From Candidatus Saccharimonas aalborgensis (GTDB lineage Bacteria > Patescibacteriota > Saccharimonadia > Saccharimonadales > Saccharimonadaceae): a stretch of 32,000 nucleotides of DNA. The stretch covers positions 60,001-92,000 of the forward strand of contig NC_021219.1 in NCBI RefSeq assembly GCF_000392435.1. Reading direction: 5' to 3'. Below are positions 1 to 32,000 of the stretch, one piece after another. The position numbers and the translations under genes are program-made. The number at the start of each line of letters is the position of its first letter. Position 1 is the first letter of the stretch. The notes beneath the pieces are model-generated. The model did not search any database and was not told where the DNA came from. It saw nothing but the letters and a program-made list of their open reading frames with translations.

Positions 1-132
1 GATGAAGCCGACACAGGTCAGTTCGGCTGTCGTCGGTCCGTAGACCGACAAGCGAGCTCGGGCACACGCCGGAGAGTCCGGGGTGACCCGGAAAACCACA
101 TACCAATTCTCCCAATGTCCTTCAGCCGCCAC
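1..132 (-). CDS. Partial GC-rich ORF running off the left window edge (first 44 codons VAAEGHWENWYVVFRVTPDSPACARARLSVYGPTTAELTCVGFI)
   Basis: GTG at 132-130 with GAGGTG 6 nt upstream and a TTGATA-17-TAATAT promoter further upstream. The frame stays open to position 1. Absent from the ORF track because it is truncated. Plus-strand frame 1 is also open here, so the strand is uncertain. Confidence 0.3.
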   Translation of the reverse strand, partial: MAAEGHWENWYVVFRVTPDSPACARARLSVYGPTTAELTCVGFI

Positions 133-185
133 GCGTATCACCTCTTTCGTAGGATCGAACTATTGTGTGGGGTTGATCAATTTCT

Positions 186-214
186 ATATTACAACTTTAT
201 TGACTATTTATCAA
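186..214 (-). promoter_or_regulatory. Sigma70-type promoter TTGATA-17 nt-TAATAT reading leftwards
   Basis: -35 is the reverse complement of 209-214 and -10 the reverse complement of 186-191, with a 17-nt spacer in AT-rich context. Confidence 0.5.
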
Positions 215-230
215 GTTTACAAAAAAACCT

Positions 231-346
231 GAATCTCAACCCTCCTCCGACAGACAGTTGGCCCTGATGGGCCAAGGCCCGCCAAGAGCGAAGGCTGATT
301 TAGTTAGCGGCGGGCCGGTTGTCTGGAGTGGGGAGAGGATGGGTTT
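231..346 (+). repeat. GC-rich structured repeat element, family B, copy 1
   Basis: Core cctcctccgacagacagttggccctgatgggccaaggcccgccaagagcgaaggctgatttagttagcggcgggccggttgtctggagtgggg is nearly identical to 12415-12537 and, reverse-complemented, to 3911-4018. Perfect hairpins ttggccc/gggccaa (258-275) and ggcccgcc/ggcgggcc (276-316). The ends aaccc..cctc and gagg..gggtt are complementary. Confidence 0.9.
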
Positions 347-373
347 GTGTCTCTCGTGCTACACTGGTACGTG

Positions 374-1402
374 ATGCAACTCGCTGATTTTCATTATGAT
401 ATTCCCGAAAAACTGATCGCGACCACGCCACCGACAGTACGCGGTGATGCGCGGCTGCTAGTTCTTGACCGCCAGAGCGGCACTGTTAGTGATCGACACT
501 ACCCAGATATCGTCGACTACCTCGGGCTTGGCGACGTGCTTATCATCAATGACACCAAAGTCATCAAGGCTCGATTGATAACAACCAAACAAACCGGTGG
601 CACACGCGAGCTTGTGCTTGTCGAGAAGCACGGTCGCAGTGACGACTGGCATACCCACAAGGTTATCTACCGACGCAAGTTAGCTGTTGGGGACAAACTC
701 TCTGTCGGAGCCGATACGCTGACGGTGGAGGAACTACTTGATGGTGGCATGGCAATCATCAAAAGTGAGCGTGACCTGCTACAAATCGCCGAAGAACACG
801 GCTCGGTGCCGCTGCCACCGTATATGCGGCGCGACGCAACGCCAGCAGATATCGAGCGATACCAGACGATATTTGCCCGTGAGCAGGGGTCGGTCGCCGC
901 TCCGACGGCAAGTCTCAATATGACAGAGGAGACCCTCTCACGACTCCGCGACAAAGGCATTGTCGTCGTCTATGCAACGCTGCATGTCGGCCTCGGTACG
1001 TTTCTGCCTATTCGCGTCGAAGATGTTACCGATCATCATATGCATAAGGAGTATTTTGAGATTCCCGCAGTCACTGTAAGCGCGATACGTGATGCCAAGG
1101 CAAAGGGTAAGCGAGTTGTCGCCCTCGGCACGACTGTGACACGCACACTTGAGTATGCTCACGAAGCCATCCTGGCCGGGCCGCCTAGAGACCTCTCGGG
1201 CGAAGCAGATATCTTTATGTATCCTGGCTATAGCTTTAAGATTATCGACGGCCTGATCACGAACTTTCATATGCCAGATAGCACCGTCCTCATGCTGACC
1301 GCGGCCTTTGCAGGATGGGATAAGCTCAAGCCTGCCTATGAACACGCTATCGACAAAAGCTATCGGTTCTTTAGCTACGGCGACAGTATGTTGATCCTGT
1401 AG
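374..1402 (+). CDS. queA: S-adenosylmethionine:tRNA ribosyltransferase-isomerase
   Basis: Track ORF 347-1402. N-terminus MQLADFHYDIPEKLIATTP and C-terminus FFSYGDSMLIL are typical of QueA. ATG 374 is preferred over GTG 347 because the family N-terminus begins there and TGcTACACT lies at 357-365. Confidence 0.93.
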   Translation: MQLADFHYDIPEKLIATTPPTVRGDARLLVLDRQSGTVSDRHYPDIVDYLGLGDVLIINDTKVIKARLITTKQTGGTRELVLVEKHGRSDDWHTHKVIYRRKLAVGDKLSVGADTLTVEELLDGGMAIIKSERDLLQIAEEHGSVPLPPYMRRDATPADIERYQTIFAREQGSVAAPTASLNMTEETLSRLRDKGIVVVYATLHVGLGTFLPIRVEDVTDHHMHKEYFEIPAVTVSAIRDAKAKGKRVVALGTTVTRTLEYAHEAILAGPPRDLSGEADIFMYPGYSFKIIDGLITNFHMPDSTVLMLTAAFAGWDKLKPAYEHAIDKSYRFFSYGDSMLIL

Positions 1403-1408
1403 CCCACA

Positions 1409-1443
1409 AAAAGCAAACTGCCCGCCCCCGAGGGAGCGAGCAG
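1409..1443 (-). terminator. Intrinsic terminator (minus strand) inside repeat A copy 1
   Basis: Minus-strand RNA CUGCUCGCUCC-CUCG-GGGGCGGGCAG gives an 11-bp stem with two G-U pairs, which would be C-A mismatches on the plus strand. It is followed by UUUGCUUUU. Confidence 0.75.
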
Positions 1444-1468
1444 TCGCTACAACCTCGAGGGACGGGCG
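1410..1468 (-). repeat. 59-bp direct repeat, family A, copy 1, immediately 3' of the membrane-protein gene
   Basis: aaagcaaactgcccgcccccgagggagcgagcagtcgctacaacctcgagggacgggcg matches 2133-2189 except for one substitution and a 2-nt indel. It starts directly after the stop codon at 1469. Confidence 0.92.
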
Positions 1469-2065
1469 CTAAGAAACCGAAACTGATACTACCTTCCGCC
1501 TCATAATGATGGTGATCGCCATCAACACGTCGCAGAGAAGGAGATGCAATGGCGCCAAGTAGAGGAACCACTCTGGCGAACCAACGGCAACGACATTGAG
1601 TGCCGCGGCTACTGAGCCAAGCCCCCACATCATCAATGGCTCGGACGACGGATCGCGCCAGGTCTTGATGAGGCTGAGCGTGATACCGATGGTATCGGCA
1701 ACGAGGATGCAGACGAGCGCCATCAGCGCCGAGCTCATCGCGAACCACAGCGTGATACTGGTGAGCGCGATGACGAGCGCAAGTGAGTTTGGCCAGTCAA
1801 GTCCTCCCTCTCCCCGACCGCGCGTCAGCGACAGGCAAAATATCGTGAGGTTGACCACTACGAACCAGCCAAAGACAAACAGGCTGTCGCGTGAGCCAAG
1901 GGCGAACTGAGAGCCGAAGATCACGAGCGCGGTCATCAGGAAGATGAACCACGTATAGCGATGGGGCTGCGCTTGACGCCGCCAAATGGCTTTGACGTAG
2001 CTGAGATCGCTGATCGAGATCAGGATCACGGCCAAAATGCCGATTGCTGCAAGCACGTGGCTCAC
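1469..2065 (-). CDS. Multi-pass membrane protein of unknown function (about 6 TM helices), moderately GC-rich
   Basis: Track ORF of 198 aa, hydrophobic throughout. AGGAGG lies 8 nt before the in-frame GTG at 2056, so the true start may be 2056. It has its own promoter at 2098-2126 and a terminator at 1409-1443. Confidence 0.7.
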   Translation of the reverse strand: MSHVLAAIGILAVILISISDLSYVKAIWRRQAQPHRYTWFIFLMTALVIFGSQFALGSRDSLFVFGWFVVVNLTIFCLSLTRGRGEGGLDWPNSLALVIALTSITLWFAMSSALMALVCILVADTIGITLSLIKTWRDPSSEPLMMWGLGSVAAALNVVAVGSPEWFLYLAPLHLLLCDVLMAITIIMRRKVVSVSVS

Positions 2066-2097
2066 CTCCTCTTTGTGAAAGATCGATTCTTTTTGTA

Positions 2098-2126
2098 TTT
2101 ATAACACTTCTGTAGATAATTTTCAA
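2098..2126 (-). promoter_or_regulatory. Sigma70-type promoter TTGAAA-17 nt-TATAAA for the membrane-protein gene
   Basis: -35 is the reverse complement of 2121-2126 and -10 the reverse complement of 2098-2103, in an AT-rich gap between repeat A copy 2 and the gene. Confidence 0.6.
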
Positions 2127-2132
2127 CCCATG

Positions 2133-2166
2133 AAAGCAAACTGCCCGCCCCCGAGGGAGCGAGCAG
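2133..2166 (-). terminator. Intrinsic terminator (minus strand) inside repeat A copy 2
   Basis: Same 11-bp G-U-containing stem as copy 1 (2141-2166), followed on the minus strand by UUUGCUUU. Confidence 0.75.
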
Positions 2167-2189
2167 TCGCTACGACCTGGGGACGGGCG
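2133..2189 (-). repeat. 57-bp direct repeat, family A, copy 2, immediately 3' of the wHTH gene
   Basis: aaagcaaactgcccgcccccgagggagcgagcagtcgctacgacctggggacgggcg lies 4 nt after the stop codon at 2194. Confidence 0.92.
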
Positions 2190-2193
2190 TGTT

Positions 2194-2544
2194 CTACGGC
2201 AAGCCGTAGAGGATGCGGGCGAACGGGCGGACGGCAGCGAAATGCTGCGCCACCTCACTGCCTAGGTCGGTGAGCTCCTGCCGGAACTCATCCGCGTTGT
2301 AGCGGACGAGGCCGAGTTCGTGGAGCTTGACAACCGCGTCGGTGATGTTGCCGCCGAGCTCGAAGTGACGCCACTTCGCCTCCTCGAACATCATGATGAG
2401 CTCGAGTCCGGGCTTGCGGCCCTCACGGGCCTCGAGCATGATCAGGAGGTACAGCACCGCGTGCCGCGGCACCTCCTTGAGTCGCTGGAGCGCCTCGAGG
2501 ACGCTCGCCGCGGGATTCTCCGGCTCTTTGTATTCATACTCCAT
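2194..2544 (-). CDS. Small GC-rich winged-helix-like DNA-binding protein (116 aa)
   Basis: Track ORF. GAGGTG lies 5 nt before the ATG. Nearly all third codon positions are G/C. The segment VLYLLIMLEAREGRKPGLELI...ITDAVVKLHELGLVRY looks like a PadR/MarR-type wHTH; this is recognition by eye only. Confidence 0.65.
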   Translation of the reverse strand: MEYEYKEPENPAASVLEALQRLKEVPRHAVLYLLIMLEAREGRKPGLELIMMFEEAKWRHFELGGNITDAVVKLHELGLVRYNADEFRQELTDLGSEVAQHFAAVRPFARILYGLP

Positions 2545-2583
2545 AGTGCACCTCGATAAAATCGAAGGGATGTGGACATATTC

Positions 2584-2612
2584 ATTATGTCATAGTTTAC
2601 ATATATTTGCAA
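2584..2612 (-). promoter_or_regulatory. Sigma70-type promoter TTGCAA-17 nt-CATAAT for the wHTH gene
   Basis: ttgcaa at 2607-2612 (a palindromic hexamer); -10 is the reverse complement of attatg at 2584-2589; 17-nt spacer. This leaves a leader of about 35 nt carrying the SD. Confidence 0.55.
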
Positions 2613-2649
2613 CTACTTCATTCACTTGACCTCAGTTGTGCTACAGTAA

Positions 2650-3903
<1,254 letters not shown>

Positions 3904-3910
3904 CTTGAGC

Positions 3911-4018
3911 CTCACCACCTCCCCACTCCGAACACCGGCCCGCCGCTAACTGACTAGCTTTCGCCTTGGCGGGCCTTGGCCCATCAGGGCCAACTGTCTG
4001 TCGGGGGAGGTGGTGATA
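3911..4018 (-). repeat. GC-rich structured repeat element, family B, copy 2 (inverted relative to copies 1 and 3)
   Basis: The reverse complement aligns to copy 1 across the core, with small indels in the large loop. Perfect 13-bp closing stem tcaccacctcccc (3913-3925) / ggggaggtggtga (4004-4016). It lies between the convergent stops of tgt (3903) and yhhQ (4029). Confidence 0.9.
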
Positions 4019-4028
4019 CGCTGATGAA

Positions 4029-4703
4029 TTAGTCAACCAAGTAGCGTGCCGGTGCTTCGAAGCTATCGAGTTTTTCGTGCTTCTTGATGTAGTGAATGAC
4101 ACGCATGGTGAGTGGTGACACCGCTATTTCGGTGACTATCTTGATACAAAAGACGGTGGCGATAAGCTGAACCATCGTATCGGCCGGCATCGTGCCGCCG
4201 AACGCGAGGAGCGAAAAGACTGTGGTATCAACGAGACTACCGACACCAGAACTGCCAACAAGACGCGCCCAGAGACGCTTGCCCTTTGTCTTAATCTTGA
4301 GCGTTACGAGGACGTAGCTATTGATCAATTCACCGATAAATATCGCGGCGATACTAGCTGCAACGATCCGCCATACTACTCCCAGGATGGCATCATACGA
4401 TGATTGATTTGTCCAGCTTACATCTGCCGGCAGCATACCGACTAACCAAAAGGTTACACTAGTCAAGAGAAGCGTCATGATGCCTACGTAGAGGAGTGAC
4501 CGCATCTTGCGATATCCATATACCTCTGTCACGATATCACCCACGATATACGCCAGCGGAAACAGTATGGTTCCCGCATCAAATACTAGTGGTCCAGCAT
4601 GCACCATCTTGACACTGGCAATATTGCTGACGATAAGCGTCATCACAAATAGTCCCGATAAGAGTTCATAGACATGGACATGTTTTTTGGCAAACAGAAA
4701 CAT
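4029..4703 (-). CDS. yhhQ: Queuosine-precursor transporter, YhhQ/VUT (DUF165) family
   Basis: Track ORF of 224 aa, a polytopic membrane protein. Contains the FPLAYIVGDIVTEVYGY motif typical of YhhQ. It is adjacent to tgt and queA. Confidence 0.85.
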   Translation of the reverse strand: MFLFAKKHVHVYELLSGLFVMTLIVSNIASVKMVHAGPLVFDAGTILFPLAYIVGDIVTEVYGYRKMRSLLYVGIMTLLLTSVTFWLVGMLPADVSWTNQSSYDAILGVVWRIVAASIAAIFIGELINSYVLVTLKIKTKGKRLWARLVGSSGVGSLVDTTVFSLLAFGGTMPADTMVQLIATVFCIKIVTEIAVSPLTMRVIHYIKKHEKLDSFEAPARYLVD

Positions 4704-4711
4704 GCTGACTA

Positions 4712-5416
4712 TTATACACCACCCGTTACTACTGGTACTGTCTGGTCAGGACATGTCTCAAGCACACGCTGCATGGCAGATTTTTCGGCATCGGTGACCC
4801 ACAGATGGTACTTTGCCTTCACGGCGATCTGCCGTGCGACATACTGACACCGAAATGCCCTATTTGCCGGTAACCATGTGGCGGCATCGCCATCACCTTT
4901 GGCTTGATTGGCATCGCCATCGACCGCTAGCAGTTCAAGTGGATCATTTGCGAGCTGAGTACGCTCTTCAAGGCTGAGGAGTTGTGCACCGGTTTGCCAG
5001 GCATTACTGAGCGCAACGACGTGATCAATCTGCACGTCATCACTGGTTGATGGGCCTCTCGCAAACGCAATGACCGTACCCGTATAGGGATCATTGAGGA
5101 TGCCACTCGTGACTTTGCAAGAATCATTTACCACGGCATTTGAAAGATCACGATGGAGGATAATATTGCGCATATCACAGGTGCCGATAAGTGACCAACC
5201 ATCGCCGAACTGAGTTCGGGTGTAGTCAGTTTTTGGCGCGCGTCCTTTGACCGGTAACTTCTCGAGCATCGCCTGTGCCCGATCACCGGTAGTCACCGAC
5301 GTCGATGAGGGGATCGATGGAGGAGTCTGGGGTTGCGGCCCAGTTTGATTGATATAGAGAGCAATTGCAAATGCGATAAGCAATGCTCCGAGTACCCTTC
5401 GTCGACGATATGGCAT
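4712..5416 (-). CDS. Membrane-anchored or secreted HNH/DUF1524-type nuclease
   Basis: Track ORF 4712-5476. ATG 5416 gives MPYRRRRVLGALLIAFAIALY (an N-terminal anchor), then a Pro/Ser linker and the His-Me finger-like DHVVALSNAW...GDANQAKGDGD. Confidence 0.8.
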   Translation of the reverse strand: MPYRRRRVLGALLIAFAIALYINQTGPQPQTPPSIPSSTSVTTGDRAQAMLEKLPVKGRAPKTDYTRTQFGDGWSLIGTCDMRNIILHRDLSNAVVNDSCKVTSGILNDPYTGTVIAFARGPSTSDDVQIDHVVALSNAWQTGAQLLSLEERTQLANDPLELLAVDGDANQAKGDGDAATWLPANRAFRCQYVARQIAVKAKYHLWVTDAEKSAMQRVLETCPDQTVPVVTGGV

Positions 5417-5446
5417 GCGCCCATTATCCTCTGATACAATAGAGGA

Positions 5447-7969
5447 ATGCAAGCTGTAAATCACCTTATTTCTCAATTTGTCCCGGAATCATATAATCTC
5501 TCATTGATACTTGATCGAGCTAGCCATGAGGCCCACGGTCATGTCGTCATCTCAGGATCTTCAGTCAACGGTACTATCGCACTTCATGCCAAGGATATGG
5601 CCATCGACCATGTAATGCTTGATGGCCAACCAGCGTCACACTCCTTCGGTAAGGACGATGAGCTCACTATCGGCAGCTCTGCTCTCTCGCCGGGCAAGCA
5701 TGTCATCGAAATTGAGTACCACTTTACCATCACCGAACTCGCACATGGTATGTACGTATCGCGCTATAAAGAAAACGGTGTTGAGAAAGAGTTATTTGCC
5801 ACCCAACTTGAGAGTCACTACGCCCGTGAGGTACTGCCCTGCGTCGATGAACCAGAAGCCAAAGCTGTCTTTACGGTCGATATCACCACCGCACGTGGAT
5901 CAACAGTCCTTAGTAATATGCCGGCTACGCATTACGAACATAGCAATGAGGTGACCACAACATACTTCGAACCCTCTCCGCGTATGAGTAGCTACCTACT
6001 CGCTATCGCCGTCGGAGAGTTTCACAAGCTCAGCCGTCTCTCGACGACTGGCGTTGAGGTCAATATATGGGCAGTGCCGACTCAACCGGCTACCGCGCTT
6101 GAATACCCCCTTGAACAAGCAATCAAATGTATTGATTTTTATGATGACTACTTCGGTGTGCCCTACCCGCTTCCAAAAAGTGACCACCTCGCCCTCCCAG
6201 ATTTTGGAGGTGGTGCAGCCGCCATGGAAAACTGGGGACTAGTCACCTATCGTCAAGATTACTTGCTCGCTGATCCCAGCATGACTAGCGTCGAATCAAA
6301 GCAGATGATCGCCAAGACAATTGCTCATGAGATTAGCCACCAATGGTTTGGCAACCTCGTGACGATGAAGTGGTGGAATGACCTCTGGCTCAACGAGAGT
6401 TTTGCTAATGTGATGGAGTACATCGCACTTGATCATCTCTACCCCGAATGGCAGATGTGGCTGGATTGTTCCACCTACGAAAACGTCCTCGCGCTACGGC
6501 GCGACAGTATCGATGGTGTCCAGTCAGTCCAGATCGATGTCAATCATCCGAGCGAGATTCAGTCTATCTTTGACGGAGCGATCGTCTATGCAAAGGGTGG
6601 CCGCTTGATGCGCATGCTCCATGCGTACGTTGGTGAGGAGGCATTCCGCAGTGGACTTAAACTCTATTTTTCCAGGCATCAATACGCCAATACGACGGGA
6701 GACGACCTATGGAACGCACTTGCCGAAACCAGTGGCAAGGATGTCGTTGGCTTCATGCACACATGGATTAGCCAGCCAGGGTATCCGGTTGTCTCGGCCT
6801 CTCTGGCAGACGGTGAATTAACCCTCACCCAGCGACAGTTTTTTATTGGCCCACACCAGGCCTCAACTCGCCTGTGGCCAATCCCGCTTGGCGCCCAGAA
6901 TGAGTCGATTCCTCACACACTGAGCGAACCATCACTCACAATACCCTACTCGGATACGTCTCTACGGCTCAACCAGGATGATAGCGCTCACTTCATTACT
7001 CACTACGACAAGGGGTTATTTGATAAATTGTTGTCTGACGTGAGGAGTGGTAACCTATCAGTCTTAGGTCGGGCCCAACTGCTTCACGAGCAAACCCTGC
7101 TTGTACGGGGTGGTCTGCTCTCGAGCGACACATTGATTGACCTCCTCGAAGCCTATGTCAATGAAGACGATGAATACGTCTGGGATATGATGGCCGTAGC
7201 TATCGGTGAGTTAAAAAAGTTTGTCGACACGAATGAGGCTGCAGAGCATCAGTTACGGACGTTTGTCGGACGACTCGCACGTCAGCAGTATGAACAGCTC
7301 GGATGGCAAAAGAAACCGGATGAATCACTCACACGCACCAAACTTCGCACGACCATTATCAGCTGTATGCTCTATAGCGAGGATACTGAGGTCATAGCCG
7401 AGGCCATTCGTCAGTATCGCTCCTCGTCAATCGACCAGCTTGATCCCGAACTACGCGGCCTAATCATCTCGACTGTTGTTCGTCACGATCATCGCCCGGA
7501 CGATATCGATGCACTCATCCAGGACTATAGCGCAACCATCAATCCCGAGTTGCAACACGATATCTGCGGCGCCCTCACCTCATCGCGTGATCACGATACA
7601 CTACTGCGTTTGATCGGCCTCCTCAAAGATACAAAGGTGATCCGTCTCCAAGACACCGTCTCGTGGTTTGTATCGCTCCTAAGAAACCGCTTTAGCCGCC
7701 AAGAGGTGTGGGACTGGATGAGACGCGAATGGCCGTGGATCGGCGAGATGTACTTTAGCGAAAAAAGCTATGACTCATTCCCGAAGTACGCCGCAATGTG
7801 CCTCATGACAGCGTCACAACTCGATGAGTTTACAGCATTCTTTACCCCGATGCGCGATGACCCTTCGCTGACACGGGCCATCGATATGGGTATTGTTGAT
7901 CTCACTGCCCGCGTTGAGCTGATCGAAAAAGATGGACCAGCCGTCATCGCGAGACTAGCGCAACTCTAA
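5447..7969 (+). CDS. pepN: Aminopeptidase N (M1 family)
   Basis: Contains the GAMENWG exopeptidase motif (AAAMENWGLV) and the zinc motif HEISHQWFGNLVTMKWWNDLWLNESFA. Confidence 0.93.
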   Translation: MQAVNHLISQFVPESYNLSLILDRASHEAHGHVVISGSSVNGTIALHAKDMAIDHVMLDGQPASHSFGKDDELTIGSSALSPGKHVIEIEYHFTITELAHGMYVSRYKENGVEKELFATQLESHYAREVLPCVDEPEAKAVFTVDITTARGSTVLSNMPATHYEHSNEVTTTYFEPSPRMSSYLLAIAVGEFHKLSRLSTTGVEVNIWAVPTQPATALEYPLEQAIKCIDFYDDYFGVPYPLPKSDHLALPDFGGGAAAMENWGLVTYRQDYLLADPSMTSVESKQMIAKTIAHEISHQWFGNLVTMKWWNDLWLNESFANVMEYIALDHLYPEWQMWLDCSTYENVLALRRDSIDGVQSVQIDVNHPSEIQSIFDGAIVYAKGGRLMRMLHAYVGEEAFRSGLKLYFSRHQYANTTGDDLWNALAETSGKDVVGFMHTWISQPGYPVVSASLADGELTLTQRQFFIGPHQASTRLWPIPLGAQNESIPHTLSEPSLTIPYSDTSLRLNQDDSAHFITHYDKGLFDKLLSDVRSGNLSVLGRAQLLHEQTLLVRGGLLSSDTLIDLLEAYVNEDDEYVWDMMAVAIGELKKFVDTNEAAEHQLRTFVGRLARQQYEQLGWQKKPDESLTRTKLRTTIISCMLYSEDTEVIAEAIRQYRSSSIDQLDPELRGLIISTVVRHDHRPDDIDALIQDYSATINPELQHDICGALTSSRDHDTLLRLIGLLKDTKVIRLQDTVSWFVSLLRNRFSRQEVWDWMRREWPWIGEMYFSEKSYDSFPKYAAMCLMTASQLDEFTAFFTPMRDDPSLTRAIDMGIVDLTARVELIEKDGPAVIARLAQL

Positions 7970-8902
7970 GTATGTGACGACAGCGGGTGGTGTGCCGGTG
8001 GTAGAAATAACTCCTAGCCGCAGATCATGTCCCGGGTGATGAGCGGCATACACCTCTGCAGCAAAGGCCATTTGACGCTGCTTCCGCTTTGTAATCGCAG
8101 CAATTCCGTCTCCCGCTGTATCATTTTTGCGATGTTTCACCTCTGTAAAGTGCAGCGTATTTGCCTGCTTGCTAATGATATCAATTTCGCACCATTTCGT
8201 ACGCCAATTCCGTGCCACGATGGTATGACCGAGTGATTGTAGATACTCAGCCGCCACAGCCTCACTCGCCTGGCCAATTGAGCGAGTGGTGGTAGCCGGT
8301 AGGCTTTTCTCGCGCCTTTCTTTGGGAGCGTCGAATCGATAGGCCGCGAGTGGCGCAAAGCTCAACCGATGCAGCGGAGTTACCCCGAGCTTGTCTATGG
8401 CCGCTCGATGTGCCGCGACGCCATAGCCAGCATGACGACCGAATCCATACCCAGGGTAGACGCTATCTTGATCGGCCATGTAGCGATCGCGTGCCACCTT
8501 TGCAACGATCGAAGCAGCCGAGACACTCGGCACCAATTTGTCGGCTTTTGGCAGGACGGTCACATACTGACCCTTTTTTGTTCCAGCGAGGAAATTAACA
8601 GTGCCGTCGATGATGATTTCGTGGTACGGTACCGTGATTTGCTCGACAGCCCGCCTGGTCGCTAGTACAAGCGCCTGGCTGAGGCCGATGTTGTCGAGCT
8701 CTGTCGCCGTGACCCATCCCAGCGCTACTGCTGCAGCCTGCTCGATGATAATCGGCGCTAGCGCTTCTCGTTGTTTCTTGGTCAACTGTTTGCTATCAGC
8801 TAGTCCCTCTATCTCAGTGCCACCAAGCACCACCGCACCAACCACCAGTGGTCCTGCCCAGGGACCACGTCCGACTTCATCGATGCCAAGTATCATGCAC
8901 AT
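7955..8902 (-). CDS. rnhB: RNase HII fused to a YraN (UPF0102) endonuclease-like domain
   Basis: Track ORF 7955-9001. GIDEVGRGPWAGPLVVGAVVL and DSKQLTKKQRE indicate RNase HII. The C-terminal AAEYLQSLGHTIVARNWRTKWCEIDIISK...LHFTEVKHR matches the YraN pattern. The start is probably ATG 8902 or 8896, because 9001-9031 is the rplS terminator hairpin. Confidence 0.85.
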   Translation of the reverse strand: MCMILGIDEVGRGPWAGPLVVGAVVLGGTEIEGLADSKQLTKKQREALAPIIIEQAAAVALGWVTATELDNIGLSQALVLATRRAVEQITVPYHEIIIDGTVNFLAGTKKGQYVTVLPKADKLVPSVSAASIVAKVARDRYMADQDSVYPGYGFGRHAGYGVAAHRAAIDKLGVTPLHRLSFAPLAAYRFDAPKERREKSLPATTTRSIGQASEAVAAEYLQSLGHTIVARNWRTKWCEIDIISKQANTLHFTEVKHRKNDTAGDGIAAITKRKQRQMAFAAEVYAAHHPGHDLRLGVISTTGTPPAVVTYLELR

Positions 8903-9000
8903 AAGTATAGCGTATTCCTCATATTTGACTTTTAGTGATATTTTGACAGATGCCTCCAGACACGGGTCATTATCATAGGAAAGCGGTATCTCTCCATGCA

Positions 9001-9031
9001 AAGAACTCTCGGGTTTTGACCGAGAGTTCTT
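9001..9031 (-). terminator. Hairpin terminator downstream of rplS
   Basis: Perfect 12-bp inverted repeat aagaactctcgg / ccgagagttctt with a 7-nt loop, 21 nt after the rplS stop. The minus-strand 3' arm runs into UUCUUU. Confidence 0.65.
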
Positions 9032-9051
9032 TAGTATATAGCTCTAATTAT

Positions 9052-9576
9052 TTAGTCATTTTCAGCGTGACGTGCTTCGACTTCAGCTGCCTTGGCAGCA
9101 AGCTCGGCAGCCTCTACATCTTTTGCCGCCTGACGCTCGGCAGCCTCTACGGCTTTTTGCTCCTTGATACGCGCTTCTTCCTCTTCGGCATGATCGTTTT
9201 TGACGGCGTTTACTGCTTCGCGGTCAAACTGGACCGCTGTCAAACGTGCACCCTTACCGCTGCGCTGGCGGAGGTAGCTCAGGAAGTTGCGGCGAACTTT
9301 GCTGCGGCGAACAATCTCGACTTTTTCGACAAGCGGGCTGTGCAGGAGAAAACTCTTTTCGACACCGACGCCGCTTGCTACCTTGCGAACGGTGATGCGG
9401 CTCGTATGCTGACTCTTGTTGTCGGTACGGATGACGACGCCTTCAAACACCTGGATACGCTCTTTGCCGCCTTCTTTGATTTTTTGGTGCACACGCACGG
9501 TATCACCGCTGCGGGCATCGACGACTTGCTTTTTCTTTTGCTCGTCGTTGACTTTTTGGATTAGGGAAAAACTCAT
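9052..9576 (-). CDS. rplS: Ribosomal protein L19 with a 55-60 aa Ala/Glu/Lys-rich C-terminal tail
   Basis: The N-terminal ~115 aa (GDTVRVHQKIKEGGKERIQVFEGVVI...) are canonical L19. The tail reads AEEEEARIKEQKAVEAAERQAAKDVEAAELAAKAAEVEARHAEND. Confidence 0.95.
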   Translation of the reverse strand: MSFSLIQKVNDEQKKKQVVDARSGDTVRVHQKIKEGGKERIQVFEGVVIRTDNKSQHTSRITVRKVASGVGVEKSFLLHSPLVEKVEIVRRSKVRRNFLSYLRQRSGKGARLTAVQFDREAVNAVKNDHAEEEEARIKEQKAVEAAERQAAKDVEAAELAAKAAEVEARHAEND

Positions 9577-9698
9577 CTTCTACTCGCTTATCATTTAGTA
9601 TTACAATTCGACTATCAACTATAGCATACTTCTGGACATTTTAAAAGAGGCTAGACGCCTCAATCGGTAGGGCGGGGACAAGGAGAGAGCGGTGGTGG

Positions 9699-9730
9699 TG
9701 CAGGGAGTCCTCTTTCGAGAGCTCCCTGCA
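9699..9730 (-). terminator. GC-rich hairpin with GAAA loop 3' of the 67-aa ORF
   Basis: Minus-strand UGCAGGGAG-CUCUC-GAAA-GAGGA-CUCCCUGCA has 9 bp plus 4 inner pairs and no U-tract. A weaker gaggc/gcctc hairpin followed by UUUU lies at 9661-9643. Confidence 0.5.
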
Positions 9731-9750
9731 CCGTGCGGCCGAGTCAGGGC

Positions 9751-9954
9751 CTACCGACCCATGAGGGCCGGCCACGCCCCGAAGGGCGACGACACCGGGT
9801 CGAACGGGCTCGGCCGGTCGAGGATCTCGTCGGGGACGAGGGTCTCCTCGACCCAGACCCCGTAGACCGTCGGCTCGACGAAGGCCGTCCCGTCGAGGTT
9901 GACGACAAACTGGCCGGGACGCAGGACGACCACGACGGTGGTGCGCTCGAACAT
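9751..9954 (-). CDS. Small GC-rich hypothetical protein (67 aa)
   Basis: AGGAG (9965-9961) lies 6 nt before the ATG. 64 of 67 codons end in G or C, as in a high-GC coding frame. The overlapping 133-aa and 95-aa track ORFs are alternative frames. Confidence 0.6.
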   Translation of the reverse strand: MFERTTVVVVLRPGQFVVNLDGTAFVEPTVYGVWVEETLVPDEILDRPSPFDPVSSPFGAWPALMGR

Positions 9955-10017
9955 GGATAGCTCCTAATCTCACTCTGCCCACGATGGGCAAACACCACAG
10001 CCGGAACGTCCCGACGA

Positions 10018-10071
10018 GTGCTGAGTGGCAACGATAGTCCAACTCGTTAGCCTATCATTGCCCCTCAGCAC
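10018..10071 (-). promoter_or_regulatory. Long leader hairpin in the 5' UTR of the 67-aa ORF
   Basis: 20-nt arms at 10018-10037 and 10052-10071 with a 14-nt loop. On the minus-strand RNA 18 Watson-Crick pairs, one G-U and one mismatch form. A second 5-bp hairpin lies at 9976-9990. Confidence 0.55.
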
Positions 10072-10124
10072 ATACTCTCTCCTTGTCAAAGATCGTGTGA
10101 GGTTATCTCACAACGAACAAATAC

Positions 10125-10153
10125 ATTATAGCACATTATGCATTAATTTGCAA
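10125..10153 (-). promoter_or_regulatory. Near-consensus promoter TTGCAA-17 nt-TGcTATAAT reading into cassette 1
   Basis: ttgcaa at 10148-10153; -10 is the reverse complement of attata at 10125-10130; 17-nt spacer ending in tgc (extended -10). It sits in AT-rich sequence just outside the right inverted repeat. Confidence 0.65.
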
Positions 10154-10177
10154 GCATCTTGTACTCCGCCAGGTCTC

Positions 10178-10675
10178 CTAACGGCCAAATAATCCGCCGA
10201 GAAACCCATTCTTTTTTTTCGTCCAGCCTGATTTCTCAAGTAGTTCAAAGAGTGGCTTCTTGATCTCGCTCGTATCGAAACTATACGAGTAAGTCATTCC
10301 ACCGATCGATACACTACTCTGCGGTTGTTTCGCATGCCCAAGGCCAAATCCCATTTCTTTACCTATCTTATGGCCTTTGAATCCTCCCATTTCGCCTCCA
10401 AATGATATGGTACCGTTTGTGAGAAGCGAAAAACCACTAGATTTACTTGTCTGCGTGTCCTGAGAAGTGTACGTATGCGTCAGTTCATCGAGCATCACTA
10501 CAAGCTTAAATGTCTTTTCGACATTGTTGGCGGCAAGTGGAGCCGCCCAAATAGCGTCGAGATATTTCCATTCGGCAACAATCTTGTTTCCCTGGACGGA
10601 ATAGGAGAATGGTCTTTCTGGCAGATTTAGTTGGTTAATTGCTGAAATTATTTGTTCGAGAGATAGTGGCTGCAT
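10178..10675 (-). CDS. Hypothetical protein (165 aa) with a Gly-rich central segment
   Basis: Track ORF lying 6 nt downstream of the preceding gene. No family recognised. Confidence 0.65.
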   Translation of the reverse strand: MQPLSLEQIISAINQLNLPERPFSYSVQGNKIVAEWKYLDAIWAAPLAANNVEKTFKLVVMLDELTHTYTSQDTQTSKSSGFSLLTNGTISFGGEMGGFKGHKIGKEMGFGLGHAKQPQSSVSIGGMTYSYSFDTSEIKKPLFELLEKSGWTKKKNGFLGGLFGR

Positions 10676-10681
10676 TGCAGA

Positions 10682-11164
10682 TTACTCTATCTTTGCTTCT
10701 AATGAGCTGTTGCTCGAGCGAAAATTCATCACGCGCCAATTATCACCGTTTTTTTCGAGGATGACACGGATGTACTTCGTACCCGATGATGTATCGACCG
10801 TATAGACGATGATCGCCTTTTGCGAAGAACCTGCGGTGGTTTCTACCGCACGTGCAGTCACCTTCTCGTCTCCTTGTAATGCGGGAGAGACCCGTTTGAT
10901 AACTGCATCGAGATCATCTCTCGATGTCGCACCTCGGAAGCCCTCGCTCGTTAACGCATAGGCTGCCTCGGTGTTTGCCGACTGTACATCGTTGACAAAC
11001 TCGTCACTTACCTTCTTTGGGGAATCTGTCATATTCATGACGACAATAAATATCACTCCTCCCACAATCAATAGTCCAAAAATCACGCTGATAAGTACTA
11101 CGAGCCAACGAGGAACTTTGCCTGAAGCATAGTTATTTTTTAAGTGTGTTGTTGGTGTTTTCAT
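10682..11164 (-). CDS. Membrane-anchored hypothetical protein (160 aa), NTF2/DUF4878-like ectodomain by eye
   Basis: N-terminal TM helix WLVVLISVIFGLLIVGGVIFIVV followed by a soluble domain. TAGATT lies 6 nt before the ATG. Confidence 0.65.
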   Translation of the reverse strand: MKTPTTHLKNNYASGKVPRWLVVLISVIFGLLIVGGVIFIVVMNMTDSPKKVSDEFVNDVQSANTEAAYALTSEGFRGATSRDDLDAVIKRVSPALQGDEKVTARAVETTAGSSQKAIIVYTVDTSSGTKYIRVILEKNGDNWRVMNFRSSNSSLEAKIE

Positions 11165-11241
11165 GTAAATAATCTAGTTCCTTTTTTTGTTTATTTGTCG
11201 CTGCTGGTGATTATAGCACCCTAGCTTAGAAAACTCAATTA

Positions 11242-11271
11242 TCGACAGTATTTACGCGCATGTTCTATACT
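11242..11271 (+). promoter_or_regulatory. Promoter TCGACA-18 nt-TATACT, with the -10 only 6 nt from the malic enzyme ATG
   Basis: tcgaca at 11242-11247, tatact at 11266-11271, ATG at 11278. Confidence 0.55.
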
Positions 11272-11277
11272 TGAAAG

Positions 11278-12411
11278 ATGGATTACAACCAACTCGCTCT
11301 CGATCTCCATGCGCGCTATGGCGGCAAAATTACCACTCAGCTCCGCGATACGAGCGAGCTTGATCGTGCAAAGCTCAGTGCGTATTACAGCCCTGGCGTA
11401 GGAGCAGTTAGTCAGGCGATAGCCGCTGACCCCTCGTCACTTTCCACCTATACCTGGACAAACAATCTCGTCGCTGTGATTTCTGATGGATCTGCCATCC
11501 TCGGCCTCGGGGACCTCGGTCCCAAAGCAGCCATGCCCGTCATGGAAGGCAAAGCCCTGCTGTTTAAGCGCTTTGCCGACATCGATAGCGTACCGATCGT
11601 GCTCGACGTGCACACAGCCGATGAAATCGTCGCTACTGTCAAAGCCATTGCGCCCAGTTTTGGCGCCATCAACCTCGAGGATATCGCCGCGCCAAAGTGT
11701 TTTGAGGTCGAGGAGCGACTCAAAGCTGCTCTCGACATCCCCGTCTTTCATGATGACCAACATGGTACAGCGGTGGTGACACTCGCCGGACTTATCAACG
11801 CAGCAACCGTCACTCATCGTTCACTCGTGGATTCAAAGATAGTTACTATCGGAGCAGGTGCAGCTGGCACAGCCATCATTAAGCTCTTACACCGCTATGG
11901 TTGCCGACAGATTGTAGCAATCGACAGCAAGGGTACTATCGGCGACTATCGCAATGATCTCAACGATGAAAAAAAGGCCCTTCTCGGGTATGTCGACCGT
12001 TCGGCTCACGGCTCACTCAGCGATGCGCTCAAGGAAGCCGATATCTTCATCGGCGTCAGTAAGGGCGGCCTCCTGACATCTGATCTCGTCTCACTCATGG
12101 CACCTAACCCCATCGTCTTCGCACTAGCTAATCCAACACCTGAAATTATGCCCGACGAAGCAAAAGTAGCTGGCGTCGCCGTGATAGCAACCGGCCGAAG
12201 TGATTTTCCCAACCAAGTCAACAATGCCATTGCCTTCCCCGGTATCTTTCGGGGTGCACTTGATCACGGCATCAAAAAGATTACTGACGAACATAAACTC
12301 GCCGCTGCTAAAGCTATCGCCGGATTGGTAGAAACACCTACCCCCGATACAGTTATTCCCAGCGTCTTTGATGAGCGGCTTGTGCCAACGATCGCTGCCG
12401 TCATTACTTAA
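11278..12411 (+). CDS. NAD(P)-dependent malic enzyme (short form)
   Basis: Contains YSPGVG, AVISDGSAILGLGDLGPKAAMPVMEGKALLFKRFADID and the Rossmann motif IGAGAAG. Confidence 0.9.
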   Translation: MDYNQLALDLHARYGGKITTQLRDTSELDRAKLSAYYSPGVGAVSQAIAADPSSLSTYTWTNNLVAVISDGSAILGLGDLGPKAAMPVMEGKALLFKRFADIDSVPIVLDVHTADEIVATVKAIAPSFGAINLEDIAAPKCFEVEERLKAALDIPVFHDDQHGTAVVTLAGLINAATVTHRSLVDSKIVTIGAGAAGTAIIKLLHRYGCRQIVAIDSKGTIGDYRNDLNDEKKALLGYVDRSAHGSLSDALKEADIFIGVSKGGLLTSDLVSLMAPNPIVFALANPTPEIMPDEAKVAGVAVIATGRSDFPNQVNNAIAFPGIFRGALDHGIKKITDEHKLAAAKAIAGLVETPTPDTVIPSVFDERLVPTIAAVIT

Positions 12412-12414
12412 CCT

Positions 12415-12537
12415 GAGTCTCAAACCCCTCCTCCGACAGACAGTTGGCCCTGATGGGCCAAGGCCCGCCAAGAGCGAAGGCTGATTTAGTTAGCGGCGGG
12501 CCGGTTGTGTGGAGTGAGAGAGTATGAGACTTGAGAC
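12415..12537 (+). repeat. GC-rich structured repeat element, family B, copy 3
   Basis: The core is nearly identical to copy 1 (gtctg to gtgtg and gggg to gaga changes at the 3' side). The ends gtctcaa (12417-12423) and ttgagac (12531-12537) are complementary. It fills the gap between convergent stops at 12411 and 12537. Confidence 0.9.
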
Positions 12538-13673
12538 TACTTGATGTTTGGCGCTACAACAACACAGGTCCGGTCATCGTGCTTGCGCGCTGCGGTGATA
12601 AGGGCGTGCGGTATCTCGGCAGGGTGACTGCAACTCGTGAGATGTCTGATCATCTCGTCATTTGTCATAATATCCGTGCCATAATCGCCCGTGATACCAT
12701 CTGAAACTAAAATGCCGATCTGATGAGGTCGCAGCAACAAGTTTCCTGTCTGCTCAACTCGGTGAGGTCGTCGAGTTATATCGTTTACACCACCTATGAT
12801 GTTTGTCACGAATCTGCCAAAGCCTTCATCAATAGTGATCTGAGTAAGCTCACGAGTCTGTGTATCAAAGGTATAGAGCCGCGAATCACCGATTGATGCC
12901 CAAGCAACAGGGGTGTTCCCTCGGACATCTACAGGAAGACAGCGCGCTACTATTGCGGTTGTTTCAGATTTGATACCTCTATTGACGAGTACTGCGCTCG
13001 TATAATCAAGCACCGAAGCAAGCTCTTGCTCCGCCTGGCGGAGTGAAATGCCTTGGCAAAAGGGTGCACGTGCAACCATTTCGGCTACCAGAGACGAGGC
13101 GTACGCACCATCCGAAGTACTCACACCATCCATGACGCCATATATACCTCTGTGATCGTCAACGACAGATCGGTCATCGCCGTGCATTTGCAAGTCTTCA
13201 GCGTAGCCGATGCAGATGTGGCTCGATCGCTCAGGAGTATCAAGGCGAAATCCCTCGGCAGTGGTGCCATTGAGCGAGGAAAGATCACGCGCAATGAGCA
13301 TATTGCCCCGACGTCCTAGATGAAGATGACTCCGTGACACAGTCGAAAGCTGATCGAGTGGAATGTGAAACTGATAACCCAGCCACTCTCGACCAATCTG
13401 GTACTCTATACCTTCAGGTAAAACAACCTGATCTTCTGATCCTTCACAGCGTAATACCGCTTCGATGACACGACCTGCATCAGTTTCGACCCCCAGGGTT
13501 GGTACCCAGAGCGCGGTGCGACCAAGGGTTAGCTGAACTGCCACAAAAGGATCACCATCAATACGGTCGATGCCAGCAGGGATCGGCGGATCTAGGGATA
13601 GGTGAGCTTCGGTGGATGACAGTATCCTGCCTCTTAAACCGATACCATCTGTATCGGGTCGGTAACTATTCAT
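12537..13673 (-). CDS. FHA-domain protein fused to a PP2C-type Ser/Thr phosphatase
   Basis: FHA-like VSRSHLHLGRRGNMLIARDLSSLNGT. PP2C motifs GVMDGVS, GDSRLY, VSDGITG and DDRT. Confidence 0.85.
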   Translation of the reverse strand: MNSYRPDTDGIGLRGRILSSTEAHLSLDPPIPAGIDRIDGDPFVAVQLTLGRTALWVPTLGVETDAGRVIEAVLRCEGSEDQVVLPEGIEYQIGREWLGYQFHIPLDQLSTVSRSHLHLGRRGNMLIARDLSSLNGTTAEGFRLDTPERSSHICIGYAEDLQMHGDDRSVVDDHRGIYGVMDGVSTSDGAYASSLVAEMVARAPFCQGISLRQAEQELASVLDYTSAVLVNRGIKSETTAIVARCLPVDVRGNTPVAWASIGDSRLYTFDTQTRELTQITIDEGFGRFVTNIIGGVNDITRRPHRVEQTGNLLLRPHQIGILVSDGITGDYGTDIMTNDEMIRHLTSCSHPAEIPHALITAARKHDDRTCVVVAPNIK

Positions 13674-13677
13674 TAAT

Positions 13678-13706
13678 ACTATTATACCATATAGTGGTAT
13701 AATAGT
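13678..13706. promoter_or_regulatory. Perfect 12-bp palindrome carrying TATAAT in the 33-nt pilB/FHA-PP2C spacer
   Basis: actattatacca (13678-13689) and tggtataatagt (13695-13706) with a 5-nt loop. The minus-strand TATAAT (13686-13681) lies 7 nt before ATG 13673. Confidence 0.55.
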
Positions 13707-15335
13707 CTATATTACGCGAGCAATCTCATCGAGTGTTGTTTCGCCTCTGAGCGCCGCCAGTACTCCTGCTTGTTCGAGCGTCAACATGCCGTGCTTGCGT
13801 GCGGCAGTCTCGATAGCCTCTGGGTGCACATCCTCGACATCACCGCGAATGAACCGCTGGATCTCCTCATCAACGATAAGTTGCTCCATGATGACGATAC
13901 GTCCTTTGTAACCAAACGGTGCATCATCACTCGCTACGGGACGCCAGAGCGAAAACGTGTCAAGATCGGGGTGCTCAGTATCCTCTGGGATTCCCTCAAG
14001 CACTCGTTTGACGTAGCTGCGTGTCGCCTCGTCGGGTTCGTAGGCTTGCTTTGTCTCATCCACCAGTCGACGGACCAGACGCTGCGCGATAACCAGGCGA
14101 ATCGCCGAACTAAAGATGGGGTTCACGCCGATCATGTCGATGATTCGGCTAAATGCCGTGCTTGTAGAGTTGGCATGAAAGCTACTGAGCACGAGGTGAC
14201 CAGTAATTGATGCCTGTATCGCAGTCCGGGCTGTATCTTGATCACGAATCTCGCCCACCATCACCACATCAGGGTCGAGACGCAGCACGCTGCGCAACCC
14301 GTCAGCAAACTGTTGTCCGCCCGTGGTATTGATAGGGATCTGGGAGATACCAGAGAGCCCATACTCGATGGGGTCTTCGAGCGTGATGAGTTTTCGATCG
14401 GGAGTATTGAGCGCGTTGAGCATACTATACAGAGTCGTCGACTTTCCGCTTCCTGTCGGACCGACCATCAAGACAAGTCCGCGTGGATGGCTAATGATAT
14501 CATCTATTTGTTCGCGCTGCTTTGGAGGGATACCAAGCAAATCGAGGTTGAGGAGAGATTCATCGAAGTTGAACAAGCGAAGCACCGCATCTTGACCATA
14601 CATGGTGGGAACCGTTTCGACACGAAGATTGAGTAAGTGTGTGGCGCCACCAGCGGTGATCTCGCGCTGCATATGGCCAGACTGCGACTCCGCTGCGGCA
14701 GTCGAGATACCAGCACGGCTAGCAAGTTCGCCCATAATCACCCGATAGCGATCGCGGTCGAGATGGGCAACCGGGTGAAGCGCACCATCAACGCGCATTC
14801 TGATACGAATATCCGTCCGACCGTTTTCGATGTGAATATCGCTCGCACCAAGACGATCTGCCTGGGTAATCAGGTAATTAAAGACGTCCTCACTACTGAC
14901 CGAATTGAGCGTCTTGCTGACAGAAGAGATCGTGTCGCTATCGCCTTCTTTTGCGATGGAGATGTCATCATATACGGCTTTTTTGGGCGGATCAAAACGG
15001 AGCATAAACTGACGATAGGCACTAAGGCTAATCAGCGATATCTGGATAATTTTACCCTCATCGGCATAGTCTTTACGCATCTGTTGGATGAGGGACTGTG
15101 GTGTCTGCGTCGTGGCCCCAAACTCAAAGGCTCTTTCGTCACCGCCTTTGATGAGTGGCACGATATGCCCTTTATACATTTCATCGACCGATAGCACATC
15201 GGTTACAAGCGGAAGATCAGCCTCAAACGGACGCGTGTCCAGATAGGACATGCCGAGGATAGCCGATCGTTGCTGTGTCGACTCTTCATCCTGTTGACGA
15301 CGTTTTTGCTGTATTTCCACTTCGTCCATATCCAT
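13707..15335 (-). CDS. pilB: Type IV pilus / type II secretion assembly ATPase (GspE/PilB family)
   Basis: Walker A GPTGSGKST, Walker B VVMVGEIRD, and an N-terminal GSPII_E_N-like region. The start may be the third codon (ATG 15329), which is 7 nt after TGcTACACT. Confidence 0.9.
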   Translation of the reverse strand: MDMDEVEIQQKRRQQDEESTQQRSAILGMSYLDTRPFEADLPLVTDVLSVDEMYKGHIVPLIKGGDERAFEFGATTQTPQSLIQQMRKDYADEGKIIQISLISLSAYRQFMLRFDPPKKAVYDDISIAKEGDSDTISSVSKTLNSVSSEDVFNYLITQADRLGASDIHIENGRTDIRIRMRVDGALHPVAHLDRDRYRVIMGELASRAGISTAAAESQSGHMQREITAGGATHLLNLRVETVPTMYGQDAVLRLFNFDESLLNLDLLGIPPKQREQIDDIISHPRGLVLMVGPTGSGKSTTLYSMLNALNTPDRKLITLEDPIEYGLSGISQIPINTTGGQQFADGLRSVLRLDPDVVMVGEIRDQDTARTAIQASITGHLVLSSFHANSTSTAFSRIIDMIGVNPIFSSAIRLVIAQRLVRRLVDETKQAYEPDEATRSYVKRVLEGIPEDTEHPDLDTFSLWRPVASDDAPFGYKGRIVIMEQLIVDEEIQRFIRGDVEDVHPEAIETAARKHGMLTLEQAGVLAALRGETTLDEIARVI

Positions 15336-15373
15336 TAGTGTAGCAAACTGCTCATGGTTTTTATAGTGGTAAA

Positions 15374-15904
15374 ATGAGAGTAATGCCTGAAATAACCGTT
15401 GTTGCCCACAACATTCGCAGTACCCACAATGTTGGAGCTATTTTCCGCACCTGCGAAGGATTTGGCGTCAAAAAAATTATCCTCAGCGGCTACACTCCCT
15501 ACCCTCTAGTCAAAAACGACACAAGATTGCCGCACATTAGAGAGAAGATCACTACTCAAATCCATAAAACCGCGCTTGGTGCGGAAGTATTGGTCCCCTT
15601 TGAGTATGTCCCAGATATCTCTATGTGGTTTGACCAGAACGAACAGTACGAAAAACTGCCCGTCATTGCACTCGAGCAAACACCGAAAAGTATCGCGTTA
15701 CCGACCTTTCGCCCACCCCAAAAAATAGCGCTACTCCTCGGCGAAGAAGTGTACGGCATACCAGACGAACTTCTGGCCCGCTGTCAAGATAGTATCGAGA
15801 TTCCTATGAGTGGCAAAAAAGAATCGTTTAATGTCAGTGTCGCGACCGGCATCGCGCTCTATGCACTCACTACTTCGTCGCGATACATTCACTCCCAAAA
15901 ATAG
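15374..15904 (+). CDS. SpoU/TrmH-family RNA 2'-O-methyltransferase
   Basis: Contains NVGAIFRTCEGFG and ESFNVSVATGIALY. TATAGT lies 6 nt before the ATG. Confidence 0.85.
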   Translation: MRVMPEITVVAHNIRSTHNVGAIFRTCEGFGVKKIILSGYTPYPLVKNDTRLPHIREKITTQIHKTALGAEVLVPFEYVPDISMWFDQNEQYEKLPVIALEQTPKSIALPTFRPPQKIALLLGEEVYGIPDELLARCQDSIEIPMSGKKESFNVSVATGIALYALTTSSRYIHSQK

Positions 15905-18900
15905 ATGAAAGCTGCGCTACAAGGTCACTCTCCGCATCAACTTTAAAGGGCAGTCGTATCGCCGACGATTTATCTTTACCGAGTACCATAATGATCTCTT
16001 GCTGTCCCGGATACGTATTGCAAGCTTTCTTGAGAGACAGCAGCGCGTCGTGATCGTCTGGATTTTTGACATGAACAAATAGTTTTGTGACGAGAGACGG
16101 AGGTACCGGTATGGCGGCTTGAGCGGGAACTGACTTCGGTGAAGAAGCGACAGCTTTTTTGCGCCGCGATACCACGGCAGTCTTTGGCGCATCCATCTTG
16201 CGACCTGTCGATTCATACTGGGCAAGTTCCCGATCGCTCACAATATCAATTGTCTCCGCGATCAATTTTGCCTCGTCACCTATACCACCTTCTCTATCAC
16301 GAGCACTTACTCTGCCCGTGATCTTGACGACCACGTCTTGATGCAGCTTGTCTCCCAGTTGCTCGTACAGATTTGGAAAAATGATGACCTCACATTCACT
16401 CGATTTGTCCTCTATGCCTGCAAATGCCATCTTAGTCCCTGCTTTTGTGATAATTGTCCTGAGCGTTGTCACGAGTCCACCGACGGTAACTGACTGACCA
16501 TCAATTTTTGGTGAGATATTGTGGAGCGGGATCGTTTGTTCCTCAAAAAATGCATCAAAATTATCGAGCGGATGGGCACTAATGTAAAGACCGAGCAGCT
16601 CTCGCTCCCACATGAGTTGTTCTTTCGAGGTATATTTTGCCGGTGAAGGAAGTAGCTCAACTGAGGGTAATAACTCGCTGCTTGCCCCCAAATCGCCAAA
16701 GAGATCGGTTTGACCGCTGAGCGCTTCTTTCTGCAGCTTGCTTGCGAAGCCCAAAAGTGTTTCTAGGTTGAATAACAAGTCTGATCGATCGCCAAGGGAG
16801 TCAAATGCACCAGATTTTATGAGCGCCTCCCACGTTTTTTTGTTGACTTTACTGGTACTGACACGCTTGGCAAAATCTTCTACTGAGGTAAATTTGCCAT
16901 CCGCATCCCTTGCGCGAATAATCTCCTCGACGGCAGCAGCGCCCACTCCCTTAACCGCGGCCATACCAAATCGTATCTGCTGTTTGTCCGGCACGATAGC
17001 AAACTCAAGGTAGGATTCATTGACGTCAGGGTTGAGAACCGTTAGCCCCATGTGTTTGCACTCGGTAATTTCAATCGCTAACCGATCGATATCACCCTGG
17101 TCGCTCGTCATCAATGCCGCCATAAACGCATCAGGATAGTGTGCCTTGAGATAGGCGGTCCAATACGCAATCAAACCGTAGCATGCCGAATGAGACTTGT
17201 TAAAGGCATAGTCAGCAAAGCCAAGGATATCGTGCCAGATTTTTTCGACCGTCGCCTTTGGGACACCATTGTTTACAGCACCATCGATAAACTGCGATCC
17301 CATTTTCTTTAGGACTTCAGGAATCTTCTTGCCAATTCCTTTTCGAAGCGTATCTGCCTCACCGCCCGTAAACCCTGACATCTCTTTGCTCATCTGCATC
17401 ACTTGCTCTTGGTAGACGATCACGCCGTACGTACTTGAGAGAGCATTCTTCGTGAGCTCGTGTTCGTAGGTAACCTTTTCGAGTCCGTTTTTGCGTTTGA
17501 CGAAACTATCGGTCAGTCCCGCCCCCAAAGGACCAGGTCGATACAAAGCACACATCGCGATGATATCTTCGAATTCCGTTGGTTTTAGCTCCCGCAGGTA
17601 GCGCTTCATGCCTGCCGACTCGAGCTGAAATACCCCCGTGGTTGCTCCTTGTTGCAATAATTCAAACGTCTTTGGATCATCCATGGGTAACGTTGAGAGA
17701 TCTATGTCATTTTTATATACTTTACGGATGATACGCATTGCATTGTTGATAATGGTAAGGTTTGACAGCCCAAGAAAGTCCATCTTGAGGAGTCCTAGTT
17801 CCTCGACGGGGCCCATTGGATACTGCGTAGCAACCACGCCTTTTTGTGCCATCTCAACCGGCACATAGCGCACAATATCATCAGGTGCAATGACCACGCC
17901 CGCAGCATGGACGCCATGGCTCCGGATGGTACCTTCGAGACGAACAGCAAAATCAAAGACTTGTTTTGCAATCGGATTTGTCTCGTATTCATGCTTCAGA
18001 TCATGATCCTCGACAATACTCACCCTGAGCGGTATATGCCGTCCCTGGTTTGGCGGTGGAATGAGTTTTGCCAGACGATCGCTCTCTGCATAGGGCACCT
18101 GCAAAACGCGGGCTACATCGCGAACCGCTGCACGAGCTGCCATTTTACCGAAGGTGACGATGTTGGCGACCCGACCCTCACCATACTTTTCGGAACAGTA
18201 TCGGATTACTTCGTCTCGGCGTGTATCCTGAATGTCAATATCAATATCCGGCATACTGATACGGTCAGGGTTGAGAAATCGCTCAAAAAGCAGATCGTAC
18301 TTCAGTGGGTCAAGATCAGTAATATTAAGCGCATAGGCCACAATCGACCCAGCCGCTGAGCCACGTCCCGGACCAAACACGATACCTCGATTTTTTCCCC
18401 AGTTGATAAAGTCTTGGACGATCAAGAAATAGCCTTCATAGCCCATTTTTTCCATGACGTCCATTTCCATTTTAGCGCGATCACGAACAACGTCAGATAA
18501 GTTTGAGGTAATTTTTTCGGGAGATAGCTTGGCCGCCTCCTCGGCAGATAGCGCGGTATAGCGGACCGCTAATCCCTGGTATACAAGCTTCTTTAGATAA
18601 CTGTGTTCTGTTTCACCTTTTGGCGTGGGATACTTTGGGATCAATATTTTGCCGAGCTCAAGCTCGACTGAGCAGCGATCGGCTATCCTGCGAGTATTTC
18701 GTATGATTTCTGGGTCGCTTTCTCCCCAACGAGCAATAATATCGCGCGGGTCGGTGAGATGAAGCTCAAACTCCTTGAGGCTCATGCGATTGGCGTCTGA
18801 AAGGAACGACCCGGTGCCAACACAGAGGAGGATTTCATGTGCTTCTCGATCATTATGCTCAAGATAATGTCCATCGCATGTTACAACCATAGGGATATCG

Positions 18901-19556
18901 AGCTCTTCACTCAACTTTCGTAGGCCATCATTGATCGTGGTCTGTACACTCCAGTGCCCAGGAGCATCAGGGTGGCCGTGATCTTGCAGCTCGAGGTAAT
19001 ACCGATCACCAAAAACAGATTTATACCAGGAGGCTGTCTCTTTCGCCGCTTTATAGTCGTTATTTTTGAGCGCTTCACCCAATTCACCACTTGCACAACC
19101 GCTCAGAATGATGAGACCATCGCCATACTCTTGTAGCAATTCATGATCCATGCGCGGCTTGTAGTATTTGCCTTCAAGCTCAGCTTTGCTCGCCATTACC
19201 ATGAGGTTGTGATAGCCCTGGTTGTTCATCGCAAGGATTGTGAGATGATACCGCAATTTATCCTTTGAGGGATCTCGATCAAACCTAGTCCGCGCCGCAA
19301 TATAGGCTTCGATACCAAGGATAGGCTGTATGTTTTCACCATTTGCCGCTTTATAAAACTCGAGGATACCGCTCATTGTGCCGTGATCGGTCACGGCAGC
19401 AGCCTGCATACCAAATGCCTTGACCTTGATGACAAGTTCGTTAATTTTTGTCAGCCCATCGAGAAGCGAGTAGTGACTATGATTGTGCAAATGAACAAAA
19501 TCGCTCGGCTGCAGCGAAGTAGTCGGTGCTGTTTCTGTTGTCTTGGCTCTCCCCAT
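15870..19556 (-). CDS. dnaE: DNA polymerase III alpha subunit
   Basis: 1228 aa. PHP domain FVHLHNHSHYSLLDG, the polymerase core, and a C-terminal OB region. Confidence 0.95.
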   Translation of the reverse strand: MGRAKTTETAPTTSLQPSDFVHLHNHSHYSLLDGLTKINELVIKVKAFGMQAAAVTDHGTMSGILEFYKAANGENIQPILGIEAYIAARTRFDRDPSKDKLRYHLTILAMNNQGYHNLMVMASKAELEGKYYKPRMDHELLQEYGDGLIILSGCASGELGEALKNNDYKAAKETASWYKSVFGDRYYLELQDHGHPDAPGHWSVQTTINDGLRKLSEELDIPMVVTCDGHYLEHNDREAHEILLCVGTGSFLSDANRMSLKEFELHLTDPRDIIARWGESDPEIIRNTRRIADRCSVELELGKILIPKYPTPKGETEHSYLKKLVYQGLAVRYTALSAEEAAKLSPEKITSNLSDVVRDRAKMEMDVMEKMGYEGYFLIVQDFINWGKNRGIVFGPGRGSAAGSIVAYALNITDLDPLKYDLLFERFLNPDRISMPDIDIDIQDTRRDEVIRYCSEKYGEGRVANIVTFGKMAARAAVRDVARVLQVPYAESDRLAKLIPPPNQGRHIPLRVSIVEDHDLKHEYETNPIAKQVFDFAVRLEGTIRSHGVHAAGVVIAPDDIVRYVPVEMAQKGVVATQYPMGPVEELGLLKMDFLGLSNLTIINNAMRIIRKVYKNDIDLSTLPMDDPKTFELLQQGATTGVFQLESAGMKRYLRELKPTEFEDIIAMCALYRPGPLGAGLTDSFVKRKNGLEKVTYEHELTKNALSSTYGVIVYQEQVMQMSKEMSGFTGGEADTLRKGIGKKIPEVLKKMGSQFIDGAVNNGVPKATVEKIWHDILGFADYAFNKSHSACYGLIAYWTAYLKAHYPDAFMAALMTSDQGDIDRLAIEITECKHMGLTVLNPDVNESYLEFAIVPDKQQIRFGMAAVKGVGAAAVEEIIRARDADGKFTSVEDFAKRVSTSKVNKKTWEALIKSGAFDSLGDRSDLLFNLETLLGFASKLQKEALSGQTDLFGDLGASSELLPSVELLPSPAKYTSKEQLMWERELLGLYISAHPLDNFDAFFEEQTIPLHNISPKIDGQSVTVGGLVTTLRTIITKAGTKMAFAGIEDKSSECEVIIFPNLYEQLGDKLHQDVVVKITGRVSARDREGGIGDEAKLIAETIDIVSDRELAQYESTGRKMDAPKTAVVSRRKKAVASSPKSVPAQAAIPVPPSLVTKLFVHVKNPDDHDALLSLKKACNTYPGQQEIIMVLGKDKSSAIRLPFKVDAESDLVAQLSSIFGSECIATK

Positions 19557-19597
19557 AGTTCTCTCACTAGTATACGCGACCGAGTCTCTAGTCGGAA

Positions 19598-19873
19598 CTA
19601 TTTTTGAGTCAAAAGACGAACAATTTTATCGAGAAAGTCGCCAATCGGTGGTACCCAACCCGAGAGAAGTGTCAAAATCGATACAAACAGAGCGACAAGC
19701 AGCGTCGCCCCAAGAAAACTACCAAAGCCAAAGAAGACACCGCGAATGAAATTGATTTTGTAAACACTGAAGCGATTGCGATTGAAATCGTTGAACAAAT
19801 CTTCAATCACCGCCTGTCTGGCGTCACGCTCATCCGCGGCTCGTGGTTGCTTTGGTTGCTTTTTTTCAGCCAT
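19598..19873 (-). CDS. Small membrane protein (91 aa), DUF5665-like by eye
   Basis: Basic N-terminus followed by two hydrophobic segments. It lies 2 nt downstream of the YtxH gene. Confidence 0.6.
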   Translation of the reverse strand: MAEKKQPKQPRAADERDARQAVIEDLFNDFNRNRFSVYKINFIRGVFFGFGSFLGATLLVALFVSILTLLSGWVPPIGDFLDKIVRLLTQK

Positions 19874-19875
19874 TA

Positions 19876-20193
19876 CTACTTTGTAGAGTCGTCTTTTTTG
19901 AACTCGCCCTTTGCGGCATCGACTGCTCGCTCAGCTCGCTCGCGATAATCAGCAACGGTTTTTTTGCCTTCGGCCACTGCGGTATCAACTTGCTTTCGAG
20001 TGTCATTATAGACTTTTTCGCTTTTCGACTTTACTTCATCGGCTTTTTTAGCAGCCTGACTTTTAAGCTCATCTGCTTTGACTTTTAGATCAGCTCTGGT
20101 TTCTTTGCCAGATTTTGGAGCTGTCAATACACCCGCGACAACTCCTGCCAGTGCTCCAAATATTGCTCCGAGTGCAAATTTTCCTTTTGACAT
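19876..20193 (-). CDS. YtxH-domain protein
   Basis: GAIFGALAGVVAGVLTAPKSGKETR followed by a charged coiled region. Confidence 0.8.
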   Translation of the reverse strand: MSKGKFALGAIFGALAGVVAGVLTAPKSGKETRADLKVKADELKSQAAKKADEVKSKSEKVYNDTRKQVDTAVAEGKKTVADYRERAERAVDAAKGEFKKDDSTK

Positions 20194-20203
20194 AGTTCCT
20201 CCT

Positions 20204-20458
20204 TTATTTATCCTTAGTTTTTTTGATAAAGTTTGCCATCATTTTTGCGATCGCTGCTGGCGCAGCAAATTTGGCCGCCGACTCAGCGGCACCGGCAAAT
20301 TTCAGCGTAGCCTTCTCGGCAGTAGTGGTAATCGATCGTATTTGCTTCGTAACCTTTATGAGAAGTAAGGTCAGAACGATTGCCAGTACCAGAAACAGCG
20401 CCAGGAACACTGATAGTATGATGACAAGCACTTGTGCCCATTCCATAGTTGATGACAC
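20204..20458 (-). CDS. Small membrane-anchored protein (84 aa), DUF948-like by eye
   Basis: One TM helix followed by an Ala/Lys-rich helix. The start is GTG, or possibly the internal ATG at 20446. Confidence 0.6.
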   Translation of the reverse strand: MSSTMEWAQVLVIILSVFLALFLVLAIVLTLLLIKVTKQIRSITTTAEKATLKFAGAAESAAKFAAPAAIAKMMANFIKKTKDK

Positions 20459-20550
20459 TCCTTTTTATGCTATTTGCTTCATTTACTGAAGCACTACTCT
20501 TAGTATACTCTCACACGCGGGCTATACTGTGAAAATCTTCACTTTAACGA

Positions 20551-21444
20551 CTAATTTGCGATACGATCAGTCTCAATTACTTCCGGAATAGCCCGCCGAA
20601 CATCCTCGGCATAATCTTCGTTATCGAGAACGTATTTGAGATGAGCGAGGAAATAATTTTTTGGATCACCCGTTGTCACCCATTGACCTTCTGTCTTTAC
20701 GACATAGATATCACCCCGTGATACCATTGCCGTGATGGCATCGACCGTCCACAGCTCATCGTCAAGCCCTTCGTTGCCGGGTTTGAGATGGTCAAATATT
20801 TCTGTCGTGACCAAATAGCGACCATACGAAACGAGTGTCGACGGGGCTTTGTCAACCGGCGGCTTCTCGACGATATAGTCAAGCTTATCACCGTCTTTTA
20901 GTGATACGATACCGTATTTGTCGACGGCCGATGGGTCTACTTCCTGTGCCATGATGATGGCTTTTGCGTCGGGATGTTTTTCGTAGGCGTCAATCAACGA
21001 TTTTGCATCAGACGATCCAAAGACAACGTCGTCGCTATAGAGCACGATGAATGCCTCATCCTCACCAAAGTAATCGCGTGCACTTGCAATCGGCGAACCA
21101 TTACCATAGGGCAACGCAGGGTCTTGCACAATAACGCGGATCTTTGGTAAATCGAGCACCTGAAGTACCGTTGAGTTGTAGCGCTCAACTTTGCCTTGTG
21201 CTACCAATTGTTTGCGAATATGATTGACTGCGTTGCCAAAATAATCCTCATAAATGGGTTTTCCCTCTGGGGTAGCGACGATGATAATTTCCCTGATCCC
21301 TGCTTCAGCACATTCCTCGACAGCCATTTGAATGATCGGTTTGTTTCCAAATGGCAGCATTGCCTTAGGAATTGTCTTAGTGATTGGGAGGTAGCGGCTT
21401 GCATAGCCTGCGTCAGTGATGATAGCTTTTGTTGGTCGCTGCAT
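20551..21444 (-). CDS. galU: UTP-glucose-1-phosphate uridylyltransferase
   Basis: KAIITDAGYASRYLPITKTIPKAMLPFGNKPIIQ is the nucleotidyltransferase signature. AAGGGGG SD lies 5 nt before the ATG. Confidence 0.88.
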   Translation of the reverse strand: MQRPTKAIITDAGYASRYLPITKTIPKAMLPFGNKPIIQMAVEECAEAGIREIIIVATPEGKPIYEDYFGNAVNHIRKQLVAQGKVERYNSTVLQVLDLPKIRVIVQDPALPYGNGSPIASARDYFGEDEAFIVLYSDDVVFGSSDAKSLIDAYEKHPDAKAIIMAQEVDPSAVDKYGIVSLKDGDKLDYIVEKPPVDKAPSTLVSYGRYLVTTEIFDHLKPGNEGLDDELWTVDAITAMVSRGDIYVVKTEGQWVTTGDPKNYFLAHLKYVLDNEDYAEDVRRAIPEVIETDRIAN

Positions 21445-21468
21445 GATTCCCCCTTTTCTTTATCTGTA

Positions 21469-22926
21469 TTACAATTTTTGTCGGATAAGTTTTTGCGCCA
21501 GAGCGGGATTGGCTTTGCCCTGAGACCGTTTCATGACCTGGCCAACAAGATAGCCGATCGCTTTGTCCTTGCCGGCCTTGATATCATCGAGGGATTGCTT
21601 TGAAGCTGGATCAGCCAACACGTCATCAACAATCTCGGCAATAGCAGACTCATCGCTTACCTGCAGTAGATTCTTCTGCTCTGCGATCATCAATGGCGCA
21701 TCTCCAGACGCCAACATTTCGAAAAGTATCGAGACCGCTCCGTTACTACTTACCGTATCGTCTATCGCCATTTGCGCAAGATCTACCAGATGTTTCTGCT
21801 GCAAGTGTTTGTTGTTCCACGTATCCATGCCGGCACTTACCCTACCCTGAACATCGATAATCAGCCAATTTAATATACGGCGACGCTGTTCACCACTCAG
21901 ATTTGTGGCAAGCTCTGCGATAAATGATCGGACAGAAGCGTCACAAATACCAAGTGCCGTCTCAATCATCGCATGATCAAGTCCTGCTTCACTGAGGATA
22001 TGGCGAAGCTCATGAGGAAGCATCGGCATGTCAGCTTGAATCTGCTCGATTTCTTCGTCGGATACTATAATTGGCGGAATATCGGGATCGGGCATATAGC
22101 GATAATCCTGCGCATCTTCTTTGCTCCGTTGGCTAGTGGTGATGCCCTTGTCATCATTCCACCCTCTCGTTTCCTGGACCACGCGTTCACCTTTTTTGAG
22201 CAAGGCGACTTGACGTTCAAATTCATACTGAGCTGCTCGTTCAACACTGCGGAAACTATTGAGGTTTTTTACTTCTGCTCGCTTGCCAAGCTCTTTTGCC
22301 CCTTTGGGCGCGACGGAAATATTGACATCGAAGCGCATATTGCCGTGATAGAGATCACCATGACTGACACCAGAATATGTCATCAAACGGTGGAGCTCAG
22401 TCACATAGGCTCGCGCCTCTGCCGGACTGTGCATATCTGGCTCAGAGACAATTTCGATCAACGGCGTGCCTGCACGGTTGAGATCAACCAAACTATAGCC
22501 GGAGTAGTGCGTCAACTTGCCCGCATCGGATTCGATATGTGCGTGGTGAATGCGCACATGTACTGGGGTACCGTCTTCAAGCACCGTATCGACGTAGCCA
22601 GCGAGGATGGTAGGTTGATACATCTGCGTGATCTGGTAGCCACTGGGCAAATCTGGGTAAAAATAATGTTTGCGGTCAAACCGACTAACGCGGGCAATCT
22701 CAGCATTCAACGCCTTGCCAGCCCGAATTGCGAGATCAACTGCGTGTCGGTTGAGAACTGGTAGCATACCAGGTAACCCATAGTCGATCGGGTGAACTTT
22801 GCTATTTGGTTCTGCCTCCCGCGCATCGTTATCGGCGGGGCTAAACAGCTTTGTCGCCGTCGCCAACTGTACGTGGCATTCGATGCCGATGGTCATCTCA
22901 TAGGTATCAAGGGTGTCACTACTCAT
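21469..22926 (-). CDS. gatB: Asp/Glu-tRNA amidotransferase subunit B
   Basis: Contains IGIECHVQL and FDRKHYFYPDLPSGYQITQ, plus the C-terminal YqeY-like tail. Confidence 0.95.
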   Translation of the reverse strand: MSSDTLDTYEMTIGIECHVQLATATKLFSPADNDAREAEPNSKVHPIDYGLPGMLPVLNRHAVDLAIRAGKALNAEIARVSRFDRKHYFYPDLPSGYQITQMYQPTILAGYVDTVLEDGTPVHVRIHHAHIESDAGKLTHYSGYSLVDLNRAGTPLIEIVSEPDMHSPAEARAYVTELHRLMTYSGVSHGDLYHGNMRFDVNISVAPKGAKELGKRAEVKNLNSFRSVERAAQYEFERQVALLKKGERVVQETRGWNDDKGITTSQRSKEDAQDYRYMPDPDIPPIIVSDEEIEQIQADMPMLPHELRHILSEAGLDHAMIETALGICDASVRSFIAELATNLSGEQRRRILNWLIIDVQGRVSAGMDTWNNKHLQQKHLVDLAQMAIDDTVSSNGAVSILFEMLASGDAPLMIAEQKNLLQVSDESAIAEIVDDVLADPASKQSLDDIKAGKDKAIGYLVGQVMKRSQGKANPALAQKLIRQKL

Positions 22927-22927
22927 C

Positions 22928-23353
22928 TTAGATAGCTCCCAAATCTTTCAAGGCTTGTTTGTAGGCGCTGAGCGAGCGCAGGGCTATATCGGGCGTAACA
23001 TGCACGTCCGTTTCATGAGCCAGTTGGTTGCGAATCTTGTGTGCACCCCAGACGTGATTGGCATTTGTCCAGATGTTTTGAGCAGATTTCATTCGTTCGC
23101 CCATTGTCTCGCCCTTAATATGTCGCTCTTTGAGCGCGAGATCCAGCAATTTATCTGCATTGAGTATCGCCATTGGGTAACTTTGCGGGTTTTCTCGGCT
23201 CAAGCTATTCTCGATCTCAAGCCATTTCGTTTGGTACTTCTGCGAGTCGAGGCTCGGGACGCCCCGTCTCGACATCGTCAGGTAGACGACCAAAATAATG
23301 GCAACAATCAAAACGCTCACAAGGAGAAAGAAACTAGCGGGATTTTGAGTCAT
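22928..23353 (-). CDS. Membrane-anchored alpha-helical protein with a DUF4145/HEPN-like RNxxxH motif, embedded in gatCAB
   Basis: N-terminal TM helix FFLLVSVLIVAIILVVYL. C-terminal NADKLLDLALKE...GETMGERM...AHKIRNQLAHE. Its ATG overlaps the gatA stop (ATGA at 23350-23353) and its stop is 1 nt before the gatB ATG. Confidence 0.65.
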   Translation of the reverse strand: MTQNPASFFLLVSVLIVAIILVVYLTMSRRGVPSLDSQKYQTKWLEIENSLSRENPQSYPMAILNADKLLDLALKERHIKGETMGERMKSAQNIWTNANHVWGAHKIRNQLAHETDVHVTPDIALRSLSAYKQALKDLGAI

Positions 23354-24753
23354 TCTTTGGCCTCCATACTTCCAGCAAGTGCCAGCATCGCTGCATCGCT
23401 CTTGGCCGGTCCGATAAGTTGTATCCCGATTGGCAAGCCGGCTTTTGAGACGCCGGCCGGCACGCTCAGTGCTGGCAAGCCAGCAAGACTTGCCGGGACG
23501 GTCATGACATCGGCTAGATACATTTTTACGGGGTCGTCTGTGTTTTCGCCGATACCAAATGCGGGTGTCGGTGCTGTCGGCAAAATCAGGAAATCATACT
23601 GAGAAAACAATGTATCGAATGCTTGGATCAACAACGTCCTAGCTTTTTGCGCCTGCAAATAGTAGGCATCAAAGAAGCCGCTGCTCAACACGTAGCTACC
23701 GATCATGATACGGCGCTTGTTTTCAGTAACAAATCCTTCATCGCGCGAACGTCCGTAGAGTTCTGCCAGTGTTTTTACGTCGTGCGCACGGTACCCGTAG
23801 CGTATCCCGTCAAACCGCGCGAGATTGCTACTCACCTCTGCTGGAATGATGATGTAGTACATAGCGAGGGTGTATTTGAGGAGTGGCATCTCGACTTCCT
23901 CGACGACATGTCCCGCCGCACGCAGACGCTCGACATATTCGAGCGTACAACCGCGAACCTCTTGATCGACATCATCTGACATCGCATCTTTGACAAGACC
24001 AATACGTAGCTTCGGCTGTACAAACGTTGTCGGCTCAAAGAAATCAGGTAGTGTCGTCATGTCCTTTTCGTCGCGGCCAGCCATAATGCTTGTCACGAGC
24101 GCCACATCCTCAGCGCATTTCGCGAAACATCCCATGGTATCCGTGCTACTCGCCATCGCTACTACTCCATAGCGGCTACTGGTACCATAGGTTGGCTTGT
24201 AACCATATACGCCGTTGAAGCTTGCAGGCTGCCGGATAGAGCCACCCGTATCACTACCGAGGGCAAATGGTACGATATCGAGTGCGGTCACTACTGCCGA
24301 TCCGCCCGAACTACCACCAGCAACTTTTGTCTGATCGACGGCATTTTTTGTCACGCCGTAGGCAGAGTTTTCGGTCGAAGCGCCATGAGCGAAAGCGTCG
24401 AGGTTACTCTTGCCGATACAGATGGCACCCGCCGCCTCAAGTTTGTCGACAACCGTTGCCTGGAGCGGAGCCTGGAAGTTCTCGAGTATCTTTACAGCAG
24501 CGGTCGTCGGTGCGCCAAACGCAAGATAGTTGTCTTTGACGACAAATGGTACACCCGCGAGTGGACCGACAGATTCACCGCTAGCGATACGTGTATCTAT
24601 CTCATCTGCTCGTTTGAGAGCACGATCAGCCGTCAGGCTGAGAAGCGCATGATAACCTTTGGCTTCCTTTGCCTTAGCGAGAGCTGTCTCAACTTCTTGG
24701 CGGGCGGTTGTGTCACCATTTACAATACGCGCAACTCGGTCAGTTATCTTCAT
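23350..24753 (-). CDS. gatA: Glu-tRNA(Gln) amidotransferase subunit A
   Basis: Amidase signature GGSSGGSAVVTA...GSDTGGSIRQPA. Confidence 0.95.
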   Translation of the reverse strand: MKITDRVARIVNGDTTARQEVETALAKAKEAKGYHALLSLTADRALKRADEIDTRIASGESVGPLAGVPFVVKDNYLAFGAPTTAAVKILENFQAPLQATVVDKLEAAGAICIGKSNLDAFAHGASTENSAYGVTKNAVDQTKVAGGSSGGSAVVTALDIVPFALGSDTGGSIRQPASFNGVYGYKPTYGTSSRYGVVAMASSTDTMGCFAKCAEDVALVTSIMAGRDEKDMTTLPDFFEPTTFVQPKLRIGLVKDAMSDDVDQEVRGCTLEYVERLRAAGHVVEEVEMPLLKYTLAMYYIIIPAEVSSNLARFDGIRYGYRAHDVKTLAELYGRSRDEGFVTENKRRIMIGSYVLSSGFFDAYYLQAQKARTLLIQAFDTLFSQYDFLILPTAPTPAFGIGENTDDPVKMYLADVMTVPASLAGLPALSVPAGVSKAGLPIGIQLIGPAKSDAAMLALAGSMEAKE

Positions 24754-24755
24754 GA

Positions 24756-25046
24756 CTACAATACCTGCGGCACTTTCACACTATGATCGGCTTGCTCAGG
24801 AGCAAGCGCCAGCAGCGCCTCGCGGTCAGCAGCACCTTGACGCACGACATCATCGCGCCATACATTTTCGAGTCCCGATACTTGGTAGGTTGGTTCGACA
24901 TTCGACGTATCGAGCTCACTGAGCTGGTGGACATAGTTGAGAATATTCTCCAGATCGACCTGGAGTGCCGCTAGTTCGTCATCGCTGAGTTGCAAGTTAC
25001 TTAACTGTGCGAGATGCCGCACGTCGTCGGTGGTGATAGTGCTCAT
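24756..25046 (-). CDS. gatC: Asp/Glu-tRNA amidotransferase subunit C
   Basis: 96 aa, VRHLAQLSNLQLSDDELAALQVDLENILNYVHQL, directly upstream of gatA. Confidence 0.9.
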   Translation of the reverse strand: MSTITTDDVRHLAQLSNLQLSDDELAALQVDLENILNYVHQLSELDTSNVEPTYQVSGLENVWRDDVVRQGAADREALLALAPEQADHSVKVPQVL

Positions 25047-25092
25047 TTGTACGTATTATAGCGCATCTATCGTTGTTTTGAAAAGCAAAGGA

Positions 25093-25121
25093 TTGACTAA
25101 ATAAATCATGTGTGTTATAAT
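25093..25121 (+). promoter_or_regulatory. Consensus promoter TTGACT-17 nt-TGtTATAAT reading into cassette 2
   Basis: ttgact at 25093-25098, tataat at 25116-25121, 17-nt spacer ending in tgt (extended -10). AT-rich, divergent from gatC. Confidence 0.7.
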
Positions 25122-25194
25122 AAGATCAATGTCTTAGGAATACATCCTTTCGTTGACAGCAACTTTAACAAGCTAGGAATACGCCTTCATTCCT

Positions 25195-25240
25195 GAATCG
25201 CACCGACTCATCAAACATACTTGATGGATGAGTGCGATTC
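25195..25240 (+). promoter_or_regulatory. Leader hairpin in the 5' UTR of the 130-aa ORF
   Basis: gaatcgcac (25195-25203) pairs with gtgcgattc (25232-25240), and actcatc with gatgagt inside; about 16 bp with a 2-nt bulge. Confidence 0.5.
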
Positions 25241-25278
25241 GGGAAGCTCAGTACCGACGCAGAAGTGGAGCCCATATC

Positions 25279-25671
25279 ATGAACTTCACTCGTATCGGCC
25301 GTCGTAACCGTGGCCGCACCGGTGCGGCGCTGCTCGTCATCGTCGGGCTCATCGCCGTCATCTGGTACATGGTGGCGGCGAACACCACCCACACGACGAC
25401 CATCACGGTCTGCAACAAGGAGCGGGTCGCGGTCAAGAACTCCGGTGAGTACCGGATCTACGCCGCCGAGGGGACGTTCGTCATGGCGGACTCCCTGCTC
25501 GGGACGGTCCGCTACGACACGGCGGACGCCTACGCGAAGGTGAAGCCCAAGACGACCTACGACGTCGTCTACAAGGGCTGGCGCATCCCCTTCTTCAGTT
25601 CGTTCCCCAACTTGCTCGAGCTCAAGGAGTCGGCCACGCAGCACCCGGAGGCCTGCGCCAACTTCGGCTGA
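25279..25671 (+). CDS. GC-rich single-pass membrane protein of unknown function (130 aa)
   Basis: Track ORF 25228-25671. ATG 25279 has GGAG 8 nt upstream. The basic N-terminus RIGRRNRGR precedes the TM helix AALLVIVGLIAVIWYMVAA. All but about 8 codons end in G/C. C-terminal motif YKGWRIPFFSSFPN. Confidence 0.65.
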   Translation: MNFTRIGRRNRGRTGAALLVIVGLIAVIWYMVAANTTHTTTITVCNKERVAVKNSGEYRIYAAEGTFVMADSLLGTVRYDTADAYAKVKPKTTYDVVYKGWRIPFFSSFPNLLELKESATQHPEACANFG

Positions 25672-25684
25672 CCGTCGGCAACGC

Positions 25685-25721
25685 GTGCGGGCTGGCGGGA
25701 CCTTGTCCCACCAGCCCGCAC
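25685..25721 (+). terminator. 17-bp GC-rich hairpin 3' of the 130-aa ORF
   Basis: gtgcgggctggcgggac (25685-25701) pairs with gtcccaccagcccgcac (25705-25721) with one C-A mismatch. There is no U-tract, as in high-GC organisms. Confidence 0.5.
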
Positions 25722-25793
25722 CGGCAATTCCTAGCTTGTTATCTCTCAGCTCCCACAGGGGAGTAATTTTATTGTCTTTATTTAGTTGTATGG

Positions 25794-25822
25794 TTGCCTA
25801 GATAACTCTTATGCTTCATAAT
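25794..25822 (+). promoter_or_regulatory. Promoter TTGCCT-17 nt-CATAAT, with the -10 9 nt from the GH13 ATG
   Basis: ttgcct at 25794-25799, cataat at 25817-25822, ATG at 25832. Confidence 0.5.
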
Positions 25823-25831
25823 AGCCAGTAG

Positions 25832-27610
25832 ATGAGTCATCAGATCAAAAAACACTTGGGGGCGATTGTTCGGCATAATGGTGTCGAGTTTCGCGTTTGG
25901 GCGCCATTTGCAAAAAATGTCAAACTCCTTACCCCCTATCTTGGAGTATTTGATGGCAGCAATACCTACGATATGCTCAGCGAGAATGACGGATACTGGT
26001 CAGCATTCGTCAAAGATGCAGAAGTCGGCCAAAATTATAAGTTTTTGATCGACACCGGCAATGAGCTGCTGACAAAAAATGACCCGCGCGGACGCGCACT
26101 CACCGCAAGCGACAATGGCGTATCGGTGGTCGTTGGGTCAGATTTCGACTGGGGCGACGACCTTTTCATGCCAATTCCAAGGGAGCAGCAGATTATCTAC
26201 GAACTTCATATCGGCACCTTTAATCGCCGCGACCCCGCTACGACCGGCACCTTCTACGATGCAATCGAAAAACTTGACTACCTCCTAGACCTCGGCATCA
26301 ACATGATCGAGGTCATGCCGGTTACCAGCATGGCGTATAGCAACGGCTGGGGCTACAACGTCACCGACGTATTTTCGATCGAAAATGCCTATGGCGGGCG
26401 CCATGGACTTATGGAGTTTGTTAAAGCCTGCCATATGAGAGGTATCGGTGTCATTATTGACGTGGTGTACAACCATTTCATGAGCGGCGACCTATGGCGT
26501 TTCGATGGATGGTATGAAAACGACCGTGGTGGCATCTACTTCTACAACGACTGGCGAGGCGATACTCCCTGGGGCGCACGACCTGACTATGGAAGAGCCG
26601 AGGTGCGACAATTTCTGATCGATAGTATCGTGATGTGGTTTAACGAATACCGCGTTGATGGTCTCAGGCTTGATAGCACGGCTTATATGCGCAACACGCT
26701 CGGCTACAATGATGATCCCGCCCATGATGTCGATGGCGCCTGGAGCCTCATGCAGGATATTACTGATGTGGCGCACAGGATACGGCCCGGCTCCATCGTT
26801 ATCGCAGAAGACACCTCGGGCAATGACTATATAACGAAGCAGCGCCAGGATGGTGGATGTGGGTTTGACGCGCAGTGGGGTATTCCTTTTCCACACGCTA
26901 TCCGGAAAATGCTCGGACTTGGTACCTCATGGCCAGTTGATCTCGGTGAGCAACTGCTTCGAGCGTATAATGGTGATGTCTTTCAACGCGTTATCTTTAG
27001 TGACTCTCACGATACCGCAGCCAATGGCTCAACCCGCATTACCAGCGCTATTTCACCAGAAAATCCCAATAGCACGAGGGTGCGTCAGGACACAATTATT
27101 GCGTCAGCAATCACCCTTACGTCACCCGGTATTCCTATGCTACTTCAAGGCCAGGAGTTTTTGCAGGAGGGTGCATTCACTGATTGGCAAGTGCTCGAAT
27201 GGGAAAAAACTGAGCAATTCGCCGGCATCGTGAAAGCCCACCAAGACATCATCGACCTCCGCAAAAATACCTACGGCAATACAAGTGGGCTACTTGGGCA
27301 ATCAGTTAGAGTGTTTCATAGAAACGATCAGGGCCAAGTGTTTGGTTATCATCGCTGGAGCCGAGGCGGGCCAGGCGACGATGTGCTCGTGCTGATTAAT
27401 TTTGGTGATACCGAATATCACGAGTATCATCTAGGCTTTCCGCGCCCAGGTGAGTGGCGAATACGGTTCAACAGCAGCTGGCAAGGCTATAATAGCGACT
27501 TTCCCGAGTTAACTCCGGACAGCGTATCCACCGACGATAGCTGTAATCTCGCCATGGACATCCCAGCACGCAGCGTGCTCATTTTGTCACAAGACGCTAC
27601 TGCTTCTTAA
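25832..27610 (+). CDS. GH13 alpha-glucan enzyme with an N-terminal CBM48-like domain (branching-enzyme or trehalohydrolase-like)
   Basis: GH13 regions DVVYNH, VDGLRLDS, VIAEDTS and FSDSHDT. The N-terminal GVEFRVWAP...DGYW resembles CBM48. Confidence 0.85.
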   Translation: MSHQIKKHLGAIVRHNGVEFRVWAPFAKNVKLLTPYLGVFDGSNTYDMLSENDGYWSAFVKDAEVGQNYKFLIDTGNELLTKNDPRGRALTASDNGVSVVVGSDFDWGDDLFMPIPREQQIIYELHIGTFNRRDPATTGTFYDAIEKLDYLLDLGINMIEVMPVTSMAYSNGWGYNVTDVFSIENAYGGRHGLMEFVKACHMRGIGVIIDVVYNHFMSGDLWRFDGWYENDRGGIYFYNDWRGDTPWGARPDYGRAEVRQFLIDSIVMWFNEYRVDGLRLDSTAYMRNTLGYNDDPAHDVDGAWSLMQDITDVAHRIRPGSIVIAEDTSGNDYITKQRQDGGCGFDAQWGIPFPHAIRKMLGLGTSWPVDLGEQLLRAYNGDVFQRVIFSDSHDTAANGSTRITSAISPENPNSTRVRQDTIIASAITLTSPGIPMLLQGQEFLQEGAFTDWQVLEWEKTEQFAGIVKAHQDIIDLRKNTYGNTSGLLGQSVRVFHRNDQGQVFGYHRWSRGGPGDDVLVLINFGDTEYHEYHLGFPRPGEWRIRFNSSWQGYNSDFPELTPDSVSTDDSCNLAMDIPARSVLILSQDATAS

Positions 27611-28452
27611 TATTCTAGCTCGGCACGTACCGGCCGATGGTCTGATCCGACGTCTCGCCATACTTTATAAGCATGCGTCTTGAAATGGTGCGAACCAAAT
27701 ATCCAGTCAACTTTCGCAAGACGAATCGAAGGAATCCACTCCACTCCGTGTTGCTTGCCCGAGATAGTGAGATGATGACCTGGATCGAGATCGTGAAGCT
27801 GCGAGTGACTCACCATGTAGTCGATGGTGGTCCCGCTGGCCATTTCATGAGCGCGCGATGCAATACTGCGAATCAGATCGTGCGGTGCCCGGCCCACAAC
27901 TGAATGCAACAAACGATTTCGAGCAATACGTGCACTCTGTGATCGGCTTCGCATGGCATTGAAATCCCCCATAACAAGCGTTGGGCAAGCCATCTTTCCG
28001 ATTGCTTGAACCAGGTCTTCGGCTTGCTTGAGACGCATTGTCTCACTGTTATCATCAAGATGGACCCCGATGATTCGCAGTTTTTTGCCGGCAGCGTCAC
28101 GACACGTTACGTCAAGTGCATTGCGGACTCCCCCAAGTCTGAGTGTCGTTGAAGAAACCAATTTACACCGTGTAAAAATAGCAAGTTCATAAGGATAGCT
28201 CTGATTCTTCGTATGATAATAAGCGGGGTCAGGATCATACGGCACCGTGGCGATTTCGTACCCAAGATAATTCATCGTGACGCGTACGTGTTCTGGCATC
28301 GCACCATGCTCCCCGAACTCAGGTATGACCACTATATCTGCGTCGAGTTCCTTTATGACCGCAATGCCATCGTGGTCATTGGCACGAATCGTACCGACGT
28401 GTTCGTCAAACATGCCTTCGGCATTCCACGTCACCACTCTCAGTTTGTTCAT
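27607..28452 (-). CDS. Endonuclease/exonuclease/phosphatase (EEP) family protein
   Basis: Contains [23 protein letters not shown] and GSDHRPV. Its ATG overlaps the uvrB stop by 4 nt. Confidence 0.85.
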
Positions 28453-30419
28453 TTCATCTTTCCTTTGATTTCAGCGATGAGATCACGCAGTTCTGCGGCT
28501 CGTTCAAACTCGAGATTGGCACTGGCGAGACTCATCTGTCCCGTCAAGTCTTTTACGAGGCTCGCATACTCATCTTTCGGTATTTTATTGAGATTGAGTT
28601 TCTTCTCGATTGACTCTTTCTGCGGAATGATGGCACGAAGGCCTTCGTCGATGCTTTTGTCGACACCCCGCGGGGTGATGTCGTGCGCTTCGTTATATTT
28701 TTGCTGAATATCACGTCGGCGATTCGTTTCGCTGATTGCGCGCTTCATGCTGTCGGTCATGACATCGCCGTACATAATCACCGTGCCGTCGACATGCCTG
28801 GCAGCTCGTCCAATTGTCTGTATGAGGCTCCGCTCACTCCTCAAAAATCCTTCTTTGTCCGCGTCGATAATTGCCACGAGTGATACCTCTGGCAGATCAA
28901 GCCCTTCACGAAGTAGGTTGATTCCAACCAACACATCGTATACTCCCATGCGCAAATCACGCAAAATGTCACCTCGCTCCAATGTATCAATATCGCTGTG
29001 GATATAAGCCGTCTTAATACCAAGATCGATGAGATGTGCCGATAGATCCTCGGCCATTCGCTTAGTCAGTGTCGTGACAAGAACACGCTGCTGCTTTGCA
29101 GTTCGTTCACGTATCTCGGAGATCAAATCGTCTATCTGACCTTTGGTTGGGCGTACTTGTATCTCGGGGTCAAGCAACCCTGTCGGTCGAATCACCTGCT
29201 GAGCTGGGGTCGGGCTATGCTCCAGCTCGTAGTCCGCTGGTGTTGCCGAGACGTAAATAACTTGATTAATGTGTTTTTCAAACTCATCAAAACGAAGCGG
29301 TCGGTTGTCGAGCGCGCTCGGTAGCCGGAAACCGTGTTCGACGAGCACTTCTTTGCGGGCGCGGTCACCATTGAACATACCTCTCACTTGAGGCAGCGTC
29401 ACATGGCTCTCGTCGACAAAAAGCAAAAAATCATCGGGGAAATAATCGAGCAATGTGGCGGGCTGCTCACCTGGCTCACGATCAGTCAGGTAGCGGCTAT
29501 AGTTTTCAATTCCCTTAACAAATCCTGTTTCCTCTAGCATTTCAAGATCAAACTTTGTTCGCTGCGACAAGCGCTGTGCTTCGAGATATTTGTCATGCGT
29601 CTCAAACCACGCCAGTCGCTCGTCAAACTCTTTTTTGATGCCTTCGATTGCTCGTTCCACTTTTTGCTTTGGAGTGACGTAGTGGCTTGAAGGAAAAATC
29701 GAAACGGCTTCTGGCTCAGAAATTATTTCGCCAGTAAGCGGATCGATCGTTGTGATGCGTTCAACTTCGTCTCCAAAAAACTCTATTCGTACCGCAATAT
29801 CACTCCCAGCCGGAAAAACATCCACCACATCACCACGCACCCGAAATGTGCCCCGAGCAAAATCTATGTCATTTCGCTTGTACTGAATGTCAGTCAACTG
29901 GCGAACAAACTTATCCTGGAGACGCCGTTCTCCGCGCACGATTTTCATCGACATCTCAGCATAATCATCTGGCGAACCGATACCATAGATGCAGCTGACA
30001 CTCGCCACAATAATGCAATCTCGGCGCGTTAAAAGCGCACTTGTCGCCGCGTGGCGCAAACGATCGATTTCTTCATTGATGGCCGAATCTTTTTCGATGT
30101 ACGTGTCACTGCTCGCAATATATGCCTCGGGCTGATAATAATCAAAGTAACTGACAAAATAATGCACTTCGTTATCAGGGAAAAACTGCTTGAACTCACT
30201 AAATAATTGCGCTGCAAGCGTCTTGTTGTGGGCCAATACTAGTATCGGTACATTTCGCTTGGCAATGATATTTGCCATGGTGAAAGTTTTGCCACTCCCC
30301 GTCACACCGAGTAGGGTTTGTTGACGCGTTCCTGCGTCGAGTCCGGCCAGCAATTGAGTAATAGCCGTCGGCTGATCCCCAGTCGGTTTATAGGGCGAAG
30401 AAAGCTGAAATATATCCAC
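28449..30419 (-). CDS. uvrB: Excinuclease ABC subunit B
   Basis: Walker [13 protein letters not shown], helicase motifs, and the C-terminal UVR domain [16 protein letters not shown] start 6 nt after TATAAT. Confidence 0.96.
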
Positions 30420-30442
30420 TCAACTATTATACGCGATCGAGC

Positions 30443-31228
30443 TTACTTGTAGTGAGCACTACGGAGAATATCGTAGGCCTTGTTCATGTCACTTGTGTTC
30501 AGGCTGTCAAACGCAGCAGTTTTCGTATCGTATTTTGGTAAACTCGATGTTCCACCAAATCCTACCGAGCTAAATGAAAGCTGGCCATGTGCGCCATTAC
30601 CATAATCCAGTTTCTTACCGCTAATGAGTGGCGTATACCCAAATCCACAGTTCTGCGTTTCGCCCAAGTTTGTTAGTTCTTTTGCAGTAGTAAGGTACAT
30701 CCCTGCATGGTATTTTCCATCAATACCCTTGCTTACTACTCGAACGGCGTACGCTCTGTCATCTGACCATTCATCCGCATAGCCCGTTAGCTTCGTCGTA
30801 TACACCGACATCACTGAGAGGGGCGATTTATCTTCATCTGAGCATACGCCGCCAATACCGCTAATCCCTGATTCTAGACCCAACACTTTTGTGCCAGTTT
30901 CGTTTCGTATTTCAAGACGATCTATCTTGTACTCTCCTGATAACCGTCCGTCTGTAGGCTGCCCAAGATCAACCACCTTCCAGGTGTCCGGCATAGTGAA
31001 GCAGAGCTGCTCATACGTAGCGCAATATTCTTTCGAAACAACAGTAGTTTTTACTTCGTCCGATTTTGTTGTGTTTGAAACTGTATTTGTTTGTGTGGTT
31101 GATTGTTTGACGATGAAGTTTTGGTAAAATACCACACCGAGTGCCGCCACAAGCGCAACCACAAGGCCGACGATTATGATGACGTGTGCGCTACCGTGTT
31201 GGTCATATCTATTGCTCATTTCACTCAT
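30443..31228 (-). CDS. Membrane-anchored hypothetical protein (261 aa) with a Thr-rich linker and Cys-containing ectodomain
   Basis: Track ORF with TM helix VIIIVGLVVALVAALGVVF. No family recognised. Confidence 0.65.
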   Translation of the reverse strand: MSEMSNRYDQHGSAHVIIIVGLVVALVAALGVVFYQNFIVKQSTTQTNTVSNTTKSDEVKTTVVSKEYCATYEQLCFTMPDTWKVVDLGQPTDGRLSGEYKIDRLEIRNETGTKVLGLESGISGIGGVCSDEDKSPLSVMSVYTTKLTGYADEWSDDRAYAVRVVSKGIDGKYHAGMYLTTAKELTNLGETQNCGFGYTPLISGKKLDYGNGAHGQLSFSSVGFGGTSSLPKYDTKTAAFDSLNTSDMNKAYDILRSAHYK

Positions 31229-31281
31229 GTATCCTATTTATGCTTTTACCATTAGTATACTCTTCGTAATAATGATTACAA

Positions 31282-31902
31282 TTATCCTCTCCGTTTGGTA
31301 TGAATTTCATCGGGAGCTATCTCGTCGCGTGCATAATCAACATCATGAAAATCAGCGTAATGTTTATCGAGCGCCTCTACTACTTTTGATACGAGTCGTT
31401 TTGGATCGGTATCGTATATGACATCCTTTGCTCCTGGAGCTTCGATATATTTGAGAAGCGTTGCGGCATAATCAGCAAGTCCACCGCTGCCGAGCAAAAT
31501 ACCGCATACCTTTCGACTTTCGAGGGCGGTCGCAAACTCGTGCAAGCTTCCCATACGACCACCGACGGTGATAACCGCATCCGCGCTACGCACGAGATGT
31601 ACATCACGACCGACGTATTCCATACTGGTAAAGTTGATGTAGTCAAACTCTTTGGTAGGTAGCCGATAGGTAGCGACGTGTTCTCGGTATGAGCTTGCTG
31701 GTGAAAAGCCGATCGATACACCTTTGGAGTTTTTTACGCTAAAAAAACCTTGCGCCGCATAATGCGGTAACCCCACCGTTGCGCCAGTTAGGAGTGTCTT
31801 ACCCGCCTTTGCAATTTCAGCACCGAGCGCATACGCCAGGTCATGTGCTTCTTTAACTGTCTCGCCAGAGGCTGCCCCCGACACGCATATTTGGTATTTC
31901 AT
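31282..31902 (-). CDS. TIGR00725/SLOG (LOG-like Rossmann) family protein
   Basis: Contains ICVSGAASG, LLTGATVG and VITVGGRMGSLHEF. Its ATG overlaps the stop of the upstream gene (ATGA). Confidence 0.75.
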   Translation of the reverse strand: MKYQICVSGAASGETVKEAHDLAYALGAEIAKAGKTLLTGATVGLPHYAAQGFFSVKNSKGVSIGFSPASSYREHVATYRLPTKEFDYINFTSMEYVGRDVHLVRSADAVITVGGRMGSLHEFATALESRKVCGILLGSGGLADYAATLLKYIEAPGAKDVIYDTDPKRLVSKVVEALDKHYADFHDVDYARDEIAPDEIHTKRRG

Positions 31903-32000
31903 CCGTGAATCTCCTCTGCCTTATACCACTCAGGTGCTTTTGCTATATATTCCTCAACCTCTTTTGGACGCAATAATCCGGCTTGTGCTCCTAGTTGCTG
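31899..32000 (-). CDS. 3' end of an unidentified gene running off the right edge (..QQLGAQAGLLRPKEVEEYIAKAPEWYKAEEIHG*)
   Basis: Open frame from 32000 to a TGA at 31901-31899 that overlaps the next ATG. Too short for the ORF track. Confidence 0.4.
   Translation of the reverse strand, partial: QQLGAQAGLLRPKEVEEYIAKAPEWYKAEEIHG

Follow-up and report, generated by a model that had tools for sequence, protein, structure and literature searches.

The window, that is, the whole 32-kb stretch of DNA analyzed here, belongs to Candidatus Saccharimonas aalborgensis, a wastewater epibiont, so a preliminary description that guessed at an epibiont-type genome of the Saccharibacteria was right. The GC content is 0.51 and native GC3 (G/C at third codon positions) runs from 0.34 to 0.59. 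Four genes, c1 to c4, form compositional islands and not the norm, as had been claimed; recomputed GC3, which also agrees with the coordinates and composition first given for them, is 0.74 for c1, 0.87 for c2, 0.96 for c3, and 0.93 for c4 (0.88 with a start at 25228). Since the 26 other genes in the window have a mean of 0.51 with an SD of 0.06, c1 to c4 lie about 4, 6, 8, and 7 SD from it. Their pooled GC1 (about 0.60) and GC2 (about 0.42) are similar to those of native genes, the GC steps at the ends of the cassette open reading frames (ORFs) are abrupt, and the neighboring promoters remain AT-rich. In sister genera, an SPFH gene of 662-672 aa has a GC3 of 0.85-0.90 with native-like GC2 of 0.40-0.41. 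Assembly chimera or contamination by high-GC reads has nothing in its favor beyond the composition itself and a practically negligible chance of being right; it was rejected, as many assemblies made independently show identical junctions, closed genomes of 1.01, 1.006, and 0.94 Mb among them. The features of the locus are as follows.

1 to 132, minus strand: 5' portion of a 79-aa gene that opens a GC-richer unit of three genes continuing left of the window
186 to 214, minus strand: promoter-like TTGATA-17-TAATAT of the three-gene unit (promoter scan)
1403 to 2655, no strand: inserted block separating queA from tgt, not present in sister genera; comprises two cassettes and a new leaderless tgt promoter
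1410 to 1468, minus strand: hairpin/terminator module copy 1, 3' of c1 and also facing the queA 3' end; 13-pair stem and T-run
1469 to 2065, minus strand: c1, 198-aa multi-pass membrane protein, strongly conserved
2098 to 2126, minus strand: c1 promoter-like TTGAAA-17-TATAAA, read from the sequence; Shine-Dalgarno (SD) site GAGGAGGTG downstream; invariant among strains
2133 to 2190, minus strand: hairpin/terminator module copy 2, 3' of c2 (repeat comparison)
2194 to 2544, minus strand: c2, 116-aa all-helical orphan protein, hypervariable across strains
2584 to 2612, minus strand: c2 promoter-like TTGCAA-17-CATAAT (promoter scan), in a 111-bp AT-rich divergent region common to tgt
9643 to 9661, minus strand: small hairpin GAGGC-gtcta-GCCTC with TTTT, probable true c3 terminator; paired in the fold
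9677 to 9689, minus strand: 3' arm of the c3 closing inverted repeat, CUCUCUCCUUGUC in RNA; paired in MFE and centroid
9697 to 9732, minus strand: GC-rich hairpin 3' of c3
9751 to 9954, minus strand: c3, 67-aa orphan protein
9955 to 10118, minus strand: c3 structured leader, with a long hairpin (10018-10071), an SD-like site with a 2-codon uORF, and the c3 SD AGGAG
10075 to 10087, minus strand: 5' arm of the c3 closing inverted repeat, GACAAGGAGAGAG, at about +31 to +43 of the predicted transcript
10125 to 10153, minus strand: c3 promoter-like TTGCAA-17-TATAAT with TG extension (promoter scan)
25093 to 25121, plus strand: c4 promoter-like TTGACT-17-TATAAT, 11/12 matches, TG extension
25166 to 25180, plus strand: 5' arm of the c4 closing inverted repeat, TAACAAGCTAGGAAT
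25190 to 25245, plus strand: c4 leader hairpin with 25-nt arms
25279 to 25671, plus strand: c4, 130-aa membrane-anchored protein, phage family phrog_301 / DUF1523
25685 to 25721, plus strand: GC-rich hairpin 3' of c4
25727 to 25741, plus strand: 3' arm of the c4 closing inverted repeat, the same in allele L115
25749 to 25774, plus strand: c4 canonical intrinsic terminator, CTCCC-acag-GGGAG with T-run

In each of the c1 to c4 units, AT-rich DNA with a sigma70-type promoter is followed by an SD leader, an ORF, and a GC-rich hairpin. This layout, noted in the preliminary description, is real and recurs in every c4-family member found in other genomes and in the GC3-rich SPFH gene. Four of the five promoter-like sites were recovered by consensus scan and TTGAAA-17-TATAAA by direct reading; expression from the c1 to c4 promoters is predicted. 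SD sites stand upstream of all four genes and of the partial ORF at the left edge. The native operon-first genes do look leaderless, with the -10 box ending about 5-11 nt from the ATG in Vut1, GmrSD, pepN, malic, FHA, SpoU, dnaE, gatC, glgB-like, and uvrB. The closing hairpins are present for all four genes, but the large ones behind c3 and c4 are without a U-tract, and small canonical terminators lie downstream of them (about 9643-9661 and 25749-25774). The terminator module said to be shared by c1 and c2 is indeed 98% identical between 1410-1455 and 2133-2178 and extends to about 59 nt; the copy at 2133-2190 is confined to S. aalborgensis loci. The surroundings are recombinase-free, as reported: Pfam scans of the window found no recombinase or transposase domain, and there are no prophage remnants or recombinases near the cassettes.

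The “tentative partial ORF” at 1-132 is a real gene start, with the SD AAGAGGTGA upstream of a GTG, and is corrected to the 79-aa gene opening the three-gene unit (79, 73, and 83 aa; GC3 0.62, 0.74, and 0.68; L002 8413-9126). For c1 and c2, insertion was confirmed. In sister genera queA and tgt adjoin directly, with 6-48 nt between the queA stop and the tgt ATG (L026, L028, L029, L034, L035, L045, L049, and L052), so the block at 1403-2655 is an insertion; because the ancestral spacer was this short, the AT-rich promoters belong to the inserted DNA. Homologues of c1, c2, c3, and the left-hand unit are absent from all 80 sister loci, and an empty site was demonstrated for c1 with c2 and for the left-hand unit only. 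The queA-tgt gap is a hotspot, since L027, L032, and L033 carry different, non-GC-rich cargo there.

One could see in such an insertion high-GC DNA captured repeatedly, either from the actinobacterial host or from phages of that host, by competence uptake and recombinase-independent insertion, with GC3 as an un-ameliorated donor signature. By the established relation between GC3 and genome GC, values of 0.87-0.96 are expected from a donor of 66-72% GC. Saccharibacteria are also epibionts of Actinobacteria in which natural competence is reported (PMC10633639). The proposal is nevertheless unlikely; a raw host fragment, for example, would not bring AT-rich promoters, which here came with the insert.

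The gene with the clearest phage connection is c4, annotated in assemblies as 130 aa with its start at 25279. It scores 23.7 bits against DUF1523 (Pfam cut-off 23) and matches phrog_301 at E 6e-16, which places it by sequence in a phage “secreted protein” family; the predicted structure is a transmembrane helix with a beta-barrel (pLDDT 70). Among the top phage matches listed, most are actinophages, though 286 of the 435 records are Vibrio phages. The actinophage homologues resemble c4 in GC1 and GC2 and have a GC3 of 0.68-0.89, which would suit a host donor, but identity to actinophage proteins is 27-43% compared to 54-82% for copies in other mid-GC contigs. Of the four genes, c4 alone is connected to actinophages, and only distantly. 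In five other mid-GC contigs (flank GC 0.36-0.50) the c4 family has a GC3 of 0.71-0.86, so that the excess accompanies it across at least six mid-GC genomes. All five of these genes have TTGAC[AT] or TTGATA, a 16-17-nt spacer, and TATAA[TG], plus a leader, and the hairpin is present wherever downstream sequence could be inspected. Their neighbors differ where visible (L023, L024, and L107), and L023 is linked to Saccharimonadales through a neighboring gene.

The other three genes differ in how widely they are found. Relatives of c1 number 1428 cluster representatives (E<=1e-3); it also matches Burkholderia/Paraburkholderia replicons at 27-31% identity but no Pfam or NCBIfam family. A search of 5.8 billion proteins returned four homologues of c2, all from the S. 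aalborgensis complex, and no actinobacterial homologue of c2 or c3; c3 homologues are 76-81% identical and belong to the same complex. Both genes keep the same loci and the same GC3 throughout it, with homologues nowhere else, and this is what the preliminary description, which had named the actinobacterial host as donor, itself saw as speaking against that idea. Searches of phages, plasmids, and viral contigs gave no match for c2 and c3, and none of c1 to c4 matched viral contigs, so that no donor or vector was identified. Across the sequence collection, 101 index blocks contain the exact c2 protein and 93 the exact c3 protein, with closed genomes of about 1 Mb included.

The cassettes have also been resident for a long time. 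As dS is about the flank level or up to twice that (c2 0.46-0.53, c3 0.28, flanks 0.05-0.36), the insertions are old and predate the species complex. Between C- and G-ending codons they choose as the native genome does (r 0.72-0.91) and not as do the actinophage genes sampled (r -0.35 to 0.49; four phages supplied this reference of only about 1,000 codons), and for leucine CTC is preferred over CTG, as in the native genome. The G/C saturation of third positions appears to be maintained and not fading; a polarized count of S>W and W>S changes was underpowered, with most changes on an unrootable branch. Ribosomal protein L19 has an ordinary GC3 of 0.57, and therefore any codon selection would be gene-specific. 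The evidence does not support a recent uptake of DNA from an actinobacterial host.

If the codons are native in dialect, the genes could be residents of native or long-lost origin, driven to G/C at third positions by a local force that needs no high-GC donor. Candidates are GC-biased gene conversion at transformation-fed recombination hotspots and gene-specific selection for GC-rich, structured mRNA. The native-like GC1 and GC2 would fit, as would the retention of the GC3 excess across divergent c4-family members and the composition of the SPFH gene. So would mosaicism: c2, c3, and c4 differ between strains in patches between conserved or identical flanks, with c2 at 77-82% amino acid identity compared to 97-99% for its flanks. 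The c2 and c4 ORFs also fold better than their shuffles (z -3.8 and -2.6). Such a force has about one chance in a handful of being the explanation, given that the c1 and c2 insertion is missing in sister genera, that composition changes sharply at ORF ends beside AT-rich promoters, and that c1 is GC3-rich without being variable. A GC3 shift from 0.5 to 0.96 far exceeds the effects reported for biased gene conversion in bacteria.

The perfect inverted repeats said to bound two of the genes are there, with arms of 13 nt for c3 (9677-9689 and 10075-10087) and 15 nt for c4 (25166-25180 and 25727-25741), enclosing units of 411 and 576 bp. Such arm lengths were reached in 0 of 500 shuffles, and no other long-range pair of this kind occurs in the 32 kb. 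Miniature inverted-repeat transposable element relics with a passenger ORF would have such DNA-level terminal repeats, with arms unchanged while the interior diverges; the c3 3' arm is unchanged in strain L021 despite diverged sequence between the arms, and a different hairpin takes the place of the one at 9697-9732. The chance of this reading is very slim, however. There is no target-site duplication, no transposase, and no second arm copy in the window, and the promoters lie outside the repeats. Across the c4 family the arms are wholly different in sequence while their distance from the promoter is constant, and therefore a pairing constraint fits better than a transposase site. Closing helices of different sequence are also found in the c4 homologues L023 and L106; L024 and L107 have none.

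Both arms of each repeat fall inside the predicted transcript, and in MFE and centroid models they close the mRNA end to end. The transcript fold z is -8.75 for c3, -10.6 for c4, -4.1 for c2, and -3.4 for c1, compared to +0.46 and -0.70 for native controls. The c3 leader (fold z -3.8) is about 99% conserved in L021 and has no Rfam match. GC-rich codons and UTR hairpins would make for very compact, long-lived mRNAs, to which the c3 and c4 closing helix may add further compactness, with translation controlled or delayed. In type I toxin-antitoxin systems such as hok/Sok and aapA/IsoA, the mRNA is locked by a long-distance 5'-3' interaction (PMC6733600), and the predicted closing helix is what c3 and c4 share with them. 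As addiction modules of this type, activated by 3' processing, c3 and c4 would combine the helix with an mRNA predicted to be extremely stable and a promoter that is strong and constitutive; the c3 3' arm resembles an anti-SD (CUCCUU) and is paired to an SD-like AAGGAG, and c4 has an N-terminal transmembrane helix. Yet this is quite improbable: consensus scans found no opposite-strand promoter inside either cassette, the helix holds sequences other than the real c3 and c4 SDs, c4 is 130 aa long and includes a folded OB-like domain, c3 is not hydrophobic, and there is no PADLOC match.

The leading reading, still somewhat short of an even chance, is that these are moron-like, lineage-specific accessory cassettes, horizontally acquired long ago and kept GC-rich. 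Phage morons (PMC3594210) have their own promoter-ORF-terminator architecture, which the strong sigma70 promoter, SD leader, ORF, and hairpin/terminator of c1 to c4 resemble. Self-contained expression units would have entered the S. aalborgensis lineage by horizontal transfer and settled in short spacers within conserved housekeeping gene order, probably through DNA uptake and illegitimate or short-homology recombination. They are fixed across the species complex and have been passed on vertically since its diversification. The source would most likely be a pool of mobile or phage genes that circulates in the Saccharimonadales and not recent direct uptake of host DNA; among detected horizontal transfers, those within Patescibacteria predominate (PMC12455944). 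The known moron concept already accounts for most of what was suggested as an undescribed class of mini-cassette, but not for the inverted repeats that close the mRNAs of c3 and c4. As for the genes themselves, c1 is under strong purifying selection (dN/dS 0.02-0.04), whereas c2 (dN/dS 0.27-0.28; predicted structure pLDDT 48), c3 (dN/dS 0.64), and the c4 N-terminus evolve fast, are mosaic, and vary between strains, as would be expected for surface, host-interaction, or phage-interaction genes.

CPR and Saccharibacteria genomes are tiny and highly syntenic, so their few lineage-specific genes are the best candidates for roles in host attachment, host range, and interplay with phages. In Ca. Saccharimonas aalborgensis, lineage-specific genes appear to arrive and persist as complete, strongly promoted units, and one insertion splits the conserved queA-tgt operon. 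The four cassettes (c1 to c4) and the elements around them are as follows.

1-132, minus strand: 5' part of the first gene of a three-gene, GC-richer unit (the left-hand unit)
1403-2655: inserted block, comprising module, c1, promoter, module, c2, and an AT-rich 111-bp divergent promoter region
1410-1468: hairpin/terminator module after c1
1469-2065, minus strand: c1
2133-2190: hairpin/terminator module after c2
2194-2544, minus strand: c2
9677-9689 and 10075-10087: arms of the inverted repeat around c3
9751-9954, minus strand: c3
25166-25180 and 25727-25741: arms of the inverted repeat around c4
25279-25671, plus strand: c4

The GC content of the window is 0.51, and its 26 ordinary genes have a GC3 of 0.34-0.59 (mean 0.51, SD 0.06). 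The preliminary description had singled out the four small genes as GC3-deviant, and they are indeed unlike their neighbors: the values are 0.74 for c1, 0.87 for c2, 0.96 for c3, and 0.93 for c4, about 4 to 8 SD from the ordinary genes. Pooled over the cassettes, GC1 and GC2 are native-like. A 79-aa gene that heads the left-hand unit begins with the partial ORF at 1-132; GC3 in this unit is 0.62-0.74. The large housekeeping ORFs of the window include queA, tgt, a Vut_1 transporter, a GmrSD_C nuclease, pepN, an RNase HII-UPF0102 fusion, and rplS, and further large ORFs encode malic enzyme, a PilB-type ATPase, SpoU, dnaE, gatCAB, a glgB-like enzyme, an Exo_endo_phos nuclease, and uvrB. The fusion (7955-9001, minus strand) joins RNase HII (PF01351) and UPF0102/YraN-like (PF02021) domains in one ORF. 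No tRNA or known RNA family was found in the window, and the leaders had no Rfam match.

All four genes have predicted consensus-type promoters and predicted hairpins or terminators of their own. The promoters and Shine-Dalgarno (SD) sites quoted in the preliminary description are all present, as are the hairpins, the module shared by c1 and c2 (46-59 nt), and the perfect inverted repeats of 13 nt around c3 and 15 nt around c4. Its view that native operon-first genes are leaderless also holds: in about a dozen genes, the start codon comes ~5-11 nt after the end of a TATAAT-like box, and SD sites in the window are found at operon-internal genes and at cassettes. This native pattern of a -10 box close to the start without an SD would imply widespread leaderless mRNAs in Ca. 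S. aalborgensis, and the contrast between SD-led accessory genes and leaderless native genes could serve as a useful marker in the annotation of CPR genomes. Leaderless-type starts, with a TATAAT-like box and no SD, lie for example upstream of 4703, 5416, 5447, 11278, and 13673, with more upstream of 15374, 25046, 25832, and 30419.

The position of c1 and c2 was compared with 80 sister loci obtained from a TGT scan of metagenome contigs (TGT identity 51-81%). The closer of these keep the gene order nusA-queA-tgt-Vut1-GmrSD-pepN-RNaseHII-rplS, with only 6-48 nt between the queA stop and the tgt start, and relatives of c1, c2, c3, and the left-hand unit are missing from all 80. Positions 1403-2655 are therefore extra DNA that split the queA-tgt pair. 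Empty sites in sister genomes, named as a check in the preliminary description, are seen for c1 and c2 as queA-tgt adjacency, in a comparison that covers this region. Because the ancestral spacer is so short, the AT-rich promoters either came with the added DNA or were built later, rather than being old intergenic DNA. Other cargo that is not GC-rich occurs in the queA-tgt gap of three loci retrieved for comparison (L027, L032, and L033), which makes the gap an insertion hotspot, and we take the spacer to be a recurrent insertion site in the family. This cargo, of ordinary composition, spans 5428-6001 of L027, 5122-6001 of L032, and 4761-6001 of L033, with ORFs of 219 aa and 130 aa in L033 and 141 aa in L032. 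The queA gene itself is missing in L036, L042-L044, and L046-L048 and partial in L039 and L087, with the adjoining tgt intact. Here, ~800 nt of other sequence lie between nusA and tgt, which in L036 include a membrane-like ORF of ~137 aa. An assembly artefact was ruled out by identical junctions in many independent wastewater assemblies, including closed ~1-Mb genomes.

Among known systems, the closest in general organization are the phage morons, which are independent transcription units added to phage or prophage genomes, a concept of Hendrix and Juhala (PMC3594210). Like morons, the cassettes possess a promoter and a terminator of their own, a GC content unlike that of their neighbors (GC3 0.74-0.96 against 0.34-0.59), and a place between conserved genes from which they are absent in relatives; extra DNA at the same position was found for c1 and c2. 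They also encode small accessory proteins of the kind that are often membrane or secreted proteins, and c4 is itself a phage-family protein. However, they reside in a bacterial chromosome (at queA/tgt, L19/malic, and gatC/glgB), flanked by queA, tgt, rplS, malic enzyme, gatCAB, and a glgB-like gene, and phage genes are absent from their surroundings. The Pfam domains of the window include no integrase, transposase, or phage gene, as had been noted at the outset, and the window domain scans found no recombinase or transposase domain. The cassettes also differ from morons in being fixed and vertically inherited, and two of them carry mRNA-closing inverted repeats, which are outside the moron definition. 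Judged from sequence, the cassettes are best described as moron-like accessory units in a CPR chromosome: autonomous, compositionally deviant, and inserted into a conserved gene order.

Integron cassettes are another system in which small ORFs stand in a row, a hairpin-forming repeat comes after each (as in the c1 and c2 modules), and the cargo is unrelated. Integron cassettes normally lack promoters, the common promoter lying with attI and the integrase, whereas here each cassette has its own promoter, the window has no integrase, and the module is present in only two or three copies. An integron origin was rejected, as none of the four genes is followed by the RYYYAAC or the GTTRRRY core on either strand.

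Within the S. aalborgensis complex (~93-96% nucleotide identity), the cassettes are found at the same loci with the same GC3. The dS is 0.28 for c3 and 0.46-0.53 for c2, compared with 0.05-0.36 for flanking genes, which points to vertical descent since the strains split. On this comparison, the cassettes are old and fixed, not fresh captures. The dN/dS ratio is 0.27-0.28 for c2 and 0.64 for c3, and most housekeeping genes are at 0.03-0.08, with an FHA gene at 0.20. In some strains c1 is shortened, with called products of 52, 84-90, and 155 aa (window 1469-2065; L004 6492-6752), so it may be dispensable in some populations, though dN/dS between intact c1 alleles is 0.02-0.04.

Strain variation is confined to patches, which in c2 lie mid-gene, in c3 cover the 3' end plus the hairpin, and in c4 take up the first ~40 codons; around them the sequence is identical, promoters, leaders, and repeat arms included. 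In the c4 alleles (82% amino acid identity; window 25279-25400 versus L115 2457-2580), divergence is found only in the N-terminal cytoplasmic and transmembrane segment; outside this segment the window and L115 are 100% identical, through the remaining gene, the 3' UTR, and the flanks. This pattern looks like segmental replacement. Near c3, two adjoining orphan genes of 165 and 160 aa (10178-11164, minus strand) have a below-average GC of 0.44-0.46 and no family matches. Strains L021 and L022 lack both and have some 290 bp of different sequence in their place, and the variability of this pair among strains marks the rplS-malic gap as a variable hotspot with a low-GC and a high-GC insert. The two orphan ORFs fold better than shuffled sequences (z -3.7 and -2.4).

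The source of the cassettes can be approached through their homologues. Those of c2 and c3 were found only in the S. aalborgensis species complex. Phage, plasmid, and viral-contig searches gave no matches for c2, and phage and viral-contig searches gave none for c3; neither received a family assignment in profile searches. For c2, a sequence comparison with the PDB found nothing, a Pfam search relaxed to E 10 gave nothing credible, and the AF2 model is too poor to interpret (pLDDT 48). The c3 protein, at 67 aa, has no hydrophobic helix. By comparison, c1 belongs to a large, uncharacterized family of ~195-aa membrane proteins (1,428 cluster representatives at E<=1e-3), with relatives that are 22-65% identical, matches at 27-31% identity on Burkholderia/Paraburkholderia replicons, and no matches in phages or viral contigs. 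PADLOC matched none of the cassette proteins to a defense system.

The clear exception is c4, the sole cassette gene with a clear affiliation, to the phrog_301/DUF1523 phage family. It matches the phrog_301 “secreted protein” at E 6.4e-16 (residues 17-120 on profile positions 18-129 of 130) and Pfam DUF1523 at 23.7 bits, with a cut-off of 23, in the C-terminal part only. With tblastn, matches were seen in 435 phage records, and those listed were mostly from actinophages at 27-43% identity. The AF2 model (pLDDT 70) predicts a transmembrane helix at 11-34 followed by an OB-like beta-barrel, consistent with the membrane anchor and small beta domain of the family. The best fold matches are uncharacterized phage proteins of the same size (E 1e-7 to 1e-5), and the PDB offered only weak OB folds. 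Closer relatives, 54-82% identical, are found on other mid-GC contigs, one of them tied to Saccharimonadales by a neighboring gene. A search with the c4 alignment against viral contigs found none, and a genome-collection scan with very specific peptide patterns from it returned only an S. aalborgensis MAG. In Arthrobacter phage ArV1 (L112 341-1113), a DUF1523 homologue lies between a small gene, which follows an endodeoxyribonuclease, and a NUDIX hydrolase; on a Saccharimonadales contig (L023 178-2154), exonuclease III and a NUDIX hydrolase come after the c4 homologue. The similarity may be a coincidence or a remnant of shared context.

The layout of c4 recurs with its family. At all five loci with DNA available, the genes have a GC3 of 0.71-0.86 against a flank GC of 0.36-0.50, and the neighbors, where visible, are unlike those in the window. 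All copies have a near-consensus promoter and a leader, and a hairpin was found at the four of four loci that reach past the stop codon. The GC3 excess goes with this family in genomes whose c4 proteins are as little as 54% identical.

Could the high GC3 be the footprint of a donor? Within four-fold families, the relative use of C- and G-ending codons correlates with that of the native genome (r 0.77 for c2, c3, and c4 together and 0.91 for c1), as it does for the other c4-family genes (0.82). There is no correlation with the sampled actinophage genes (r -0.35 to 0.49). For example, CTC is used far more than CTG for leucine in the cassettes, as in native genes. Amino acid composition was rejected as a donor signal in c4, since the actinophage homologues have similar GC1 and GC2, and a native-like GC1 and GC2 does not discriminate the source of this gene. 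The direction of substitutions among three alleles gave a count suggesting GC3 equilibrium, but the data are few and a fourth allele shifts it: with that allele, most changes lie on the unrootable window branch, and the well-polarized branches hold four changes. On three indirect lines, namely the excess that goes with the c4 family, the native-like codon choice, and the native-like pooled GC1 and GC2, GC3 saturation is likely maintained, rather than being a simple fading actinobacterial signature. A comparable case is an SPFH/Band 7 gene of 662-672 aa in two sister genera, with a GC3 of 0.85-0.90 in genomes of GC 0.51-0.53 (L026 1610-3598; L027 208-2226). As with the cassettes, an AT-rich consensus promoter lies upstream of it and a GC hairpin downstream, its codon choice correlates with the native genome at r 0.73-0.75, and it shows the compositional pattern of the cassettes in a large gene from other genera. 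Otherwise, GC3-saturated ORFs appear rare in the sister loci, where automated island scans of the 80 loci are noisy with antisense ORFs and conserved GC-richer stretches inside native genes.

In the framework of Lawrence and Ochman, small genomic islets gained by horizontal transfer are seen by their compositional deviation, which is later ameliorated. The strong GC3 deviation of the cassettes, their absence from sister genera, and their orphan or patchy distribution would suit this description. However, no donor could be identified by phylogeny or close homologues for any of the four, and there is no mobility gene, integrase, tRNA target, or direct-repeat boundary, the sole direct repeat being the 46-59-nt module flanking c1. 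The deviation is confined to the ORFs, the codon dialect is already native with GC3 unameliorated, and the c4 family has the same deviation in several genomes. A foreign-looking composition kept for so long with a native codon dialect is awkward for reading GC deviation as a recent transfer from an identifiable donor. The observations of the preliminary description are confirmed and its reading of capture is partly supported, but the actinobacterial host it proposed as donor has no direct support; homologues only in related mid-GC genomes, at the same loci and with the same composition, which it had named as contrary evidence, are what c2 and c3 have, and for these two the donor idea fails. 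The moron-like units are best seen as acquired long ago, probably out of a pool of mobile or phage genes that Saccharimonadales share, and as retained since.

The interesting part is the combination of saturated GC3 with a native codon dialect, together with the role of the closed mRNAs of c3 and c4. The inverted repeats of c3 and c4 are the only long-range perfect ones of at least 13 nt in 32 kb, and 0 of 500 dinucleotide shuffles reach these lengths. Both arms lie within the predicted transcripts: the 5' arm begins 31-38 nt past the predicted start, and the 3' arm has a large GC hairpin lacking a U-tract on one side and a small canonical terminator on the other. The arms are paired in both the MFE and the centroid folds, and the transcripts have z-scores of -8.75 (c3) and -10.6 (c4) against dinucleotide shuffles, compared with -4.1 for c2, -3.4 for c1, and +0.46 and -0.70 for two native controls. 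Most of this excess comes from UTR elements, and the c2 and c4 ORFs also beat shuffles. At 10067-10087 (minus strand) in the c3 transcript, the 5' arm includes an SD-like AAGGAG, followed 6 nt on by a two-codon mini-ORF (AUG UGC UGA), and the 3' arm has an anti-SD-like CUCCUU.

Perfect terminal inverted repeats, present in c3 and c4 and in neither c1 nor c2, could also be those of a MITE. This was rejected for c3 and c4, as there is no 2-12 bp target-site duplication and no other copy in the window. Two c4 homologues (L023 and L106) have a 5'UTR-3'UTR helix of wholly different sequence at a similar position, and the same architecture from a different sequence favors a pairing function over a transposase site. 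No closing helix was found in two other c4 homologues (L024 and L107), and there is none in c1, c2, the left-hand unit, or the SPFH genes, which makes the feature specific to c3 and the c4 family.

Among known designs, the nearest is that of type I toxin mRNAs such as hok/Sok and aapA/IsoA, in which the 5' and 3' ends interact over a long distance (PMC6733600). As in these, the c3 and c4 messages are predicted to be monocistronic, highly structured, and stable, with paired ends, a strong promoter, and a small protein product, and c3 has the anti-SD-like 3' arm. The 5'-3' lock is present in the predicted folds of both. However, a consensus scan found no antisense promoter on the opposite strand inside either cassette, and the closing helix does not hold the cassette's own SD. 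Instead of a short (<60 aa) hydrophobic toxin, c4 encodes 130 aa with a folded domain and c3 67 aa. The end-closed messages of c3 and of c4-family genes would be a rare case of bacterial 5'-3' mRNA pairing outside toxin-antitoxin systems and would give a concrete, testable handle on post-transcriptional control in an uncultivated phylum. A bolder idea, which we consider doubtful, is that these are an undescribed portable expression unit of Saccharimonadales, with a consensus promoter, a GC3-saturated ORF between UTR hairpins, and an mRNA closed by a co-varying 5'-3' helix, in which stable or stored messages would have GC3 selected at the RNA level rather than as a donor footprint. If true, such mRNAs would be exceptionally stable or stored, for example in the epibiont's host-free or attachment stage.

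The window has one other repeat, a GC-rich element of 91-120 nt in three copies (226-345, plus strand; 3905-4025, inverted; 12410-12530, plus strand) that are 90-99% identical and fold as a strong branched hairpin (-56 to -64 kcal/mol). One copy lies just upstream of queA, and the other two lie between convergent genes (tgt/Vut1 and malic/FHA). Loci of the S. aalborgensis complex carry the repeat and the 80 sister loci lack it, which suggests a REP/MITE-like element of the lineage's own.

Follow-up and report, generated by a model that had tools for sequence, protein, structure and literature searches.

Clamps that pair the 5′ and 3′ ends of an mRNA have precedent among toxin transcripts (PMC6733600). 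In hok/sok of plasmid R1 and aapA/IsoA of Helicobacter pylori, a small stand-alone ORF sits behind a long structured leader, and the transcript, which has a very stable predicted fold, is closed by a 5′ element together with a CU-rich 3′ element. A unit directly upstream of rplS in Candidatus Saccharimonas aalborgensis is predicted to share all of these properties, but its product is not a hydrophobic membrane peptide (type I toxins are usually under 60 aa), its predicted clamp leaves the ribosome-binding site of the ORF free, with a third unit of the same kind as a possible exception, no antisense RNA gene is evident, and its codon usage looks foreign and its alleles are highly variable. Phage morons offer a different likeness. 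Like the units described here, they are single genes that bring their own promoter and terminator (recognised here by sequence match) and differ in composition from their neighbours, are set between unrelated genes, and vary in presence, by species in the case of the rplS unit and by strain in the case of the third unit; the second unit, moreover, carries the phage-type family DUF1523 / phrog_301. Unlike morons, the units lie in a cellular chromosome beside housekeeping genes rather than in a prophage, and have an end-to-end repeat and long conserved untranslated regions. As for an identifiable donor or homologues elsewhere, as expected of a moron-like gene, we found none for the rplS unit and distant phage relatives for the second unit only.

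Other described systems share fewer features with these units. Integron cassettes likewise combine a short single ORF of foreign, variable cargo with an imperfect palindrome, but the units have their own promoters, are dispersed rather than arrayed, have no integrase among the ORFs scanned and, by reading, show no attC-type RYYYAAC...GTTRRRY boxes on their hairpins, and their arms lie on both sides of the ORF, where a cassette has a single site at the 3′ end. MITEs and palindrome-associated elements also have short repeats at both ends, and a genuine MITE-like repeat occurs in the same genome; unlike MITEs, however, the units have a single-copy repeat unique to each locus, no target duplication, and a gene with regulatory signals outside the repeats. 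In the RNase III stems of rRNA precursors and phage T7 early mRNAs, flanking complementary sequences form an end-defining stem, as the clamp would, and long hairpins of 22–26 bp also lie near the clamp, but a clamp stem of 13–15 bp is short for RNase III. Finally, where a retron would have an adjacent reverse transcriptase and a non-coding msr/msd, the segment here is protein-coding and its neighbours encode L19, hypothetical proteins of 165 and 160 aa, and malic enzyme.

Saccharibacteria are ultra-small epibionts of Actinobacteria with genomes of ~1 Mb, and to our knowledge little is known about how they acquire genes or about small proteins that they use against hosts and phages. Here we describe the rplS-adjacent unit and its counterparts in a 32,000-nt stretch of Ca. 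S. aalborgensis DNA (hereafter the window, whose numbering is used throughout) and in related loci.

Results

A predicted transcription unit upstream of rplS

By match to promoter and terminator sequences, the rplS-adjacent unit is a complete transcription unit (Table 1). A preliminary description of this DNA had listed its repeats, hairpins, Shine-Dalgarno (SD) sequence, ORF and promoter, all of which we recovered in place, and had called it a discrete unit of foreign-looking composition, which the alleles bear out: composition is odd in all of them, GC3 of the ORF is 0.96 in the allele studied here, and a 200-nt interval within the unit peaks at 0.71 GC vs 0.51 for the entire 32,000 nt. The structured leader is ~160 nt long, and the fold of the unit transcript, which the repeat closes, has a z-score of −8.55 relative to dinucleotide-shuffled sequences.

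Table 1. Sequence features of the rplS-adjacent unit, the second unit and the scar of the third unit, in window coordinates
Feature	Position	Strand	Remarks
rplS-adjacent unit, whole predicted transcription unit	~9643-10162	-	Promoter to terminator
Sigma-70-type promoter of unit: TTGCAA, 17-nt spacer, TG-n-TATAAT	10125-10153	-	10/12 consensus positions plus TG
Small hairpin near 5′ end, GUGAG-AUAAC-CUCAC	10097-10111	-	Read from sequence
5′ arm of 13-bp inverted repeat, GACAAGGAGAGAG in RNA, preceded by CUUU	10075-10087	-	
Long leader hairpin, ~22 pairs	10018-10071	-	26-nt arms, 85% complementary
Second leader hairpin, GUCGGG-ACGU-UCCGGC	10000-10015	-	Terminator-like in terminator scan
5-bp hairpin, GCCCA-UCG-UGGGC	9977-9989	-	G-C to C-G double change in L106
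SD sequence AGGAG (other alleles: GGAG)	9961-9965	-	6 nt ahead of AUG (9952-9954)
67-codon ORF, stop included	9751-9954	-	Orphan protein rich in beta strand, GC3 0.96
GC-rich 3′ hairpin, GAAA loop	9697-9732	-	Without U-run
3′ arm of 13-bp inverted repeat, CUCUCUCCUUGUC	9677-9689	-	7 nt past 3′ hairpin
Small hairpin GAGGC-GUCUA-GCCUC then UUUU	9643-9661	-	Likely weak terminator; read from sequence
rplS own promoter, TTTAAA-16-TG-n-TATAGT (CTTTTAAAA...TGCTATAGT)	9618-9645	-	Outside unit; consensus scan
Second unit, similar design	25093-25773	+	
Second unit promoter	25093-25121	+	
Second unit perfect 15-bp repeat	25166-25180 / 25727-25741	+	
Second unit leader hairpin	25190-25245	+	
Second unit 130-aa ORF	25279-25671	+	GC3 0.93; DUF1523 / phrog_301
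Second unit 3′ hairpin	25685-25721	+	
Second unit small hairpin with U-run	25749-25773	+	
Scar of third unit, promoter remnant and 3′ end kept	8921-8979	+	Unit intact in other strains

Three of the hairpins, namely the 3′, the long leader and the 5-bp one, show compensatory changes. Specifically, six pairs of the 3′ hairpin show compensatory double changes between alleles, four of the six being changed in 4 of 8 sequences, while in the long leader hairpin one pair goes from A-U to G-C in 4 of 8 sequences and a second varying pair is seen as C-G, U-G and U-A. The allele alignment gave no covariation support for the second leader hairpin, and all five pairs of the small hairpin near the 5′ end are unchanged across the 8 aligned sequences. 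This small hairpin is the left edge of homology in strains that have an IS30-like element in place of the unit promoter (L008, L010 and L020); in most strains, promoter and unit are kept together. The small U-run hairpin at the other end, which like the rplS promoter is an addition to the features of the preliminary description, is unchanged in the alignment, overlaps the −35 region of the rplS promoter and, with its 4 U, scores under the threshold of the terminator scan. Rfam 15, including its ribosomal-protein leaders and the L19 leader among them, gave no family at gathering score anywhere in the window, and relaxing the search to E up to 10 gave chance-level matches only. We also considered a mini-ORF formed by the SD-like AAGGAG in the 5′ arm and AUG-UGC-UGA, and dropped it because the AUG is missing in L106.

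The preliminary description had further proposed that the unit landed in, and now uses, the promoter region of rplS. We found instead that rplS has a proximal promoter of its own, which is kept in species without the unit (L023, L043, L031 and L021), and that the distal TTGCAA promoter is absent from these same species and travels with the unit. Homology between strains begins at 10162, just upstream of the −35 box of the distal promoter. The inherited unit thus runs from promoter through terminator, as opposed to the stretch from repeat to repeat, and by its sequence signals it is upstream of rplS yet outside the rplS transcription unit. The terminator of rplS itself, at 9000-9032, is a perfect 13-bp palindrome.

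Coding signature of the 67-codon ORF

Composition and conservation of the reading frame identify the 67-codon ORF as protein-coding. Its GC1/GC2/GC3 values are 0.69/0.44/0.96 (GC3 is 0.57 in neighbouring rplS), and GC3 is 0.89–0.96 across all alleles, whose commonest third-position difference is C to G or the reverse. Five alleles exist, with proteins of 62–74 aa. In all five the start codon and the SD are retained and the frame stays intact for 60 codons, with a lone N-terminal indel of 3 nt. Values of dN/dS are 0.41–0.64 over 61 codons and 0.3–1.2 over a 36-codon core, and the variable tail of the protein changes by frameshifts. AlphaFold models the protein as a beta-hairpin with a disordered tail, at low confidence (pLDDT 61), and its sequence contains no hydrophobic run long enough to span a membrane.

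No match for the 67-aa protein was obtained from Pfam, PHROGs, NCBIfam, PADLOC or a PDB sequence search, or by tblastn and blastn against 50,697 phage records, and viral contigs scanned by DNA pattern and by protein profile held no relative; Foldseek of the low-confidence model against viral structures returned nothing below E = 0.7. Searches of 5.8 billion proteins and of 1.84 billion cluster representatives returned homologues from the rplS locus alone, and no search gave one in any high-GC organism or phage. Other profile matches among the 1.84 billion representatives were repeat-rich proteins matching on short low-complexity stretches, which we rejected as non-homologous. The earlier view of a small orphan protein was upheld, and its frame is conserved in the alleles. 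A 96-aa variant on one contig (loci L114 and L120) fuses the ORF, with a change of frame, to further high-GC coding DNA. The variant lies 61 nt from a contig end, no homologue of the extra peptide was found, and we treat it as a probable assembly chimera that gives no pointer to the donor.

A single lineage and its mosaic alleles

Among the rplS loci of 80 Saccharibacteria species representatives, only the Ca. S. aalborgensis cluster has the unit, a restriction to one lineage, and every occurrence, in dozens of independent assemblies, is directly upstream of rplS. A survey of ~500 kb of rplS loci from other Saccharibacteria revealed no independent high-GC3 ORF with flanking repeats. The preliminary description had named ordinary composition in relatives, a frame lacking conservation, and missing repeats as observations that would speak against it; we found that the odd composition, the frame and the repeats hold in all alleles.

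Conservation is distributed unevenly along the unit. Between lineages with an rplS synonymous divergence of 0.14–0.19, the promoter, repeat and leader are 87–100% identical, the ORF 65–88% and the 3′ end of the ORF 32–47%. The leader and repeats are thus better conserved than rplS synonymous sites, indicating that the non-coding parts are under constraint. For one locus, L109, identity with the window sequence is 98–100% across the promoter, 5′ repeat, leader and 3′ hairpin and 96% around the 3′ repeat but only 65% in the ORF, a pattern which indicates that the alleles are mosaic.

Inverted repeats could join the ends of the transcript

The 13-bp inverted repeats reported in the preliminary description exceed chance expectation and are present in every occurrence of the gene. 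Among 30 window genes, a perfect flank-to-flank repeat of at least 11 bp surrounds only the two ORFs with the highest GC3 (13 and 15 bp), the remaining genes reaching at most 10 bp; in 2000 random flank pairs, at least 13 bp was reached in 4 and 15 bp in 0. Both 13-bp arms lie inside the predicted transcript, the 5′ arm 3 nt before the leader hairpin. Their predicted pairing probability is ~1.0 in 6 alleles and 0.91 in L020, but a perfect 13-bp repeat is always predicted to pair, so this value is not independent evidence for a clamp. The 13 clamp pairs are invariant except for one unpaired change, in L020, whose 3′ arm has a single U-to-C and is otherwise the same as in the other alleles, so that the rplS locus offers no covariation by which to judge the pairing. 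Read from the sequence, the CU-rich 3′ arm is similar to an anti-SD sequence, and the AG-rich 5′ arm contains AAGGAG. The unit's own SD and AUG are ~110 nt downstream of the 5′ arm, outside the clamp.

We found no evidence that the unit had been inserted into a hairpin already present: a scan of metagenome contigs for an empty site, with the repeat halves joined by 0–30 nt, gave none. No target-site duplications could be read at the rplS unit or the second unit, and the neighbouring ORFs scanned beside the two included no transposase, integrase or recombinase. A 21-nt left-arm junction scan of viral and metagenome contigs gave only the rplS locus plus one chance 22-nt match (L116), the other three contigs from the 5′-arm scan being the rplS locus. 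The genome also holds an insertion-polymorphic MITE-like repeat with a 13-bp terminal repeat.

Further units of similar design

Judged from their parts, there are three or more units of similar design in Ca. S. aalborgensis, with unrelated repeat sequences. The second unit has the same order of parts as the rplS unit, its 3′ arm lying 5 nt past the 3′ hairpin, and its protein has distant relatives in phages of Gordonia, Mycobacterium, Arthrobacter, Vibrio and Bacillus. A relative of this unit on another contig (L104), 68% identical, has its own repeat, with 14 of 16 positions paired and the same geometry. Two A-U to G-C double changes distinguish L104 from the second unit in the outer six repeat pairs, a comparison that cannot separate RNA pairing from a role in DNA, since symmetric DNA sites co-vary alike. 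A clamp is not obligatory, because two other DUF1523 genes (L105 and L119) have no such repeat around them.

The third unit is represented in the window by a scar from which the leader, the 86-aa ORF and the greater part of the hairpin are gone, and has been gained or lost between strains. Its 9-bp pairing is not significant alone, as 12% of random flank pairs reach 9 bp.

Discussion

A model for the rplS-adjacent unit

On balance, and with modest confidence, we favor the reading that the unit is a laterally acquired accessory mini-gene, specific to Ca. S. aalborgensis, whose mRNA ends would be clamped as in type I toxin mRNAs. We infer from sequence the use of the promoter and terminator, the clamp in vivo and its role, the donor, and the function of the protein. 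Transcription would start at the TTGCAA-17-TATAAT promoter and stop weakly at the small U-run hairpin before the rplS promoter, giving an RNA of ~475 nt that comprises the ~160-nt structured leader, the SD, an ORF of 62–74 codons and the GC-rich 3′ hairpin. Pairing of the 13-nt arms would shut the finished mRNA with a 5′–3′ clamp that has a hairpin on either side, and this may render the mRNA compact and nuclease-resistant and/or translationally quiet until processed, like the hok and aapA mRNAs. The product would be a small, fast-evolving protein with a predicted N-terminal beta-hairpin core and a variable disordered tail. Codon usage in the ORF is like that of a high-GC genome, and lateral transfer from such a donor, for example the actinobacterial host or its phages, is its most likely source; the donor is hypothetical, because the searches gave no homologue in a high-GC organism or phage. 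The high GC3 could instead be kept by selection on RNA structure. The ORF may now be under weak or diversifying selection, with alleles swapped by recombination through the conserved untranslated regions.

The repeats could alternatively belong to the DNA, either because a GC-rich segment was caught in the loop of a palindrome or because they are the terminal repeats of a non-autonomous cassette, with RNA pairing as a by-product, a reading that we consider unlikely. In its favor, a compositionally odd segment is bracketed in two units of the window, the genome contains perfect 13-bp intergenic palindromes, such as the rplS terminator, as well as the insertion-polymorphic MITE-like repeat, three 5′ arms have a sequence in common that recurs in similar form at the scar junction (see below), and units are gained or lost between strains, as seen for the third. 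However, the repeat sequences differ among units, so that one transposase could not recognise them all, and in the left-arm junction scans of viral and metagenome contigs each occurs at one locus only. Neither target-site duplications nor a joined-arm empty site were found, and the ORFs scanned next to the rplS unit and the second unit include no transposase or integrase. Furthermore, the unit is inherited together with a promoter and a terminator that are external to the repeats and are missing in other species, and in L109 it is the ORF, rather than the repeats, that marks where allele exchange stops. The same short inverted repeats, around a segment just downstream of a strong promoter, might suggest an invertible switch in which they serve as recombination sites and a flip toggles the ORF or read-through into rplS. 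We regard this as extremely improbable: the ORF has the same orientation relative to rplS in ~35 loci from many samples, the second unit is also constant in orientation relative to gatC and an amylase gene, no recombinase gene occurs among the ORFs scanned beside either unit, and rplS has its own promoter.

A type I toxin-antitoxin locus, with a toxin mRNA held inert by the clamp until 3′ processing and an antisense RNA as antitoxin, would account for the long-distance 5′–3′ pairing, the long structured leader and the very stable predicted fold, which are as in hok and aapA (PMC6733600), for the small stand-alone gene, and for the combination of a CU-rich, anti-SD-like 3′ arm with an AG-rich 5′ arm containing AAGGAG. 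We nevertheless doubt it strongly, given that the protein, at 62–74 aa with a predicted beta-hairpin and disordered tail, is not a hydrophobic membrane peptide, that the clamp leaves the ORF's own SD and AUG uncovered, and that a dN/dS near 1 and a tail varying by frameshift would be unusual for a tightly controlled toxin. In addition, some strains have the promoter swapped for the IS30-like element and the ORF intact, and a consensus scan of the opposite strand over 9640-10160 gave no promoter-like site, although such a scan cannot exclude one. That the ORF is accidental, and the segment a structured non-coding RNA such as an rplS regulatory leader, or else an assembly artefact or contamination, is less credible still and in our judgement very improbable. 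In its favor, GC-rich DNA is poor in stops, and antisense ORFs are open here too; the fold z-score is very low, and a ribosomal protein gene follows immediately downstream. Against this stand a strong threefold periodicity (GC3 0.96 vs GC2 0.44), the retention of SD, AUG and frame across alleles that are 65–88% identical in DNA, with an indel that is in frame, the lack of any Rfam match, with the L19 leader family included, and the position of the rplS promoter downstream of the unit. Dozens of independent assemblies share these junctions and have native flanks there, which excludes an artefact.

Ca. S. aalborgensis thus has three or more independent mini-genes whose codon usage is host-like, whose untranslated regions are conserved and whose coding part is highly variable. 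Some of these are gained or lost between strains, and they are natural candidates for conflict or interaction factors and would be a concrete case of gene flow between the host, or its phages, and the epibiont. Should the clamp be real, a form of post-transcriptional control described chiefly for type I toxins would be found in another phylum and on a different kind of cargo; if the repeats are incidental, a well-delimited, strain-variable orphan gene would remain, which is of modest interest. A bolder proposal, to which we give an outside chance, is that the units form a family of clamped mini-genes in the codon dialect of the high-GC actinobacterial hosts, with native consensus promoters, conserved untranslated regions and rapid diversification, dedicated to the epibiont lifestyle. 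Such a family may be a new route for capturing and domesticating genes of the host or its phages at sites marked by TTTRACRA, or its members may serve as effectors tuned to work inside or upon the host cell, whether as proteins or, conceivably, as stabilised RNAs.

A sequence common to the 5′ arms

The 5′ arms of the rplS unit, the second unit and L104 all start with CTTTRACRAG. This sequence occurs 4 times in the window vs 0.2 expected, a count to be taken as a lead only, as the motif was defined after being seen and two of the occurrences are inside ordinary genes. A similar sequence, TTTTGACAAC, is found at the junction of the third-unit scar.

Architecture and composition of unit 1

The elements named in the preliminary description of unit 1, the mini-gene upstream of rplS (L19), were all found in place, including the inverted repeat, the hairpins, the AGGAG, the 67-codon ORF and the promoter-like site. 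G+C at the three codon positions of the ORF is 0.69, 0.44 and 0.96; GC3 is 0.57 in the neighboring rplS, G+C is 0.51 in the entire window, and the 200-nt G+C profile reaches its maximum of 0.71 within unit 1. Considered as RNA, the unit folds with z = -8.55 relative to dinucleotide shuffles, and the fold is closed by the 13-bp repeat. When 200 nt upstream were compared with 160 nt downstream for 30 window genes, a perfect flank-to-flank inverted repeat of more than 10 bp occurred only at the two ORFs ranking highest in GC3 (13 and 15 bp), and 2000 random flank pairs gave at least 13 bp in 4 cases and 15 bp in none. Given the fold score and this control, the pattern of unit 1 is more than chance.

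Features of unit 1 and of two units of similar design
Unit	Feature	Position	Details
1	Perfect 13-bp inverted repeat	9677-9689 / 10075-10087
1	Leader hairpin	10018-10071
1	3' hairpin	9697-9732	GAAA loop
1	5-bp hairpin	9977-9989
1	AGGAG (SD)		6 nt 5' of ATG
1	67-codon ORF	9751-9954
1	Promoter-like site	10153-10125	TTGCAA-17-TG-n-TATAAT
1	Small hairpin	9661-9643	GAGGC-GUCUA-GCCUC, then UUUU; between right repeat arm and rplS promoter
rplS	Second promoter-like site	9645-9618	TTTAAA-16-TG-n-TATAGT; immediately 5' of rplS
2	Whole unit	25093-25773 (+)	Between gatC and amylase gene
2	Promoter		TTGACT-17-TG-n-TATAAT; 11/12 consensus positions
2	Perfect 15-bp repeat		TAACAAGCTAGGAAT / ATTCCTAGCTTGTTA
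2	Leader hairpin, 25 bp		9 nt 3' of left arm
2	SD and 130-codon ORF		GC3 0.93
2	GC hairpin, 17 bp		Right repeat arm 5 nt beyond
2	Small hairpin with U-run		Last element (terminator)
3	Intact copy	L003:1870-2300 (-)	Between rplS terminator and rnhB, several strains
3	Parts		Promoter TTGACT-17-TATAAT, 60-nt leader, 86-codon orphan ORF (GC3 0.87), GC hairpin

Boundaries and relation to rplS

Unit 1 had been proposed to sit in, and now use, the rplS promoter region, a view that lacks support, as rplS has its own proximal promoter-like site, conserved (CTTTTAAAA...TGCTATAGT) in related species without unit 1. Homology with these species starts near 9650-9661 and extends towards rplS, and the distal TTGCAA promoter is missing from them. 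Between strains, the conserved block starts at 10162, just upstream of the -35 box, beyond which the DNA is strain-specific, with genes for 165-aa and 160-aa products present or absent and a phage-like gene or an IS30-like element in some. Because the block starts at this point, the distal promoter is absent from those species and a hairpin with a U-run lies on the rplS side, the inherited unit comprises promoter, leader, ORF, hairpin and weak terminator, with the repeats inside. The cassette idea is borne out in part: unit 1 looks foreign, carries regulatory signals of its own and belongs to a set. The promoter hijack is not supported.

The two hypothetical genes immediately upstream of unit 1 (10178-11164 (-)) are present in the window and in loci L007, L013-L018 and L109 from other strains or contigs; they are absent from L001-L002, L005 and L106, in which malic enzyme lies nearer unit 1, and from L003, where the phage-like gene takes their place. 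The IS30-like element (HTH_38 / rve transposase; L008:2150-3302, L010, L020:1-125) joins unit 1 precisely at GTGAGATAACC, with loss of the TTGCAA promoter. Only its last 17 nt are common to L008 and L020, so either the insertions differ or a pair of related elements occupies one point.

Allelic variation and coding status

Comparison of its alleles shows the unit 1 ORF to be a gene. The SD, the AUG and the frame (60 codons) are retained in every allele at a DNA identity of only 65-88%, with a single indel, of 3 nt, in the N-terminal part. Over 61 codons dN/dS is 0.41-0.64, and in the 36-codon conserved core it is 0.3-1.2 versus 0.05-0.07 for rplS in the same strains, while the C-terminal tail varies through frameshifts and indels. 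GC3 stays at 0.89-0.96 across all alleles, and the commonest third-position difference is C<->G, as expected if the alleles diverged under strong G/C pressure at third positions.

Between lineages with an rplS synonymous divergence of 0.14-0.19, identity is 87-100% across promoter, 5' hairpin, repeat arm and leader (promoter 97-100%, except in L106, at 66%, and the IS-bearing L020); the same comparisons give 65-88% for the ORF and 32-47% for its 3' end and the spacer. L109 matches the window at 98-100% in the promoter, 5' repeat arm, leader and 3' hairpin and at 96% around the 3' repeat arm, but at only 65% in the ORF, and L015 combines a window-type ORF with the other leader-hairpin type; the alleles are therefore recombination mosaics.

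Compensatory changes support the predicted local hairpins: they occur in six pairs of the 3' hairpin (four of these in 4/8 sequences), in one leader-hairpin pair (A-U to G-C in 4/8 sequences) and in the 5-bp hairpin (one G-C to C-G change). The 13 pairs of the clamp, as we call the predicted pairing of the repeat arms near the two RNA ends, are invariant except for one unpaired U-to-C change (L020), so the unit 1 locus alone affords no covariation test of it.

Distribution and the orphan protein

The L19 protein shares 98% identity with its counterpart in a MAG named Candidatus Saccharimonas aalborgensis, a species annotation also borne by a member of the small-protein cluster. A search of 5.8 billion proteins, then a profile search of 1.84 billion cluster representatives, returned as the only relatives of the 67-aa protein alleles of 62, 67, 70, 70 and 74 aa. 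On their contigs, from dozens of independent assemblies, the gene always has rplS as its immediate downstream neighbor and Saccharimonas surroundings, and unit 1 is absent at the rplS loci of all other species among 80 Saccharibacteria species representatives. Unit 1 is not an artefact and is confined to one species-level lineage.

As first described, the product has no recognizable family: searches of Pfam, PHROGs, NCBIfam and PADLOC gave no match, and a PDB search no relative. In its weak structure model (pLDDT 61) the chain forms two long beta strands and ends in a disordered tail; a search of viral structures gave no fold match below E = 0.7. No Rfam family matches the region, and no homologue was found in any sampled high-GC organism or phage.

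One contig (L114 / L120:10001-10352; OFQZ01000013.1 = ERZ1749620 NODE_13) carries a 96-aa ORF variant that past codon 60 runs, with a change of frame, into another stretch of high-GC coding DNA (...YPATWLNG); this added part weakly resembles phage replication initiators. It is probably an assembly chimera, because only 61 nt remain to the contig end, and it may alternatively be part of a larger high-GC island.

Units of the same design

The unit 2 protein is a member of DUF1523 / phrog_301 ('secreted protein'), and distant relatives are encoded by phages infecting Gordonia, Mycobacterium, Arthrobacter, Vibrio and Bacillus. Other strains preserve the untranslated regions and the repeat of unit 2, with a different sequence in the N-terminal third of the ORF. 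An unrelated contig, L104, holds a gene 68% identical to that of unit 2. Its repeat has the same placement but another sequence, with 14/16 positions paired; among the outer six pairs, two differ from those of unit 2 by an A-U to G-C double change. The DUF1523 genes of L105 and L119 have no such repeat.

Unit 3 carries GGCCAUUUU 7 nt beyond its GC hairpin, complementary to AAAAUGGCC spanning the start codon; the pairing turns G.U in two alleles, and the 9-bp match is not significant alone by the random flank-pair control. Its untranslated regions are nearly invariant and its ORF variable. The window keeps only a scar, at about 8921-8979, consisting of a promoter remnant and the 3' end. A 348-aa rnhB ORF (TTG start at 9001) crosses the scar, and the start listed for it is therefore probably wrong; the ORF has 313-315 aa in other strains.

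Role and origin of the repeats

On the best-supported reading, unit 1 is an accessory mini-gene, self-contained and gained by lateral transfer, with the two ends of its RNA clamped to each other. It joins two known kinds, the moron-like acquired gene and, with its predicted clamp, the clamped mRNA. To our knowledge, neither has been described in this phylum.

The repeat arms would act at the RNA level, holding together the 5' and 3' ends of the transcript. This role is favored because the arms lie inside the inferred transcript, because their position relative to the leader and 3' hairpins is constant across units with unrelated repeat sequences, and because the non-coding parts are more constrained than synonymous sites. 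The closest mechanistic precedent for such end-to-end pairing is found in the hok and aapA toxin mRNAs, in which a 5'-3' long-distance interaction stabilizes the message and holds back its translation until 3'-end processing (PMC6733600). Membership of unit 1 in that toxin family lacks support, as its protein is not a membrane peptide and the predicted clamp does not cover the ribosome-binding site of the ORF. A promoter consensus scan found no antisense promoter in unit 1.

The repeats could possibly have arisen at the DNA level instead, either because a palindrome captured the GC-rich segment or as terminal repeats, and both the recurrence of CTTTRACRAG at the 5' arm and the strain variability of unit 3 hint in this direction. 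Each repeat sequence, however, is confined to a single locus, target duplications are absent, and the promoter is not enclosed by the repeats; nor did a scan of metagenome contigs find the empty site with joined repeat halves that the preliminary description had suggested looking for. An inversion switch is disfavored by the single orientation seen in about 35 loci. For the acquired, clamped mini-gene, a high-GC donor is hypothetical; actinobacterial CRISPR spacers are reported to target some Saccharibacteria phages (PMC10746230), which makes a route from such a donor conceivable.

A possible further mini-gene and repeats in the window

Between queA and tgt (2150-2612 (-)) lies a 116-aa orphan ORF (2194-2544, GC3 0.82) with its own promoter (TTGCAA-17-ACATAAT) and a short leader. 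No 5'-3' repeat accompanies it, and it may represent an unclamped fourth foreign mini-gene. A 46-nt terminator module (a GC hairpin, then TTTGCTTT) is duplicated at 98% identity, 3' of a 198-aa ORF and 3' of the 116-aa ORF (1410-1455, 2133-2178). A similar motif opens the 5' arms as CTTTGACAAG, CTTTAACAAG and CTTTGACGAG (10082-10091 (-), 25163-25172 (+), L104:104-113), and unit 3 has TTTTGACAAC (L003:2247-2256 (-)) where the window scar is joined. CTTTRACRAG, a pattern defined after being seen, occurs 4 times in the window versus 0.2 expected.

A MITE-like GC-rich repeat, ~115 nt long, with 13-bp inverted repeats at its termini and a hairpin inside, is present at 226-341, 3902-4015 (inverted) and 12421-12516, the three copies being 98-99% identical over their common core (46-91 nt). 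An additional copy beside unit 3 in L001, L003, L004 and L020 indicates that the repeat is insertion-polymorphic. Finally, a perfect 13-bp palindrome at 9000-9032 between rplS and rnhB (AAAGAACTCTCGG-GTTTTGA-CCGAGAGTTCTTT) has the look of a bidirectional terminator, so that native hairpins here match the stem length of the units' repeats.

Follow-up and report, generated by a model that had tools for sequence, protein, structure and literature searches.

The chromosome of Candidatus Saccharimonas aalborgensis (about 1 Mb, 50.6% GC) carries, between gatC and a GH13 gene, a small GC-rich gene enclosed by two perfect 15-bp inverted repeats. This arrangement raises the question of how the gene reached this position and whether the repeats are the ends of a mobile piece of DNA, a trace of its joining, or part of the message that it encodes. 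We analysed the locus, which we call cassette 2, within a stretch of 32,000 nucleotides (contig NC_021219.1, positions 60,001 to 92,000 of the forward strand) that is referred to as the window; coordinates are counted from its first letter. The genes neighbouring cassette 2 and a second such segment, cassette 1, are gatCAB, GH13, uvrB, dnaE and rplS, and they are not part of a prophage.

Comparison with sister species showed what this locus looks like when it is empty. In 28 loci from sister species of Saccharibacteria, gatC and the GH13 gene are adjacent and none (0 of 28) has a homologue of the cassette 2 gene; these loci comprise the gatC-GH13 region without rplS, and the result refers to cassette 2. 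The spacer between the two genes is 78 to 153 bp long in the 11 sister loci measured, compared with 785 bp in Ca. S. aalborgensis. Since the sister species have the two genes side by side, with a short spacer and no homologue of the gene, the additional DNA of about 710 bp is an insertion. On the left, native DNA is marked by the gatC promoter on the reverse strand (25055-25084, with TATAAT at 25055-25060 and a -35-like TTTTCA/TTCAAA), and the motif ATTATAGCG beside the gatC start is conserved in the sister species. On the right, the native GH13 promoter (25794-25822, forward strand, TTGCCT-17-CATAAT) contains a motif, TTGCC...CTTATGCTTCATAAT, that is also conserved. With the end of the gatC promoter at about 25085 and the start of the conserved GH13 promoter at 25794, we placed the inserted block, which is absent from the sister species, at about 25086-25793 on the forward strand, with edges accurate to within about 8 nt. 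Judged by this comparison, a block of about 710 bp was inserted into a divergent-promoter spacer of about 90 bp in the lineage of Ca. S. aalborgensis, and the empty site in 28 sister species bears out the insertion proposed in a preliminary description of this DNA. A 10-bp inverted repeat (ACTAAATAAA at 25096-25105 and TTTATTTAGT at 25777-25786, unstranded) lies near both edges of the insert; it is AT-rich and may therefore be a chance occurrence.

The inserted segment is foreign in base composition. Its ORF of 130 aa (25279-25671, forward strand) has a GC content of 64% and a third-position GC content (GC3) of 93%, compared with a GC3 of 50-58% in the neighbouring genes, which agrees with the GC-rich 130-aa ORF reported earlier. 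Consensus scans alone describe cassette 2 as a single gene between its own promoter and its own terminator, with all parts on the forward strand. The predicted promoter TTGACT-17-TGtTATAAT (25093-25121) matches the consensus at 11 of 12 positions, has an extended -10 and is conserved in all alleles. The left repeat arm, TAACAAGCTAGGAAT (25166-25180), lies about 37 nt after the predicted transcription start. It is followed by a leader hairpin whose core pairs GAATCGCAC (25195-25203) with GTGCGATTC (25232-25240) and which extends in the fold to 25190-25245, with a 14-bp base and an inner stem; allelic changes of C to T and G to A in this hairpin are compatible with pairing. The predicted Shine-Dalgarno sequence GGAG (25267-25270) is 8 nt before the ATG at 25279. 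Downstream of the ORF is a GC-rich 17-bp hairpin (25685-25721; 17-nt arms, 94% complementary) that lacks a T run and ends 5 nt before the right repeat arm, ATTCCTAGCTTGTTA (25727-25741). This arm lies in the predicted 3' UTR and is complementary to the left arm at 15 of 15 positions. A predicted intrinsic terminator of host type (25749-25774) comes next, with the stem GCTCCC-ACAG-GGGAGT at 25749-25764 followed by AATTTTATTG.

The preliminary description had named the promoter, both 15-bp arms, the GGAG, the GC hairpin and a leader hairpin at 25195-25240, and each of these is present, the leader hairpin being larger in the fold. Its two-codon mini-ORF, ATG TCT TAG, is found at 25129-25137 on the forward strand, at the predicted 5' end, but is not conserved: it has 2, 3 or 23 codons depending on the allele (3 in L099 and L100, 23 in L009). 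TAGGAATAC occurs at 25135 and 25174 and ATTCCT at 25189-25194, as described, but the local pairing it proposed between AGGAAT and ATTCCT competes with the much stronger 14-bp base (25190-25203/25232-25245) that both the minimum free energy (MFE) and centroid folds use. Because the GC hairpin is without a T run and a host-type terminator with a T run follows the right arm, the transcript probably does not end at this hairpin, which may instead be a 3' structure of the mRNA or a terminator of the donor. Rfam gave no match at the gathering score in the whole window, and the one match near the cassette at E<=1 was a spurious miRNA.

The encoded protein belongs to a family known from phages. The AlphaFold model (pLDDT 86.6) contains a helix at residues 11-34, consistent with the single TM helix expected from the earlier reading, and then beta strands that form an OB-fold-like domain. 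The match to Pfam DUF1523 (PF07509) is real but marginal (24.2 bits with a cut-off of 23, E 2.5e-5) and covers positions 103-146 of the 176 in the profile; several homologues of the protein carry a precomputed PF07509 match. PHROG 301 ('secreted protein') is matched over its full length (residues 17-120 against positions 18-129 of 130, E 6.4e-16), and the two matches substantiate the DUF1523-like product that had been suggested. The best Foldseek matches were proteins of Gordonia phage Jumbo and Streptomyces phage WheeHeim (E 1.7e-7 to 1.8e-6), and PDB matches were weak and of OB-fold or AB5 B-subunit-like type (E at least 6e-3). The folded ectodomain contains conserved cysteines. Together, the model and the profile matches show the predicted product to be an OB-fold protein with a membrane anchor that belongs to the phage DUF1523 / PHROG 301 family.

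Members of this family are found widely among phages that infect Actinobacteria (Gordonia, Mycobacterium, Arthrobacter, Streptomyces), Vibrio and Bacillus. In the literature, we found DUF1523 in phage overexpression screens alone; overexpression of the DUF1523 protein of mycobacteriophage Waterfoul (gp49) strongly inhibits growth (PMC9339283). The modelled TM helix plus beta domain is like that of the Gordonia and Streptomyces phage proteins (Foldseek E of the order of 1e-7 to 1e-6), although no deposited phage protein is more than 43% identical to the product. The nearest relatives are 50-68% identical and are GC-rich islands in contigs of about 44-53% GC, where these were read. Six other contigs, one of them labelled Saccharimonadales, have their homologues in such islands (44-53% GC outside the gene). 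Those flanks that were read show promoter-like motifs and 3' hairpins; the 15-bp repeat is missing around the homologues in other genomes. A scan of viral contigs found no relatives of the protein, and a metagenome scan found four loci, two of which are the same locus in other strains.

Cassette 1, on the reverse strand, has the geometry of cassette 2 around an unrelated gene, as comparison of the two sequences indicates. It has a predicted promoter from the consensus scan (TTGCAA-17-TGcTATAAT, 10125-10153), a left arm GACAAGGAGAGAG (10075-10087) about 31 nt after the predicted start, a leader hairpin (10018-10071), an ORF of 67 aa with a GC3 of 96% (9751-9954), a GC hairpin (9697-9732), a 13-bp right arm CTCTCTCCTTGTC (9677-9689) and a predicted terminator (GAGGC-GTCTA-GCCTC-TTTT, 9643-9661) upstream of the rplS promoter. 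Measured from the predicted start, the arms begin at +37 nt in cassette 2 and at +31 nt in cassette 1; from their end to the terminator stem there are 7 and 15 nt, respectively. The cassette 1 product is not hydrophobic and is of no known family: it has no phage, Pfam, PHROG or NCBIfam match, and its homologues are its own alleles only. The common order of parts and the ACAAG start and CTTGT end of both repeat pairs had been remarked upon before, and we confirmed both. In addition, the left arms share the 10-mer CTTTRACAAG, which has 4 exact copies in the window compared with 0.10 expected; the remaining two are within dnaE and gatA, each without a partner. The non-coding parts of the two cassettes are weakly similar (p = 0.03-0.12).

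Four other GC-rich modules of the same species consist of a promoter, an ORF and a hairpin without such repeats. For one of them there is a within-species pair of empty and filled sites, in which promoter, ORF and hairpin are gained or lost together as a unit. The two bracketed modules have the highest GC3 (96% and 93%) and those with a GC3 of 73-87% are unbracketed. PHROG and NCBIfam searches with the other GC-rich ORFs gave no match, and we found nothing on such modules in the literature on Saccharibacteria. Cassette 2 appears to belong to a set of several small GC-rich modules of this genome that are equipped with promoters.

We asked whether the repeats could have arisen by chance. The window contains one perfect inverted repeat of 15 nt or more whose arms are separated by 20-700 nt, whereas 0.02 were found per dinucleotide shuffle. 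At a length of at least 13 nt there are three, compared with 0.28 expected, and only 1 of 200 shuffles reached this number. There are only two strong GC islands in the window and both are bracketed by repeats; brackets of at least 13 nt occurred in 1 of 500 random control segments. A chance origin of the repeats is unlikely.

The position of the repeats within the insertion is informative. The preliminary description took them to bound the cassette as its termini. By contrast, the insert reaches 80 nt beyond the left arm and about 55 nt beyond the right one, so that the repeats are inside the block and not at its edges. The motifs of the promoter and the T-run terminator that the insertion carries fall outside the repeats, placing these in the predicted 5' and 3' UTRs. 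For either predicted transcript, the arms are paired in the MFE fold as well as in the centroid fold (z = -8.2 and -9.1). Energies of the 5' UTR/3' UTR duplexes relative to shuffles (z -1.4 to -2.1), computed with a routine that behaved like a co-fold, do not discriminate.

On this basis we favour, at about even confidence, the reading that cassette 2 is a horizontally acquired, self-contained, moron-like expression module of the chromosome whose mRNA ends pair. Morons, as defined by Hendrix and colleagues, are reportedly extra transcription units in lambdoid and other prophages. Cassette 2 resembles them in being one small gene of atypical composition with its own predicted promoter and terminator, set between genes that are adjacent in relatives. 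It differs in that its neighbours are housekeeping genes and its place is a chromosome of about 1 Mb rather than a prophage, and its long structured leader and complementary UTRs go beyond the moron concept. The module would bring a near-consensus sigma-70-type promoter, a long structured 5' UTR, the GC-rich gene and the GC-rich 3' hairpin, and its T-run terminator would insulate the downstream GH13 promoter. Once the 3' UTR had been synthesized, both arms would pair and close leader, ORF and GC hairpin in one large loop. Such a clamp may act at the level of RNA: it would be a double-stranded site for processing, or it would block exonucleases and so set the stability, and hence the expression, of the foreign mRNA. 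The transcript ends used here are predicted from consensus motifs, and pairing of the arms in vivo, like any effect on stability or translation, is inferred. Direct translational control is not obvious, because the clamp spares both the Shine-Dalgarno sequence and the start codon. The 10-mer shared by both left arms is a feature of which a simple clamp gives no account.

Complementary UTRs that pair are known from the icaR mRNA of S. aureus, the hbs mRNA of B. subtilis and the fold-back element of hok. The cassettes, which we know from sequence alone, are like these in that stretches of their predicted 5' and 3' UTRs are complementary and would, as predicted, close the mRNA. Whereas the 3' element of icaR and of hok covers the ribosome-binding region, the left arm of cassette 2 is 87 nt upstream of the Shine-Dalgarno sequence. 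RNase III processing stems flank rRNAs, and Correia/MITE hairpins occur in Neisseria mRNAs. The predicted clamp is similar to both as a long-range or repeat-derived perfect duplex in a transcript that could be cut or could stabilize it, and the genome holds a mobile family of small, 115-nt elements closed by a repeat stem. At 15 bp (13 bp in cassette 1), however, the duplex is short for a classical RNase III substrate, and unlike Correia/MITE hairpins the arms are unique and not members of a repeat family.

We examined alleles of the cassettes from other strains. As seen in the allele sequences, cassette 2 is a mosaic: a hypervariable N-terminal block of codons 1-45 (25279-25413, forward strand) is swapped between strains and the 3' part is a low-diversity tract in all of them. 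Both the allelic mosaicism and the low-diversity tract suggest that recombination has spread the cassette within the species. The arms have no variable site in 4 alleles of cassette 2 and 6 distinct alleles of cassette 1. Local non-coding variability is about 0.1 per site, and this, together with the low diversity of the cassette 2 3' tract, makes the invariance of the arms weakly informative. Since the arms never vary, the clamp is without covariation. Selection on RNA structure near the arms is suggested by covariation in cassette 1, where 4 pairs of the 3' GC hairpin changed on both sides between alleles and are still 100% paired, and the leader hairpin has one compensatory pair.

If the repeats are not a clamp, the next best account is that they are a neutral scar of DNA assembly with no present function that will decay. 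We regard this as possible, although clearly not probable. A scar could have formed by fold-back or template switching during illegitimate recombination or by insertion of foreign DNA at the midpoint of a palindrome that was already there. The arms are perfect Watson-Crick duplexes with no G-U pair, which fits an origin at the level of DNA at least as well as it fits a clamp. Their perfection needs no selection because most of cassette 2 is a low-diversity tract that apparently spread recently. The restriction of repeats to the two highest-GC3 modules also agrees with a scar, as does their absence from homologues in other genomes, and the lack of a clamp at these homologues and at the four other modules speaks against a clamp. 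On the other hand, two independent scars with equal geometry and a common left-arm 10-mer would be a coincidence. The invariance of the right arm of cassette 1 between variable flanks also counts against a scar. Moreover, the left arms are 98-120 nt upstream of the GC-rich part with a leader of host-like composition between, and for this reason they are not at a visible junction of foreign and native DNA.

A rather unlikely but broader idea is that Ca. S. aalborgensis installs foreign GC-rich genes, from actinobacterial hosts or their phages, into a standard chassis in which the arms and CTTTRACAAG are lineage-specific signals. The order of such a chassis may be a strong promoter, about 30-37 nt, an arm, a structured leader, the ORF, a GC hairpin, an arm and a terminator. 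The system could serve to capture or exchange genes, to invert DNA, or, as a dedicated RNA system, to process foreign mRNAs or close them into circles, and the 115-nt repeat-closed elements would then be an ORF-less relative.

A mobile cassette bounded by the repeats, either MITE-like or moved by site-specific recombination, was also considered. Here ACAAG...CTTGT would be recognized by a transposase or recombinase and the cassette would have landed downstream of a promoter. This is suggested by the shared outer ACAAG/CTTGT and the excess of CTTTRACAAG, by a TA that flanks a 13-bp version of the cassette 2 repeat, by the mobile 115-nt family and by an IS30-like transposase that adjoins cassette 1 in some strains. 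However, the inserted DNA continues past both arms and includes the promoter and terminator, and the empty-site boundaries, as mapped by comparison, largely refute repeats at the termini. The repeats thus differ from the ends of a MITE or IS element. No consistent target-site duplication was found (TA is possible for cassette 2, none for cassette 1), and no direct repeat of at least 8 nt flanks either cassette. Further copies of either arm pair are absent from about 52 kb of the genome and about 1 Mb of related loci. Viral contigs have no such pair either; there, a 15-mer arm had 40 single matches, a chance level. No transposase, integrase or recombinase was found among the genes and ORFs of the window, the CTTTRACAAG copies in dnaE and gatA are unpartnered and other modules come or go without repeats. 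The preliminary description had proposed in advance to look for ACAAG/CTTGT termini in further cassettes; we found none in the same 52 kb and 1 Mb, and on this ground the mobile-cassette reading, which we rate as unlikely, fails.

Very unlikely is an invertible ON/OFF switch, in which the repeats would be crossover sites and a recombinase would flip leader, ORF and hairpin for phase variation of a surface protein. Known inversion sites include lengths of 13-15 bp, the segment is flanked by short inverted repeats beside a fixed promoter with the ORF inside them, and the product is predicted to be membrane-anchored and extracytoplasmic with a strain-variable N-terminus. Known invertible switches, however, usually have the promoter between the repeats, and here it is outside. 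The gene has the same direction as the downstream gene in all of about 45 independent contigs with cassette 1 or 2, so that none is inverted, and there is no recombinase or invertase nearby among the window genes. An apparent opposite-strand gene in contig L125 is a gene-calling artefact in which an antisense ORF was chosen; this contig is colinear over the whole spacer.

We give hardly any credence to a hok-like lock of the type I toxin kind, in which 3'-5' pairing would keep the mRNA inert until processing freed the message of a membrane-damaging protein. The 5'-3' complementarity, highly structured leader and strong, predicted constitutive promoter would suit it, as would the growth inhibition by Waterfoul gp49 on overexpression (PMC9339283). 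Against this, the product is a folded protein of 130 aa with conserved cysteines in its ectodomain and not a peptide of under about 60 aa with an antisense RNA. No antisense promoter was predicted in the promoter and terminator scan of cassette 2, the ribosome-binding site is untouched by the clamp and the cassette 1 product is not hydrophobic.

Several further candidates were rejected. Against an integron cassette, the right junctions read GTTATCT in cassette 2 and GTCCCCG in cassette 1 rather than GTTRRRY, and no integrase was found among the window genes. The two hairpins do not resemble one another, which speaks against ends of the IS200/IS605 type, and a retron was dropped because a reverse transcriptase is lacking. 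The variable N-terminus shows changes of every kind and has no template repeat, so a diversity-generating retroelement was dismissed as well. With just 4 copies in 32 kb, CTTTRACAAG was likewise rejected as a DNA uptake sequence.

Saccharibacteria live as obligate epibionts and have very small genomes, and little is known of the way in which they acquire new genes and express them. The locus described here is a cleanly bounded and recent acquisition of a phage-type envelope protein. If the arms are only a scar, they still preserve a record of the joining of the DNA. A functional UTR clamp, by contrast, would be a rare and clean case of 5'-3' closure of a bacterial mRNA that is visible to computation, and it would offer a handle on how foreign genes are controlled in a streamlined genome.

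All parts attributed to cassette 2, the module between gatC and the GH13 gene, in the preliminary description were found where it had placed them. They include a near-consensus promoter (TTGACT-17-TGtTATAAT, 25093-25121), a perfect 15-bp inverted repeat (arms at 25166-25180 and 25727-25741), GGAG 8 nt 5' of the ATG at 25279 followed by the 130-aa ORF, and a 17-bp GC hairpin (25685-25721). A host-type terminator, GCTCCC-ACAG-GGGAGT followed by AATTTTATTG, occupies 25749-25774. The ORF has a GC content of 64%, in a window of 50.6% GC, and a third-position GC content (GC3) of 93% versus 50-58% in neighbouring genes. The identical 130-aa protein is encoded in CP065015.1 (1,006,672 bp) and in other assemblies, and GatA from the window matches, at 100% identity, GatA from a MAG named Candidatus Saccharimonas aalborgensis. 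Because of the high GC content, an antisense ORF of 159-160 aa is also open across the module (25165-25644, minus strand, in the window; 16259-16741 in L125, a contig of another strain). In one public annotation this ORF is called and the real gene is not, a choice that can look like an inversion or like another gene.

A scan with GatA, using one genome per species, yielded 80 Saccharibacteria loci. The gatC and GH13 genes were adjacent and divergent in 28 of these, none of which had a homologue of the 130-aa protein. The spacer, measured in 11 of the 28, was 78-153 bp long versus 785 bp in the window. This empty-site comparison confirms that cassette 2 is an insertion. The native gatC promoter on the left (ATTATAGCG beside the start codon, with the -35 reaching to ~25084) and the native GH13 promoter on the right (TTGCCT...CTTATGCTTCATAAT, 25794-25822) both have clear counterparts in sister species. 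Since these two promoters together make up a normal spacer, the inserted block spans ~25086-25793 and includes both the near-consensus promoter on the left and the host-type terminator on the right. The 15-bp arms, 80 nt and ~55 nt in from the edges of the block, are not the ends of the insert, which is larger than the repeat-bounded segment. A weaker, AT-rich 10-bp inverted repeat (ACTAAATAAA, 25096-25105; TTTATTTAGT, 25777-25786) lies near the true edges of the insert, its left arm overlapping the -35 and spacer of the cassette 2 promoter; this outer repeat may be due to chance.

The 130-aa protein matched DUF1523 in Pfam marginally (24.2 bits with a cut-off of 23 bits) and matched phrog_301, 'secreted protein', over its full length in PHROGs (6e-16). 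Using tblastn, we found matches in 396 phage records, all below 60% identity and at most 43% among the matches listed, from phages of Vibrio, Gordonia, Bacillus, Mycobacterium, Arthrobacter, Streptomyces, Microbacterium and Corynebacterium. An AlphaFold model built with 69 homologues (pLDDT 86.6) predicts an N-terminal transmembrane helix (residues 11-34) and, after it, a small beta domain. The closest models were of Gordonia and Streptomyces phage proteins that are uncharacterised or described as 'transmembrane' (E 1e-7 to 1e-6). Solved structures gave only weak OB-fold matches to baculovirus LEF-3 and AB5 toxin B-subunits (E at least 6e-3). Two cysteines (C45 and C126) and the motif KGWRIPFFSxFPN are conserved. 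M. smegmatis is strongly inhibited by overexpression of the DUF1523 protein Waterfoul gp49 (PMC9339283).

The nearest relatives that could be placed (47-68% identity) are on five contigs, L017, L018, L120, L121 and L126, the last labelled Candidatus Saccharimonadales, in markedly different neighbourhoods. Outside the gene these contigs are 44-53% GC, and each gene is an island of high GC (GC3 72-98%). In those flanks that were read, a promoter-like TTGACx...TGtTATAAT lies 5' of the gene and a hairpin 3' of it. No flanking inverted repeats longer than 8 nt were found at any of the five homologues; the bracket of paired arms is therefore a property of this genome rather than of the gene family. 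The L126 homologue (GC3 98%, from a Saccharimonadales MAG) and its GC hairpin lie between 9-bp direct repeats AGGTTTCAA (3196-3204 and 3678-3686), which could be junction microhomology or a target duplication. Another copy, 48% identical, is on a densely packed contig of ~56% GC (L101) and shows no GC contrast.

At this site the species carries at least five types of allele (the window, L009-L016, L099/L019, L100 and L125). They differ very little in the leader and the 3' two-thirds of the ORF, or in the hairpin, right arm and terminator. Codons 1-45 (25279-25413), encoding the cytoplasmic tail and transmembrane helix, form a discrete block that has been exchanged between strains, with 50 of 135 sites variable versus 12 of 258 in the remaining ORF. 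There are two types of this block, with ~45% amino acid identity, and L125 is a recombinant that joins a window-type leader and 3' part to an L009-type N-terminus. In the remainder of the gene, selection is purifying (7 synonymous versus 2-3 non-synonymous differences). Variability at four-fold sites among these strains is 18-29% for gatA, gatC and the GH13 gene, and the tract from the 3' part of the module through the GH13 promoter (25450-25900) has just 10 variable sites in 450 nt. Given this low variation relative to the flanking genes, the 3' part of cassette 2 looks like a tract that has recently spread via recombination. The arms contain no variable sites; with a local rate of ~0.1 per site and a low-diversity tract, this invariance argues only weakly for constraint.

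Cassette 1, on the minus strand, has the same order of parts as cassette 2, as had been proposed, at similar distances. Its promoter (TTGCAA-17-TGcTATAAT, 10153-10125) is followed by a small 5' hairpin, the left arm GACAAGGAGAGAG (10087-10075), a long leader hairpin (10071-10018), AGGAG and a 67-aa ORF (9954-9751, GC3 96%), a GC hairpin (9732-9697), the right arm (9689-9677) and a T-run terminator (9661-9643) immediately 5' of the rplS promoter. Both arms are unaltered in alleles of this module (76-81% protein identity), which carry another, similarly shaped hairpin in place of the ORF's 3' end and the GC hairpin. Four pairs of the GC hairpin are altered on both sides and all still pair, and one pair in the leader hairpin covaries. 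The region 5' of the cassette 1 promoter is a strain-variable spot, with two hypothetical genes that are not GC-rich in the window (160 and 165 aa, 10164-11277), a different small gene in strain contigs L113/L114 (L113 4502-4790), a Phage_cement_2-like gene at L115 1-700, and an IS30-like transposase in place of the promoter itself in L117/L119 (L117 2221-3255).

Such brackets exceed chance expectation. In 200 dinucleotide shuffles of the window, with arm spacing of 20-700 nt, perfect inverted repeats of at least 15 nt occurred 0.02 times per shuffle (one observed) and those of at least 13 nt 0.28 times (three observed, a number reached in 1 of 200 shuffles). The window has just two strong GC islands, both of them with brackets (13 and 15 nt), and a bracket of at least 13 nt was present in 1 of 500 random control segments. 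None was found in ~100 GC islands from ~1 Mb of other Saccharibacteria loci. The left arms of the two cassettes share CTTTRACAAG at their outer edge (10082-10091 and 25163-25172). This motif has four exact copies in the window versus 0.10 expected; the remaining two, within dnaE (FNKSH motif; 17196-17205) and antisense in gatA (23988-23997), have no partner.

In ~52 kb of this genome surveyed, there are further GC-rich, promoter-bearing small genes without brackets. Two tandem modules (2612-1410, minus strand) have promoters TTGCAA-17-CATAAT (2612-2584) and TTGAAA-17-TGtTATAAA (~2127-2095), and their ORFs of 116 aa (GC3 87%) and 198 aa (multi-TM, GC3 74%) have no family match. Each is closed by a copy of one 46-nt hairpin element (1410-1455 and 2133-2178), and the two copies are 98% identical. 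Another, strain-specific module (L125 5997-6503) lies between an M16 peptidase gene and fba and consists of TTGCAA-17-TATAAT, the RBS AAAGGAGGAG, a 101-aa multi-TM ORF and a hairpin. It is replaced by 26 nt in the genome of the window (L124 6478-6503), a clean within-species filled/empty pair without long repeats, which shows that promoter, ORF and hairpin are gained or lost as one block. A strain-specific 86-aa module (GC3 87%) between the rplS terminator and rnhB (L115 1905-2426, minus strand) has TTGACT-17-TATAAT and a GC hairpin with a T run; its leader opens with TTTTGACAAC, related to CTTTRACAAG, and just 38 nt of it remain in the window (8915-8952). GC3 is 73-87% in the unbracketed modules versus 93-96% in the two bracketed ones.

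The 86-aa module adjoins a copy of a multi-copy, GC-rich structured repeat of ~115 nt (window 3898-4030, 225-340 and 12410-12526; L122 887-995), which is strain-specific at L115 2296-2409 and L113 6394-6507. Two hairpins make up its conserved core of 80 nt, around which inverted arms of 13-20 nt vary in sequence from copy to copy with complementarity kept, and three of its four fixed copies lie between convergent genes. No match was found in Rfam, viral contigs or sister-species loci. The repeat resembles a family of MITE-like elements, terminators or ncRNAs that has yet to be described. A 141-aa ORF between gatA and gatB in the gatCAB operon (22928-23353, minus strand), present in other strains too, has no credible family match. 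Just left of window position 1, upstream of queA, three adjacent small genes (83, 73 and 79 aa; GC 57-62%, GC3 63-74%; L122 9073-9786) without family matches may be further acquired genes.

In both predicted cassette transcripts, the arms pair in the MFE and centroid structures and close the leader, ORF and GC hairpin in one loop (fold z-scores of -8.2 and -9.1 versus shuffles). The local AGGAAT/ATTCCT pairing suggested as an alternative is absent from the fold, since ATTCCT is taken up in the base of the 14-bp leader hairpin. The best reading of the repeats is as transcript segments that form a clamp between the 5' and 3' UTRs, because they lie between promoter and terminator in two unrelated modules of like geometry and away from the DNA junctions, and because neighbouring RNA hairpins show selection for structure. 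Known 5'-3' pairings and RNase III stems suggest, by analogy, that such a clamp would act in RNA processing or in shielding the mRNA from nucleases. The main rival, that the repeats are a neutral scar formed at the DNA level, is consistent with how perfect the arms are, with the lack of such arms in older modules and in homologues, and with a young tract of low diversity. Other explanations fare worse than a scar. Transposon-like termini are contradicted by the insert boundaries and lack both a consistent target duplication and other copies in ~52 kb of this genome, in ~1 Mb of related loci and, as pairs, in viral contigs; the proposed insertion is supported and the repeat-bounded mobile cassette is not. 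An invertible switch is contradicted by a single orientation in all of ~45 contigs and by the lack of a recombinase among the genes of the window. A type I toxin arrangement is at odds with the size and fold of the protein.

There is good support for reading cassette 2 as a self-contained expression module, recently acquired, with a gene for a phage-type membrane protein. It resembles a moron in being an acquired module but is chromosomal, and its predicted mRNA may be of the known kind with complementary ends. Cassette 2 matters chiefly for its setting in a genome-reduced epibiont and for its recurring architecture.
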